This document shows positions 1-64,000 of a stretch of DNA of 64,000 nucleotides, piece by piece (the stretch's first letter is position 1; each line of letters opens with the position of its first letter). This DNA comes from Mizuhopecten yessoensis (lineage: Eukaryota). The notes below the pieces were generated by a model, which searched no databases, had not been told where the DNA came from, and saw only the letters and a list, made by a program, of their open reading frames with translations. The DNA lies in assembly GCF_002113885.1 (NCBI RefSeq), contig NW_018408895.1, positions 657,724-721,723 of the forward strand, read 5' to 3'. Position numbers and translations under genes: made by a program.

Positions 1-204
1 TATTACAATCTGAATCCCTCACAAATACACACTTAATAATAATAATGGCGAAGGGTCCCGAAACTGAGGTGGATGGATAGAAATACTCGGATAGTTTAAT
101 ACACTGTAGTCGTTTTACTTGTAAGATTTCAATGAAAATTTTATTGAAACTTGACAACTAAATATATCTGATGTGCTAGTATCAGATACAGTTTAATAAC
201 ATTA

Positions 205-495
<291 letters not shown>

Positions 496-3365
496 CTACA
501 ATAAAGGGTACAGTTGTAAAAATAGGCTACATTTTCAAATCCTTATAACCCCTCCTCCTGTATATATACAGTAGTTATGTTACTGTATAGCAGGATATTT
601 CAGTGGGGATGATATTTTCACGATTTCACAGGTCGAAAATGTGATCACGAAAATATGATCCCCTGAATAATATGACAAGCGTAAAAATGAGTCACTTTAA
701 TAAATCTTCACAATCATATATGTCATGAAGTAGCAGACATGTGGTATGTGATCATGATGATTCATATAAAGAGTATGAATCTACTACTAATGATGTTTGA
801 AAATATGTTATATCACAATCTAATAGTTTTATTTATGATTTGTTTAACAAAAATAGTTACTTGCTGTCATCAAGCCAATTCATTTGACTATTTGACACTT
901 TATATGCTAATGTCAAGTTTCTTTGCTTAAATTAAAACACCCCAAAAATTTAGTTCCTTCACATGTCTAGATTGTGAAATTATAATCTGTGCAAATTTAA
1001 TTTTCTAATTTTGGGTCAAAATCGTGAAAATTTCAGCCAGCATAAATAACCTGTTATACAGTATCTCAGTGAAAACAAATCTATCTGTCTTGCCAGTGAA
1101 AAACAATTAATACTCAAAACTGAACTGTCGCTCAAACTTCATGTAACAGTTATAATTATAGAAACATCATGCTCCAATGACAACCTGCCTAGCAGGCGAA
1201 AACATGGCAGCAATGAGGTATAAAAGATACACATTATGGATACCAGGCTTCAGGAAATAATTACTTTATTTTTATATTTATTTCAATTAATACTCAAAAG
1301 TTTACGTCATTTGACTGTGAAATGACAGATCTACAGCATATATTTGATTTCTTGGCATGGTTACGAAATACGACTACACCATGTACCATGTATATAAATG
1401 TGACTGTTGTCTGAAATAGGATCTACCAGTACACATGTGCAGATCTCCATTTGATTTCTACTGACCAGTGTTATATACATGGTATATATTATATTATAAC
1501 CATCAATAGAATATCCGGAATTATTACATGTGGTGTACATACATATTTAATTTGTGTAGTAGTTTTCTGATGCAGTATTCAGGACTCCTAAAATTACTGT
1601 CTTAATATTTGGGTTAGAAATTTGTGACAAATTTAATATAGTAAATTGTACTGATACCTTATAAACTATGTATAGGTATATATATTAAAGCTTCATAAAT
1701 ATTCTTAATTAGATTTTGTTGGGGCTATTGAAAATGTTTGATATTCACTAAGAAAATAGAAATAAGATTTATAGTAGAACTTTTCAAAATCTGCCTGCAT
1801 TCATAAAATCAATACCCTTGTGTGTTGAAAGTAATGAAAATCACTAAAAGTCCAAAACACAAAATATCAAAATATCTTATGATATCAAGTAAAATACTGC
1901 AGAACATACAGAAATATACCATGTAAGTGAACAGTTTTTCAGTTTATTTTTTTAAATTATACATAATGCAAAGCCCTGGCCTATTGCCACCAAAACTGCA
2001 GACTGAAGAATTAGAAGGAGCTTGAGGAAAAGAAGGGTGTCGACTGCAATAGTGTCAAAAATTCAAACTCTCTACAATAAATAATGAACTTGTGTATTTT
2101 ATCTGCTATAGTTTTGTACACTTTGAATTACTCATGACAAATACTAACTTTCACAAGCCACATACAAATGTACCTTATCACGAAACCTCCAAACACAAAT
2201 TGAAATTGAATCTTAATAATTTGCCCTTTTTAATTTACAACTGTTAACATTAAGTTTCTAACTTTATCTTTTAAGTACATTTAAAGATTATGATCTTTAC
2301 AGCATAGACATTGTGCAGCTTACAGTATTTTTACCTTGTTTGTGACTCGTGCTTTTTCTTCAAGATTCACCAACTTTTTTGAGAACCCACTATATTATAT
2401 AATAATATATATAAATTTTAGAAAAAAATGGATTTTGTTATCTATTTCATCTCAAAGCTAAATTGGTGAAATGTTCACGATGCATTGTTACCTTTCAACA
2501 GATATTCTTTCGTCAGAGACTTTTCGGAAAGTTCACGTACATAACAGGTCCAGTACACTCTGCCGATTGAGCTACATAGCTGGAAAGACCTAGATAATAG
2601 CCCCATTGACCTATCTGAAATAGGTCTTTTGAGCTATTTTCAAGTAATTTTCTTTTTTTAAGGAAAACGGAATAAAGTCACATTTAAAAGAAGATTGTAT
2701 CATTAGGTTCATAACAAAAGCATTAAATATAAGTATTCTTTTTAAAAAATAATGATGTAAAGTAATCCGAAACTTTACATTTATGAAAAATGAAAATAAA
2801 CATCTAAATGTATGCTTTTTGTAGTCAACATTACCATTAACCTTATTGTTTTATGCAACTTTGCTTTAATTTAATAAAATTTGAAATCTGAGAAAATATA
2901 GCTCAATACAGCTATAATTTATAGGTGTATATAGAGCTCTATATAGCTCAATCGGCAGAGTGTACTGGACCTGCATAACACTTTGTCTTTCTCTTTACTC
3001 TCCTGTTGCCAATCATTGAAATTCTCTCTTCTGATTGGCTAATTTTTCACCAACCAGATTTTATGTATAATATATGAATAGAATTAAATTTCAGGATATA
3101 AGAGATTCAGATTTAACGGATGTAACATGCAAAAATTATAGAATAATTGTAACCTTTAAAATTGGAGCCATGCAACATAATTTATTAATATTCAATTATT
3201 CATTCTTGCTTTAATTTGGTTTACTCAATTTATTTTTATTTTGTTTTTACTTACAGTTTATAGACAGAAATTCAGTTACCCGATATTTTCAAGAAATTAT
3301 TCCTCTCCAACATTCATATTAACTAAAATATGTCTTGTTTTGCCTAAACTAGGTACTTTTATTAC

Positions 3366-4427
3366 CTTTGTTCTCCCGTTGATGTCAAAGTTTCCCAATT
3401 GTCCAGCACATTGTAAAATCACAGCATCCACAGAGGAAATTAAAAACTGGATATGCTCACACTCTGGTTCGGTTCCATCTACCCAAGTAATTATATCACC
3501 ACGGATTCTTCTGGTAGATTTCGTGGACTGGTCTATTACCTGTCCCCCAGCAAATGTCCCCGATTTGTGCAATGAATTCACATTTTCCAAGATTTCTAGT
3601 CCTTTAGACTCGCCCAGAAAATTGTCTACAACACATATACCATATTTATTGAGACAGTTTACAACATACTGGGCCAGAGCCTTATTCCTGCTCTCTATGA
3701 TAGATATGTAAGTTTGACGGGTATCTACATCCCCTTTGGGATACATAGTACTCTCAGAATGTCCAGACTTTGTCAAACTATAGTCAGGCTTGCACAAGGC
3801 TGAATCGTCTGATTCTAAAATGAACGTCTCGGAACTACCCTCGATGGTGAACACATCGCTATTTGAACTTTCCGAATATGAACCTGAAGGAAGGACTTCA
3901 TCAGACAAGTCCATACTACGGAATGACATACTCTCCACATCCTTGTCGTCTATGTCAGAGCCCTCACGTACACCACTTTGCGCCTCGGGTAGTTCACTGT
4001 CACCGGGCTGCTTACCCTTTTTAGGTCCATGCATTACAGAAGGAATCGGCTGACAGCTCTCGCCGCCTTCAGCATTTTTCGTAAGCATTATTGAATGCAT
4101 CGATGAAGAACATGTTGTATTCGATTCTAAATGTGAAACACTGATATTGTCACGTCCAACAGACTCCATACCAGAGTTGTTGACCTCGCCCACTCGGGTT
4201 TGTAATTCCGCGCTTGTCATGTCGAAGCCGTCATGACTATTTGTCTTGCTGTCGTTGTGTTGTTTTTTCGTGCATGTTTTTTTGTGATATTTCCAATCAT
4301 ATTTTTGATGTTCTCTACTGCAATACCAAGTCTTCTTGCACCTACTGCATAACTGGAGGTCATCGTGAGCCCCACACAACTGGCACACGATGTGTTCGTT
4401 CGAGATGTCACGTACGCCTTCCGCCAT
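3366..4427 (-). CDS. EGLN1: HIF prolyl hydroxylase (EGLN1/PHD2-type), coding exon 1: MYND zinc finger, acidic linker, start of the 2OG-Fe(II) oxygenase domain
   Basis: The ORF has a MYND pattern (CQLC...CSRCKKTWYCSREHQKYDWKYHKKTC) and PHD-type segments (YGICVVDNFLG, IRGDIITWVDGTEPEC, INGRTK). A GTAAT donor follows GRTK (GT at 3365-3364), the same junction as in vertebrate EGLN1. Confidence 0.95.
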
Positions 4428-5198
4428 CTTATATTTTCTCGGTTCGGGGAGCGATTATTAATTCTTTAATATCATGATTTCGTTCCGTGTTTGCTTAATC
4501 GATGTCCTGTTAATCGATAATTTGATACAAATTGTCGGTGGAATAAATCACTTAATTTGTTATAGCTGTCAGTTCCGTTATATAGCGAAACTACACATAT
4601 CAAAGGGAGTCGTCATTATTTGTCTTAGGCTCAACGACACCACGTGGCGCTCACAGAATATTATATTCTATTATTTATGTATGCATTCTACAGCTAGGCC
4701 TAATTCTGTTTGTAAGAAAAGCCTTCGATGACCAATATCTAAGGAAGATATAGCCGTTAGTAGTTGATTGCATACAGTTCATCCCGGCTCTAAATCTTCA
4801 AAATACCTGCAAAGGGGTCTTGATTTCTCCTTAAAGTGAAAATGGCGTCAAATTTAAATGTCCTCCATCAGTCTCCATACAAGCAGAATATAGCGTAACG
4901 CGGCAACTGGGTGGGGAAAAAAGAATTAGAGATTCTGACGTCAAAATGAGATCGCCGGCCTGTTATCAGATTCCGTTATTAAATGACACCGCCGATTAAC
5001 TTGATCATTAATGTATCATGACTAAATATATTAATTACCGCGGATGATCAACAGACTTTGACGCGAGCTAGTCAAGTCTATAAGATTAACTTGAATAAGT
5101 AGACCTAAGTTAATAAACGACTGCGGTTGAAAAATAACTTGATATGCACGATTTATCATACTAATGATCCGAAGTTCCCTGACAATCACAACATTTTC

Positions 5199-5267
5199 CA
5201 TCCTCGATATCCAGGGGTTACGCTCACTTTCGCTCTCAGTGAACGTAACCCCTGGATATTGAGGATG
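5199..5267. repeat. Inverted repeat: 30-bp arms with a 9-nt loop
   Basis: CATCCTCGATATCCAGGGGTTACGCTCACT (5199-5228) pairs with AGTGAACGTAACCCCTGGATATTGAGGATG (5238-5267), with two mismatches. Confidence 0.85.
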
Positions 5268-5719
5268 AACATTTTCGGAATCATGCATAATTCGTCCGAC
5301 CATTTTACAATTTCCATGAACTGATTAAGCCAAAATCTAATGAGAAAAATCAGTGCATTTGTTATTTTTGGATCCGATGAAATCTAATACATGGTCGCAA
5401 TGACAGCGATTTCGAAAATCTAATTTGACTTTAAACTCGCATTCCATTGATTTTGCTGATGGATCGGTGTAGATCCAATCTTGCTTAAAGGAAGTATGCC
5501 CCTTTAATGCTTCAGTAGACAAATGGCGAATTAGCTTGATATTTTGGCAGAAACTTAATTCTAACGTTGGGTTATCATGAAATGGTGCTGCGTTTGATAA
5601 ATCAATTAGTTCCTGAGTAGAAAATGAGGTGATAAATTTGAAAAAGGCAACATTTGATATTTTAGATGAATATTGTGGTGAATTTTGGGGAGAGTTATCT
5701 CCCTTAGACCGATAACCGN

Positions 5720-6862
5720 AAACACCAATAGGAAAATTAATATTATAAAGTCCCTTCTTATATCACAGTTTAATCATCTTTTTATTTCTTTACCAAATCC
5801 AGAAGAATGCTTTATTAAAAAACTGAATACTGAACTTTATAATTTTTTATGGAACAGCAAATCAGATAAAATAAAAAGAGACATTTTAATTAAGAATTAT
5901 CTGGAAGGGTGACTTAAAATGCTACATTTACAATCATTTATAGAATCTTTAAAATTAACCTGGATTAGGAGACTATATACAACAGAAGAAAAGTGGCATA
6001 TTTCTTTTTAAGTTATATGGAAATAGAAATATTATAGCTAATCGGGTACTGATTATATGCTAAAATGCCAGAAGAGTTGTAAAAATTAATTTTGGAAAGA
6101 TGTGCTATTAAGTTGGTGCAAGCTAGCTGAAAAACTTGTAAACTTTGGAAACAAAAAGGTAAATATTCTCAAATCACCCATTTGGTATAATAAATCAATA
6201 AAAATACAAAACAAGAGTATATTTTATAGGGAATGGTATAGGAAAGGGGTAACAATAGTTTATGACTTAATTAAAGAAAGAAGAAATAAATTGTTTTACA
6301 GCCATCAAGAGTTTTCAGAGAAATTTGATATTCATACAAATTTTCTCACTTATCAAGGTGTCATTAATTCCATAAAGAAATCCATTTCACATGAGGATGT
6401 TTCTAATTTGAATGTAGATTATCCATATATCCCAATTAATTTGGAAATTTTTCTTAAACACAAAAAAGGAACTAAAGACTTTTACCATGTTCTATGCCAA
6501 AATAATACAATATCTACCGGTAGAAAGAAGTGGGAGGAAATATTTGAATTTAACACAGAGATATGGAAGAAAATCTATACCATTCCCTTCAAAATTAGTA
6601 AAAACACAAAACTACAGTGGCTTCAATTTAGAATCAATCAACAGATTTTAACTACTAATTCATATCTTTATAAAATAGGTCTTGTTAATAGTCCATATTG
6701 TTTTCATTGTAAAACTGACACAGAAACTATAGTTCATGCATTATGGGAATGTAAAGAAGTACAAGTGTTTTTAACAGATTTTGAATCATTGCTAGATGTG
6801 TTATTAATTCCATTTGCTTTTAATAAAGAATCTTTTATCTTTGGTTTCTATGATAGAAAAAA
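5720..6862 (+). mobile_element. Tx1/L1-clade LINE ORF2 C-terminal fragment, degraded
   Basis: TPIGKINIIKSLLISQFNHL, FLWNSKSDKIKR and a C-terminal CCHC motif (CFHCKTDTETIVHALWEC); contains stops and frameshifts. Confidence 0.85.
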
Positions 6863-8289
6863 NATGTGACATCTCGGCGCGGTCTCTTTTTACATCCTGA
6901 CAATCAAACTGATAACACGTGAGGGATTTTCCTCCGCATAGTCTTATAGATTTTGGGACCTGAGAGCAGTTCCCAACTACATGTTGTGACGGTGTGCAAT
7001 AGCACACACCGAATTCAGGACAATATAGAACAAAAACCTGCAGCTGAAATTTCAATTGTTATGTAACCTCAATTGTAAAAGTGGGCCACTGTTGCCCAGT
7101 TCGAAATGACCAAACTCCTTTCCTTATTAAGTGGGTAAGATGCATTGCACAAGGCGCTCTACTTTGTGCCTTTTTATTTTTCATTATTTCAAATGATGTC
7201 CGAAACTTTACCAATCGAATTGTTGAAACGGTGTTTTTTTCTATAATCATCCAAAGTTAATTGATAGCTCAATCCTTTGTCAGCTTGGCCCCTCATTAAT
7301 CTATAAACGGATTAATTGATCCAAATAAGAACCCCCATTTTATAAGCAAACTCGTGCGATATGAACCATCCAAGTATGGAATTGGACAACCCTTCTTTAA
7401 TGGATATGACCGTTGTACAATCCCCACCAATTCTTGCTATTTTGGAGCCGATTGGAAATCTAACATGGCAGCCATATTGAAAATCTTTTTTTCTTAACTT
7501 AACGTCAAATTCTACCGAACCGGGTTTGATGAAACGATGGTGATGTGACCTTATCGTACTATTTTGGAGCTGATTTGAATCGAGCATAGCCACTAGAGAC
7601 GCCATTTTGAAAATTTACTCTACGTTGAACTTGGCTTTAATTATATTGAACTGATTTGGATAAATGTCTTATGTAAATTATTAGTGTATGGTACAGCCTA
7701 ATTATTTTCGGGTCGATTTAAAACCTAATATAGGAGACATTACGACCATTTTAAATGACATTTTTAATTAATTCAAGATTAAACTTAACCAGTTTTGTTG
7801 AAACTTTGCTTTCCTTTTGAAAGAAAATCGATGAAGACCCCTTCCCATACCCTCCCCATCCTCGCGCGATGGCGATGCAACCGGTATCGAAGACAGACAT
7901 CGCTACTGANCCGTTGAAAAAATTCAAAAAAAAAAAATATATAAAAAAAAAAAAAAAAGATTTCCTAAGCAAAAGAAGAAGTTTCTATAGGTGGTTATAA
8001 AATTAATTACGCGACAATTTATAATGACTTCGGAAGATCAACGACACGTACAACAGAACACATATAGCTAGTACTGGTAAAAAAGTACTGAAACAACTGT
8101 CGAAAGTTCTTTTGAGAAGACTTATTACTGAACACCTATTGCTTGGTCCGTCGCTTGACGTACGCACCTGTCGTCTGTCGTCATTTACCTTTGCTTTAAA
8201 AGACATCACCTCCTAAAATATTGGGCATATTTGAACCAAATTGTAGTGGTAGCATGCTCACTGTATCCGAAACGTTATCCATGCTTTTA

Positions 8290-10200
8290 AGTCACAAGAA
8301 TCGATGTTTGTTTTACATAAGAATAATAATAGCCATTTACGAGTGTTCCGTTCGCTCCATGGATGCTTCCTGCATATCTATTTAAGCAATGTCTTGAAGC
8401 ACTGCTTCCTTTGATTACCTTAGTCATGAACAAATCATTGGCTGAATCAAAGGTTTTATTGTGTTTCAAGAAGGCACATGTCAGACCATTGTTAAAGAAG
8501 CCTNTGGTTACGTTTAATTTCACGTCGACTGACGTTTCATACTAAAAAGTTGGTCGTGTATTTGAGTTATCTTTTGTTAAACATTTACCATTCTAAACAA
8601 TGTAAATAAAATCGCAGGCTGACCAAATCCATGTAGGCCACATGCAGGTAAAATCTGAAATCTACATTTTTTAGTTACTGTTTTAGCTGTGTGCTGCCGA
8701 CTTGCGTTATCATACTTTTTACAAAACTGTTGATTTCGGTACATTATAGGGTTGGTTATATTACGAACTTAAATGCGTTTTCANAAAGGAGGAGTTGGAG
8801 AACTACCACCCAGTATCAAATCTGCATTTCCTGTCTGAGATCTTGGAGAAGGTTGTGTCCCGGCGTTCAGAGGTTAATCTCCATGCACACAGTCTCCATG
8901 ACAACATGCAATCGACCTACCGCATGGGACACTCTACTGAGACGGCCCTCCTACGTGTACAAAATGACATAGCTTCTGCATTGGATAATAAATCCAGAGC
9001 GGTGCTTGTCATGCTGGACTTGTCAGCTGCATTTGACGTCATCGACCATGGCATACTTTATAAACGTCTGGAGTACTTTTATGGAGTGACTGATACCGCA
9101 CTATGCTGGATACAGTTTTATCTGAGTGAACGACGACAGTGTGTTGCCATTGGATCTACCATCTCACATGACAAAGTACTAGATTTCGGGGTTCCTCAAG
9201 GGTCGGTGTTAGGACCACGACAATATTGCATGTATTCCGAACCGATCGAAGAGATTAGTCGTCGCCATAGCATTCGCTATCATTGTTATGCTTACGACAC
9301 ACACATTTACATGGTCATCAAACTACAGGACATTGGGGATACAATTTCAGAAAATCTGGAAGCTTGAACGCCAACATGCTGAAGTTTAATTAGAAAAAAG
9401 AGGGAACTAATCGTCTTTTCCCTATTGTCAACAAACAATTGCTCTCCAGCTCAAGGTTGGTGCCAGAACAATTAAGTCTATCACAGCTGATAAAAACCTA
9501 GGGGTATACTTTGATAGTTCACTGAACATGGAGAAACAAGTGAACGCTATTGCCAAATCCTGCTACTACCAGATCAGAAACATCGGCTGCATTCGGCCGT
9601 TTATAACTGCAGATGCATACAATATTTTGGTGCATTCACTTGTTACCTCTCGGTTGGATTATGGTAATGCCCTGCTTTGTGGTATATCTGGCAAACTAAC
9701 TAGTCGTCTGCAGAAGGTCCAGAACACTGTAGCTTGTCTGATTACTCATACTCGAAAGTGAGAGCACATCACACATGTGCTTTATTCATTGCACTGTTTA
9801 CCTGTACGATACAGGGCACAGTACAAAGTTTTGGTGTACACATACAATAAAAGTAAGGCACTGAATGGAACAGCTCCTTAGTACCTACAGGAGCTTGTTA
9901 ACCTGCATTAGCCGCCACGATCACTGCGGTCGGAGTCAGAATCATTGTTTGCCCCAAAACCGTACTGTGACATATGGAAACCGGTGCTTTTGGAGGGTTT
10001 CGGCCACATTGTGGAAAAGCTTACCATATGCTATTAGAAAGTCAAATACCCTGAACAAATTCAAGAAGGACATAAAAACTCCCCTCTTCACGCCTGCATA
10101 TTAGGCTCTTTTTCCACCGACGTCATATGCATACCACTCTTTATTTATTAATTTATGTCTACGCTGAGATGATTATCTCCTTGCTTAATGTATAATGGTG
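8290..10200 (+). mobile_element. L2/Crack-type non-LTR retrotransposon RT remnant; its 3' end resumes at about 15020-15131 with an (ATT)n tail
   Basis: NYHPVSNLHFLSEILEKVV, HSTETALLRVQNDI, LDLSAAFD, GVPQGSVLGP, a degenerate YADD (YAYD) and SRLDYGNALL. Interrupted between single-n junctions at about 8504-8785. Confidence 0.85.
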
Positions 10201-10409
10201 ATTATTAGCCTTTTTATACGACCGTCAACTTTGACGGTAGTATTATGGTATGGCGTTGGCCGTCCCTCCGTCCGTCCGTCCGGCGTAAACTTTGTTTGTC
10301 CGGCAATCTCCTCCTACATTTTTCGACCGATCTATTTGAAACTTGGTATACATTATAATCATGATATGAAGTCGTGTTCCCCTTAAAAGAAATTTGATTC
10401 GACAATTTT

Positions 10410-13400
10410 AGGGTTATTAACTTCCGGTTGATGTCAATGGCCGATCTATGAAAAGCTCCGGGATTCTTCAACACTTATTCGATGTATCCTACGCTAAAAA
10501 ACGTTTAAAAGAACTGTTTTTCAGATATAACATCACTAGCGGTCGGTATGGGAGTGTTCATGCTATACTGCTCGGTATTTATGTGAAATAGAGGAGTCAA
10601 GACTGAGGTGTGTTAGCCAAACGTGAGCGATTTCAAATATGGCGGCGGGAAACTAAAGAAGACACGATCCGAGTTTGTGTTTGATGGAACAACTTTTTTG
10701 CATTAATCATTTATACATGCAACTACAGCTATACAATATTACTAAACTAAATGGACTGAAATATAAACTTACGGTGTGTGTACCAGGTAGAACCATACAA
10801 CTTACTATACAAGGGGAGATAACCCAGGTTCTAAACATGGCTACTGCTGGTGTTCCAAGAAAAAGTAGACAAGCCAGTCAAAANNNNNNNNNNNNNNNNN
10901 NNNNNNNNNNNNNNNNNNNNNNNNNNNNNNNNNNNNNNNNNNNNNNNNNNNNNNNNNNNNNNNNNNNNNNNNNNNNNNNNNNNNNNNNNNNNNNNNNNNN
11001 NNNNNNNNNNNNNNNNNNNNNNNNNNNNNNNNNNNNNNNNNNNNNNNNNNNNNNNNNNNNNNNNNNNNNNNNNNNNNNNNNNNNNNNNNNNNNNNNNNNN
11101 NNNNNNNNNNNNNNNNNNNNNNNNNNNNNNNNNNNNNNNNNNNNNNNNNNNNNNNNNNNNNNNNNNNNNNNNNNNNNNNNNNNNNNNNNNNNNNNNNNNN
11201 NNNNNNNNNNNNNNNNNNNNNNNNNNNNNNNNNNNNNNNNNNNNNNNNNNNNNNNNNNNNNNNNNNNNNNNNNNNNNNNNNNNNNNNNNNNNNNNNNNNN
11301 NNNNNNNNNNNNNNNNNNNNNNNNNNNNNNNNNNNNNNNNNNNNNNNNNNNNNNNNNNNNNNNNNNNNNNNNNNNNNNNNNNNNNNNNNNNNNNNNNNNN
11401 NNNNNNNNNNNNNNNNNNNNNNNNNNNNNNNNNNNNNNNNNNNNNNNNNNNNNNNNNNNNNNNNNNNNNNNNNNNNNNNNNNNNNNNNNNNNNNNNNNNN
11501 NNNNNNNNNNNNNNNNNNNNNNNNNNNNNNNNNNNNNNNNNNNNNNNNNNNNNNNNNNNNNNNNNNNNNNNNNNNNNNNNNNNNNNNNNNNNNNNNNNNN
11601 NNNNNNNNNNNNNNNNNNNNNNNNNNNNNNNNNNNNNNNNNNNNNNNNNNNNNNNNNNNNNNNNNNNNNNNNNNNNNNNNNNNNNNNNNNNNNNNNNNNN
11701 NNNNNNNNNNNNNNCACCCCACCCCACCCCTGGGTCAGAAGTGTAGCAAAAATAAAAGTCGACAGGTAAAAAAGAAGCCGACAAATGTAAATAGTGTACA
11801 TGGACAGACGTTTACAGAGAACATTACGTTCTTTTACACAAATGCTGACCAATTCAGGACTAAGTTAAGCGAATTTGAGGCCAGAACAAGAGACACCAAA
11901 CCCTTGATAATTGGAATATCCGAGGTAAAACCAAAAAAACCAAAGGGTAATTTGAATCAAGCAGAATTTAGTTTGGACTGACACAAGACTACACCATATT
12001 CACCAAAAATATTGATAATAACATAGGAAGAGGGATGATTCTGTATGCACACAGCAGCCTAAATGCGAGAGAAGTGGAAATGAGGACAACATGCGAGGAG
12101 AGCATATTAGTAAAAGTGAAACTGAAAGGGAACGATGAACTGGGAGACTTTAAATACAAAAAGTGATAACCAGCAAGCAGGGGACTACAAGCTGCGTGAG
12201 TGCATACAGGACACAGCAAGCAGGGGACTACAAGCTGCGTGAGTGCATACAGGACAACTACTTATTCCAGGCAACTACAAAACCTACGAGATGGAGAGGG
12301 ACAGACAACCCAAACATACTAGATCTGCTACTGACCAACAATGATAATTATATCAGTGACATAGAATACCAGAGCCCACTAGGTAAAAGTGACCACTGCG
12401 TCATTACCTTTAACTTTGTGTGCCAGGCAAACCTACAGACCACTCAAAAGAAGCGGTTTTGCTATAGGAAAGCAAACTTTAAGGCTATAATGAATGAACT
12501 AGATGGAACTGATTGGGAAAGTGACTTAAATCCGGCTAATGACATAAACACTAACTGAGACAAACTACACAACCATCTCCTTGAACTTGAAAATAAACAT
12601 GTGCCAATTTTTTCCATGAAAGGGACAAACAAACGGAAGAGGGAAATTCCACTAGATAAGGAAATAGTCATGGAGACCAGAAGGAAAAATGCATTAGCCA
12701 GGAAGTTTCTGAGAACCAAATCAGAAGAAGTGAGGAAAGAATACTACAAAGTGAGGAATAAAGTAAGTAAATCTACCAAGAAAGCAAGGAAACAATTCGA
12801 AAAGAACTTATGGAGAGAATCAAAGAGGAACCCTAAGAAAGTATGGCAATACATCAACGCAAAGAGTAAGACCAGACAGGGAATAGGGGACTTGTGTGTG
12901 GACCCATCCAACGATAAATCAGAGAAAACATCATGTGACAGAAAGAAAGCGGACATTCTATGTAAATATTTTGGAACTATGTTTACAAAGGAACCGGATA
13001 ACCATAACATACCAACATTTAAAAAGAGAACGATAATACATGACTAGGAAAAAAACGAAATAACATTAGTGGCGGTAGAAAAGGTCTTTAAAAAACTGGA
13101 AGTGGACAAATCACCGGGACTAGATAACCTACACCCAAAATTCCTCCAACAGTTGGCAGTTAATTTGGCTAAACCAATCTCCCTGATATATAAGCAATCA
13201 GTGAATTCGTAAGCGCCATATTCAAGAAAGGCAACAAAACACTAGCCGGGAACTACAGACCAGTGAGCTTAACATCAATAGTCGGTAAAACTATGGAAAG
13301 ATTGGTAAGAGACCTCATCATAAAACATATGACATTAAAGAAGCTATTCACCACAAGGCAATACGGGTTCATGGCAGGAAGATCAACCTCTCTTCAACTT

Positions 13401-14665
13401 ATTAAAGTTCTAGACGAATGGACGGAAGCGATCGATCAAGGAGCGGAGGTCGACTGTGTTTACATGGACTATCAGAAGGCATTCGACACAGTGCCTCACA
13501 AAAGGCTAATCAACAAACTAAAAGCATATGGCATTGGGGATGAAATGTTATTGTGGATCAGAATTTTTTTAACAGGGAGAACACAACATGTGACTGTAAA
13601 CGGGAATGCTTCAGAATGGGGTGAGGTAACGTCCGGAATCCCTCAGGGATCAGTGATCGGCCCGCTACTTTTCGTTATATTTATAAACGACCTACCAGAT
13701 CTGGTCTCCTCTACAGTATACTTGTTTGCGGATGACACCAAAATGTTTAAAATTATCACCAGAGAGGAAGACAGAACAACACTACAGGAGGACCTGCAAA
13801 ACTGTGAGGAATGGAGCAAAAAGCGGCTACTTCGTTTTCATCAACAAAAGTGTGAACACATGCACATCGGAAATAGGGAAGATGCACACCGTTACAAACT
13901 AGGAAACAACATATTAGGAAAAAGAGAAAAAAATGAGGAAAAAGACATTGGAGTAATCGTGGACAGAGAATTGAACTCTGAGAAGCATATTGCAGAGAAA
14001 GTGAAAAAAGCAAACTCAATGTTTGGCATTATAAGGAGAATGTTTAGACACCTGGACCCATAAACGTTTGTACCACTATATAAATTCCTCGTAAGAACAC
14101 ACCTAGACTATGCCAGCTTAGTGTGGGCACCGTACAAAATAAAACATGTGGAGTTAATTGAGGGAGTACAGAGGAGAGCTACAAAGCAATTACCAGGAAT
14201 GTAAAATCTAGCATACCCTGAAAGAATAAAGAAATTAAAGCTACCAACTCTAAGCTACAGAAGGATCCGAGGCGATATGATAGAACTATACAAGATGACC
14301 AGTGGGAAATATGACAGTGTAGCTTGTTCGGACCTAAAATTCTGGAAAGACATTTCGGCAAGAGAAACGAAAAGAGGAAATTCACAAAAACTTTATCCAC
14401 AAAGATCCAAATATGACTTATGGAAAAACTCTTTCACAGTACGCTCAGTAAGACTATGGAATAGCCAACCAGTGCTGTGCGGAAAATATGAACCTATTCA
14501 AAAATCGCTTTGACAGACATATGGAGGGTCAAGACATTATATACGAGGATTTTAAGGCCAAAATTGACATCACCGGAAGGCGCGTAAAATCCGAAGAGTC
14601 TGACGTAGAGGATCCTTCGGGGGCCTGAGTCAGAAAACAACGATAAGAACGATAAGAACGATACG
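10410..14665 (+). mobile_element. CR1-clade LINE, near full length but disrupted (ORF1 region mostly in the N gap; ORF2 has APE endonuclease and RT)
   Basis: Endonuclease motifs (YTNADQ, LDLLLTN, LGKSDH) and RT motifs (DYQKAFD, GIPQGSVIGP, FADDTK). 3' (GATAAGAAC)n tail; candidate TSD AATTTT at 10404-10409 and 14666-14671. Confidence 0.88.
10884..11714. other. Assembly gap (N run); further gaps at 31522-31561 and 44544-44760, plus several single-n junctions
   Basis: Runs of n in the sequence. Confidence 0.99.
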
Positions 14666-15479
14666 AATTTTTACCAAAGTTATTGCCCTTTGTTCATTTC
14701 AGTATTTTATTTTTGTCCGGCAATCTACTCCTACATTTTTCAACGATCTCTTTGAAACTTGGTATACTTTATAATCATGATATGAAGTTGTGTCTCCCTT
14801 AACAGAATTTTGATTCGACGATTTTTGCAAAATTTATTGTCTTTTGTTCATTTCAGTATTTGATTTTTTGTCCGAAGATTTTCTACTACATTTTTTATAG
14901 CATATCAACTAACCACTCTTAGAATGATGCAGATCTCATTTCAATGTAAGAAAGTATATAACACTATATGGCATTCGACGGCCGTATTTTGTTCCGCCCC
15001 GCGGTACGCTTGATTGTTTATCAATTATAATTAAAACTATTATCCATATGCTGTAAAGCGCTTTAGAGTAATTTTACAAATCATATACGGCGCTATATAC
15101 ATGTTGTATATTATATTATTATTATTATTATTGTGTAGATCTTACCAATGGTGCTTGTCTTTATCGATAAGACTGAAGTGTTCCCAATGGAAGTGTCCTA
15201 GGATCTGTGGAGTTCATCACATGCATCCGCTGGATATTTTATCATGATGTATGGACAATTTCAGCTTGAAAACTAATTACGCATGTAAACCTGTCAGATC
15301 TGAATAGAAATACTCTCACCATGTGTAGTTTTTTTCTTTAACAAATATATACATGTACATACTCATCATAGGACAGCCATTATCATTTCTACATGTCACA
15401 AGGTCCAAAAGTTCATAATTACGTTAAGAGAACATGGTATAACAGATATCATTAGATAACCAAGTACTAAGTGATGCCT

Positions 15480-15760
15480 GCATACAGGTTCTTATCATTT
15501 GCTGTTTGTGGGTCCTGTCTCCATGCTAAGCCAGTGACTGGATTCCTCGTTTTCGGTATAATGAGATCGGGTGAAGTGTTTTGCATAGTGATTTCGGTAT
15601 GTTATTTCAGTAAGGTAGCACTCCAAAGTTGGCTTTAGATCAGTACAGGGAGGCAAACACATTGACATACAGGCTCCATCACACACGCATACATAACACA
15701 CATGGATGCATGTCCTTCAATGCCCTTAGCTGTTAACAGGATACTAAACACAATAAACGA
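15480..15760 (+). mobile_element. Degraded SINE related to the element at 34692-35235
   Basis: Shares the central block (GTATAATG...TTTCAGT..G.TAGCACT..AAAG) and the 3' end (CCTTAGCTGTTAACAGGA..CTAAAC) with that SINE. Confidence 0.6.
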
Positions 15761-15849
15761 ATTAAAACCATAACTAGTATCTCCATAATCAGATAACAAA
15801 ATATTCCAAGAACTACTTGCATTTCACGTATCCTGGAGAGCCACAGTAA

Positions 15850-16150
15850 AAGATAGAACATACTCATCTTCAGCTTGACATTTACCAACATAATGCCAAT
15901 TCACTCAATACCAACTCTGTGACAAAATGTGACGTCTTCAATGTTACGAAAGTTAACTTTACTTTTCTAAGCAGTAACATACATGCCTTCTTTTATTTAT
16001 GGAGTTGACATGTCATAGCTGATTCGTTATTCCAGAATATTTACTAAATATCAGCATTTTTTCGATATATGCTGTTGATCGATGAACTACTTACATATTT
16101 CTACATGAGAGGCTTCAATAAACTTTGAAGGTCGTCATCATGAACCGCGG
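15850..16150 (+). mobile_element. Penelope-like element RT/linker remnant
   Basis: Degenerate translation resembling DK.D.FN...VNF.FLSSNI...YGV..S.LIRYSR. Confidence 0.55.
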
Positions 16151-16195
16151 CTGACTTCCACCTGTTGAATTCCACTGTCTACCATTATTTTAGAG

Positions 16196-17000
16196 AGGTA
16201 TTTTACAAGGGAGCGCATTATCTGCGAAAATGTATTTAGTTTTTATCAATATGTTGCTGAAAAATATTGAACAGAGTGGCAGGGGATCAATGATCATCGA
16301 CATTAGAGTTAATATACCACCTCAAGCTGATGATATATGCCTCGTAAGCAATAAATATACTGATTTGGAATATATGCTACGGATGTGTGAAGATTATAGT
16401 AAAAAATGGAGATTTTTGTTTTCTAACACCAAAAGTAAGATTATGTATTTTAATAAGAAAAAAAANAGGCAGACTTCGTACGATATGCTTATACGCATAA
16501 AGTCCGTGGTTAATTTATATAAATTAATGCAATACTGCTACTCTCAATATTTAGAGTCGTTCAACTATTTTATTTTTTCATTAAGTTGTTGCCGAAACGT
16601 TAATTTTGACAATAATAAAATTTGTAAAAAAAGAAGTCATTTGTGAATATTAATGCGTGACTTTTTACATATGGCTCATATCACTACGCCAGCCTTGTCA
16701 ACAAACACATGTGTGTATGTTNAAGTTTGATTAAGAGTGGTGCACATCCTTGTGCGTTAAATCCAGTTACTGCCGGAAAACTTATCAAACAAGTTGTATA
16801 TACGTCAGCACTATATGGTTGTGAACTATGGATTTTATCAAAGAAAGAGTTACTTTTGTTGGAAAGAGCGCAAAGATTTATTTTAAAATCAATTCAAGGT
16901 TTTAGCAACAGAACACGTACTGATATGTGCTATGGATTGATTGGATGGACATCCATAGAAAGTTATATAGATATAAGAAAATTGTTGTTTTTTGGAAGGT
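16196..17000 (+). mobile_element. Non-LTR retrotransposon RT fragments
   Basis: QGSALSAKMYLVFIN...QADDICL, then LYGCELW...LERAQRFILK; broken by single-n junctions. Confidence 0.75.
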
Positions 17001-17813
17001 NGTCTACCATTATTTTAGGGAATGCTTCCCATTCCGGAGCACCATCTTTCCCTCACATGTTTTGGTGTCTGTCTCATCTTGTCGTTTGAATTTTCAATCG
17101 ACTTTGAGTTCAGATATAATTTTGAACACAGATTTCGAGAACACACACATGTGTTTATAGGCACACTGTCTTTGTGAATTGACGAAACACTTGTTCTTAT
17201 TTAATTTGATAAATTCTACCCATCACAAGTAGAGTTTTTCAGGTTATTCAATACAACTGCTGTCATAGGGTAGAATTTCCATATACATGCACCTATACCT
17301 GTTTGACTGATACTAATAAATCGTACTAATAAATCGGTACTGACAATTAATATAAAGGTATAGATTTTGTCTAAAGAAGTATACCACTTATCTGTTGGTG
17401 AAAATCGGTTATGTATTGTTATTACTAAAGAATTTACCTGCTTGTAAATTTTATTCCTATCATAACATATGTTCCTTTCATCCTTATTTGTTGGAGCTCA
17501 CAATGATTTTCTTCTCTTCTTTTCTTTGGTCCATTATTCCTAAAATAATATGCTAGCACTGTAGTGTCAAGAAGAAGTATACTATGTGTATCTTTTCATA
17601 TACACATTTTAGCTTGAACATAAGACGACATCGATTTCACGTTCCGAGCCCCTGGTTGATGTCCCTGGTGAGGTGCTACCACTCAAGCCTGATTGTTGTA
17701 AATGTTTGTGATCTCTTTAGTACGACATAATTATCTGGTAGTAACATCTGGTAAATTGACGTAATTTTCGTGTCACACATATGATAATTAAACTCATTGG
17801 TGCAGGATATTGG

Positions 17814-17925
17814 CAGTGTAACTAACTCATACAAGCGTCTCAGTGTAACTAACTTATACAAGCGTCTCAGTGTAACTAACTTATACAAGCGTCTCAGTGT
17901 AACTTACGTAAACAAGCGTCTCAGC
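17814..17925 (+). repeat. 27-bp tandem repeat, about 4 copies (CAGTGTAACTAACTTATACAAGCGTCT)
   Basis: Head-to-tail copies; single copy at the paralogous sites near 25930 and 26880. Confidence 0.9.
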
Positions 17926-18548
17926 ACGTTCACTTGTTCATAGTATGTGGTTTTGTTCAGAGCTGTAACCCCAGTGTCAACAGCAACCAAGATTAATGGG
18001 GAAAACAATGCAACAAGTACCTCTACACAGAGTGACACATGGACAAATGCAAGCTTACTGACATCACGTAGTAAACGAAACCACGCCACAGATGCTTGTA
18101 ATCAGATTGAACTGAATGTTAAATTGATCAATATGATTCGCTAAGGTTTTGCAGGCATAAACTAATCATCAATTATTAATGTAAAAAAACTAGATGATAC
18201 ACAGATAATTATGTCATAATGACGAGATAACTAGGCCTATGTTATAGTAACGAAATAACTGTGTCGTAATTACTACACAACAATTTAGTAATTACGACCT
18301 ACACAATCGACATGCTAAATGGACATTTGGACATAGCAATAACCGGCTAACTTACAAAATTTCGGCTTGACCCACTTTCTCACTGTGAGCCATTTCGTTT
18401 GTGTCAGAAGAATACCGTTGTATTATTATTATTATGTGTAATACTGTGTATTGTCATGAGTGCTTATAGGTTTCATATTTCGGAACTGATTTTCTGTTTA
18501 CATCTATAACTGTGTGTGACAAATCTATTGTGATCATATACCTAAAAC

Positions 18549-18577
18549 GAAAATGAAACTACCATATTTTCTCAGAA
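18549..18577. promoter_or_regulatory. ISRE (GAAAATGAAACT) plus GAS-like (TTCTCAGAA) composite module; paralogs at 25741-25769, 26650-26678, 33688-33716, 34330-34358 and 55531-55557
   Basis: Matches AGTTTCNNTTTC (reverse strand) and TTCN3GAA at near-fixed spacing; function not shown. Confidence 0.45.
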
Positions 18578-19659
18578 CTCGAACGCTTTCTGATTTGTGT
18601 CCCCAGGTAATCTCCACATATGATGATTTCTTTAAGTATTTATAAATACAATGCCATAGTTTGCTACCTAATTACAAACTAAGGGAAATCAAGAAATCGG
18701 GAAAACTTAAGAGCATAGAGAAGAAAAGACACTTTTAATACTTTGCGTGAACGATACAATCATAGATAATCACACGATTGATTGATATTATGGAATATCG
18801 TAGAAAGAATTAGAGTAAACAGGAGAGAAAAGTTAAAGTGTTGCATTTGAAACAACAGAATAATTCTGTTCTATGTGCCCTGCAATCAGGATTTAGCTAA
18901 AATCTCTGCTGGAGACCCTGTTGCTTGTCGTTTACAATAATGAAATGGGACACAGAAGTCTTCTTCTTGTCTCCACACATGCAAGAGTTTTGTTTGTAAT
19001 TTTAACAATACTTTGCTTCCAAAATGTACAGTCAATACGTGTACAAACCTGTTGCTTAATTACTTGTTAATTACTTGTTAATTACTTTTCAAATTTTATA
19101 GATAGGACAAAATAGTTTTTACAGTCACACATAAAACAACATGAGAATACCAAAGCGCTAACAAAACCATAGTTTGAATTCAAACTCGAAAACTTGGGCA
19201 AGAAATGAACAAAGGAAACATCCACCTGTCGACCTTTGACCCCGTACAATGAGAATGAGACCAATTGTTCCGGAGTCGTAAGCGTCTTCTAGTTCATCGA
19301 CGACACCCACCTTGTAAATCTAGGTCAATTCCAAGTAATGTCAGGTCTTTACATCAATAACTCTGGTAATGGCAACAAAACCATAAGGTACACTAATGAG
19401 CTTAAAGAAAGTTGACCTTCACATCACATAAAAAAAAGAATAAGCAAATTTCCCAATGAGACCATGATGACGACCATATAGCTGTTCCGTAGCCTTCGTT
19501 AACACGCGTCGTTGGAAATCCTGTGTCGGATGTTTGTCCGTCAGCAATCGACATCACTAATAGAAGTCATGATATAATTAGGAGCAAGTTCTGGAATACC
19601 GAATGAACTGTGACATGTGAACAAAGTAGGGGTGCAGGGGGAAAGACTGTGTCATCCTG

Positions 19660-20140
19660 CTTATCATATAGCTTAAAAATTAACAGCCCCTGTTTGGCAA
19701 ATTGTAAGTAAACATCGAAGAAAGAAGCTGACTTTGAAGAGTCTGTAATGACCTTGATTTAAAGCTCAATGGTATTTATGTGGTCAACAAATTTTATTTA
19801 AAGACAGCACATCGTCAATATATCTGAATGTGAAGTTGAAGAACCTGGCTAAATTTTTGTTACGAGACCTGATAAAAAATCGGCCCGAAAAGGCGCACAG
19901 CTTGCCACTTAACTCAGGATATTGTCATGAACCATGACACAACCATTCTCACAATATCGTCCTCATTGTATTTCATTGTGGCCCTGTTGTGCTTTTCACA
20001 AAATATTCTCTAAAATATTTTACAACCAAATAATTATTCTGCCGTTAGTTTTTCTTGGAAAGAAAGCTGTCTTTGTAGGAGAACTATAGGAGAGCTAAGG
20101 CGTCCATACCGTTTGGTACGAGGTATGTTCGTGTTAAGAT
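19660..20140 (-). mobile_element. Penelope-like RT remnant; duplicated at about 27310-27830, 35990-36460 and partly 48940-49045
   Basis: The minus strand encodes FNFTFRYIDDVLSLN...DSSKSASFFDVYL...KLYDK. Confidence 0.75.
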
Positions 20141-22335
20141 TCGAAGTATTCCACCATTGCGTTGACAGTGTCACAATACAACTCACTGTAATACTCGTCC
20201 ACGATGGCAGATTAACCAAAAATGTAGACAGGTAAAGGAATATGCATGTATATAAACGCGCTGGATATAAAATGGAAGTAAAATAAGGAGTTATCTTAAA
20301 ACACATCTTACATATTAAAATGTTTTGTAATTCATGATAGCATGTACAATATTGCATTACCAAAACCAATTTGCGAAGATTATTAATAAGGTTACAGCGA
20401 TATGTATGTCAAGGACTGGCGTGTGTGTACTTATCAGTACACGTTGGTGTGTATGTGTGGCTAATTTTGGAATGGGGAGTTACGTTTTATTTTTGAAGTC
20501 ATATCTCATACTTCTTGAACATAATAGAACACGTTGTTGTGCAATGTGATTCTATACCTGGACATCGTGCAATCGGTCGATATTTTTACGTTGACATTTA
20601 ACATTGAACCACGTGATGTTTATAGTGCTTCCACGTAAGTCCGACACGATTCAACTTTTGGTTTCGTTATACTGAATATATACAATGTACCGTGTTCTAG
20701 ATGGGAACATATGCCAACTTGGTTGGGAAATTGAATAGTTTGAACCTTTTTTTGATTTAGAAATAATAATCACTAGATAATTTGAAAATTGAGGCACCTT
20801 TTCGAAAACCGTCTTTCACATAAAAACCAAACAACCATCATCTAAAACCAGAAATACCTTATTGTATACTCCAAAGATATTGTGGAGATATTTTGGGCAC
20901 TAGTTTATTTATAATCTAAAAACTCCGACATTGCATTTCAATTGTCTTTACAGTCACGAATTTAACTCTGCCATTCAGTAATTTTAAAATTAAAAATCGG
21001 TGAAATAGCATCTTATTTCAAGTCGACAGCAATAGTCATCGATACTTGCGATGAAACATAAATAAATGTTCCTAGGCTTTATACAGATCTTGCTTTTTTC
21101 CTTTTTGTCTAGAATAACATCCGTTTTCAGTCTCATCAACACGAGGAATTGAAATACATTCTTCTCATTTGTCACCATGAAGTAAACAGTAAAACACTTC
21201 AGATTCCGCTTCATCCCTTATGACAACAACAGTCAGCTCACTAACAAACTATGTGAAAAAATGGACGTCATATATGATATAATTGTAAAGTTTTCCTCTC
21301 ATGCGCTTGGGTTTACATCTATATGAAGTATTTCATGAAATCTGTTATGTTTGATTTTACATACTTAATTTTATTGTCCTATTACACTCTTAATGGAGTT
21401 CAATGTCACTAACAAGTTTAAGTTTCGTTCAAATAGTGTTTTTCATGATGAAAAGAACAGTTCAAAGACCGTCATATTTTGAAACAGCCGTTTCTGTTAA
21501 AATAGTGAAATCTTTATATTGAATACCCATCCATTCTTTCTGAATATTTTTATTTGACGATCGTATTTACAGGTGATTGGGTCACTTAATGGTTATTTTA
21601 ATAGTCAACATGTTGTGATGCTTTTAATTTAAACAATGCTTTACTTTCAAATTTTACGCATTTATCTTTACAAACTTGTTGTTGATACTAATTTCTCTTA
21701 TCTTCTCATAGTTTGGACACAATATTATCATGGTCACACATCAACGATCAACAAAAGGGTAGACTACTCTGAATGAAAAACCATAACGGAACAAAATAAG
21801 CAATTCGTTATCTTAAAAAAACCCAATATTTATTCAAATGTTTTCCTATCAATAATACCATGTACAATAAAATATAAACAATAACCAATGCTTAAGAAAA
21901 GTACATTTACATTACTGGTATTTTGACTGCTATATTTTATAACTAGTTATCTTATTTGTAATAGCAGCAAAAAATAAATACCAAAAATTTAAAATATGTA
22001 CATTGAATTTCACTGTATCTTACATAATGACCGTTATATTTTACAACTAGTTATCTTATTTAAAATAACAGCAACACTAAAACTTTAAAATATGTACATC
22101 GATTACATTGTATCTTACATGTACATCATTATCTATACATGTTCCTTGTTAAAGTTTACTTTACATGTATACCGAATGAACTCTTGTCCCAGCGAACTAC
22201 GATATAATGATTAAGCTAATACTTTAACTTATGCTTATATTAACTATCATGAAACTGAATTACTTTGCTGCTCTATAAAGATGTGAACACTATTTAAAAA
22301 AATACTTGTTACATATCAAACAACAACTGCCAACA

Positions 22336-23466
22336 TTACTCAGACAGATATGGTTTTGGCTGATCAAGAAATGCCTGGATGTTATTTGCTACCTTTTGGA
22401 GTACAACCTTATCTTTGCTGGAAAACAGATTGACCCCGTCATGAAAGTACAACGGGAGAATGCCCCTCTGGATATAGCCGAGCAGACGATACGTCATTGA
22501 CTTCACGCGAGCCGCCAGGAGTTCCTGCTGCCATTCGGTGTCAAAGGGATGATCCTCACACTCCCAGAACAGCACGTTCTTTAGGTGGTATGATGTCAAT
22601 TCTGACTTCGAACCTGGTGGACACCATACGTCTTCTTTCAGTCGCTTCATGATCCGTTGACTTTTCTTTCTACATGTTCCTTTAATGTCAATTCCATCCA
22701 GAAGTTCCTTTTCACATGCGGCGAAAGAAAGTGTCCAGTAGAATGGTTCTTTTGCAATTTCATTCACACCTACTTTTCTTATGGCTGACCTCTTTTGCTG
22801 CGAAGGCCAGGTACTGTTCGATCTAGGCCAGTGAAATTCGGGTTTAAACTCCAGCTGAGATTCGATCATAGGGCAAAGATCAATGCTGATTGGGTAGTGA
22901 ATGTCCGGGAATTTCACAGACAGGGTAGTAGCAGGAGAACTCGATATCCTGTCTGTTGTTATCAGGTTTCTGAATTTTGGCTGATTAACTGCCTCGCCAA
23001 CAAGTGACTTGAACCACCTCTTTACCTTGATTGGAACTATGTCATCATCGAATGTCATACTAGCAACTCCGTCGTTAAGTCCGTCAGCCTCCCATTGCTT
23101 CTTCAAGTATCCAATTTTAGTAAAAGACTGACCAACCGGGGGATCCGGTAACGCGTATCCTTTTTTCTCCACCACTTTATCCCCAGTGTTGTTAAATCCA
23201 TAGTATCTTGTTTTCCCAGGTGCCCAGACCAGTTTACCGACATCAACGATGACGTTGTAGTCAAATTCATCCGCTTTTTTCACCTTCAGGTGAGTGTTAT
23301 AACTGCCTACCTTGAGGGGCTGTATCAGGAAGCGTCTGTCCCGGGAATTAACGTATCTCAAAATCTCATCCACAAGAGGAAGCACTTTCGCAACGCTCCT
23401 TTTAGTTTCATCTCCTTTCATCAATACTTTTTTATCACAGTACCTGTTCAGGGTATTGTTGTCCAT
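22336..23466 (-). CDS. cGAS-like receptor (cGLR; Mab21/cGAS nucleotidyltransferase), copy 1, intact, 376 aa
   Basis: Active-site motif GSYNTHLKVKKADEFDY, SSPATTL, third acidic residue in ISIDLCP, WTLSFAACEKELL, LTSYHLKNVLFW and PLYFHDGVNLF. It has no vertebrate zinc-ribbon insertion. Confidence 0.93.
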   Translation of the reverse strand: MDNNTLNRYCDKKVLMKGDETKRSVAKVLPLVDEILRYVNSRDRRFLIQPLKVGSYNTHLKVKKADEFDYNVIVDVGKLVWAPGKTRYYGFNNTGDKVVEKKGYALPDPPVGQSFTKIGYLKKQWEADGLNDGVASMTFDDDIVPIKVKRWFKSLVGEAVNQPKFRNLITTDRISSSPATTLSVKFPDIHYPISIDLCPMIESQLEFKPEFHWPRSNSTWPSQQKRSAIRKVGVNEIAKEPFYWTLSFAACEKELLDGIDIKGTCRKKSQRIMKRLKEDVWCPPGSKSELTSYHLKNVLFWECEDHPFDTEWQQELLAARVKSMTYRLLGYIQRGILPLYFHDGVNLFSSKDKVVLQKVANNIQAFLDQPKPYLSE

Positions 23467-23743
23467 TTTCTAGCCGTATGGAACTTTGTTAACAAGTTTA
23501 CTGGCGATGTCTATGTTGAGGACTGGCGTGTTTATCCCTATCATAGCATATATATACCAGTATGTGTCTGTATGCGTGGCTAATTCGGGACTTGGGAGTT
23601 ACGTTTTATTTTTGAAGTCATACCTCATACTTCTAGAACATTACATCACATGTTGTTGTTGTTGTGCAATGTAATTCTATATATGGACACCGTGCAATCA
23701 GTCGATATATTAACGTTTATATCTTACATTGAACCACGTGATG

Positions 23744-23793
23744 TTTATAGTACTTCCAGGAGAGACCCACATGAACTTTTGGTTTCGTTTTAC
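23744..23793 (-). promoter_or_regulatory. Putative promoter of cGLR copy 1: IRF-like site GTAAAACGAAACC about 30 bp upstream of TATAAA; same arrangement at 48004-48053 for copy 4
   Basis: The plus strand reads GGTTTCGTTTTAC (23781-23793) and TTTATA (23744-23749), oriented toward the ATG. Confidence 0.5.
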
Positions 23794-23920
23794 TGAATTT
23801 ATCCAAACATCGTGTTCTAGATTGAAAGGCGTACCCATTTGGTTTAAAAAAAAATACAATTTGAGAAAAGATCGATTGCGAAAAATAATCACTAAAAAAG
23901 CTAAACAAATTTGGCGAAGN

Positions 23921-24098
23921 AATGCGTGTCATAACTGCCCACTCTAAGGGGTTGTATCAGGAAGCGTCTGTCCCGGGAATTAACGTATCTCAGTATATCA
24001 TAAACAAGAGGAAGCACTTTCGCCACGTTCCTTTTAGTTTCATCTCGTTTCATCAATACCCTTTGATCACAGTAACAGTTCAGGGTATAGTTGTCCAT
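23921..24098 (-). pseudogene. cGLR copy 2, 5' fragment only, truncated at an assembly junction
   Basis: MDNYTLNCYCDQRVLMKRDETKR...RVGSYDTH ends at the n at 23920. It may be an incompletely assembled gene. Confidence 0.7.
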
Positions 24099-24656
24099 TT
24101 TCTAGCCGTATGGAACTGTGTTAACAAGTTTACCGGCGATGTCTATGTTGAGGACTGGCGTGTTTATCCCTATCATAGCAACTATATACCAGTATGTGTC
24201 TGTATGCGTGGCTAATTCGGGACTGGGGAGTTACGTTTTATTTTTGAAGTCATACCTCATACTTCTTGAACATAATAGAACACGTTGTTGTGCAATGTTA
24301 TTCTATATCTGGACGTCATGCAACCAGTCGATATATTACGTTAACATCTTACATTGAACCACGTGATGTTTATAATAATTCCAGGAAAGACTCACATGAA
24401 TCAATTTTGTTTCGTTTTTGACCAAGGAAGTTAACGATTTATCTGTTGGTGAATATCGGTTATGTATTGTTATTACTTAAGAATTTATCTCCTGGTAGAT
24501 TGTATACCTGTCATATCATGTGTTCATTTCATTCTTATATGTTGGAGCTCACGATGATTTTCTTCTTTTCTTTTCTTTGGTCCTTTATTCATAAAATAAT
24601 ATGCTAACACTGTAGTGTCAAGTAGAAGTATACTATGTGTATCTTTTCATATACAC

Positions 24657-25645
24657 ATTTTAGCTTGATCTAGTGACGACTAACTTTCGAGCTTTTTTTG
24701 TCTTATTATGACTTACAAAATTTTATGATGAGATAAGAATAAGAATAAATTTGTTCGGAAATGGCCCGATCAGAGAGTTACTGGCAGAGTTAGGGGACTT
24801 TGACATTTTAATTACTAATGGTAATTACTAATTACGGGAATTGAGATTGTGAGCACTTCAATAAAAGTAAATGGATTTCAACAAATTTTGCTATGCTGCT
24901 TTATATAAGAAGATCTCGACAAATTTGAAAATGGGCCCGATTAGACAGTAACTGGTAGAGTTATGGGACTTTGGTAATTACAATTGGACTTGAGCTTGTG
25001 AGCACAATAACTTGAGTAAATGTGAATGGATTTAGATGAATTTTGCTATGCAGCTTAATATCAAAAGTATCCCGGACGTGTTCAAAAATAAGCCGATCAT
25101 ACAGTCACTGGCAGAGTTACTGCCAATTGGAGAATACAAGATGGTCGATCCTTGGCTCTGATTTGCTGAGACGAAAAAAAATCGTCTTCTCAAGATGATC
25201 TGCAGCAATTCACTTCCGATCAAGTGTTCTTACTTTTTGTGCCGATCAGAAAATCCAAGGAGGTCACCCTGACCTCTCATTGGCTGAGATGTTTTTGACC
25301 TCTTCTCAAGTAAGGCTACACCGATTGACCTCTAACTTAGTAGAAGTGTTTCATATGAGGTTTCGACCAAGTTTCTTACTTTTCATACTGATTGTAAAAT
25401 TCCACATGGCCACCATGACCTGTGATTGGCTAGGACATTTACAACGTCCTCTGTACATAATCGGCCATCAAACGTATCATCTAATTAATCTATACAGCAT
25501 ATGTATGCTTGGCCTCTAGCTTAGTATGGGTGTATGCCCTATCTCCAAAGTAACTATGTGCAAATTAAAAAAAAAAAAGAACATGCTGCAATTTGAGTAC
25601 TTCAGAATTTACTCAGGTGACCGTTTCGGCATATGGGCCTTTTGT
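24657..25645 (+). mobile_element. HINE/MITE-like element with internal tandem repeats; partial paralogs at about 26212-26547 and 33020-33586
   Basis: Starts with TTTTAGCT, has internal repeats (GGCCCGAT.AGA.AGT.ACTGG.AGAGTTA), and ends with CAGGTGACCG followed by a GGC...GCC hairpin. Confidence 0.6.
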
Positions 25646-28600
25646 TTTTTGTTAGCAGTGCTTAAAGGTTTAATGTTCCGGAACTGAATTTCTATCAATA
25701 ACTGTGTTTGGCAAATCTACTCTGATCATATACCTAAAACGAAAATGAAACCACCAGCTTTTCTCTGAATTCTAATGCTTTATTCAACATAATATGTTCG
25801 TGTAGAGCCACGACCTTCACCTTCCGAGCTCTTTATTACGACATAATTATCTGGTAGTAACATCTGGTAAATTGACGTAATTTTCGTGTAACACCTAGGA
25901 TAGTTAAACTCATTGGTGCAGGATATTGGCAGTGTAACTAACTTATACAAGAGTCTCAGCACGGTTCACTTGTTTATAGTATGTGGTTTTGTTCAGAGCT
26001 ATAATGCAACCCCGGTGTCAACAGCAACTATGATTAATGGGGGAACAATGCAACAAGATCTCGTACCTCTACACACAGTGACACAGGGAAAAATGCAAGC
26101 TAACTGACATCACGTAGTAAACGCCACAGATGCTTGTAATCAGATTGAAATGGATGTTAAATGGATTAATATAATTTGCAAAGGTTTTGCAGGCATAAAT
26201 TGATCATCAATNAGTAAGGCTACACTGATTGACCTCTAAATTAGTAGAAGTGTTCCTTATGAGGTTTCGACCAAGTTTTTTTTTTCCATGCTAATTGTAA
26301 AATACCAGATGGCCACCCTGGCCTGTGATTGGTTAGGACATTTACAACGTCCTCTGTACATAATCGGCCATCAAACGTATCATCTAATTCATCTATACAG
26401 CATGTATATGCCTGGTCTCCATGTTGATATTGGTGTATGCCTACTCTCCAAAGTAGCTATGTGCCAATTTAAAAAAAAAAAAAAAAAAAAAGCATGCTGC
26501 AATTTGAGTACTTCAGAATTTACTCAGGTGAAGGTTTAGGCCTCTTGTTATTTGTTAGCAGTGCCTAAAGGTTTAATATTTCGGAACTGATTTTCTGTTT
26601 ACATCAATAACTGTGTTTGGCGAATCTATTGTAATCATATACCTAAAACGAAAATGAACCCACCAGCTTTTCTCTGAACTCTAATGCTTTATTCAACATA
26701 ACATGTTCGTGTAGAGCCACGAACTTCACCTTCCGAGCCCCTGGTTGATGTCCCTGGTGAGTTGTTTGTTTGTGATCTCTTTATTACGACATAATTATCT
26801 GGTAGTAACATCTGGTAAATTGACGTAATTTTCGTGTAACAATTAGGATAATTAAACTCATTTGTGCAGGATATTGGCAGTGTAACTAACTTATACAAGC
26901 GTCACAGCACGTACACTTGTTTATAGTATGTGGCTTTGTTTATAATATGTGGCTTTGTTCAGAGCTGTAATGCAACACCGGTGTCAACAGCAGCTATGAT
27001 TTAATGGGGAAAACAATGCAACAAGAACCTCTACACAATGGGTTTCTTATTCCGGAACTGATTTTCTGTTTACATCTATAACTGTGTGTGACGAATCTAT
27101 TGTGATCATATACCTAACACCAGAATAATTCTGTCCTCTGTGCCCTGAAAATAAAATTAAGATGAAATCTCTGCTGAAGACCCTGTTGCTTGTCGTTTAC
27201 AACAATGAAATGGAACACAGCAGTTTACTCCCGGGTCTCCAAACATGCAAGACTTTGTTTTTAATTTTAACAATACTTAAATTCCAACTTGTAAACTCGA
27301 ATTCATCATGCTTATCTTATAACTTAGAAATAAACCTCCCTATTTGGCAAATTATAAGTAAATTTCTAAGAAAGCGGCTGACGTAGAAGTGTCTGTCATG
27401 GCCTTGATTTAAAGCTCAAGAGAGTATTCATGTGGTCACCAAATTGTATTTAAAGACAGTACATCGTCAATATATCTGAATGTGAAATTGAAGAACTTTG
27501 CTAAACTTTTGTAACGAGTCCTGATAAGTTCAACAATAAATTCAGCTTCATAAAAAAAAAAAACGGCCCGAAAAAGCGCACAGCTTGCCACCGAACTCAG
27601 GATATTGTCAACCTAGAACACAACCATTCTCACAATATCGTCATCAGTGTATTTCATTTTGGCCTGTGTTGTGCTTTTCACAAAAAAAGCTCTTAAATAT
27701 TTTACAACCAAATATTTATTCTGCAGTTCGCTTTTCTTGGAAAGAATGCTGTCATTATAGGAGAACTATAGGAGAGATAAGGCGTCCATACCGTTTGGTA
27801 CGAGGTATGTTCGTGTAAAGGTTCGAAATCCACATTCCATATATTCCACCATTGCGTTTACAGTGTCACAATACAACTCACTGTAATACTCGTTCACGAT
27901 GGCAGATTAACCAAAATTGATGACAGGTAAAGGAATATACTTGTATATAAACGCACTGGATTTAAATCGGAAGTTAAATAAGTAGTAATTTACACATCTT
28001 GCATATTAAAATGTTTTGTAATTCATGATAGCATGTACATTATTGCATTACCAACAATAATTCGCGATGTTCTTTAATAAAGTTACAGTGATATATATGC
28101 CAAGGACTGGCGTGTTTGTACATATCAGTTCACGTATATATGTGTGTGAATGTGTGTGTGGGACTAATTTTAGACTGAGCAGTTACGTTTTATTTTTGAA
28201 GTCATAGCTCATACTTCTTGAACATGATAGAACACGTTGTTGTGCCATGTGATTCTATATCTGGACATCGTGCAATCAGTCGATATTTTTACGTTGACAT
28301 TTAACATTGAACCATCATCTAAAACCAGAAATACCTTATTGTATACTACAAAAGATATTGTGGAGATATTTTGGGCACTAATTTATTCATAATCTATTAA
28401 CTTAGTATCTCCGAGAGTGCACTTCAATTGTCTTTACAGTCACGAGTTTAGTAGTTTTATAATAAATATCGTTGAAATAGCATCTTATTTCGAGTCGACA
28501 GCAATAGTCATCGATACTTGCAATGAAACACCAACAATTTGTCCTAGGCGTAATACAGATCTTGTTTCTTCCTTTTCGTCTAAAATAACATCCGTTTTCA

Positions 28601-28819
28601 GTCTTATCAACACGAGGTATTGAATTACCTTCTTATCTATATGTCACCATGAAGTAAACGGTAAAACACTACAGATTCCGCTTCATCAGTTATGACAACA
28701 ACAGTCAGCTCACTAAAAAACTATGTGAAGAAATGAACGTCATATATGATATGATTGTAAAGGTTTCCTCTCATGCGCTTTACATCTATATGAAGTATTT
28801 CATGAAATCTGTTATGTTA

Positions 28820-28891
28820 AGAGTGTAATAGGACAATAAAATTAAGTATGTAAAATCTTACATACTTAATTTTATTGTCCTATTACACTCT
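28820..28891. repeat. Perfect 34-bp-arm palindrome with a 4-nt loop; decayed paralog at about 43223-43289
   Basis: AGAGTGTAATAGGACAATAAAATTAAGTATGTAA-aatc-TTACATACTTAATTTTATTGTCCTATTACACTCT. Confidence 0.92.
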
Positions 28892-29254
28892 CAATAGAGA
28901 TCAATGTCACTTACAAGTTTAAGATTCGTTCAAATTGGGGTTTTCATGATGAAAAGAACAGTTCACAGCCGTTTCTGTTAGAATAGTGAAATCTATATAG
29001 TGAAAACCCATCAATCTTTAATGAATATTTTTACTTGACGATCGTATTTACAGGTTATTGGGTCACTTAATGGCTATATTGATAATCAACATATTGTGAT
29101 GCTTTTAATTTTAACAATACTTTACTTTCAAATTTTACGCATTTATCTTTACAAGCTTGTTGTTAATACTTATAACTCTTACCTTGTTTGGACACAATAC
29201 TATTATAGTCACACATCAACGATCAACAAAACGGTAGAAAAGTATCTTCTCATA

Positions 29255-29406
29255 GATAGGACACACTGGTATAATAGTTAGGACACAATACTATTATAGT
29301 TAGGAAACAACATTATTATAGTTAGGACACAACACTATTATAGTTAGAACACAATACTATTATAGTTAGGACACAATACTATTATAGTTAGGACACAAAA
29401 CTATTA
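29255..29406 (+). repeat. 22-bp minisatellite (TAGTTAGGACACAATACTATTA), about 7 copies; paralog at 43676-43810
   Basis: Head-to-tail copies with no spacers. Confidence 0.92.
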
Positions 29407-29518
29407 ACACATCAACGATCAACAAAACGGTAGACGAGTTTGAATGAAAAACCATAACGAAACAAAGTAAACAATTCGTTATCTTGAAAAAAAAAAAAAA
29501 AAATGTTTTCCAATCAAT

Positions 29519-30743
29519 GACAGATATGGTTTTGGCTGATCAAGAAATGCCTGGATGTTATTTGCTACCTTTTGGAGTACAACCTTATCTTTGCTGGAAA
29601 GCAGATTGACCCCGTCATGGAAGTACAACGGGAAAATGCCCCTCTGGATATAGACGAGCAGACGATACGTCATTGACTTCACGCGAGCCGCCAGGAGTTC
29701 CTGCTGCCATTCAGTTTCAGAAGGATGATCCTCACACTCCCAGAAATGCACGTTCTTCAGGTGGTATGATGTCAGTTCTGACTTCAAACCTGGTGGACAC
29801 CATACGTCGTCTTTCAGTCGCTTCATGATGCGTTGACTTTTCTTTCTACATGTACCTTCAATGTCAATTCCATCCAGAAGTTCCTTTTCACATGCGGCGA
29901 AAGAAAGTGTCCAGTAGAATGGTTCTTTTGCTATGTCATTAACACCTATTTTCTTTATGGCTGACCTCTTCTGCTTCGAAGGCCAGTCAATGTTCGGTCT
30001 AGGCCAGTGAAATTCGGGTTCAAATTCTACCTGAGATTCGATCATAGGGCAAAGATCAATGCTGATTGGGTAGTCAATGTCCGGGAATTTCACAGACAGG
30101 GTAGTAGCAGGAGAACTCGATATCTTGTCTGTTTCTTAACTGCCTCGCCAACAAGTGACTTGAACCGACTCTACCTTGATTGGAACTATGTCATCATCGA
30201 ATGTCATACTAGCAACTCCGTCGTGAAGTCCGTCAGCCTCCCATTGCTTCTTCAAGCTCTCATTTTGAGTAAAATACTGACCAACCGGGGGATCCGGTAA
30301 CGCGTATCCTTTTCTCTTCACCACTTTATCCCTGGTGTTGTTAAATCCGTTACGTCCGTCAGCCTCCCATTGCTTCTTCAGGCACCCAATTTTAGTAAAA
30401 GACTGCCCAACAGGGGTATCCGGTAACGCGTATCATTTTTTCTCCACACCTTTATTCCTGGTGTTGTTAAATCCATAGTATCTTGTTTTCCCAGGTACCC
30501 AGGACAGCTTACCGACATCAACGATGACGTTGTAGTCAAATTCATCCCCTTTTTCCACCTTCAGGTGCGTGTTATAACTGCCTACCTTGAGGGGCTGTAT
30601 CAGGAAGCGTCTATCCCGGGAATTAACGTATCTCAAAATCTCATCCACAAGAGGAAGCACTTTCGCAACGTTCCTTTTAGTTTCATCTCGTTTCATCAAT
30701 ACTTTTTTTTATCACAGTACCTGTTCAGGGTATTGCTGTCCAT
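29519..30743 (-). pseudogene. cGLR copy 3, pseudogene
   Basis: +2 frameshift in a homopolymer run near 30705, TGA at 30435-30433, a 126-bp internal duplication and deletions near 30135 and 30170. The stop codon and about 0.5 kb of 3' flank are deleted. Confidence 0.9.
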
Positions 30744-33700
30744 TTTCTAGCCGTATGGAACTGTGTTAACAAGTTTACCGGTGATGTATATGTTGATGAC
30801 TGGCGTGTTTGTCCTTATCAGAGCATATATATACCAGTATGTGTCTGTATGCGTGGCTAATTTGGGACTGGGGAGTTACGTTTTATTTTTGAATTCATTA
30901 ACATTTTTTAATGTACTTCTACATTGATTTATTGATTTAAACATATTTTATTGCAAATAAATATTTACAAAAGAATTGGACACAAGTTTTACCAACTTAT
31001 TAAAGTCCTTTTCTTCAAATACATGAATATAAACAATAACTTGATAAGGTAATTTACGCAATATACATTAATTATGTTTTTATATGGAAATGGAAAATAG
31101 AGACGAAGAAAAGAAGGAGAGCGAAACGAAGTAAAGGATAGTAACACAGATAGAGTAGATGAAAAATAGAGTGGAAGAAAAGACGGATAGAGTAATGAAG
31201 TAAATGATAGTAACACAGGTAGAGTCGGAGAAAAAAAAGAGTGATAGAGAGAGAAAGATGATCACATTCAGTCAAACCTGTTGCATTTGCTGATATAATT
31301 TTGGACAGATTTTGCAATTGAGGTATTTACATTAATGCTGAATTTAGGATCGCCATATAGGAGCAAGTCTAAAGTTAAATCATCACGAACAGGTTGAAGC
31401 TCTCTTATTAATAGATTACGATGCTGGGTGTATAAGGGACAGACACAAAGGAAGTGATAAGAGTCTTCACATGGATTACCGCATGCACATTCAGCTGTAT
31501 TTGATAAATTTGCTCTAAATANNNNNNNNNNNNNNNNNNNNNNNNNNNNNNNNNNNNNNNNATATTGTAAGTTACAATGGATATCGTAGATACAGTGTGT
31601 GTGCTAGTGTATTCATAAATATATAAATTTAATAACCCTTTAATTGCACATATTTTTCTTCTCATTTGTCACCAGGAATTAAAACGGTAAAACAATACAG
31701 ATTCCGCTACGTCACTTATGACAACAACGGTCGTATCACTAATTAACTACATATGTAGTGTATCTGACAAACTGGACGTCTTATATTTTACAATCATAAA
31801 ATATTTCCTCTCCTTCGGTTGGTTTTATACCATTTATATTAAGTGCTACTTGAATCTGTTCTGCTTTATTTTAAATATTTCATTCTATTGTCTTATCACT
31901 CCCTCGATATGATTCTCAATGTAAATAGCTTGGGTTTTGTTAAGTTAAAGTTTTTTGTTTCATGATAACAGTTGAAGTGTCACATTCAAAATCAGCCATT
32001 TCAGTAAAAATATAAAAATTAATACAAGTAGTCAAAACCCATCCGTCCTCTCTTAAATAATTTCATTTGACGATCGGACTTGCAGGTGATAGGAAAACTT
32101 AATGGTTATTGTAATTGCCAGCATGTTAAAATGTCTAAAAATAGGAGAGAATAAACAAAATACAAGATTGACAACAGACTAACAAGAAATACTTAAGGAA
32201 ATGGCAACGAAAAGAAAGAGTAGACAGGAAATATAAGTTACAGTGTTGCATTTGAACTTTGATTCCGTAACACTGAGTTCGTACAATGAATCGTGTTCCA
32301 CATGGGAACATGTACCAAATTACTACAAAACACATGTACCCCAATGATAGGATAAATTGAATACACTTGAAAATACATCTATCATTTACTAATATCTATA
32401 TCAATGAACACCTTATTGCATAATGAAAAGGAATTTTGAATAAGTACATTTCTTTTTATACTTAAATTCAACTCCGTCTCACCATTGATGTTCAAATTCG
32501 ATGAATGGACCTCACATTTACCGACGACAACATGAAACATCAACATATGCGATAAAACATCAGAACAGTGTTGTATGGTTTATAACGCTTTCTTCATTTC
32601 CCTTTTATCCAAAAACAACACTTGCCAAAGCAGTATCGACAAAATTGATATTACTAATCTTGTCATTAAAGAAAGCCAGAAATATTTTAATCTCATTTAT
32701 CATCAAGAACTTAACAGTAAAAACAACACAGATTCCGCTACGTGAGCATATCATAATAACGATCAACTTACTTAGAAACCCGATGACAAACTTGGCGACC
32801 CTTTTCTCTCCTTATCATATATATACCAGCCACCTCTCTCGTGAAATATGTATTTCGAGTTCAGATTTTGATGTCATTGATATTTTGCTGAATTATTTTC
32901 TAGTAGAGTTATAACAGCACACTTCAGTGTGGGGTATTCTTTATCATAACTGTCACAATGATTCGATAACTCTTCTTTTTTGTAGGACTATATTATGTAT
33001 TTATTTATCTGTTACTGCCAATTGGAGAACACAAGATGGCCGATCCTTGCCTCTGATTTGCTGAGAGGAGAAATGTTCGACACCTCAAGATTATCTGCAC
33101 CAATTCACTTCTTTATTTGTACAATTGTTCCTTATGAGGTTCAGAACAAATATTCTTACTGTTTGTGCCGATCATAAAATCAAAGATGGTCACCCTTAAC
33201 TTCTCATTGACTGGGATGGGTTTTTTTTATCTCTTCCCAAGAAAGGCTATACTGATTGACTTCTAACTTAGTAGAAGTGTTCCTAATGAGGTTTCGACCA
33301 AGTTTGTTACTTTTCATGCTGATTGTTGAATTCCGGATGGCCACCCTGGCCTGTGATTGGCTACGACATTTATAACGTCATCTGTACATAATCGGCCATC
33401 AGACGTACCATCTAATTCATCTATACAGCGTGTATACAGTGTGTATGCTAGATCTCTAGATTAATATGGGTGTATGCCCTCTCTCCAAAGTAAAGTTGTG
33501 CCAATTTAAAACAAAAAAGAACAATGCTGCAGTTTAAGTTCTTCAGAATTTACTCAGGTGACCGTTTAGGCCCATGGGCCTCTTGTTATTTGTTAGCAGT
33601 GCTTAAAGGTTTAAAATTCCGGAAGTGATTCTTTGTTTACATCAATAACTGTGTTTGGCGAATCTACTGTGATCATATACCTAAAACGAAAATGAAACCA

Positions 33701-34691
33701 CCGGCTTTTCTCTGAACTTTAATGCATTATTCAACATAATATTTTCGCCACGACCTTCATCTTCCGAGTCCTTGGTTGATGTCCATGGTGAGTTGCTACC
33801 ACATCACGTAGTAAGCGAAACCACGCCACAGATGATTGTAATCAGATTGAATGTTAAATGGATTAATATAATTTGCAAATGTTTTGCAGGCATAAATTTA
33901 TCATCAATCATTAATGTAAAAATACTAGATGATACACAGATAATTTTGTCATAATGTTGAAATAACTAGGCCTATGTTATAGTAACGAGATAACTGTGTC
34001 GTACTTACGACAAAACAATTTAGTAATTACGACATACAAAATCGACATGCTAAATGGACATTTGGACGTAGTAATAACCGACTAACTTAGAAAATTTCGG
34101 CTTGACCCACTTTCTCACTGTGAACCGTTTCGTTTGTGTCTACTAAATGAAAATAATATAAGAAAACAGAAGAATACCATTGAGTGTGAACATATATCTT
34201 ATAGATATCTAATTATGTGTAATACTGTGTATTGTCAGCAGTGTTTAAATGTTTCATATTCCGGAACTGATATTCTATTTACATCTTTAACTGTGTGTGA
34301 CGAATCTATTGTGATCATATACCTTAAACGAAAATGAAACTACCATACTTTCTCAGAACTCAAATGCTTTGTTCAGCATAATACCACATATGGGTTTCTG
34401 ATTTGTGTCCCTAGAGTACTAATCTCCACTTATAATGATTTCTTAAAGTATTCATAAATACAAGGCCATATTTTGCTACCTAATTACAAACTAGAGGAAA
34501 TTAAGAAATTGGGAAAACTAAAGAGGATAGAGAGGAAAAGACACTTTTTATACGTTGCGTGAATGACACACTCAAAGATAATCCCACGATGGATTGATAT
34601 TATGGAATATCGTAGAAAAAATTAGAGCAAACAGTAGAGAAAAGTGTTGCATTTGAAACAACAGAATAATTCTGTTCTGTGTGCACTGCAA

Positions 34692-35235
34692 TTTTGTTTA
34701 TTTGTTTGTTTGTTTGATTTTGTTTAACGTCCTATTAACAGCTAAGGTCATTTAAGGACGGTCTCACCTGTGTGCAAGATGCATACGTGTAGTGTATGGT
34801 TGTGTATTTTGGGAGGCTGCGATATGTTCGTAATTGTCTCCTTGTGATAGCGCGGAACTGATGCCGACTTTATAGTGCTAACTCACTGAAACATACTGCC
34901 GAAGACACCCAGCAGGCCGCCCCACCCGGTCACATTATACTGACAATGGGCGAACCAGTCGTCCCACTCCTAATTTGCTGAGCGTTAAGCAGGAGTATAA
35001 ACTACCATTTTTAAAGACTTTGGTATGTCTCGGCCAGGGGACAGAACCCAAAGCCTTCCTCACAGGGGCGAACGCTCAACAAATGGCCAAAAGTGAGGCA
35101 TTTTCAAGGGAGACATTAGGAAGAAGAAAGTTATTTAGAAAGGAGAGAAGAGATAAGGTCCCAAATTTAGTCGCCTCTTACGATCATGCAATTGGGGGCA
35201 GCAGGTACAATTCTTACCCCCTACCTGCAGGGTCA
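34692..35235 (-). mobile_element. tRNA-type SINE with a 5' extension, I/Nimb-like 3' tail and 13-bp TSD
   Basis: TSD GTGTGCACTGCAA at 34679-34691 and 35236-35248; empty site in the paralog near 18875. Degenerate A/B boxes (TGGCCATTTGTT, GGTTCTGTCCC) and a (CAAA)n tail. Confidence 0.85.
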
Positions 35236-37193
35236 GTGTGCACTGCAAATAGGATTAAGATGAAATCTCTGCTGAAGACCCCTGTTGCTTGTCGTTCACA
35301 ATAATGAAATGGGACACAGCAGTATACTCCCGGGTCTCCAAACATGCAAGAGATTGTTTTTAATCTTAACAATACTTAACTTCCAAAATGTACAGTCAAT
35401 ACACGTGTATGTTAACAAACCTGTTGCTTAATTACTTGTTAATTACTTTTCAAATTTTATAGATAGGACAAAATGGTTTTTACAGTCACACATAAAACAA
35501 CATGAGAATACCAAAGCGCTAACAAAACCATAGTTTGAAATCAAACTCGACAAAACTTAGGCAAGAAATGAACAAAGGAAACATCCACCTGTCGACCTTT
35601 GACCACGTACAATGAGAATGAGACCAATTGTTCCGGAATCGTAAGCGTCTTCTAGTTCATCGACGGGCCCCACCTTGTAAATCTATGTCAATTCCAAGTA
35701 ATGTCAGGTCTTCACATCGATAACTTGGGTAATGGCAACAAACCCATAAGGTACACTAATGAGTTTTAAAAAAGTCGACTTTCACATCACATAAAAAAAG
35801 AATAAGCACATTTCCCAATGAGACCATGATGACGACCGTAGCCTTCGTTAACACGCGTCTTTGGAAATCCTGTGTCGGATGTTTGTCCGTCAGCAATCGA
35901 CATCTCTAATAGAAGTCATGATATAAGGAGCAAGCTCTGGAATACCGAATCTCAACTGAGACATGTAGGGGGCAGGGGTAAGTCATCCTGCTTATCTTAT
36001 AACTTAGAAATAAACCGTCCCTATTTGGCAAATTGTAAGTAAATATCGAAGAAAGCGGCTTACGTAGAAGAGTCTGTAATGGCCTTGATTTCAAGCTCAA
36101 GAGAGTATTTATGTGGTCAACAATTTGTATTTAAACACAGCACATCGTCAATATATCTCAATGTGAAATTGAAGAACTTTGCTAAACTTTTGTTACGAGT
36201 CCTGATAAGTTCAACAATAAATTCAGCTTCATAGAAAAACAAATCGGCCCGAAAAAGCGCACAGCTGGCCACCGAACTCGGGATATTGTCAACCTAGAAC
36301 ACAACCTTTCTCACAATATCGTCCTCCTTGTATTTCGTTTTGGCCTGTGTTGTGCTTTTCACAAAATATGCTCTTAAATATTTTACAACCAAATATTTAT
36401 TCTGCAGTTCGCTTTTCTTGGAGAGAAAGCTGTCACTATAGGAGAACTATAGGAGAGCTAAGGCGTGTTTGTACTTCTCAGTTCACGTATGTATTTATGT
36501 GTGTGAATGTGTGTGTGTGGCTAATATTAGACTGGGGAGTTACGTTTTATTTTTGAAGTCTTACCTCATACTTCTTGAACATGACAGAACACGTTGTTGT
36601 GCCATGTGATTCTATATCTGGACATCGTGCAATCAGTCGATATTTTTACGTTGACATTTAACATTGAACCACGTGATGTTTATAGTGCTTCCACATAAGT
36701 CCGACACGATTCGACTTTTGGTTTCGTTATACTGAACATATACAATGCAATGTGTTATAGATGGGAACATCTGCCCTTTTGGTTTGAAAATTAAATACAG
36801 ATTGCATTTTTTGATTTAGGAAAAATGAATCACTAGAAAATATGAAAAATGAGGCACCTTTTCGATATTCATCTTTTACATAAAAACAAAACAACCATCA
36901 TCTAAAACCAGAAATACCTTATTGTATACTACAAAAGATATTGTGGAGATATTTTGGGCACTAGTTTATTTATAATTTATTAACTTAGTATCTCCGAGAG
37001 TGCACTTCGCTTGGCTTTACAGTCACGAATTTAACTCTGCCATTCAGTAGTTTTAAAATAAATATCGTTGAAATAGCATCTTATTTCGAGTCGACAGCAA
37101 TTGTCATCGATACTTGAATCGAAACACCAACAATTGTTCAAAGGGTTAATACAGATCTTGTTTCTTTCTTTTCGTCTAAAATAACATCCGTTT

Positions 37194-40100
37194 TTAGCTA
37201 AGGCGTTAGCCGCAAGCTATTGGTATTACTTCTGTTAATGAGCTCAAGATATTCAAAAATGTCGTTTTCACACAGACGCCGATCTAGCGGTACCCACTGG
37301 TACTAAATTGAATCATATACCGGACCCACTGTCTTTATTATGCGTAACTTTGGACTCAAATGCACTTGAATGGCTTGTTAATATCATTCCTTTACTTGGT
37401 AGAACCTATGATCTTATCACAACGTCGTATTCTTATTGAAAATGCACCCTGTTTATCTCAATCGGGAACTGCCACTTGACTGTAGGTCATGCATGCTACA
37501 CGCAACATCCGGTAAAAGTACTTCAGTTAATGAGCTCAGGTATTCATAAACAAAACATACGTCACCTACCAGTAATACTAAGCAGACTGCAAATAAAATC
37601 CATTACCACGGACTCAAGTTCACTCAAAAGTCATTGGATATAATCTTATTCTTAATTAGAACTAAGTATCCTTCTAAAACTTCGTATTTACTCTTGAAAC
37701 TGTCGCTGGAATAACCCTTTACACGGAAATACAGTCCTCTAATTGGCTAAAATTGGTGACTCTTGCATTTATGTCCCTGTTTACATTTATATATCGCGTG
37801 GTCAGAGCTATGAAGCGGTCCTGTTCCAACTAACCAAGGAAAATCAAAAGTGCTAATCTGTAATAATAAATATGATTCACGCCTCATCTGAGTATAATGT
37901 TTATCAAAATATTGCATATTCGTTGAAATAACAAATCCTTACTAAAAACTCTAAAAACAGAAACGACCGCCATGTTAGATCACGCGTGATGTTATCGCAA
38001 TTACCTGTTTCCTTATATGGCCTTACGGCCAAATATAGTATTACTACTGAAGCCGTCATGTTTACTACAATTTCCATATTTGGTCATGACACCCATATTT
38101 AGACGTCTGACCTATATCGGAAAACGGACGAAGTTTCCAACATGGCAGTCAATTCAGATTTCGCTTGCAGTTGCTACGTAAACTTGATAATTTAACGACA
38201 TATAAGGCAGAGTATAACTTACAATTATGTAGGAGATCAACAGAAAAAAGTTCATATTACAAACCTAATAATGGATGCGGATCCTGTCAATTAATTCTAA
38301 AATCGCCCCCGTGTGATTCACACCAGGCTTGCTTAACTAAAATGGAATCGCCCGGCCGTGGCAGAGGAGGCCGGTTATCATATTAGTACTAGCCACTGGC
38401 CTACTCTAGTTCCATATTGGTATTCTAACCTGAAGGCTTTTTCTTTTTACCTTCGCAGTATTATCATTTTGTTCTGTTTTCATCATAAGATATTCTATTG
38501 CATTTTTGTATCAATAAAAGACGAGGTGTCACAAACACCTGCTCGCTATAATTACAGTTCAGTCTGATACGAAAAATATGCGCCGATAGGCTTACTTTTT
38601 ATATGTCTGTTGGTGTGATTTGTGTATTTCGTTTATTCAAGTATTACCATATAACAGGACGCTTTTATTTCAATATACACAAAATCAACAGCACCTTCGG
38701 AATGATTTCAGACATGTACTACGGGAAAACACGAGTGATCTCCCTTACATTTAGACATGCGCACATTTTACTTTCATTTTGTGTAGGCCTAGACATCATT
38801 CGCAACGCGAAGCAGAAAAGAGGAAAATGCAGGCGAGTGTTGACTTATTGTAAGGCTTGTTGTTTAAGCAGCATTGACAACGAACAATATGCATACACCT
38901 CGGCAATGTTTACCTACTACTGATTCATAAATAAGGCTCTCGATCCCGATTTCGGTGAGAATGGCGCATGTTTTTCAGCGACGATGACAAAAAGGAAGGT
39001 GCTTCAACGATATGTATAGCAGTAATTATGCAAAAACAAACAAAATAAATGGACATTTTACACTAGTGAATAACAGCGTCACAAGGAACGTCTTTCTCCA
39101 GACGTTTTGCAAAATTTTCGAACTGCTAAGTTGCAAACTGATTTCACTTTAGCGTTGTTTGTGAGGATATTTGGCCTTACATTTCTTCTGATTCAGTTGG
39201 AGAAAACAACATGTTATAATTATAAACATTGTATTATTAGATTCATTGTGATGTTGGCTGTCATTGAAGTTTCAATTGTTATACTACTTGATGTTTTGGA
39301 AACTTAAAAAAGTATAGTAGTTCTAAATATTATGAAATGAGAGAAACAATAGGCCAAACAAATTACTTGTGTTTCTACAATCAGAAAAAAATAGGGTAGG
39401 TAAGTATTAGCCAGGCATTTTATTTTTAATTTGAAAAATATCTTTACTGCGCTAATATAGAGCAGGAGTTCTGACTTTAACTGTGCATATAAAAACTTAA
39501 GGGTATTGTAGGCACACAAATCTGAGATAAGTCTGGTTAACCACAGGTGTCGGACACACCAATAAGTAATGTGTGTATAATATATCATAGTTTATACGCA
39601 TCATATTACTATTAGTGTGTCCAGTATCTGTGGGGTTAGCATAAACACAATATTTGTTTTGATTGGCCTTATTTAATTATCATTAATAGGTCACACAGGG
39701 TTCGGTTTCCAATTCGGAAACTAGACCTGTTAAAACAGTTATCATTTATAACTTTAGAGATAAAAAAAGTTATTAGCAGAAAAAAATGAAATATAATTAT
39801 TTTTCAACCTTTTCTGAGTTGTACAATTTTAGAGTATCTTCTGCCTGAAATATAAACATAACTTGTTTTATGACAAAATGTGTAAAAAAAATCCTCAAAC
39901 TGGGGTAAAGTTTTTCTATATAGTCCCAAAAACTGCAGATAAAATTCTTAAGCACTTACAAGATACACAAATATATACTTTACGTCAATTTTGCAAAGCA
40001 TACAACATAAGCTACAAAGAGCTTGTATTACGACAAAACATGAGTATAATAACAGAGACCAAAATATTACAACATGAAAAAATGAAATAAAACATATATG

Positions 40101-42995
40101 TACGTGTACTATACTGTAAGCACAGAAAAAGAGTTTATCACTTGGAAAGCACATAGTAGGCACATTACACACGTTAAGCACAACAACACATGGTAATTTA
40201 AGCACATTTAGAACATTTGCATACAGCACATAAAAAAACAAAACCATAACATGGAAAGCTTATTAGCACATAGTAGTCACATTTGCACACTGTAAGCAAA
40301 ATAAAGGAGTAAAATGTTTCCTAGTTAATTTCTTCTTTCTGGAAACAACCAGGGGAGTGTGATGTTCTGCTTCATCTTTTGTATTAATGAAAACCGTGAA
40401 TAATAGTGCGTGTGTTTAAACTAATTTTGTTTTGTTTTTTCTGGTACCTTTTTATGTACACATGTTTTAACACCTAAGAAATTAGTTTAGATGTCTTAAG
40501 CCTCCATGAGTTGTGCTGTTATATGTTGACTTTTATGTACATTTTTTTATATTTAGTTCTGCTACCAAAGAGATTGACTTATTGAAATGTTTGTGAAACA
40601 TTTAAATGAACTCCTCAGCTTTAATGCCTTATTTCTCACTATGCAAGTTCTTATTGCTACGCCTCTTATTTGTTTGAATATTGTCTCTAAACATTATTGC
40701 TGGTGCAGAAATTATATGGTGACTATGTTCTATCTTAGGGGGGCAAAGCAATCAATATTACAACAGACAGGGATGGTTATTGATGGGAGAAAGGAGGATG
40801 AGAAATAGGAACTGAACCCACTCACTCATACCTTTGAGGATTTTAGTTTCAAAAGGCTTCAAGAACTGTACCAACAGAGACATGACATTTTGAAGTCAGT
40901 CAGTTACTTTATAGAGAAGGAACCTCTGACTAAATCATTTTCTCTCAGACACATGACAGCCGAGTCCACAGATCCTTCCATCAGCGAATAGTTCAAATGC
41001 TTTCGTCGCAAACTTTTCCTTAATGGAGAAGTCAGTGATCTTTACTTGGGACAGATTGAATCTATGAACATTGATGCTGAAAGCCTGATGAATGTGATTA
41101 AACAGCCCCTACTTGATGCTGAAATCCTGATGAATGTGATTGAACAGTCCCTACAGGCACAAATGTTGGAAACTACGTTTGTTTTGATAAATATAACACT
41201 ATGGGTGGTTGGAGCAAATTGGAAAAACATTAAAAATATGTTTTTAAAAATAGAAATACTGGTCATGGCTTCCTTTTAGTTTTTGTCCAGTGAATTAAAA
41301 GTCAACGCAAATGTTAAGCAGCAAAAGAAATGTAACATCCCTGGTATACATTGTACTTTTATCAATGCTTATGATCAATATCAATAAAATAAAATAAAAG
41401 TTATAATATGTAACTTGATATTTGTTAATTTTTTTACCGTGTCCAACATTTGATATTAAATCTTGTGTGGTATATGAGAGGAATCGCACACAAGATTGTA
41501 TCAATGTCAATGAAAGCAATTATTTCTTAATTTTTTAACCATATTTCTTGAAACTTCATTTCTAAATTTTATACATCAATTGTTCAAGACAGGTTTAAAG
41601 TCAGGTCAATTCAGTCAAGGTGAAGGCTACAGCTTCACAACCTGTACATGTACATGTGACAGAGAAATTGTCAGTGCTTTCCTAACTAAGTCTTCAAACC
41701 AAGTTTTATAAAACTTGCTCCATCATTCTGAACATTAAATCATGCACTACCTGTTTGCATATACACATGCAACCTCAATTTTCAATAAGTCTTGTTGTCA
41801 ACATGTGTTGCACAATGCTATCAGTTCTGAAACCAACAATAATGACAACTGTAATAACATAGTATGTGTTCTAGCTGGTACATTTGCAGTACTCTTTTAA
41901 AATATATTTGAAATTAATATGTGCATCTTATTTCAAATGCTATCCTATGAAGATGATAAAGCTGAACATATGCTATAAAGAATTTATGCAATGGAAATAG
42001 AGGGAAAATAATGTAACTCTCCTAATCTTGTGTGTGTGTGTGAGTATGTATGTTTCAACATTGAAACATACAACAATGTATCATATTGTATTAGAGTGCT
42101 TTTTATCTTTTTTGTTCCTAGGAACACAGATGCAAAATAGTTCCATTTTTCAAAAGAAGAGACCTTTTCACTGCAGTGAATATGTAAAACACTGTATTTA
42201 AAAGCTTTTCAAAATTATTGAGAGACTTGTAAATGTATGGGTAGCAGTCATCCACTTGTCCATCCACAATTTAGTTTAAGCAAGTTAACATCCTTAAATA
42301 TTGTTCTGTAACAATATACATAGACTGATGGAAAATTGAAACTTGAACAAAATTCATACGTATTAAAAAGCATGCATACCCTGGTCAATGTCCACACTTT
42401 ACAAGATAACTTGCTTGAATATATATTGATCAATATACAAACTTAGACGATAAGTTCAAAGTTCAGTGAAATCCATGCATACTTAATTAACATACTGTAC
42501 TCTGATTGGTCAATGGTTTTTGCCAAGTAACTTTGTCAGATAAGGCAAGATTCTGAAGAAACATGGTTGATATCTTATTCAACAACAAAGGCAAAGTTCA
42601 AAGATGAACACAATTTGTGCATAATCTATTTAATGGTTTAAAATAATCAGGTATTGGTCAAAGGGGTAAATGCCAGGTTCAGTTTTTAATGTTTGAAATA
42701 TGGACAAAGGGAAGCAATTCCTAATTCCTATGCAAATTAATTATCCAAAGGTCTAAAATGATATATTCTATAGGAAACTTGGTACCCCTCTTCTGACAAA
42801 CCTATAAAGATATACTGTATACACAAGAAGAATAACTTCACAGTGATACACTTTTATATAAAACTATAAATCATAACACATTAACAGTAAATACTTCTGT
42901 ACAATATGATGGGAACTTCGTCTTTATTTTGTTCTCCATTCCAAAAATAATATACATATCTTTTGCCTTAGCTTTCATTACTTTCAGTACTTTGA
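37194..42995 (+). mobile_element. 5.8-kb Helentron/Helitron2-like non-autonomous insertion
   Basis: Splits CCGTTT|TCAGTC, which is intact at 21121 and 28592, with no TSD. Asymmetric subterminal inverted repeats AGCTAAGGC (37196-37204) and GCCTTAGCT (42965-42973). No transposase ORF seen. Confidence 0.7.
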
Positions 42996-44344
42996 TCAGT
43001 CTTATCAACACGAGGAATTGAAATACCTTCTTATTATTATGTCAACATGAAGTAAACAGTAAAACACTACAGATTCCGCTTCATCCCTTATGACATCAAC
43101 AATCAGCTCACTAACAAACTATGTCAAAAAATGGACGTCATATATGATATAATTGTAAAGTTTTCCTCGCATGCGCTTGAGTTTACATCTATATGAAGTA
43201 TTTCATGAAATCTGTTATGTTAAGAGTGTAATAGGACAATAAAATTAAGTATGTAAAATCTTACATATTTTATTGTCCTATTACACTCTCAATAGAGATC
43301 AATGTCACTTACAAGTTTAAGTTTCGTTCATATTGGGGTTTTCATGATGAAAAGAACAGTTCACAGCCGTTTCTGTTAGAATAGTGCAATCTATATACTG
43401 AAAACCCATCAATCTTTTCTGAATATTTTTATTTGACGATCGTATTTACAGGTGAGTGGGTCACTTAATAGCTATATTGATAATCACCATGGTGTGATGC
43501 TTTTAATTTTAACAATGCTTTACTTTCAAATTTTACGCATTTATCTTTGAAAGCTTGTTGTTAATACTAACAACTCTTACCTTGTTAGGACACAATACTA
43601 TTATAGTCACACATCAACGATCAACAAAACGGTAGAATAGTTTGTTGTTGATACTGATTACTCTTATCTTCTCATAGATAGGACACACTATTATTATAGT
43701 GAGGACACAATATTATTATAGTTAGGACACAATACTATTATAGTTAGGACACAATACTATTATAGTTAGGACACAATACTTTTATAGTTAGGATACAATA
43801 CTGTTATAGTCACACATCAACGATTAACAAAACGGTAGATGAGTTTGAATGAAAATCCATAACGAAACAAAGTTAACAATTCGTTATCTTAAAAAAAGAA
43901 TATTTATTCAAATGTTTTCCAATCAATGATACCATGTACAATAAAATATAGACAATTACCAATGCTTAAGAAAAGTACATTAACATTGCTAGTATTTTGA
44001 CTGCTATACTTTACACTAGTTATCTTATTTGTAATAACAGCAAATCATTAATACCAAAAATTTAAAATATATACATTGTTTTTCACTGTATCTTACATTA
44101 TGATCGTTATGTTATGTAGATTGTATTGCATTGTATCTAACATTATCTATACACATTCGTTGTATAAGTATTTACTTTACATGTTTACCGAATAAACTCT
44201 TGTCCTAGCGAACTACCATATAATGATTAAGCTAATACTATAACATATGCTTATATTAACTATCGTGAAACTGAATTACTTTGCTGCTCTATATAGATGT
44301 GAACACTATTTGTTCTAATAAATATTGTAACACTACTGTATGTT

Positions 44345-46322
44345 ACACTTTTTATTTATTTTTATTTTTATTCAATTTTAATTTTTTATAAAGAACACAA
44401 TTACACACAAAGCAACAATCATACATTACATTGATTACAATTCCCTTCACAACGGACACCTCTTTTAAAGGGACCAATTATATACTGTACACACATCAAC
44501 ATACACACACACAGGGGGGGGGGGGGGGGTGCAAACCTTTCTTNNNNNNNNNNNNNNNNNNNNNNNNNNNNNNNNNNNNNNNNNNNNNNNNNNNNNNNNN
44601 NNNNNNNNNNNNNNNNNNNNNNNNNNNNNNNNNNNNNNNNNNNNNNNNNNNNNNNNNNNNNNNNNNNNNNNNNNNNNNNNNNNNNNNNNNNNNNNNNNNN
44701 NNNNNNNNNNNNNNNNNNNNNNNNNNNNNNNNNNNNNNNNNNNNNNNNNNNNNNNNNNNNAGGATAAGATTATCCACTATCAAATCAGCATCCTTTGAAC
44801 TGAATTGTCCAAATATAAATTCCTGTTTGTCAAAATTCAAATCAATATTACTGGTTGCAAGCAATTGTTTTAGTTCTCTCAAAATTTCACATACTTTACC
44901 ACAATCCCAAAATAGATGTTCAATTGTTTCTGGAAATCTTTTACAAAAAGTACAAGTTGAATTTTGGTTAATTCCCATTTTTTGTAGGAGTGTGTTTGTA
45001 GTTAAGATTCTATGGTTAATTCGGTATTGAAGCCATCTTAATTTAGTACTACAGTAGTTTTAAAAGGACATGCATAAATCTTTTTCCATAATTTGTCCTG
45101 AATGTTAAAAACCGTAGACCATTTCCTTTGTGACGTGGGTTTTGTATCATTTTGGCATAAAACAGCATAAATATCTTGTGCCCCTTTAGTCTTCCATCAT
45201 ATAATTTTAAGATTTAAAGGTATATTAGGTAAACAAATACTCTTTTCTAAAGCAAAGATTTCTTGTTTACTATTTATAAACTGTTTTATAGCACTAATTG
45301 TACTGTGAAAAGTTAAAAAAATGGACCTTATATCATATCTATGTTGAAATTCTACAAAATTATAAAAAGAACCATCTTCTTTAATTACATCATATATAAA
45401 AAGCACTCCTTTTCTATACCACTCTTTACAGAAAACAGGCTTATTGTTAATTTGGATATTGTGATTATACCACAAAGGATTTTCACATATTTTTTCACTA
45501 TATATACTGGACGACACTATTGTTTGATACCATGCTTCTAGAACGTTTTTCCAAAATTTATTTTTACATTCTTCACATATAATTTTCAATTGATGAATTC
45601 CACAATTAGCTAAAGAGAACTTTTCAATGTAGTTTTCAGTAATGAAAGTCCAACTAGCATCTTCTTTATAGATCCTCCGTACCCGCGTTGCCTTTAATGC
45701 TGTTATGAAAGACTTTGAATGAATCATTTTCAAACCACCAGGTTCGTATGACTTAATTATAACATCACGTTTAACTTTATCAGTCTTTCCGCACCACAAT
45801 TTTTTTTATAATATGTTATTAACCTTTTTTACACAAGAGTCATGAGGGTTTGGAAGAGCTATAAAAAGATGATAAAATTGTGAAATTAGCAATGTTTTAA
45901 TAATGGTTATCTTACCTATTGGAGTTAGATTTCTTCTATCCCACGAACTTATGAGAGATTTAAGTTTAACAAGTTTCTTATCAAAGTTTAATTTAACTAC
46001 TCTATGTAAATCAACATCATATTCAATGCCTGGCAAATTATAACGTGTACTTTCCCACAAAAGATTGTGCTCTGTTGTATATTCATTATTACTATATTTT
46101 TCACTGCCTATCCAGATTGCCTGGGTCTTGGTGAAATTCATTATAAGACCTGAAATTCTGGCATAATAGTATCATCAGCAAACAGAGATAAAAGAATTTC
46201 TTTGTTATTTAAAACATTACCGCTAATATCTGAATTATTTCTTAATAGAATAGATAAAATTTCAGCACATAAGATAAAAACATATGAAGAAACAGGGTCC
46301 CCCTTGACGGCATCCACGCTCC
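44345..46322 (-). mobile_element. Tx1/L1-clade LINE ORF2 3' portion, degraded
   Basis: GCRQG/DPVSSYVFILCAEIL, LTPIGKITIIKTLLISQ and CTFCKRFPETIEHLFWDC; A-rich tail near 44345-44390. Related to the element at 5720-6862. Confidence 0.87.
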
Positions 46323-46607
46323 CTCCTATGTATCTTACATTATGATCGTTACATTATGTACATTGTATTGCATTGTACCTAACATTATCTATACACATTC
46401 GTTGTACTAGTATTTACTTTACATGTTCACCGAATAAACTCTTGTCCTAGCGAACTACGATATAATGATTAAGCTAATACTATAACATATGCTTATATTT
46501 ACTATCATGAAACTGAATTACTTTGCTGCTCTATAAAGATGCGAACACTATTTAAAAAAATAGTTGTTACATATCAAACAACTAATTTTTTTTAACAACT
46601 GCAAACA

Positions 46608-47726
46608 TTACTTAGACAGATATGGTTTTGGCTGATCGAGAAATGCCTGGATGTTGTTTGCTACCTTTTGGAGTACAACATTATCCTTGTTGGAAAGCAG
46701 ATTCACACCGGTATGGAAGTACAACGGGAAAATGCCCCTCTGGATATAGACGAGCAGACGATACGTCATTGACTTCACGCGAGTCGCCATGAGTTCCTGC
46801 TGCCATTCGGTGTCAAAAGGATGATCCTCACACTCCCAGAACAGCACGTTCTTCAGGTGGTATGATGTCAGTTCTGACTTCATACCTGGTGAACACCATA
46901 CGTCGTCTTTCAGTCGCTTCATGATCCGTTGACTTTTCTTTCTACATGTTCCTTTAATGTCAATTCCATCCAGAAGTTCCTTTTCACATGCGGCGAAAGA
47001 ATATGTCCAATAGAATGGTTCTTTTGCTATGTCATTCACACCTATTTTCTTTATGGTTGATCTCTTCTGCTTCGAAGGCCAGTCACTGTTCGGTCTAGGC
47101 CAGTGGAATTCGGATCTAAATTCTACCTGAGATTCGATCATAGGGCAAAGATCAATGCTGATTGGGTAGTGAATGTCCGGGAATTTCACAGACAGGGTAG
47201 TAGCAGGAGAACTCGATATCCTGTCTGTTGTAATCAGGTTTCTGTATTTTGGCTGATTAACTGCCTCGCCAACAAGAGCTTTGAATATCCTCTTTACCTT
47301 GATTGGAACTATGTCATCTTCACATGTCATGCTCTTCATTCCGTCAGCCTCCCATTGCTGTTTAAGGCGCCCAATTTCAATAAAACCCTGCCCAACAGGA
47401 GGATCCGGAAGCGCGTATCCTTTTTTCTCCACCACTTTATCCCTGGTGTTGTTAAATCCATAGTATCTTGTTTTCCCAGGTCCCCAAACCAGCTTACCGA
47501 CATCAACGATGACGTTGTAGTCAAATTCATCCGCTTTTTCCACCTTCAGCTGCGTGTTATAACTGCCTACCTTGAGGGGCTGTATCAGGAAGCGTCTGTC
47601 CCGGGAATGAACGTACCTCAAAATCTCATCCACAAGAGGAAGCACTTTCGTTACGTTCCTTTTAGTTTCATCTCGTTTCATCAATACTTTTTTATCACAG
47701 TACCTGTTCAGGGTATTGTTGTCCAT
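46608..47726 (-). CDS. cGLR copy 4, intact, 372 aa
   Basis: Same catalytic motifs (GSYNTQLKVEKADEFDY, ISIDLCP); 4-aa deletion after WEADG relative to copy 1. Confidence 0.93.
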   Translation of the reverse strand: MDNNTLNRYCDKKVLMKRDETKRNVTKVLPLVDEILRYVHSRDRRFLIQPLKVGSYNTQLKVEKADEFDYNVIVDVGKLVWGPGKTRYYGFNNTRDKVVEKKGYALPDPPVGQGFIEIGRLKQQWEADGMKSMTCEDDIVPIKVKRIFKALVGEAVNQPKYRNLITTDRISSSPATTLSVKFPDIHYPISIDLCPMIESQVEFRSEFHWPRPNSDWPSKQKRSTIKKIGVNDIAKEPFYWTYSFAACEKELLDGIDIKGTCRKKSQRIMKRLKDDVWCSPGMKSELTSYHLKNVLFWECEDHPFDTEWQQELMATRVKSMTYRLLVYIQRGIFPLYFHTGVNLLSNKDNVVLQKVANNIQAFLDQPKPYLSK

Positions 47727-49471
47727 TTTCTAGCCGTATGGAACTTTGTTAACAAGTTTACTGGCGATGTCTATGTTGAGGACTGGCGTGTTTATCCCTA
47801 TCAGAGCATATATATACCAGTTTGTGTCTGTATGCGTGGCTAATTCGGGACTGGGGAGTTACGTTTTATCTTTGAAGTCATACCTCATACTTCTAGAACA
47901 TTACATCACATGTTGTTGTTGTTGTGCAATGTAATTCTATATATGGACACCGTGCAATCAGTCGATATATTAACGTTTATATCTTACATTGAACCACGTG
48001 ATGTTTATAGTACTTCCAGGAGAGACCCACATGAACTTTTGGTTTCGTTTTACTGAATTTATCCAAACATCGTGTTCTAGATTGAAAGGCGTACCCATTT
48101 GGTTTAAAAAAAAATACAATTTGAGAAAAGATCGATTGCGAAAAATAATCACTAAAAAAGCTAAACAAATTTGGCGAAGCACTTTTTAGAAATTCATCTA
48201 TCATCTACAAACGAAACCACCCATTATCTACAACCAGGAATACCATATTGTAAGTTACAAACGATATCGTAGATACATTGTGTGTGCTAGTGTATTCATA
48301 AATATATAAATTTAATAACCCTTTAATTGCACATTCAATTATCTCTTCAATGTCGAACTTTACACCGCAATTCTGTTATTCATCAACATAGTCATCAATA
48401 TGTGCTTCTTTTGCATATCACAGATCATATATTTCCTTTTGTTCTAAAATGATATATTTGAAAATATTTGATTTTTTTTTAGTATTAAGCCTCGTTATTT
48501 AAGTGAGAAATTACCAGACATACTTTTCTTCTCATTTGTCACCAGGAATTAAAACGGTAAAACAATACAGATTCCGCTACATCACTTATGACAACAACGG
48601 CCGCATCACTAATTAACTATATGACAAACTAGACGTCTTATATTTTACAATCATTAAATATTTCCCTTCCTTCGGTTGATTTTATGCCATTTATATTAAG
48701 TGCTACTTGAATCTGTTCTGCTTTATTTTAGATATTTCATTATATTGTCTTATTCCTCCCTTAACATGAATCTCAATGTAAATAGTTTGCGTTTTGTTAA
48801 ATTAATGTTTTTTGTTTCGTGATAACAGTTGAAGTGTCACATTCAAAAACAGCCGTTTCAGTAAAAATAGTGAAAGCTTTATAGCAGTAGTCGTAATCCA
48901 TCCATCCTTTCTTAAATAATTTCATTTGACTATCGTCCTCAGTGTATTTCGTTTTGGCCTTTGTTGTGCTTTTCAAAAAATATGCTCTAAAATATTTGAC
49001 AACCAAATATTTATTCTGCTGTTCGCTTTTCTTGGAAATCAGTGTAACACTCTTCAACGATGGCAGATGAACAAAATGTAAACTGGGAAATGCATGTACA
49101 TAAACGCGCTGAATGCAAAATTGAAGTTAAATAGGTAGCAATCTAAAACTTATCTTACTTATTAAAATGTTTTGTAATTCATGATAGCATGTGTAATTTT
49201 ATTTCATTAACAACAACAGTTTGCGATGTTCATTAAAAAGGTTACAGCGATATATATGTTGAGGACTGGCGTGATTGTACTAATCAGTATATGTATATAT
49301 ACATGTATCTGTGTGTGTGAGTGTGTGGCTAATTTTAGACTGGGGAGTTACGTTTCATTTTTGAAGTCATACCTCAAACTTCTAGAACATCATAGAACAC
49401 GTTGTTGTTATGCAATGTGTTTATATAAATATGGACATCCAGCAATCAGTCGATATATTTACGTTGACATT

Positions 49472-52039
49472 GGGAGTCCCACAGGGTGGAATCCTATCAG
49501 TCACCCTGTTTGGTCTTAAAATCAATGATATAGTCAAATGTCTTGGTCAGTCAACAGAAGGGTCGTTATTCGTAGATGACTTGGATCTGTTACAGATCTA
49601 AGAACATGCACACGATAGAACGACAACTTCAACAGAGTTTAAACAAACTACAAAATTGGGCAGATGAAAAAGGCTTCAAATTCTCTAAATCCAACAATGT
49701 GTGCATGCATTTCTGTCAAAAACGAAAAGCACACAATGACCCAAATCTTACACTTGATGGCACTAGTATTCCTGTTGTTGAACAGACTAAATTTATCGGC
49801 CTCATTTTTGATTCGAAACTCTCTTTCATACCACATATAAAGTATCTGAAGGATAAGTGTTCTAAGGCGTTAAACATCATACGAGTCCTTTCTCATACTG
49901 ATTGGGGAGCGGACCGTGAGATGCTTTTGCGCCTATACAGATCACTTATTCGAACAAAACTGGGTTATGGTCCTATGGTTTACGGGTCGGCGTGCAGTTC
50001 TTACCTGCATAATTATGCTAGACCCAATCCATAACCAAGGGCTATGTCTAGCCCTTGGAGCTTTTCGAACAACACCTGTAAAAAGCCTGTACGTGGAAGC
50101 GAATGAACCATCCCTTTATGACAGAAGGAAAAAAACTTGCATTACGGTTTGCAGCTCAATTAAAATCGAACCCTAAAAATCCTGCTTTCGACCAAGCATT
50201 CAACCCAAAATACCAAAACATATTTACGCAAAACCCAAAACTTCTGCCAACATTTGGTATCCGAATTTCAAATTTCCTGCAAGAACTCAACATAAAGCTG
50301 ACTGACATAGCTGAATTTAACATATCTGATGTTCCTCCGTAGACCATTCAAACACCTGATTTTATCTTTACATTACATGAGCGAGGGAAATCAAGTGTTA
50401 TGCTCGAAGAACACAAATCCTCCTTTCGGGAATGCATTTCGAATTACCCTTCTCATACACAACTTTCCACTGTTGGTTCCAAAAAAGGTGAGAAAGTGGC
50501 AGCAGCCAGCTGTACTGCTAATTCTTCCACTTCAGTTCGACTACCAGACAGCGCCTCCATCCTTTCTGCCGAAGCATGCGCCATTGGTTTGGTCCACGAC
50601 CATATCGATGAGCAGCGCCTTAAAACGGCAATCATTTGTTCAGACTCTCTATCTGTCCTACACAGTTTACAGTTACGAGATCCAAAAAACACACTCGTAC
50701 AAAACCTTGCTTTTCGAATATCTCGAATCTTAAAATAATCTAAAATAACTTTACTATGGATTCCGAGCCATGTCGGAAATAAAGGCAAAGAATTTGTTGA
50801 CAGGGAAGAAAAAATGCGTTAAATATCGAACAAACATATATCAAACAACCATATACAGATTTTAAACCTATTATTCGTACAGCCATTCAAAATGAATGGC
50901 AGCAACGCTGGTCTCTCGAGACCAGCAACAAACTTTTTAAAGTACAACCGAAACTTAAAATATCTGTTCCCAGTCGGAGAGTAGAGAGGAAGTTGTGCTC
51001 TCTCGGCCCCGTACTGGGCACACATATCCTACTCATTCGTATCTTTTAAAACGAGAAGATCCACCTTCATGCCACGCATGTGACACTCCATTTACAGTGG
51101 AACATTTTTTAAGAGAATGTTCCGATTTTAAACATATTCGTGATAACTACTTTCGAGTCCCGGATATGAAAACTCTTTTCAGTTCCGTTTACTCGAAGGC
51201 ATTATTTAACTATTTGAAAGGGATCGGTCTATTCTATAGACTCTGACGTCTCTTAACCCACCTTACCCTCTTTGACGTTATGGTAGCAGTGTACAGTAGA
51301 AATGGCTTGACCCTAAAAATAAAGCGCCCGATTTCATTTTGTTTAGAAGAATGATTTTTTTTCAAAAACTGTTTTCCCCAGATTTGGGACTTGTAAAAAC
51401 CATGGTTACCATATCAAAAAACACCAAAATATGCGAACAATCCTGATTTTAACCCCAAATTAGACCCCCGCAAGTAGAATTATTTTTCTTAAAACTTCTT
51501 AAATATCGCCTACTCGGTAACAGCATAGGTCATTCCGGTGGATATTTCACAATATTTACACATGTGCCGAGTACAAAAATAGACTATATGAAAAGCTAGC
51601 TTTTGTTGTGTAGACACAGATTTGTAAATGCCCAAAACTGTAGTCTCAAACCAAATTCGAATTTTATTTTTTTAAATTATGAAGCCCACATAGTCCACTT
51701 CATCATGTATATGCCAATTTTGATACATGCTATATTACAGGGGTTATTCATTATACAAAAATATCGCCCATGGCCATCGTACGCTGCTGTACACTGCTAC
51801 CTATATATATCACATAGTCCATATCATCTATTCGTTATCTCTTTTATTATTTTAACCCCCTGTTTATTTCAATTATCTACACATACAATGCGAATACTTT
51901 GAACCTTTTTATCTGATTTTATCTTCGCTTCTCGCATGTTTGTTTAAAAATAATAAAATAAATGAATAAATAAATCACCATGGCCCTAAATGACCACAGC
52001 CGTCGATGGGCCGTTAAACCCAAACAAACAGACAAACAA
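49472..52039 (+). mobile_element. 5'-truncated I/Nimb-clade LINE (RT, RNase H, CCHC) with an 11-bp TSD
   Basis: GVPQGGILSVTLF...FVDD, RNase H-like SAEACAI...ICSDSLSVL...WIPSHVG, CHACDTPFTVEHFLREC and a (CAAA)n tail. TSD ACGTTGACATT at 49461-49471 and 52040-52050. Confidence 0.92.
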
Positions 52040-53629
52040 ACGTTGACATTTAACATTGAACCACGTGATGTTTATAGTGCTTCCACGTAAGTCCCACACA
52101 CGAATCGACTTTTGATTCCGTTATACTGTTTTTATACAATGCACCGTCTTCTAGATGGAAACATGTGCCCTTTTGGTTTGAAAATAAAATACAGTTTGAA
52201 ATGTTTTGATTTAGCAAAAATAATCACTAGAAAATATGAAAAGTGAGGCACCTTTTCGAAAACCATCTTTCACATAAAAACGACACAACCATCATCTCAA
52301 ACCAGTAATACCTTATTGTATACTACAAAAGATATTGTGGAGATATTTTTGGTACTAGTTTATTTATAATATAAAAACTCAGTATCTCCGAAATTGCACT
52401 TCAATTGTCTTTACAGTCACGAATTTAACTCTGCCATTCAGTAATTTTTTAAATTAAAAACCGATTAAATGGCATCTTCTTTCAAGTCAACAGCAATAGT
52501 CATCGATACTTGCGATGAAACACAAATAATTGTTCCTAGGCTTAATACAGATCTGGAATTTTCCTTTTTAACTTAATTATTACTCGTTTTCAGTCTAATA
52601 ATTGAAGATGAGGATTTGTCATTTGTCACAGTAAAACACTACAGATTTGCTATCACGTATGACAACAATGGTCACCTCATTAACAAGCTACATGAAAAAT
52701 GGACGCCATATACTATATAATTGTAAAGTTCTCCTGCGCTCGAGTTTACATCTATATGCAGTATTACATGAAACTTGTTATGTTTGATTTTATATATTTA
52801 ACTCTATTGTCCTATTACACTCTTAATATTAAGTTTTGTTCAAAATTGTTTTTCATGACGAGAAGAACAGTTAAACCCGTCATAGTTAGAAAGAGCCGTT
52901 TCAATTAAAATAGAGAAATTTGTATAATTAAAACCCATCCATCCTTTATGAATAATTTTATTTGACGATCGTACTTACAGGTAATTGGGTTACTTAGTGG
53001 CTATTTAGATAGTCAATACGTTGAAATGCTTTTAATTTAAACAATGCTTTATTTTCACATTTTACACATTTATTTTTACTAATAGTTGATACTAATTACT
53101 CTTATCTTCTCATAGTTAGGACACAATATTATCATGGTCACACATCAACGATCAACAAAACGGTAGACAAGTTTGAATAAATAACCAAAACGAAACAAAG
53201 TAAACAATTCGTTATCTTAAAAAATAAATATTTAATCAAATGTTTTCCAATCAATGATACCATGTACACTTAAATTAAAACAATAACCAATGCTTAAGAA
53301 AAGTACATTAACATTACTAGTATTTTGACTGCTATATTTTACAACTAGTTATCTTATTTGAAAAAACAGCGACACTAAAACGTTAAAATATGTACAATGT
53401 ATTTCATTGTATCTAACATTATCTATATATATATTCGTTGTACAAGTATTTACTTTACATGTTTACCGAATCAACTCTTGTCCTAGCGAACTACCAGATA
53501 ATGATTAAGCTAATACTATAACATATGCTTATATCAACTATCATGAAACTGAATTACTTTGCTGCTCTATAACGATGTGAACACTATTTAAAAAAATAGT
53601 TGTTACATATCAAACAACAACTGCCAACA

Positions 53630-54759
53630 TTACTCAGACAGATATGGTTTTGGCTGTTCAAGAAATGCCTTGATGTTGTTAACTACCTTTTGGAGTACAG
53701 CCTTATCTTTGTTGGAAAACAGATTGACCCCGTCATGGAAGTACAGCGGGAGATTGCCCCTCTGGATATAGGCGAGCAGACGATACGTCATTGACTTCAC
53801 GCGAGCCGCCAGGAGTTCCTGCTGCCATTCGGTGTCAAAAGGATGATCCTCACACTCCCAGAACAGCACGTTCTTCAGGTGGTACGATGTCAGTTCTGAC
53901 TTCAAACCTGGTGGACACCATACGTCTTCTTTCAGTCGCTTTATGATCCGTTGACTTTTCTTTCAACATGTTCCTCCAATGTCAATTCCATCCAGAAGTT
54001 CATTTTCACATGCGGCAAAGGAAAGTGTCCAGTTGAATGGTTCTTTTGCAATTTCGTTCACACCTACTTTTCTTATGGCTGACCTCTTTTGCTGGGAAGG
54101 CCTTTTACTGTTCGGTCTAGGCCAGTGGCATTCAGGCCTTAATTCCAGCTGAGATTCGATCATAGGGCAAAGATCAATGCTGATTGGGTAGTCAATGTCC
54201 GGGAATTTCACAGACAGGGTAGTAGCAGGAGAACTTGATATCCTGTCTGTTGTTATCAGGTTTCTGTATTTTGGCTGATTAACTGCCTCGCCAACAAGCG
54301 ACTTGAACCACCTCTTTACCTTGATTGGAACTATGTCATCATCGAATGTCATACTAGCAACTCCGTCGTTAAGTCCTTCAGCTTCCCATTGCTTCTTCAA
54401 GCTCTCATATTGAGTAAAATACTTACCAACTGGGGTATCCGGTAACTCGTATCCTTTTTTCTCCACAGCTTTATCCCGGTGTTGTTAAATCCATAGTATC
54501 TTGTTTTCCCAGGTGCCCAGACCAGCTTACCGACATCAACGATGACGTTGTAGTCAAATTCTTCTGCTTTTTCCACCTTCAGGTGCGTGTTATAACTGCC
54601 TACCTTGAGGGGCTGTATCAGGAAGCGTCTGTCCCGGGAATGAACGTATCTCAAAATCTCATCCACAAGAGTAAGCACTTTCGCCACGTTCCTTTTAGTT
54701 TCATCTCGTTTCATCAATACTTTTTGATCACAGTAACAGTTCAGGATATAGTTGTCCAT
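53630..54759 (-). pseudogene. cGLR copy 5, full length with one frameshift and one nonsense codon
   Basis: 1-bp deletion near 54477 and AGA>TGA at 53965-53963; otherwise colinear with copy 1. Confidence 0.85.
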
Positions 54760-55811
54760 TTTCCAGCTGTATGGAGCTTTAACAAGTTGGATTTCGAGTT
54801 CAGACTTTGATGTTATTGATGTTTAGCTGAATTATTTTTCTATTGGAGCACACGAGTCCGGCGTCCTACCACTTGACTACCTCCTATTTCCCGTATTAGA
54901 CCCCGCCCATCTGCCCCCAGGGAAGCCAAACCCTCCCTGAATACAAACCTGAGGCCCCTTTGTCCAAAGACGTTCTGGAATAAATTGTTGTGGGGTATAA
55001 CTGACACAATGATTCGATAACTTTTGTTTTTTGTAGGTCTGTGTTACGTACATGTATTTATTTATCTGTTTCTTTCATAATATTGTCGTCACTGGTAACT
55101 GTTGTTGCTAAAATATAACCCAAAACCTGCTGCTGCATGGCCTATTCCGCCTACTATTATTAAAGAAATGATAAAACGCATTGTGAGCTTTGTTGATAAG
55201 GATATGGAGATACCTTGTGAGTTACCATCACCCTAGTGTCAAGTGATACATAAATTTTGTTTACTGGTTTTTTTTAACACAATATAGCTTATCGAGTGAC
55301 CGACTTTCGAGCCGTCAGCCGTCTTGTTTGTGTCATATCGTAAGAAAGTAGTACAATACTGCTGGATGTGGATACTTAATTTACCTTGGAAGATATCTTA
55401 TTTGGACAAATTATCACTAGTTACTTTAATTGTCAACAGTTTTTAAATGTTTCAATGTTCCTGAATTGATGTTCTGGTAATATCATTAACTTTGTATGTG
55501 ACCAAACTACTGTGATCATACGCCTAAAACGGAAATAAAACCCAGACATTCTCAGAACCAAAATGCTTTATTTAGTATTGAGGGAGCAATACTGATCTTG
55601 TAATTTATCAAATTATAAAAGATACAGTGCATATTATATAAGATGTTTTATATCTTATATAATAATATACAAGAGAGATATCTTATATATATGAGTTATC
55701 TTATACAATATATAAGATATTTCATTTATTTTATAAGAATAAATGTTGAGCTGGCTGCCAAAGAATCTACAACTCTTATTCCAAAGACCGATGTATGATC
55801 ACATCATTTGC

Positions 55812-55917
55812 GAAAGCGAAAGTAGTTGTTTCATCATGTTTTCCGAAACGAAAAGAAGCTAAAAATAAAAAGATAAGACAAGCAAATATAAAGGGAGAGA
55901 TCACACTCATGCGCAGT
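55812..55917 (+). promoter_or_regulatory. Putative IRF-responsive core promoter of cGLR copy 6
   Basis: GAAAGCGAAAGT (55812-55823) is a full match to the IRF-E consensus. Also GAAACGAAAA (55845-55854), TATAAAG (55887-55893) and an Inr-like GCAGTT near 55915. Confidence 0.6.
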
Positions 55918-55943
55918 TTAAACGTTGCACGAACAATACAATC

Positions 55944-57071
55944 ATGGATAACAAAATTCTGAACCAATATTATGAGGAAAATGTGAAAATGCTGCGTAAC
56001 GAAACGGAAAAAAATACAAAAGAGGTGTTACCACTGGTGGATGATATATTAAGGTATGTTCATCAGAGAGACAAACGATTCATGATACAAACAGTGAAGG
56101 TTGGAAGCTACCATACTCACCTCAAAGTGAAGCGGGCTGGCGAGTTTGACTTCAGTGTGGTCGTCGATGTGGGGAAACTGTCGTGGATAGCAAACAACAA
56201 TTCGAGGTTCTATGGTTTTGACAACGTCAATCGCAAAGTTGAGAGTAGCATATTACCTCTACCAAGCCCCCCTGCTGGTCAGTGTTTTACTCAAATCGGA
56301 AGCCTAAAAGCTAAGTGGGAATCTGAGGGACTTGAGGATGGAGGTGCAAGTTTGACATTCAACAACGATATAGTGCCAATTAAAGTAAAGAGAAGATTCA
56401 AAGCTCTTGTAAGCGAGGCTGTTAACCAACCCAAATTGAGAAGTCGTGTCACTACAGACCGGATTTCGGATTCACCGGCCATTACGCTCTCTGTAAAACT
56501 TCCGAATACTGCTTATCCGATCAGCATCGATTTATGTCCTATGATTGAATCTAAACTGGAATTCAGAAGTGACTTCAATTGGCCAAGACCGTTGGCCAAA
56601 TGGCCGTCTAGTGAAAAGATTTCCTGTATAAAGGATGTAGGAATACATGAAGTAGCCAAGTCGCCATTTTATTGGACACTGTCTTTCGCTGCATGTGAAA
56701 AGGAGCTTGTGGAGGGCATTGATGAAAATGGGACATGCAGAAGGAAAAGTCTTCGTGTCCTGAAGACTTTGAAAGAAAATATCTGGTGTAAACCAGGTGT
56801 CAAGAAGGGTCTGACATCATACCATCTGAAGAACGTGCTGTTCTGGGAGTGTGAGGATCATCCCTTTGACACCGAATGGCAGCAGGAGCTCCTGGAGACT
56901 CGCGTGAAGTCAATGACGTATCGTCTACTCGGCTATCTTCAGAGGGGAAATCTGTTGTTGTACTTCCATACCGGGGTTAATCTGCTCTCCAGCAAAGATA
57001 AAGGCGTGCTTCAGCAGGTAGCGAACATTATTAAGACATTTCTCGATCAGCCAAACCAATATTTGTGCTGA
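55944..57071 (+). CDS. cGLR copy 6, divergent paralog, intact, 375 aa, head-to-head with copy 5
   Basis: GSYHTHLKVKRAGEFDF, DSPAITL, ISIDLCP, WTLSFAACEKEL and LTSYHLKNVLFW. Confidence 0.93.
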   Translation: MDNKILNQYYEENVKMLRNETEKNTKEVLPLVDDILRYVHQRDKRFMIQTVKVGSYHTHLKVKRAGEFDFSVVVDVGKLSWIANNNSRFYGFDNVNRKVESSILPLPSPPAGQCFTQIGSLKAKWESEGLEDGGASLTFNNDIVPIKVKRRFKALVSEAVNQPKLRSRVTTDRISDSPAITLSVKLPNTAYPISIDLCPMIESKLEFRSDFNWPRPLAKWPSSEKISCIKDVGIHEVAKSPFYWTLSFAACEKELVEGIDENGTCRRKSLRVLKTLKENIWCKPGVKKGLTSYHLKNVLFWECEDHPFDTEWQQELLETRVKSMTYRLLGYLQRGNLLLYFHTGVNLLSSKDKGVLQQVANIIKTFLDQPNQYLC

Positions 57072-58158
57072 TAATTCGCCACATGTATGCTTTATGCAGA
57101 AATTCTGGTAAAATCACCTCTCGAATTTGTGTTAACTGTGATTTCTGTGTAACAGCATATATGTATTTATGTTGAATGGTTCGCACCTATCAGTCAAGCA
57201 GCAAGCTATGTAATAGTACGATAGTCAATAAAAACCAGAAAGACATAATGATTGAAAATGGCCGTTTTTATTAAAACGACATAACATAAAAATACATGTA
57301 CGACATAACATAAAATACATGTTACAATACATGTATTGAACACCCTCCTGAGAAGGTGTTCCATAGACTGCATTTCATAATCAAATGCAATGCCATTCTC
57401 CTAATGACTATAGTAGNAAGCTATGTAATAGTACGATAGTCAATAAAAACCAGAAAGACATAATGATTGAAAATGGCCGTTTTTATTAAAACGACATAAC
57501 ATAAAAAAATACATGTACGACATAACATAAATTACATGTTACAATACATGTATTGAACACCCTCCTGAGAAGGTGTTCCATAGACTGCATTTCATAATCA
57601 AATGCAATGCCATTCTCCCAATGACTATAGTAGGTGAGGGGACAAGAAAACGCCACCTTGCACATTGAGCCCTTTCATGGATTCGAAAAGACGTACATAA
57701 TGTATGTAACATTTTGCTACATAATGAAATAGCACAAGATCTAATATTTTAGGTTTGTTAAAATTTAATCACATACATGTCCCTTAGTATTACTATTAGT
57801 AGCCTGCTGTATTATTCCGAAATTATTTTTGTTTTTTACTCATTGTTTTCTCCTTTTTTTATGTTCCCAATCAATTCAGACATTTGTGTTAATAACACAT
57901 ATGTTTAAAATATTCCTAACCTTAAACATTTGTTCTCTGATAACGTATATTACGTTTTGATTCTTAACTGCTTTATATTTGCTTGGTTAATGGTATATAT
58001 GAAATGGATTAATTTCATCGACTTTGTAAATGTTACCATTATTATCATGATTTATCTACACTGAATCAGTAAGGTGGAATGGTGAGTGAGTCCTTATTTG
58101 AGCATGCATGTTGTTTTGTTACAGCTCTCTGATATTCCTATTATCATTTTGAAATAAG

Positions 58159-58289
58159 TATACTAGAAAATGTGGTGCAACTAAGTATACTAGGTAATGT
58201 GGTGCAAATAAGTATACTAGTAAATGTGGTGCAAATAAGTATACTAGTAAATGTGGTGCAAATAAGAATACCAGTAAATGTGGTGCAAC
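58159..58289 (+). repeat. 27-bp tandem repeat, about 5 copies (TATACTAGTAAATGTGGTGCAAATAAG)
   Basis: Head-to-tail copies. Confidence 0.9.
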
Positions 58290-58954
58290 CAAAAGTATCA
58301 ACGACCTACGCATTGTATTTACACGTTGACTTTTTACTTTTACTTTGTCGTATGTGTATATGTTTAATGGTATCTTTTCATCGTACTCACGGAGAGTCTG
58401 TATTCCATGGTGTCCTTAGTAATGTTTTTGGTATTTGTTTACAGCTGCAAGCTATCTTACTTGTTTGTTCTGTTACTTTAACCCTATGATTCAGTTCTTA
58501 GTTAATTTTAAATTGTTTCTGAAATTAATCTAAAACATTGGTCACCCGTGGAGAAAACTTTACACATGCTTGCCTGTTATTCAATCTATCTGACTATGCA
58601 ATCTGACAATAAAGAGTTTGTTGAGATGAAATGGTTCACAAGGGCCAAGTTATAAATTTGCTAGGTTTTCTTGTCCTACTCGGAGACGGAGTTATTTTAT
58701 TTTATTTTTTTCTTATCATGAACCCACTGGCAATTCTAAAATTGTCGATGTAGATGGTTATTTGTTTATACATGTAAATTTATCAGTAAATCAACATAGA
58801 TATCTTATGTCCGTATACATGTTTTAAAGCTGTGTGTAATCATACTGTCACGTGCTTACGTACTTGTTATCTTGTTGCTGGCTTGTTGTTACAAGAGAGG
58901 TATCGTAGGAATAAATCTAAGTGTACCCTATATAGTGTATATACTATATGTTAT

Positions 58955-59682
58955 CTGTACAAATTCTTGCTTGACTCGTTTACCTTACAATATAATTTAA
59001 CAAAATCAATTCCTGTCGTTTATCTTAGGCTTATTTCCAAGTTTCGAATGTCATCCCATCGTTTACGCATAGAAGAAGGCAGATATTGTAATACCCCAAG
59101 GGCCCATAGAATTTGTCTACATTGTAACCAAAATCAAATAGAAGATGAATTTCATTTCATTTTAATTTGTCCTCTATACGCAACTTTACGTAAAAAATTT
59201 ATCAAAATATTATTGGAACCGTCCGTCGTCCTATAAACTTGTACAGTTGCTAGCAGTTCGTAATAGGAAAGAACTTTGTCATTTAGGTAAATATTTACAA
59301 TCAAGTTTACTATTACGCTCGACATAATGTGCATTGTTTAATTATCATGTGCATGCTTTTTCTTTTTATCTCCAGATAAAAACTGATTACTTCTTACTTT
59401 ATTTGATTGAGATTCTTCCAATCTTTCAATCATATACATTACTTCAATTAATCATCTCATTAATATTTTTCTTTTGTCATTTGTATTCTCATGTGCGTAC
59501 AACTGTCGGCCATCTATCAAATCAGCTTGTCTTGTACAATGTAGGTTATGTTACATGTTATTCAATATTTGTGTAATGTTTTCGACACCCTTATTGTACA
59601 TGTACACATTAATTACTCTGTATTATGCTGTAATGCTTATGGGCCGTAAGGCTGATAGTGAATAAACAATACAATACAATAC
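58955..59682 (+). mobile_element. 3' fragment of a non-LTR retrotransposon (zinc-knuckle region, 3' UTR, (CAATA)n tail)
   Basis: SKFRMSSHRLRIEEGRY...RICLHCNQNQIEDEFHFILICPLY; AATAAA followed by ACAAT repeats at 59661-59682. Confidence 0.75.
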
Positions 59683-60632
59683 TAGCAGGTAGATATTTGT
59701 ATTTAATATATGTTATTACGAGAAATTGTCTAAAATAATAAGATATCGCATGTACTGATTTTGATTGTCAATTTTATTAAAATTTATAATCATATATTGA
59801 TGTTTATTTTTATTTTGATACACAAATTATGTATCCTCAATCATTTAATTAGGTGTATTATTATAACACAGGCTTTAATAACGATAGTTAATAACAGTAT
59901 GAGTCGTGTACACAACCAATACTGCACTTGTATAGCATTTGTAAATAATGTATTTTATTACTGATATAAAACATGAACAGGTATAGCAAAGGAGTTACAA
60001 TCATTAATGTGTTATATTAGTAAATGGGGGTTGGGGGTTGGCGGGGGAGGGGTTCCTGGACTTAAACAAACCAAATTTGATATAAATACCATTACCGATT
60101 AATTTTTCGTTCTAATTAAGAATTGAAGACATCACAGGAAAGTAATAACATTTTGGGTATTACGTGTCATCACACCAATTAACTTATATAGAGGAATTAA
60201 GGGAATGTCTAAGTATGTAATTTTTAAATTTAATAATATGAATTAAAGTGTCTGCATTACAGAAAAAGATAGACCACAATTTGACAAGCCCCGTACAAAT
60301 ATTGTATGGCACTTTTTTTGAAAATGTAATAAAAAAAGGAAAGTTAACGGCTCCACAAGCCAGGTAAGGTTTAATCAAATACGGGAGCTCGGTGTTGACA
60401 ATTTTATCAACTGTTGATCAACACCTGTACTTCTATTCTTTTTCAATGTAAACTTGTAGGGTCATAGATATGCTTCGAGGATTCGTTATCAGTGACAGGA
60501 CGTATACTCGTTTTATAATTAAAACGTAATGAAGTAGCAATGCATGACGTTGTCCTCAACGAACCAGGCAGTATGTAGCGTTACTGGTTGTTTCAAATCT
60601 TACATTATCGATCGGCCAGACTAGTTGTACCT

Positions 60633-60656
60633 GTGTGTGTGTGTGTGTGTGTGTGT
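60633..60656 (+). repeat. (TG)n microsatellite
   Basis: Run of TG dinucleotides. Confidence 0.95.
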
Positions 60657-60879
60657 AGACGACATGAACTGTATAAGTTTACCTGTAAACATCGGCCATA
60701 TGTGTCAGTATAAGTTCGAACACAAACGTTTCGTATCGCTAATGCTGATCTGCTTAAGAGATTATGGGTCACTATTCGTATAACGGTTTTGCCTGGATGT
60801 GCTAGTACAACTTCATGTTTGAGTTAGGATAGGTGTATCACCGGTGTTATTGTGACAAGTATCAACACACGAGATCATC

Positions 60880-62025
60880 ATGGTGTCCATGCGTCTACTC
60901 TTTGGATGGAGTGTTCCATTCAGGATTCGACTGATGGCGGCTGGAAACTTGTTCTTTTGTTTCTACTTTGCGTTCATGACCGTTCTCGTCACTGTGGTCT
61001 GTTGGTCAGAAATACTACCCGACATCTTCATGGGTGACAAGGATCGGATACGCAAACATAAGCTCTTTATTTTATTTACCTTCCTCAATGCTGTCGGTAA
61101 CTTCGTTCTGTGCGTCTTCACCGATACCAGTATCAAACGTGCGGTTGAGATGACATCCAAAGACTATATGACATCGACATCGAGCGTTGGCGCGGGAGAC
61201 CGGATGACTAAGCCGAGTAAAGACGCGGGACAATCTAGGTTGAATAGCAAAGATTCTCAGACAATATCTACCATGAATAATAGCAACACCATGAAACAGA
61301 CTACGAAAAAGGGAGCCAGTATGGTAAAGAAACGAAAAGCAGGTGAGGCAAAGAGTGCAGACAAAGAGAGCATCAAGGACAAATATTTGGAAATGAAAGG
61401 CAAAGGAAAGGACGGAGGTAATGACAAAGTCGACAACGAACCGACGTTTTGTGACACTTGTAACGTGATTCCTCCTCCCAGATCACACCACTGCGTTTTG
61501 TGCCAAACGTGTATCCTAAAGCGCGACCACCACTGTTTCTTCATGACAGTGTGTGTCGGCTACTTCAATCAAAAGTACTTCGTTATGTACTGTTTCTACA
61601 TGATGATCGGCACGTTCTATGGAATGTTTCTGATTGTGCTACATCTAAAGAAGCTGTATGACGTCACATTTAATGGTCCCCAGACATTTATATTCCTGTT
61701 GGTGGACATGATTGGAAAACTAGCCACCAATGTTCCCATCGAGTTTGGCTATATATTCTTAGTGTTTCTCATGTACGCCTGTATTACTGCTGGACTTATA
61801 GCCGCCGGATTGTGGTTTTGGCAGTTACAAATCACTGTGGCCGGACAGACGACACATGAAGCGACGTCGATTGGCTCTGGAAAATTTTCTAAATCTAAAA
61901 TTGATAATCTGAAAGATGTTTTCGGAAAATATTGGTTATTAACAATAATTTTACCATTGCCTCTTCCACAACCTCCATTTGAAGATACGTTTGTAAAAAA
62001 CAGCAATAGTAAAAATATTCAATAA
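60880..62025 (+). CDS. DHHC palmitoyltransferase, ZDHHC22-like, single ORF, 381 aa
   Basis: Cys-rich domain CDTC...RSHHCVLCQTCILKRDHHCFFMTVCVG, four hydrophobic segments and a GQTTHE (TTxE) motif. DHHCFF resembles ZDHHC22. Confidence 0.92.
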   Translation: MVSMRLLFGWSVPFRIRLMAAGNLFFCFYFAFMTVLVTVVCWSEILPDIFMGDKDRIRKHKLFILFTFLNAVGNFVLCVFTDTSIKRAVEMTSKDYMTSTSSVGAGDRMTKPSKDAGQSRLNSKDSQTISTMNNSNTMKQTTKKGASMVKKRKAGEAKSADKESIKDKYLEMKGKGKDGGNDKVDNEPTFCDTCNVIPPPRSHHCVLCQTCILKRDHHCFFMTVCVGYFNQKYFVMYCFYMMIGTFYGMFLIVLHLKKLYDVTFNGPQTFIFLLVDMIGKLATNVPIEFGYIFLVFLMYACITAGLIAAGLWFWQLQITVAGQTTHEATSIGSGKFSKSKIDNLKDVFGKYWLLTIILPLPLPQPPFEDTFVKNSNSKNIQ

Positions 62026-64000
62026 TTTATACATGTGTTTAGTATTTTTGTATTTTTTTTGTTACATTTTTTCGTGATCAAATACGTTTATAGTACAGTA
62101 CCATTTAAGAAAACAAATTCTGTTACTTACATAAACATGTATCATCAACTTTAAAACTGACTGAGTATTCCAGCCAGTTGTCACACTGTTCAGCGAGTTT
62201 CAAGGGGGTGGAGTTTGTGTGGCAGATTGATATTTCAAAATCCAGCCACTTTTGGTTGAAATGAAGTGGTTTGATTTTCGAGGATGGAATATATATGAAA
62301 CCCCTTTATTAATATACTTTTAAGCTCAAAACACATACAATATAGTATGAACTTTACAGTGAGACACATAATCTAATGCATACAACTATTATACTGTTAA
62401 CGTACATATTTTAGCGGTATTCTAATTTTAGCGCGTTTTGCTCTTTAAACATGGCACTCATATATGACTGCGCTAACTGAAATTTCTGTATGCATGTATA
62501 TTGTTTTATTGCATATCTTGTGAGTGCGCCAATTCATCGATGCGCTAACCGGTTAAAGTTAGTTAATACGCTAAAATATGTGACTGCTAAAATAAGTACT
62601 TTTACCGTATCAAAGATGGCTATAGAGTGAAAACTTTCGATTTAAAAATGGATTCCGTTTGATTTTCGAAAATAGTAAGATATTTAAACGTATAAAACGT
62701 TGTAGATTTATTTCCAGTTTCAAAACAGGTTAAAATAATATAACCAATCATATACCAAATAAAGACAAAACTTACAGTCCTTCAAGAACGGAGGTTAAAA
62801 ATACTACATCGCAACGAAATCACTTCAAAATATCATGTTATTCGTATACTACAGATATATATTAATAAGCTTTCAACGTAAAAATCGCGAAAAAAATGTT
62901 AAGAAATATTGAAAATCAGCGGAGCCTTCATATAATGTTTCGGTTTTGAAGTGACTATGACTTTTCATTAAAAACTTGATTTCATTATGTAATGGTTTAG
63001 AATCAATTCTTGTCCAGGTGCGACTTTGTTTCACATTTCGAGCTTATACTAGTAATTGATGAAACCACGTTTCCGACGAGATGCTTCACAACACCACGGA
63101 GTGGTGTAGGAGACTTCCGGAGTAGACCCTCGCAATAACTGGCGCTTGATGGATCCAAGTTCTTGAGTTCACTTGCATACCATCGCATCACTCAAGGTTG
63201 TTAACCCGGAATGGCCCTGGTCTTACATCATTGACAGAGCCCTTGTCTGTTACCAATTATAGGCCCCATCTGAAAAATCGTACTAACGGTTATTTAAGCG
63301 TGTGATTTTTACCTGGGACCAATTATGCATGTAACCTACAATTTCAAGAAAACCTCTATTAAAATTCAATAAAACATAAGTATACGGCTTTATCATGAAA
63401 GAAGTTGAATCAGAAAATATCAAGTGGACAACATACAGTCAGAACAGGAAAGAGTATGTAAGAAAGAAGAGATAAGATAAGGGCCCAAATGTTGCAATTT
63501 GGGAAGATCGAGTTTGTTTTCTCCAATGCTAGTTAGTAGCGGCACGAGTTGGTACGGTACCTGCGAAACCACAATCAAATGACGTATTTGAGAGAAATTC
63601 GGGTGTCAACGATTAAGGAAACACGTACTTTTAGACCAGGCGAACAATTACAGTTCTTTTTCACCAGCTAAAAAGCTGTGGCGGATAACTGCCCATATTT
63701 CCCAAAGTCGGCATTTATGAACTTATAGAATGTCGCTCAATAATCGGGACAATCAAAGTTTGGGTAATCAGCAAAGTGTTACTAAAAGCAATTTAGCATG
63801 CAGTCCGTAAAAACATCCTTTATTTAGTATATAATGGAAAATGAAAATATTAACTAAATTTTCTTTTACAATGTAGTCATCTCTGGTGATACACATACCA
63901 TCACGTCACCTACCAAACTTATACATGTAACGCGTATTGACAGACGTAACGTGGCTAGTGCCTTTGACCAACAGAAATATCGAACTGTATGCACTGACGC

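What the first reader, a model, noticed from the sequence alone, without database searches (positions are those of the whole stretch)
22336..57071. Birth-and-death tandem cluster of six cGAS-like receptor copies
Seen: three intact ORFs of about 375 aa, two disabled copies and one fragment, embedded in kb-scale duplicated units. The intact copies keep GS...E-x-D and the third Asp, and lack the zinc thumb. Known: cGAS/cGLR enzymes make cyclic dinucleotides for STING, and the zinc-ribbon insertion is a vertebrate cGAS feature linked to dsDNA sensing. Inference: this is a lineage-specific, rapidly turning-over innate immune sensor locus whose ligands and products are unknown and may differ between paralogs.
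Basis: partly seen in the sequence, partly recalled or inferred. Interest (0 to 1): 0.85.

Follow-up and report, generated by a model that had tools for sequence, protein, structure and literature searches.

The report
Scallop cGAS-like receptor gene cluster
This stretch of the Yesso scallop genome holds a real tandem cluster of cGAS-like immune-sensor genes (three intact, two broken, one truncated at an assembly join), but the family and its expansion in bivalves are already catalogued, so it is a solid yet fairly ordinary finding.

Summary
The window (Mizuhopecten yessoensis) carries six Mab-21/cGLR loci. Three are intact intronless ORFs: c1 22336-23466(-), c3 46608-47726(-) and c5 55944-57071(+). 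Two are pseudogenes, c2 and c4. One is a 59-codon 5' fragment that stops at a single-N assembly join, so its fragment status cannot be trusted. Neither long gap lies inside a copy.

The intact proteins match Pfam Mab-21 plus Mab-21_C. They keep G54-S55, E67-x-D69 and D196, aligned to the cGAS catalytic residues, and they lack the cGAS zinc ribbon. Their best solved relative is the dsRNA-activated coral Sp-cGLR1. They are not developmental MAB21L1/2: that ortholog sits elsewhere in this genome and is only about 25% identical.

The locus lies between an EGLN-like gene and a DHHC gene, as in Pecten maximus and Ylistrum balloti. A/B-type copies group by species, while c5 has orthologs in the other two scallops. 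The 3' part of c5 looks homogenised with the A-type copies, so evolution here is birth-and-death plus gene conversion. Expression evidence is weak.

Li et al. 2023 already count 73 cGLRs in this species and list family members (OWF38395.1, probably a copy of this cluster; the Pecten orthologs). The scan has one other cGLR note on other DNA of this genome (s1-510947). Verdict: new member of a known kind; ligand and product untested.

The parts
22336..23466 (-). c1: intact intronless cGLR gene, 376 aa (A-type)
   Evidence: ORF. Pfam Mab-21 9.7e-18 and Mab-21_C 5.6e-21. AlphaFold model pLDDT 87.7.
23922..24098 (-). 5' fragment of a further A-type copy (codons 1-59) with its own upstream region; cut at the single-N join at 23920
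   Evidence: tblastn, alignment. 23923-24418 repeats 23291-23791 at 89%. Most diverged copy, dS 0.31-0.39.
29519..30746 (-). c2: A-type pseudogene (+2 bp, 126-bp internal duplication, -2 bp, -25 bp, 3' end replaced)
42996..44311 (-). Solo copy of the 3' flank of the A-type unit without a gene; ends about 230 bp before gap 44544-44760
   Evidence: Self-blast: 28598-29520 matches 42996-43929 at 89.7%, and 44087-44311 matches 46329-46553 at 94.7%. Sequence read.
46608..47726 (-). c3: intact intronless cGLR gene, 372 aa (A-type; 12-bp deletion relative to c1 at codon 131)
53630..54759 (-). c4: A-type pseudogene (1-bp deletion after 54478; TGA at 53963-53965)
   Evidence: A public gene model (OWF38398.1, 206 aa) covers part of it.
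55944..57071 (+). c5: intact intronless cGLR gene, 375 aa (C-type), head-to-head with c4; orthologous to Pecten and Ylistrum C-type genes
   Evidence: Contigs of run X1 cover 55931-57195 without a difference.
56811..56980 (+). Tract of c5 (codons about 290-345) homogenised with the A-type copies
   Evidence: Third-position identity between c1 and c5 is 87% here against about 40% elsewhere. dS between c1 and c5 is 0.33 here, against 1.14 for the c5-Pecten C ortholog pair in the same codons.
3297..4427 (-). First exon of the EGLN-like gene (zf-MYND): left syntenic boundary of the locus
   Evidence: Pfam zf-MYND 2.5e-10. 80% nt match to the Pecten and Ylistrum neighbours.
60880..62025 (+). DHHC palmitoyltransferase ORF: right syntenic boundary of the locus
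   Evidence: Pfam DHHC 1.4e-26. Pecten has a DHHC gene in the same position.

Best explanation
This is a genuine tandem cluster of cGAS-like receptor (cGLR) genes of the scallop Mizuhopecten yessoensis, at an old pectinid locus bracketed by an EGLN-like gene and a DHHC gene. It holds one conserved C-type gene (c5) and an array of A-type genes. The array has been duplicated in about 7-kb units in this lineage and has partly decayed: two copies intact, two pseudogenes, one truncated copy. Gene conversion occurs between copies.

Inferred mechanism. Each intact protein is a cytosolic pattern-recognition enzyme. A basic surface (pI about 9.2) binds a ligand, probably a double-stranded nucleic acid. 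Binding orders the GS activation loop. The E67/D69/D196 triad with two metal ions then joins two NTPs into a cyclic dinucleotide, which is read by one of the several STING proteins encoded in the genome.

Shown: gene structure, lesions, domain and fold, catalytic motif, synteny, paralog history, presence of STING.
Inferred: enzymatic activity, ligand, product, immune role.
For: - Six loci and their lesions.
- Pfam Mab-21 plus Mab-21_C on all three ORFs, E 1e-16 to 1e-21.
- A profile of 33 homologs scores the dsRNA-activated Sp-cGLR1 (8gjy) at 170 bits over its full length, MAB21L1 at 115 bits and cGAS at about 100-108 bits.
- G54, E67, D69 and D196 are invariant, and S55 is kept in at least 90% of the 33 homologs. 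They align to cGAS GS / E-F-D / ISVD.
- The model (pLDDT 87.7) matches Sp-cGLR1 with TM 0.76/0.82 and cGAS with TM 0.75/0.82.
- Synteny DHHC - C - A - A - EGLN in Pecten, and the same for Ylistrum as far as the locus was fetched (C - A - A - EGLN).
- A-type copies cluster by species and C-type copies are orthologous.
- dN/dS is about 0.1 between species.
- STING ligand-binding-domain exons lie on at least 4 contigs of this genome.
- Li et al. 2023 count 73 cGLRs and 5 STINGs in this species.
- Contigs of run X1 cover the whole c5 ORF and not the intergenic DNA. RNA reads carrying c1-type letters lie on the 3' part of the A-type sequence.
Against: - No biochemical or expression-induction data exist for any of these proteins.
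- In two raw RNA-seq runs c5 had almost no reads, and X1 is only guessed to be RNA.
- The highest-scoring named vertebrate relative is MAB21L3 (lungfish, 248 bits). In frogs it has a developmental role (my own knowledge), and Li et al. describe Mab21L1/2/3 as lacking a predicted active site.
- Foldseek ranks MAB21L1 first by E-value, so the fold does not separate enzyme from non-enzyme.
- The assembly is short-read, with many single-N joins, so copy number and the fragment are uncertain.
Confidence: 0.7

Rival explanations
1. The proteins are invertebrate counterparts of MAB21L3 and act as non-enzymatic, or at least non-immune, regulators, like the developmental Mab-21 proteins, rather than as pattern-recognition receptors.
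For: NCBI names all pectinid and mytilid homologs 'mab-21-like 3'. Lungfish MAB21L3 is the best-scoring named vertebrate protein for the family profile, at 248 bits over its full length. Foldseek's best E-values go to MAB21L1. A mussel study lists a 'mab-21-like 3' transcript under 'neural development' (this is only an annotation transfer).
Against: In the tree, the vertebrate MAB21L3 clade and the MAB21L1/2 clade are each separate from the bivalve clade (quick tree, deep nodes weak). The true MAB21L1/2 ortholog of this genome (E 4.9e-199 to human MAB21L1) lacks GS, has E-F-E, and is about 25% identical to c1. The complete GS/E-x-D/D motif is invariant in 33 homologs. Tandem expansion with pseudogenes is unlike single-copy developmental genes. 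Lungfish MAB21L3 itself keeps the motif, so the name does not argue against catalysis.
Confidence: 0.15
2. Part of the apparent copy number is an assembly artefact: haplotypes or collapsed and mis-joined contigs of a short-read assembly, rather than separate loci.
For: Single-N joins sit exactly at repeat boundaries. 23920 lies between 23291-23791 and its 89% repeat 23923-24418. 26212 lies between 25309-26075 and 26213-27037. 57417 lies between two 97% identical 220-bp copies. Three small unplaced contigs carry further A-type pieces. RNA reads carry a mix of c1-like and c2/c3-like letters that matches no assembled copy.
Against: The copies differ by 6-12% in DNA (dS 0.09-0.18), carry different disabling lesions, and have different distal flanks. 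That is far beyond allelic divergence. The Pecten and Ylistrum assemblies (contigs of 53 Mb and 1.3 Mb) show the same locus with two A-type genes plus C-type genes. An independent DNA run holds contigs identical to c4 as well as contigs with paralog-type letters.
Confidence: 0.12

Closest known systems
Sp-cGLR1 of the coral Stylophora pistillata (PDB 8gjy; dsRNA-activated, makes 3'3'-cUA; Li et al. 2023)
   Same: Full-length alignment (residues 3-373) at 170 bits with the family profile. Same GS / E-F-D / D motif. No zinc ribbon. Similar length (376 aa). Best TM-score of the model (0.76/0.82).
   Different: Only about 26% identical. The loops after the catalytic strand differ. Ligand and product of the scallop proteins are unknown.
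Vertebrate cGAS
   Same: Mab-21 nucleotidyltransferase fold plus C-terminal helical domain. GS, E-x-D and the third Asp align. TM 0.75-0.82.
   Different: About 20% identical. The scallop proteins have a 9-residue deletion where cGAS has the H(X5)CC(X6)C zinc ribbon, and they lack the His and the Cys pair. They have no long basic N-terminal tail. The residue aligned to the guanine-reading Arg of cGAS (W-R-L-S-F) is Thr in c1, c3 and c5 (W-T-L/Y-S-F). That this Arg reads guanine is from my own knowledge.
Bivalve cGLR expansions (Crassostrea, Dreissena, Mytilus; Li et al. 2023)
   Same: Same family. Li et al. count 73 cGLRs and 5 STINGs for M. yessoensis, and their domain table lists XP_021378478.1, OWF38395.1 and the Pecten C-type genes XP_033735596.1 and XP_033735598.1 with Mab-21 at residues 56-364.
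   Different: The characterised oyster enzymes (Cg-cGLR1 and Cv-cGLR1; dsDNA, 2'3'-cUA) were not compared here. The one M. yessoensis protein in their screen (XP_021346622.1) is a different gene.
MAB21L3 (vertebrates)
   Same: Highest-scoring named vertebrate relative (lungfish, 248 bits, 34% identity). It also keeps GS / E-F-D / D.
   Different: It forms its own clade in the tree. It is not in a tandem array, as far as I know. Its biochemical function is unknown.
MAB21L1/MAB21L2 (developmental)
   Same: Same fold. Foldseek E 4.5e-21.
   Different: The scallop has its own ortholog on another contig, nearly identical to the human protein, without GS and with E-F-E. It is about 25% identical to c1.

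Membership tests
cGLR (cGAS-like receptor) family | Mab-21 nucleotidyltransferase core followed by the Mab-21 C-terminal helical domain | tested here: met
   Pfam PF03281 and PF20266 are above the curated cut-offs on c1, c3 and c5. The model matches Sp-cGLR1 and cGAS with TM 0.75-0.82.
cGLR (cGAS-like receptor) family | Complete active site: G-S loop, [E/D]-h-[E/D] and a third acidic residue | tested here: met
   G54-S55, E67-F-D69 and D196 align to cGAS GS, E-F-D and ISVD. They are invariant or nearly so in 33 homologs and present in c1, c3 and c5.
cGLR (cGAS-like receptor) family | Ligand-dependent synthesis of a cyclic di- or oligonucleotide | not testable with these tools
   Needs recombinant protein and TLC or LC-MS.
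cGLR (cGAS-like receptor) family | A STING-type receptor in the same genome | tested here: met
   PF15009 exons above the cut-off on contigs C76433, C230 (two), C3755 and C1714. Li et al. count 5 STINGs.
Vertebrate-type cGAS | Zinc-ribbon insertion H(X5)CC(X6)C | tested here: not met
   There is a 9-residue gap at that site. c1 reads SFAACEKELLDGIDIKGTCRKK, without the His and the Cys pair.
MAB21L1/2 developmental proteins | Near-identity to vertebrate MAB21L1/2; no GS loop; E-F-E | tested here: not met
   The genome's real ortholog (L003) scores 4.9e-199 to human MAB21L1. c1 is about 25% identical to it and differs at the motif. The two lie in separate clades.
MAB21L3 orthology group | Groups with vertebrate MAB21L3 to the exclusion of other Mab-21 clades | tested here: inconclusive
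   It is the best-scoring named vertebrate relative. However, the quick tree puts vertebrate MAB21L3 in its own starred clade, the deep nodes are weak, and no cGAS outgroup was available.

The most novel reading that the evidence does not exclude
The bivalve A/C-type genes and vertebrate MAB21L3 belong to one old clade of catalytically competent Mab-21 enzymes. Lungfish MAB21L3 keeps GS / E-F-D / D. If so, the orphan MAB21L3 would be a signalling nucleotidyltransferase, and the scallop A-type and C-type paralogs would use different ligands or make different cyclic dinucleotides for the several scallop STINGs.
Probability: 0.15. Interest if true: 0.6.

Novelty: new member of a known kind. Interest (0 to 1): 0.3.

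Why it matters
Bivalves rely on innate immunity alone and have very large cGLR and STING repertoires, of which only a few enzymes have a known ligand and product. This locus is a compact, well-delimited case. It has one conserved gene (c5), two young intact paralogs (c1, c3) that differ mostly in residues 86-150, and dated pseudogenes, with orthologous loci in two other scallops. That makes it a convenient set for asking whether recent cGLR duplicates change ligand or product. It does not change what is known about the family.

Tried and rejected
- Positive selection on the 'hypervariable patch' (codons 86-150): dS is raised together with dN (c1-c3 dN 0.106, dS 0.359, ratio 0.30). No support for positive selection; it looks more like a mosaic or converted segment.
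- Pure independent duplication in each species against concerted evolution: not separable. Ylistrum units are 97.7% identical over 6.4 kb, which points to a recent duplication. Pecten coding sequences (dS 0.04) are more alike than their flanks (88-94%), which hints at conversion.
- ISRE-like promoter: one GAAAGCGAAAGT at 55812-55823, with 0.66 expected by chance in the window. It is not conserved at the aligned place in Pecten. Left as a hint.
- Pfam on seven other ORFs inside the array gave nothing.
- Paper searches for MAB21L3 with cGLR and for 8GJY found nothing useful.
- The careful tree did not finish in time; the quick tree was used.
- Raw RNA runs X20 and X23 gave almost no reads on c5 and none identical to c4. 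This is not evidence of silence.
- Continuity across gap 44544-44760 could not be tested. No gap letters were looked up.
Full report
**Origin of the window**

The window is G000:C5568:657724-721723. Two public gene models on the same 1.24-Mb contig are named 'Protein mab-21-like 3 [Mizuhopecten yessoensis]'. The organism is therefore the Yesso scallop. The assembly is short-read, with many single-N joins.

**Observation**

The ORF listing gives three long ORFs: 22336-23466(-), 376 aa; 46608-47726(-), 372 aa; 55944-57071(+), 375 aa. tblastn of these against the window finds six loci and no more. I call them c1, fragment, c2, c3, c4 and c5.

An alignment of the six, mapped back to window coordinates, shows the lesions.
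- c2 (29519-30746) has a 2-bp insertion at 30709-30710, a 126-bp internal tandem duplication at 30333-30458, a 2-bp deletion after 30173, a 25-bp deletion after 30136, and a replaced 3' end.
- c4 (53630-54759) has a 1-bp deletion after 54478 and a TGA at 53963-53965.
- The fragment (23922-24098, codons 1-59, with its own upstream region to about 24418) stops exactly at the single N at 23920.

The window's self-comparison confirms kb-scale repeated units around the copies at 70-95% identity. It also shows that the repeated zone starts at about 17.3 kb, before the finding's start.

**Gaps**

Neither long gap lies in a copy.
- 31522-31561 is 776 bp upstream of the c2 start. Sequence to its left (30705-30898) and right (31562-31651, 31648-32076) matches the ungapped c3 unit in the same order and orientation. 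This fits continuity but does not prove it.
- 44544-44760 is 1.85 kb downstream of the c3 stop. To its left lies a gene-less copy of the A-type 3' flank (42996-44311), followed by about 230 bp of AT-rich sequence ending in a poly-G run at the gap edge. To its right lies AT-rich, transposon-like sequence. Continuity there could not be tested. I looked up no gap letters.

Single-N joins sit at repeat boundaries (23920, 26212, 57417), and three small unplaced contigs carry further A-type pieces. The number of copies is therefore a minimum estimate, and the 'fragment' may be a cut whole copy or a mis-join.

**What the genes are**

All three ORFs match Pfam Mab-21 and Mab-21_C well above the cut-offs.

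Against solved structures, c1 matches Sp-cGLR1 of Stylophora pistillata (8gjy) over its full length (1.6e-24), then MAB21L1, then cGAS. With a profile of 33 homologs the scores are Sp-cGLR1 170 bits, MAB21L1 115 bits and cGAS about 100-108 bits.

In that alignment the family's G-S, E-F-D and 'ISVD' align with the cGAS GS loop and catalytic acids. The cGAS zinc-ribbon segment is replaced by a 9-residue gap, without the His and the Cys pair. G54, E67, D69 and D196 are invariant among the 33 homologs and present in c1, c3 and c5.

An AlphaFold model of c1 (pLDDT 87.7) matches Sp-cGLR1 (TM 0.76/0.82), cGAS (0.75/0.82) and MAB21L1 (0.67-0.72). The fold alone does not separate these.

**Not developmental MAB21L1/2**

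The genome has a separate ORF on contig C1613 that matches human MAB21L1 at 4.9e-199. That ORF reads 'ANGRFEG...EFE' where c1 reads 'VGSY...EFD'.

The best-scoring named vertebrate relative of the scallop family is lungfish MAB21L3 (248 bits), which also keeps the motif. In a quick tree of 42 proteins the bivalve clade, the vertebrate MAB21L3 clade and the MAB21L1/2 clade are separate. The deep nodes are weak, and no cGAS sequence was available as an outgroup. Orthology to MAB21L3 stays open.

**Locus history**

Pecten maximus and Ylistrum balloti carry the same locus. The order in Pecten is DHHC - C2 - C - A1 - A2 - EGLN-like. Ylistrum shows C - A1 - A2 - EGLN-like, as far as the locus was fetched. 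In the window the EGLN-like first exon is at 3297-4427(-) and the DHHC ORF is at 60880-62025(+). LINE fragments at 6-17 kb widen the left side.

A DNA tree puts c5 with the Pecten C gene (100/100). The A-type copies group by species: Mizuhopecten 94/100, Pecten 100/99, Ylistrum 100/100.

Divergence:
- dS between species is about 1.
- dS within species is 0.17 (c1-c3) and 0.04 (Pecten and Ylistrum pairs).
- dN/dS is about 0.1 between species and 0.3-0.4 between paralogs.
- Pairs that include pseudogenes reach 0.4-0.6.

The Ylistrum units are 97.7% identical over 6.4 kb. The Pecten flanks are 88-94% identical, while the Pecten coding sequences are closer than that.

In codons about 290-345, c5 is much closer to c1 and c3 (third positions 84-87% identical, dS 0.33) than to its Pecten ortholog (62%, dS 1.14). 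Pecten shows the same effect between its A and C genes. This is the signature of gene conversion between inverted paralogs. The history is therefore duplication and decay of A-type units, on an old two-type locus, with conversion on top.

**Function**

The intact proteins have a pI of 9.0-9.3. STING ligand-binding-domain exons occur on at least four contigs of the genome. Li et al. 2023 count 73 cGLRs and 5 STINGs for this species and showed that bivalve and coral cGLRs respond to dsDNA or dsRNA and make 2'3'-cUA, 3'3'-cUA or 2'3'-cGAMP.

I infer a ligand-activated cyclic-dinucleotide synthase feeding STING. Ligand and product are not known. The residue aligned to the guanine-reading Arg of cGAS is Thr in c1 (the role of that Arg is from my own knowledge). 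This is a weak hint that the product may not be 2'3'-cGAMP.

**Expression**

- Contigs of run X1 (guessed to be RNA) cover 55931-57195, that is the whole of c5, with no differences. They do not cover the intergenic DNA, which a DNA run does cover.
- Two raw RNA-seq runs show almost nothing on c5.
- Reads on the 3' part of c4 carry letters of c1 at 10 of 12 sites. They therefore come from a c1-like copy, not from c4.

This is weak evidence that c5 and a c1-like copy are transcribed at low level.

**Novelty**

Li et al.'s domain table lists XP_021378478.1 and OWF38395.1 (M. yessoensis, Mab-21 at residues 56-364) next to the Pecten C-type genes XP_033735596.1 and XP_033735598.1. OWF38398.1 and OWF38399.1 are partial models of c4 and c5. 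By its number and domain span, OWF38395.1 is probably a copy of this cluster; this is an inference.

The family and its bivalve expansion are known. What is added here is the anatomy and history of one locus.

**Steps not taken**

Noticed in passing
57197-57633: Two 220-bp copies, 97% identical, lie head to tail around the single N at 57417. This looks like a gap-closing artefact of the assembly.
   Followed up: no
25309-27037: About 800 bp on either side of the single N at 26212 repeat each other at 82%. Another repeat boundary that coincides with an assembly join.
   Followed up: no
6102-17089 (+): Broken LINE-type retrotransposon pieces (RVT_1, endonuclease, zf-RVT) with many single-N joins and an 831-N gap at 10884-11714. 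They lie between the EGLN-like gene and the cGLR array and account for much of the extra spacing compared with Pecten and Ylistrum.
   Followed up: partly
60880-62025 (+): An intronless DHHC palmitoyltransferase ORF (381 aa) next to c5. Pecten has a DHHC gene in the same position, so the neighbourhood is conserved. No functional link was tested.
   Followed up: partly
L004:1027-2400 (G000:C5582:57526-58899): A more distant paralog (457 aa, 40% identical to c1) with intact GS / E-F-D / D. It has an insertion of about 66 residues at the same place as the variable patch of the cluster's copies (after the catalytic strand).
   Followed up: partly
L003:898-2043 (G000:C1613): The scallop's true MAB21L1/2 ortholog, nearly identical to human MAB21L1 (E 4.9e-199).
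   Followed up: yes
55812-55860: An ISRE-like GAAAGCGAAAGT and a nearby GAAACGAAAAG lie about 90-130 bp upstream of the c5 ATG. One match against 0.66 expected in the window, and not conserved at the aligned site in Pecten.
   Followed up: partly
44761-46300 (-): AT-rich stretch with 111-aa and 200-aa ORFs and no Pfam match, inserted in the 3' flank of c3. It is probably a decayed transposon. The left edge of gap 44544 ends in a poly-G run.
   Followed up: partly
G000 contigs C45080, C41369, C55793: Small unplaced contigs carrying A-type pieces (82-88% identical to c1). They are either further copies or other haplotypes. They were not examined, in keeping with the rule on gaps.
   Followed up: no
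L005:10001-11137 and L001:480-1601: Pecten maximus has two C-type genes that are sisters in the tree, a Pecten-specific duplication. Mizuhopecten has one C-type gene in the window.
   Followed up: partly

Follow-up and report, generated by a model that had tools for sequence, protein, structure and literature searches.

The 64-kb stretch of Mizuhopecten yessoensis DNA analysed here, called the window in the following, contains a cluster of single-exon Mab-21/cGLR genes, with A-type copies on the minus strand and one B-type copy on the plus strand. The A-type copies comprise the intact copies 1 (22336-23466) and 4 (46608-47726), the pseudogenes copy 3 (29518-30708) and copy 5 (53630-54759), and an N-terminal fragment of about 59 codons (23922-24098). 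Copy 3 is disrupted by an internal duplication (about 126 nt), by small indels and by a 25-nt deletion, and copy 5 by a frameshift close to codon 100 and a TGA in frame. The B-type gene, copy 6 (55944-57071), is an intact, single-exon open reading frame of 375 residues with the Pfam domains Mab-21 and Mab-21_C. It stands head-to-head with copy 5, its closest inverted partner, and the arms of the inverted repeat formed by these two copies occupy 53638-53974 and 56730-57066. On its 3' side, copy 6 is followed by a DHHC palmitoyltransferase gene (60880-62025, plus strand; Pfam DHHC).

The two Pfam domains (PF03281 and PF20266) score above the cut-off in copies 1, 4 and 6, and the relatives of the copies in the PDB are cGLR1, MAB21L1 and cGAS. 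The scallop copies thereby share the combination of a Mab-21 nucleotidyltransferase (NTase) domain and a Mab-21_C domain with animal cGAS-like receptors (cGLR1, PDB 8gjy). In a family alignment of 29 sequences, G54/S55, E67/D69 and D196 show no or almost no variation; we take G54, E67, D69 and D196 to match the cGAS catalytic pattern (G-S, E-x-D ... D). Judged by sequence, the copies belong to the cGAS-like receptor family (Mab-21 NTases) and are predicted immune sensors. Among themselves, the A-type copies are near-identical for the most part, apart from two mosaic patches with 10-18 differing sites per 60 nt, which align to positions 56244-56346 and 56556-56616 of copy 6 and lie, for example, at about 23070-23190 in copy 1.

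In the initial annotation, copy 6 was described as diverged from the minus-strand copies up to about 56810 and nearly identical to them thereafter, with an apparent conversion tract extending to 57065. We aligned the copies with MAFFT and counted the differences on the alignment. Upstream (55944-56810), copy 6 differs at 294 of 864 sites (34%; 34-35% against every A-type copy). Over the following 137 nt (56811-56947), we recount exactly the nine differences from copy 1 that had been counted by hand, as well as the perfect run of 59 nt at 56829-56887. Copy 4 likewise differs from copy 6 at nine sites of this tract, copy 5 at ten and copy 3 at 14, and the divergence between copy 6 and the A-type copies amounts to 6.6-7.3%. 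The corresponding intervals in the A-type copies are 22463-22598 (copy 1), 29639-29775 (copy 3), 46735-46871 (copy 4) and 53757-53893 (copy 5). The best-scoring low-divergence segment runs from 56811/12 to 56926/36, about 125 nt, and in a site-shuffling test its score was reached in none of 2000 shuffles for any A-B pair. The downstream end at 57065 was overstated: the Mizuhopecten island ends at 56926/36, or at 56947 at most. From 56948 to 57068, divergence is back at 31 of 121 sites (26%; 24-26% against the A-type copies up to the stop codon), and this 3' end of copy 6 (56948-57071, plus strand), with a dS of 0.9-1.3, is not homogenised in Mizuhopecten.

Inside the tract, 5-6 fixed differences separate copy 6 from all A-type copies, so the last event in Mizuhopecten was not recent (dS ~0.2). 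Judged against other genera, most of these differences are derived in copy 6, which dates the last event to roughly the time when the A-type copies radiated (dS of 0.17 between copies 1 and 4). The GC content at third codon positions is 0.60-0.69 in the tract vs 0.42-0.47 upstream in Mizuhopecten and Pecten, and the shift is weaker in Ylistrum; this comparison is confounded by codon content. The raised value fits biased conversion, but it could also reflect codon content.

The public protein model of copy 6 (55944-56801) has 286 residues; it matches the open reading frame up to residue 284 and continues with two unrelated residues. It thus ends just 5' of the island, while the open frame runs on for 89 codons and the orthologs have 373-375 residues. 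Probably, the annotation is truncated, or was wrongly spliced, at the GT near position 56797. With this model stopping just before the island, protein-level surveys would miss it.

For comparison, loci from Pecten maximus (two) and Ylistrum balloti (one) were obtained via the closest proteins. The layout of the locus is common to all three genera, with A-type genes on the minus strand and then B-type and DHHC genes on the plus strand. The DHHC neighbour is a synteny anchor, and copy 6 is the conserved B-type locus. In Pecten maximus, B-type cGLR and DHHC gene lie in a block that is present twice in tandem, and long tandem-repeat arrays follow both B-type copies. These copies, B and B2, are 6.6% apart upstream and 11-19% apart in their 3' ends, because each has been converted separately. 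Two further contigs carry a single gene type per run and give no clear A/B test, and three small Mizuhopecten contigs are allelic copies of copies 3, 4 and 5.

An abrupt switch within one gene of a fragmented public assembly (988 Mb in 82,659 contigs) might also be an artefact, in which the 5' part of copy 6 was joined to the 3' end of another copy at the shared 59-mer, or in which copies were collapsed. Contigs from four independent runs, each of a different study, were placed on 55700-57400. In all four, the contig graph breaks at 56829-56887, where the 59-mer forms a deeper shared node that no contig bridges, as such an artefact would have it. The continuity of copy 6 across the 59-mer thus rests on the original assembly and on synteny. 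Both sides of this node are nevertheless covered. A 2-kb contig connects unique upstream sequence with the tract, crossing 56811 and reaching 56855, and the contigs of the A-type copies stop fitting exactly at 56811/12. On the other side, three DNA runs from different studies yield a contig at single-copy depth (56858-57187) that matches the window without a single difference, extends into the unique flank and includes variants found in no copy but copy 6. Moreover, the Mizuhopecten genome assembly contains no extra B-type copy or other source for a chimeric 3' end, and the B-type gene followed by DHHC recurs in syntenic position in the two other assemblies, with the same island. We regard an assembly artefact as exceedingly improbable.

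Further observations concern copy 6 and its surroundings. A run that we guess to be RNA has contigs over 55931-57195 and none further upstream, which suggests unspliced transcription of copy 6 through the boundary. In independent individuals, the gene also occurs in second haplotypes, with five differences in 116 nt (55963-56078) and eight in 199 nt (56441-56639), and local allelic diversity is thus high. Directly 3' of copy 6, at 57166-57633, contig depth rises 20- to 80-fold in DNA runs, and a 220-nt unit is tandemly duplicated here (57197-57416 and 57412-57633, 97% identity); this segment is a high-copy repeat or the edge of a transposon.

When the upstream part and the tract are analysed separately, as the initial annotation had proposed, the resulting topologies conflict. 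The upstream tree separates A and B types with full support (100/100) and unites the B-type genes of the three genera in one clade, and the A/B duplication is older than the split between Mizuhopecten, Pecten and Ylistrum. In the tract tree, by contrast, the A- and B-type genes of Ylistrum group together (100/100), as do Pecten B, A1 and A2 (99/97), and copy 6 is nearest to the Mizuhopecten A-type copies. Approximately unbiased (AU) tests reject a B-type clade for the tract (p = 1e-4) and a clade of the five Mizuhopecten copies for the upstream part (p = 2e-7). This five-copy clade is not rejected for the tract (p = 0.32), but it is itself weakly supported, the island being short (137 nt). The same switch is seen at individual sites. 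For the quartet of copy 6, copy 1, Pecten B and Pecten A2, 108 upstream sites group the genes by type and nine by species, compared to 0 and 13 in the tract (Fisher p = 2e-12), and four other quartets behave in the same way; over the quartets, no tract site groups by type and 13-23 group by species. In the upstream part, we found no additional conversion tracts; the sites grouping by species are scattered there, nine against 16 in the 'cross' noise class.

Could the A- and B-type genes have remained alike in the tract through very strong purifying selection, either on the protein or, in the form of an embedded RNA or regulatory element, on the nucleotide sequence? The tract does overlap the most conserved block of the family (residues 281-312), and dN is low inside it. 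However, the comparison with orthologs contradicts this reading. Upstream, divergence between A- and B-type genes within a species is 34-37%, and that between orthologs 21-25%. In the tract, within-species divergence falls to 6-7%, whereas orthologs still differ by 15-23%. Likewise, dS is not uniform along the gene: within species, A-B dS is 0.15-0.38 in the tract (0.20-0.24 in Mizuhopecten) and saturated upstream, while ortholog dS is 0.5-2.0 in the tract and 0.9-1.7 upstream. Synonymous sites of the tract are thus free to change between species and yet common to paralogs within species, which indicates conversion after speciation and not constraint. This ortholog dS rules out constraint at the nucleotide level. 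Furthermore, the second helix of the tract (residues 313-335), although it belongs to the parts with the lowest conservation in the family, is still shared within species. The A- and B-type genes of Ylistrum have six replacements in residues 306-323 that are absent from the other species, and R322 is common to both Pecten types. Together with the site patterns described above, these data make constraint without conversion a very improbable explanation.

The limits of the homogenised segment differ between genera. Given in window coordinates, it extends from 56811/12 to about 56930-56936 in Mizuhopecten (A-B dS ~0.2), from 56814 to 57064 in Pecten B (dS 0-0.15), from 56814 to 57018 in Pecten B2 (dS ~0.3-0.4) and from 56839 to 56981 in Ylistrum, where a single difference is found in 143 nt. 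The 5' ends therefore lie within 30 nt of each other (56811-56839), the 3' ends are spread over about 140 nt, and the ages vary. Since the 3' limits differ while the 5' limits cluster, we conclude that the events were independent and recurrent.

The near-coincidence of the left limits might instead point to a single old exchange, such as a crossover between inverted copies before the genera split, or to one event per lineage. In the same direction, the similarity between Pecten B and the A-type genes passes the stop codon and extends more than 1 kb into the flank at 88-90% identity (10-12% divergence); Pecten B thus lacks the two-sided patch seen in Mizuhopecten, ending at about 56936, and in Ylistrum, ending at about 56981. 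A larger segmental exchange or crossover may have taken place in Pecten. Nevertheless, the clustering by species and the species-specific states require events after the split, and the return of divergence downstream in Mizuhopecten and Ylistrum marks an internal patch and no terminal swap. Even in Pecten, the coding 3' end is without synonymous difference (dS 0-0.15) beside a flank that is 10-12% diverged, which implies an older, longer exchange overlain by a younger one. With the differing extents in B and B2, at least two layered events are required there, and the layering and the different ends and ages of the tracts call for several independent events overall. A single exchange, or one per lineage, is consequently improbable. 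In a cross-genus comparison intended to assign donor and acceptor, no homology of the Pecten flank to the window was detectable. The proposal of recurrent ectopic conversion is thus supported: the same island was homogenised separately in three genera, the topologies conflict, and ortholog dS is normal.

At the protein level, the tract opens at the SYHLKN helix, the most conserved motif of the family, and S292, Y293, H294, L295, N297, L299, F300, E302, C303, P307 and W312 are invariant within residues 281-312. An AlphaFold2 model (mean pLDDT 83.7) shows a loop at residues 282-291 and helices at 292-305, 309-312 and 314-334. The alignment with the best solved relative, cGAS-like receptor 1 (8gjy), spans residues 146-374 and takes in the SYHLK helix. 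In the loop just 5' of the tract, the sequence varies, as does the length in relation to 8gjy, and six differences fall within the 10 nt before 56811. According to the model, the Mizuhopecten tract (residues 290-335) corresponds to a predicted loop-bounded two-helix hairpin of Mab-21_C. The earlier suggestion that conversion keeps the C-terminal helical lobe shared thus applies, in Mizuhopecten, to this hairpin and not to the lobe as a whole.

Taken together, interlocus (non-allelic) gene conversion between the minus-strand A-type copies and copy 6, the plus-strand B-type gene, has very probably produced the island. Its persistence could be explained as follows. Purifying selection on the SYHLKN helix would have kept nucleotide identity sufficient for heteroduplex formation, and each conversion would then refresh this identity, including that of the adjoining, poorly conserved second helix. 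Just upstream, the 34%-diverged sequence and the variable loop would halt the extension of the tract, and selection against the import of the sensing/NTase core of the other type may contribute. As the partners are inverted, non-crossover events would homogenise them without deleting genes. We infer that the island is confined by a mismatch barrier or by selection.

A different role of selection is conceivable, in which the hairpin (residues 290-335) is itself a selected shared module that is matched between the A- and B-type receptors of one species and that would be in contact with the active site or with a partner or antagonist common to both. If so, both receptors would receive new variants of the hairpin through conversion, and the ligand-sensing body would remain specific to its type. 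The replacements that are shared by A- and B-type genes within a species, six of them in Ylistrum, and the loop-bounded limits are compatible with such a module without demonstrating it. A self-sustaining island of identity explains the pattern equally well, and we consider the selected module, together with its proposed contacts, unlikely.

Downstream of the island, the variants had been described as a patchwork, with RGNL shared between copies 6 and 5 and FHTGVNLLS between copies 6 and 4. The sharing is real, but it does not reflect additional conversion, as these states are found in all A- and B-type copies of Pecten and Ylistrum. Patchwork micro-conversions are thereby ruled out for both motifs, which are retained ancestral states. 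Copy 4 is the earliest-branching Mizuhopecten A-type copy in the upstream tree, and simple descent therefore accounts for the T/D and L/F states. A single site, N336 of copy 5, could be a micro-conversion or a reversal.

In general, gene conversion requires local identity, and regions beyond a divergence threshold escape it, leaving islands of concerted evolution; the fetal globin and opsin genes are examples of classical interlocus conversion. Models of such conversion with escape by divergence are reportedly found in the work of Walsh (in 1987) and of Teshima and Innan (in 2004). The scallop genes resemble the classical cases in that a homogenised island lies beside diverged sequence. They differ in that the flanking coding sequence is synonymously saturated and the island persists in three genera, as an unusually small and old remnant.

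The closest analogue is the IFIT1/IFIT1B pair of mammals, which undergoes recurrent partial gene conversion (Daugherty et al., 2016, eLife, PMC4887208). There, the 5' two-thirds of the genes (~950 nt) are homogenised to 97-98% identity, with a breakpoint that repeatedly falls at a subdomain pivot, and the remainder is type-specific (PMC4887208). In both systems, ancient innate-immunity paralogs at a conserved locus have one part of the gene repeatedly homogenised within species, the breakpoint recurs at a structural boundary, and whole-gene trees are confounded. By contrast, the scallop island measures just 125-250 nt, lies near the 3' end and connects inverted partners, and it belongs to the Mab-21/cGLR genes of bivalves, where it is known from sequence comparison. 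In the searchable literature, we found no relevant report of gene conversion or concerted evolution in the cGLR/Mab-21 family. As an instance of partial gene conversion, the island is clear-cut but not out of the ordinary, and it involves no new mechanism.

Its interest is that of a clean invertebrate case, in a family of pattern-recognition receptors, where concerted evolution is confined to part of the gene. The split between A- and B-type cGLRs of scallops predates three genera despite the young-looking 3' ends, and cGLR trees or orthology calls that are based on the C-terminal domain will mislead. Furthermore, the natural chimeras can be used to find out which part of a cGLR determines its specificity for ligand or product.

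Elsewhere in the window, a 376-residue open reading frame on the minus strand (3297-4427) has an N-terminal MYND zinc finger (Pfam) and, in its C-terminal part, presumably a resemblance to the beginning of EGLN/PHD-type prolyl hydroxylases. Probably, the frame represents exon 1 of a gene of this type. The window also contains two runs of N, at 10884-11714 (831 bases) and 44544-44760 (217 bases), which are gaps or masked sequence.
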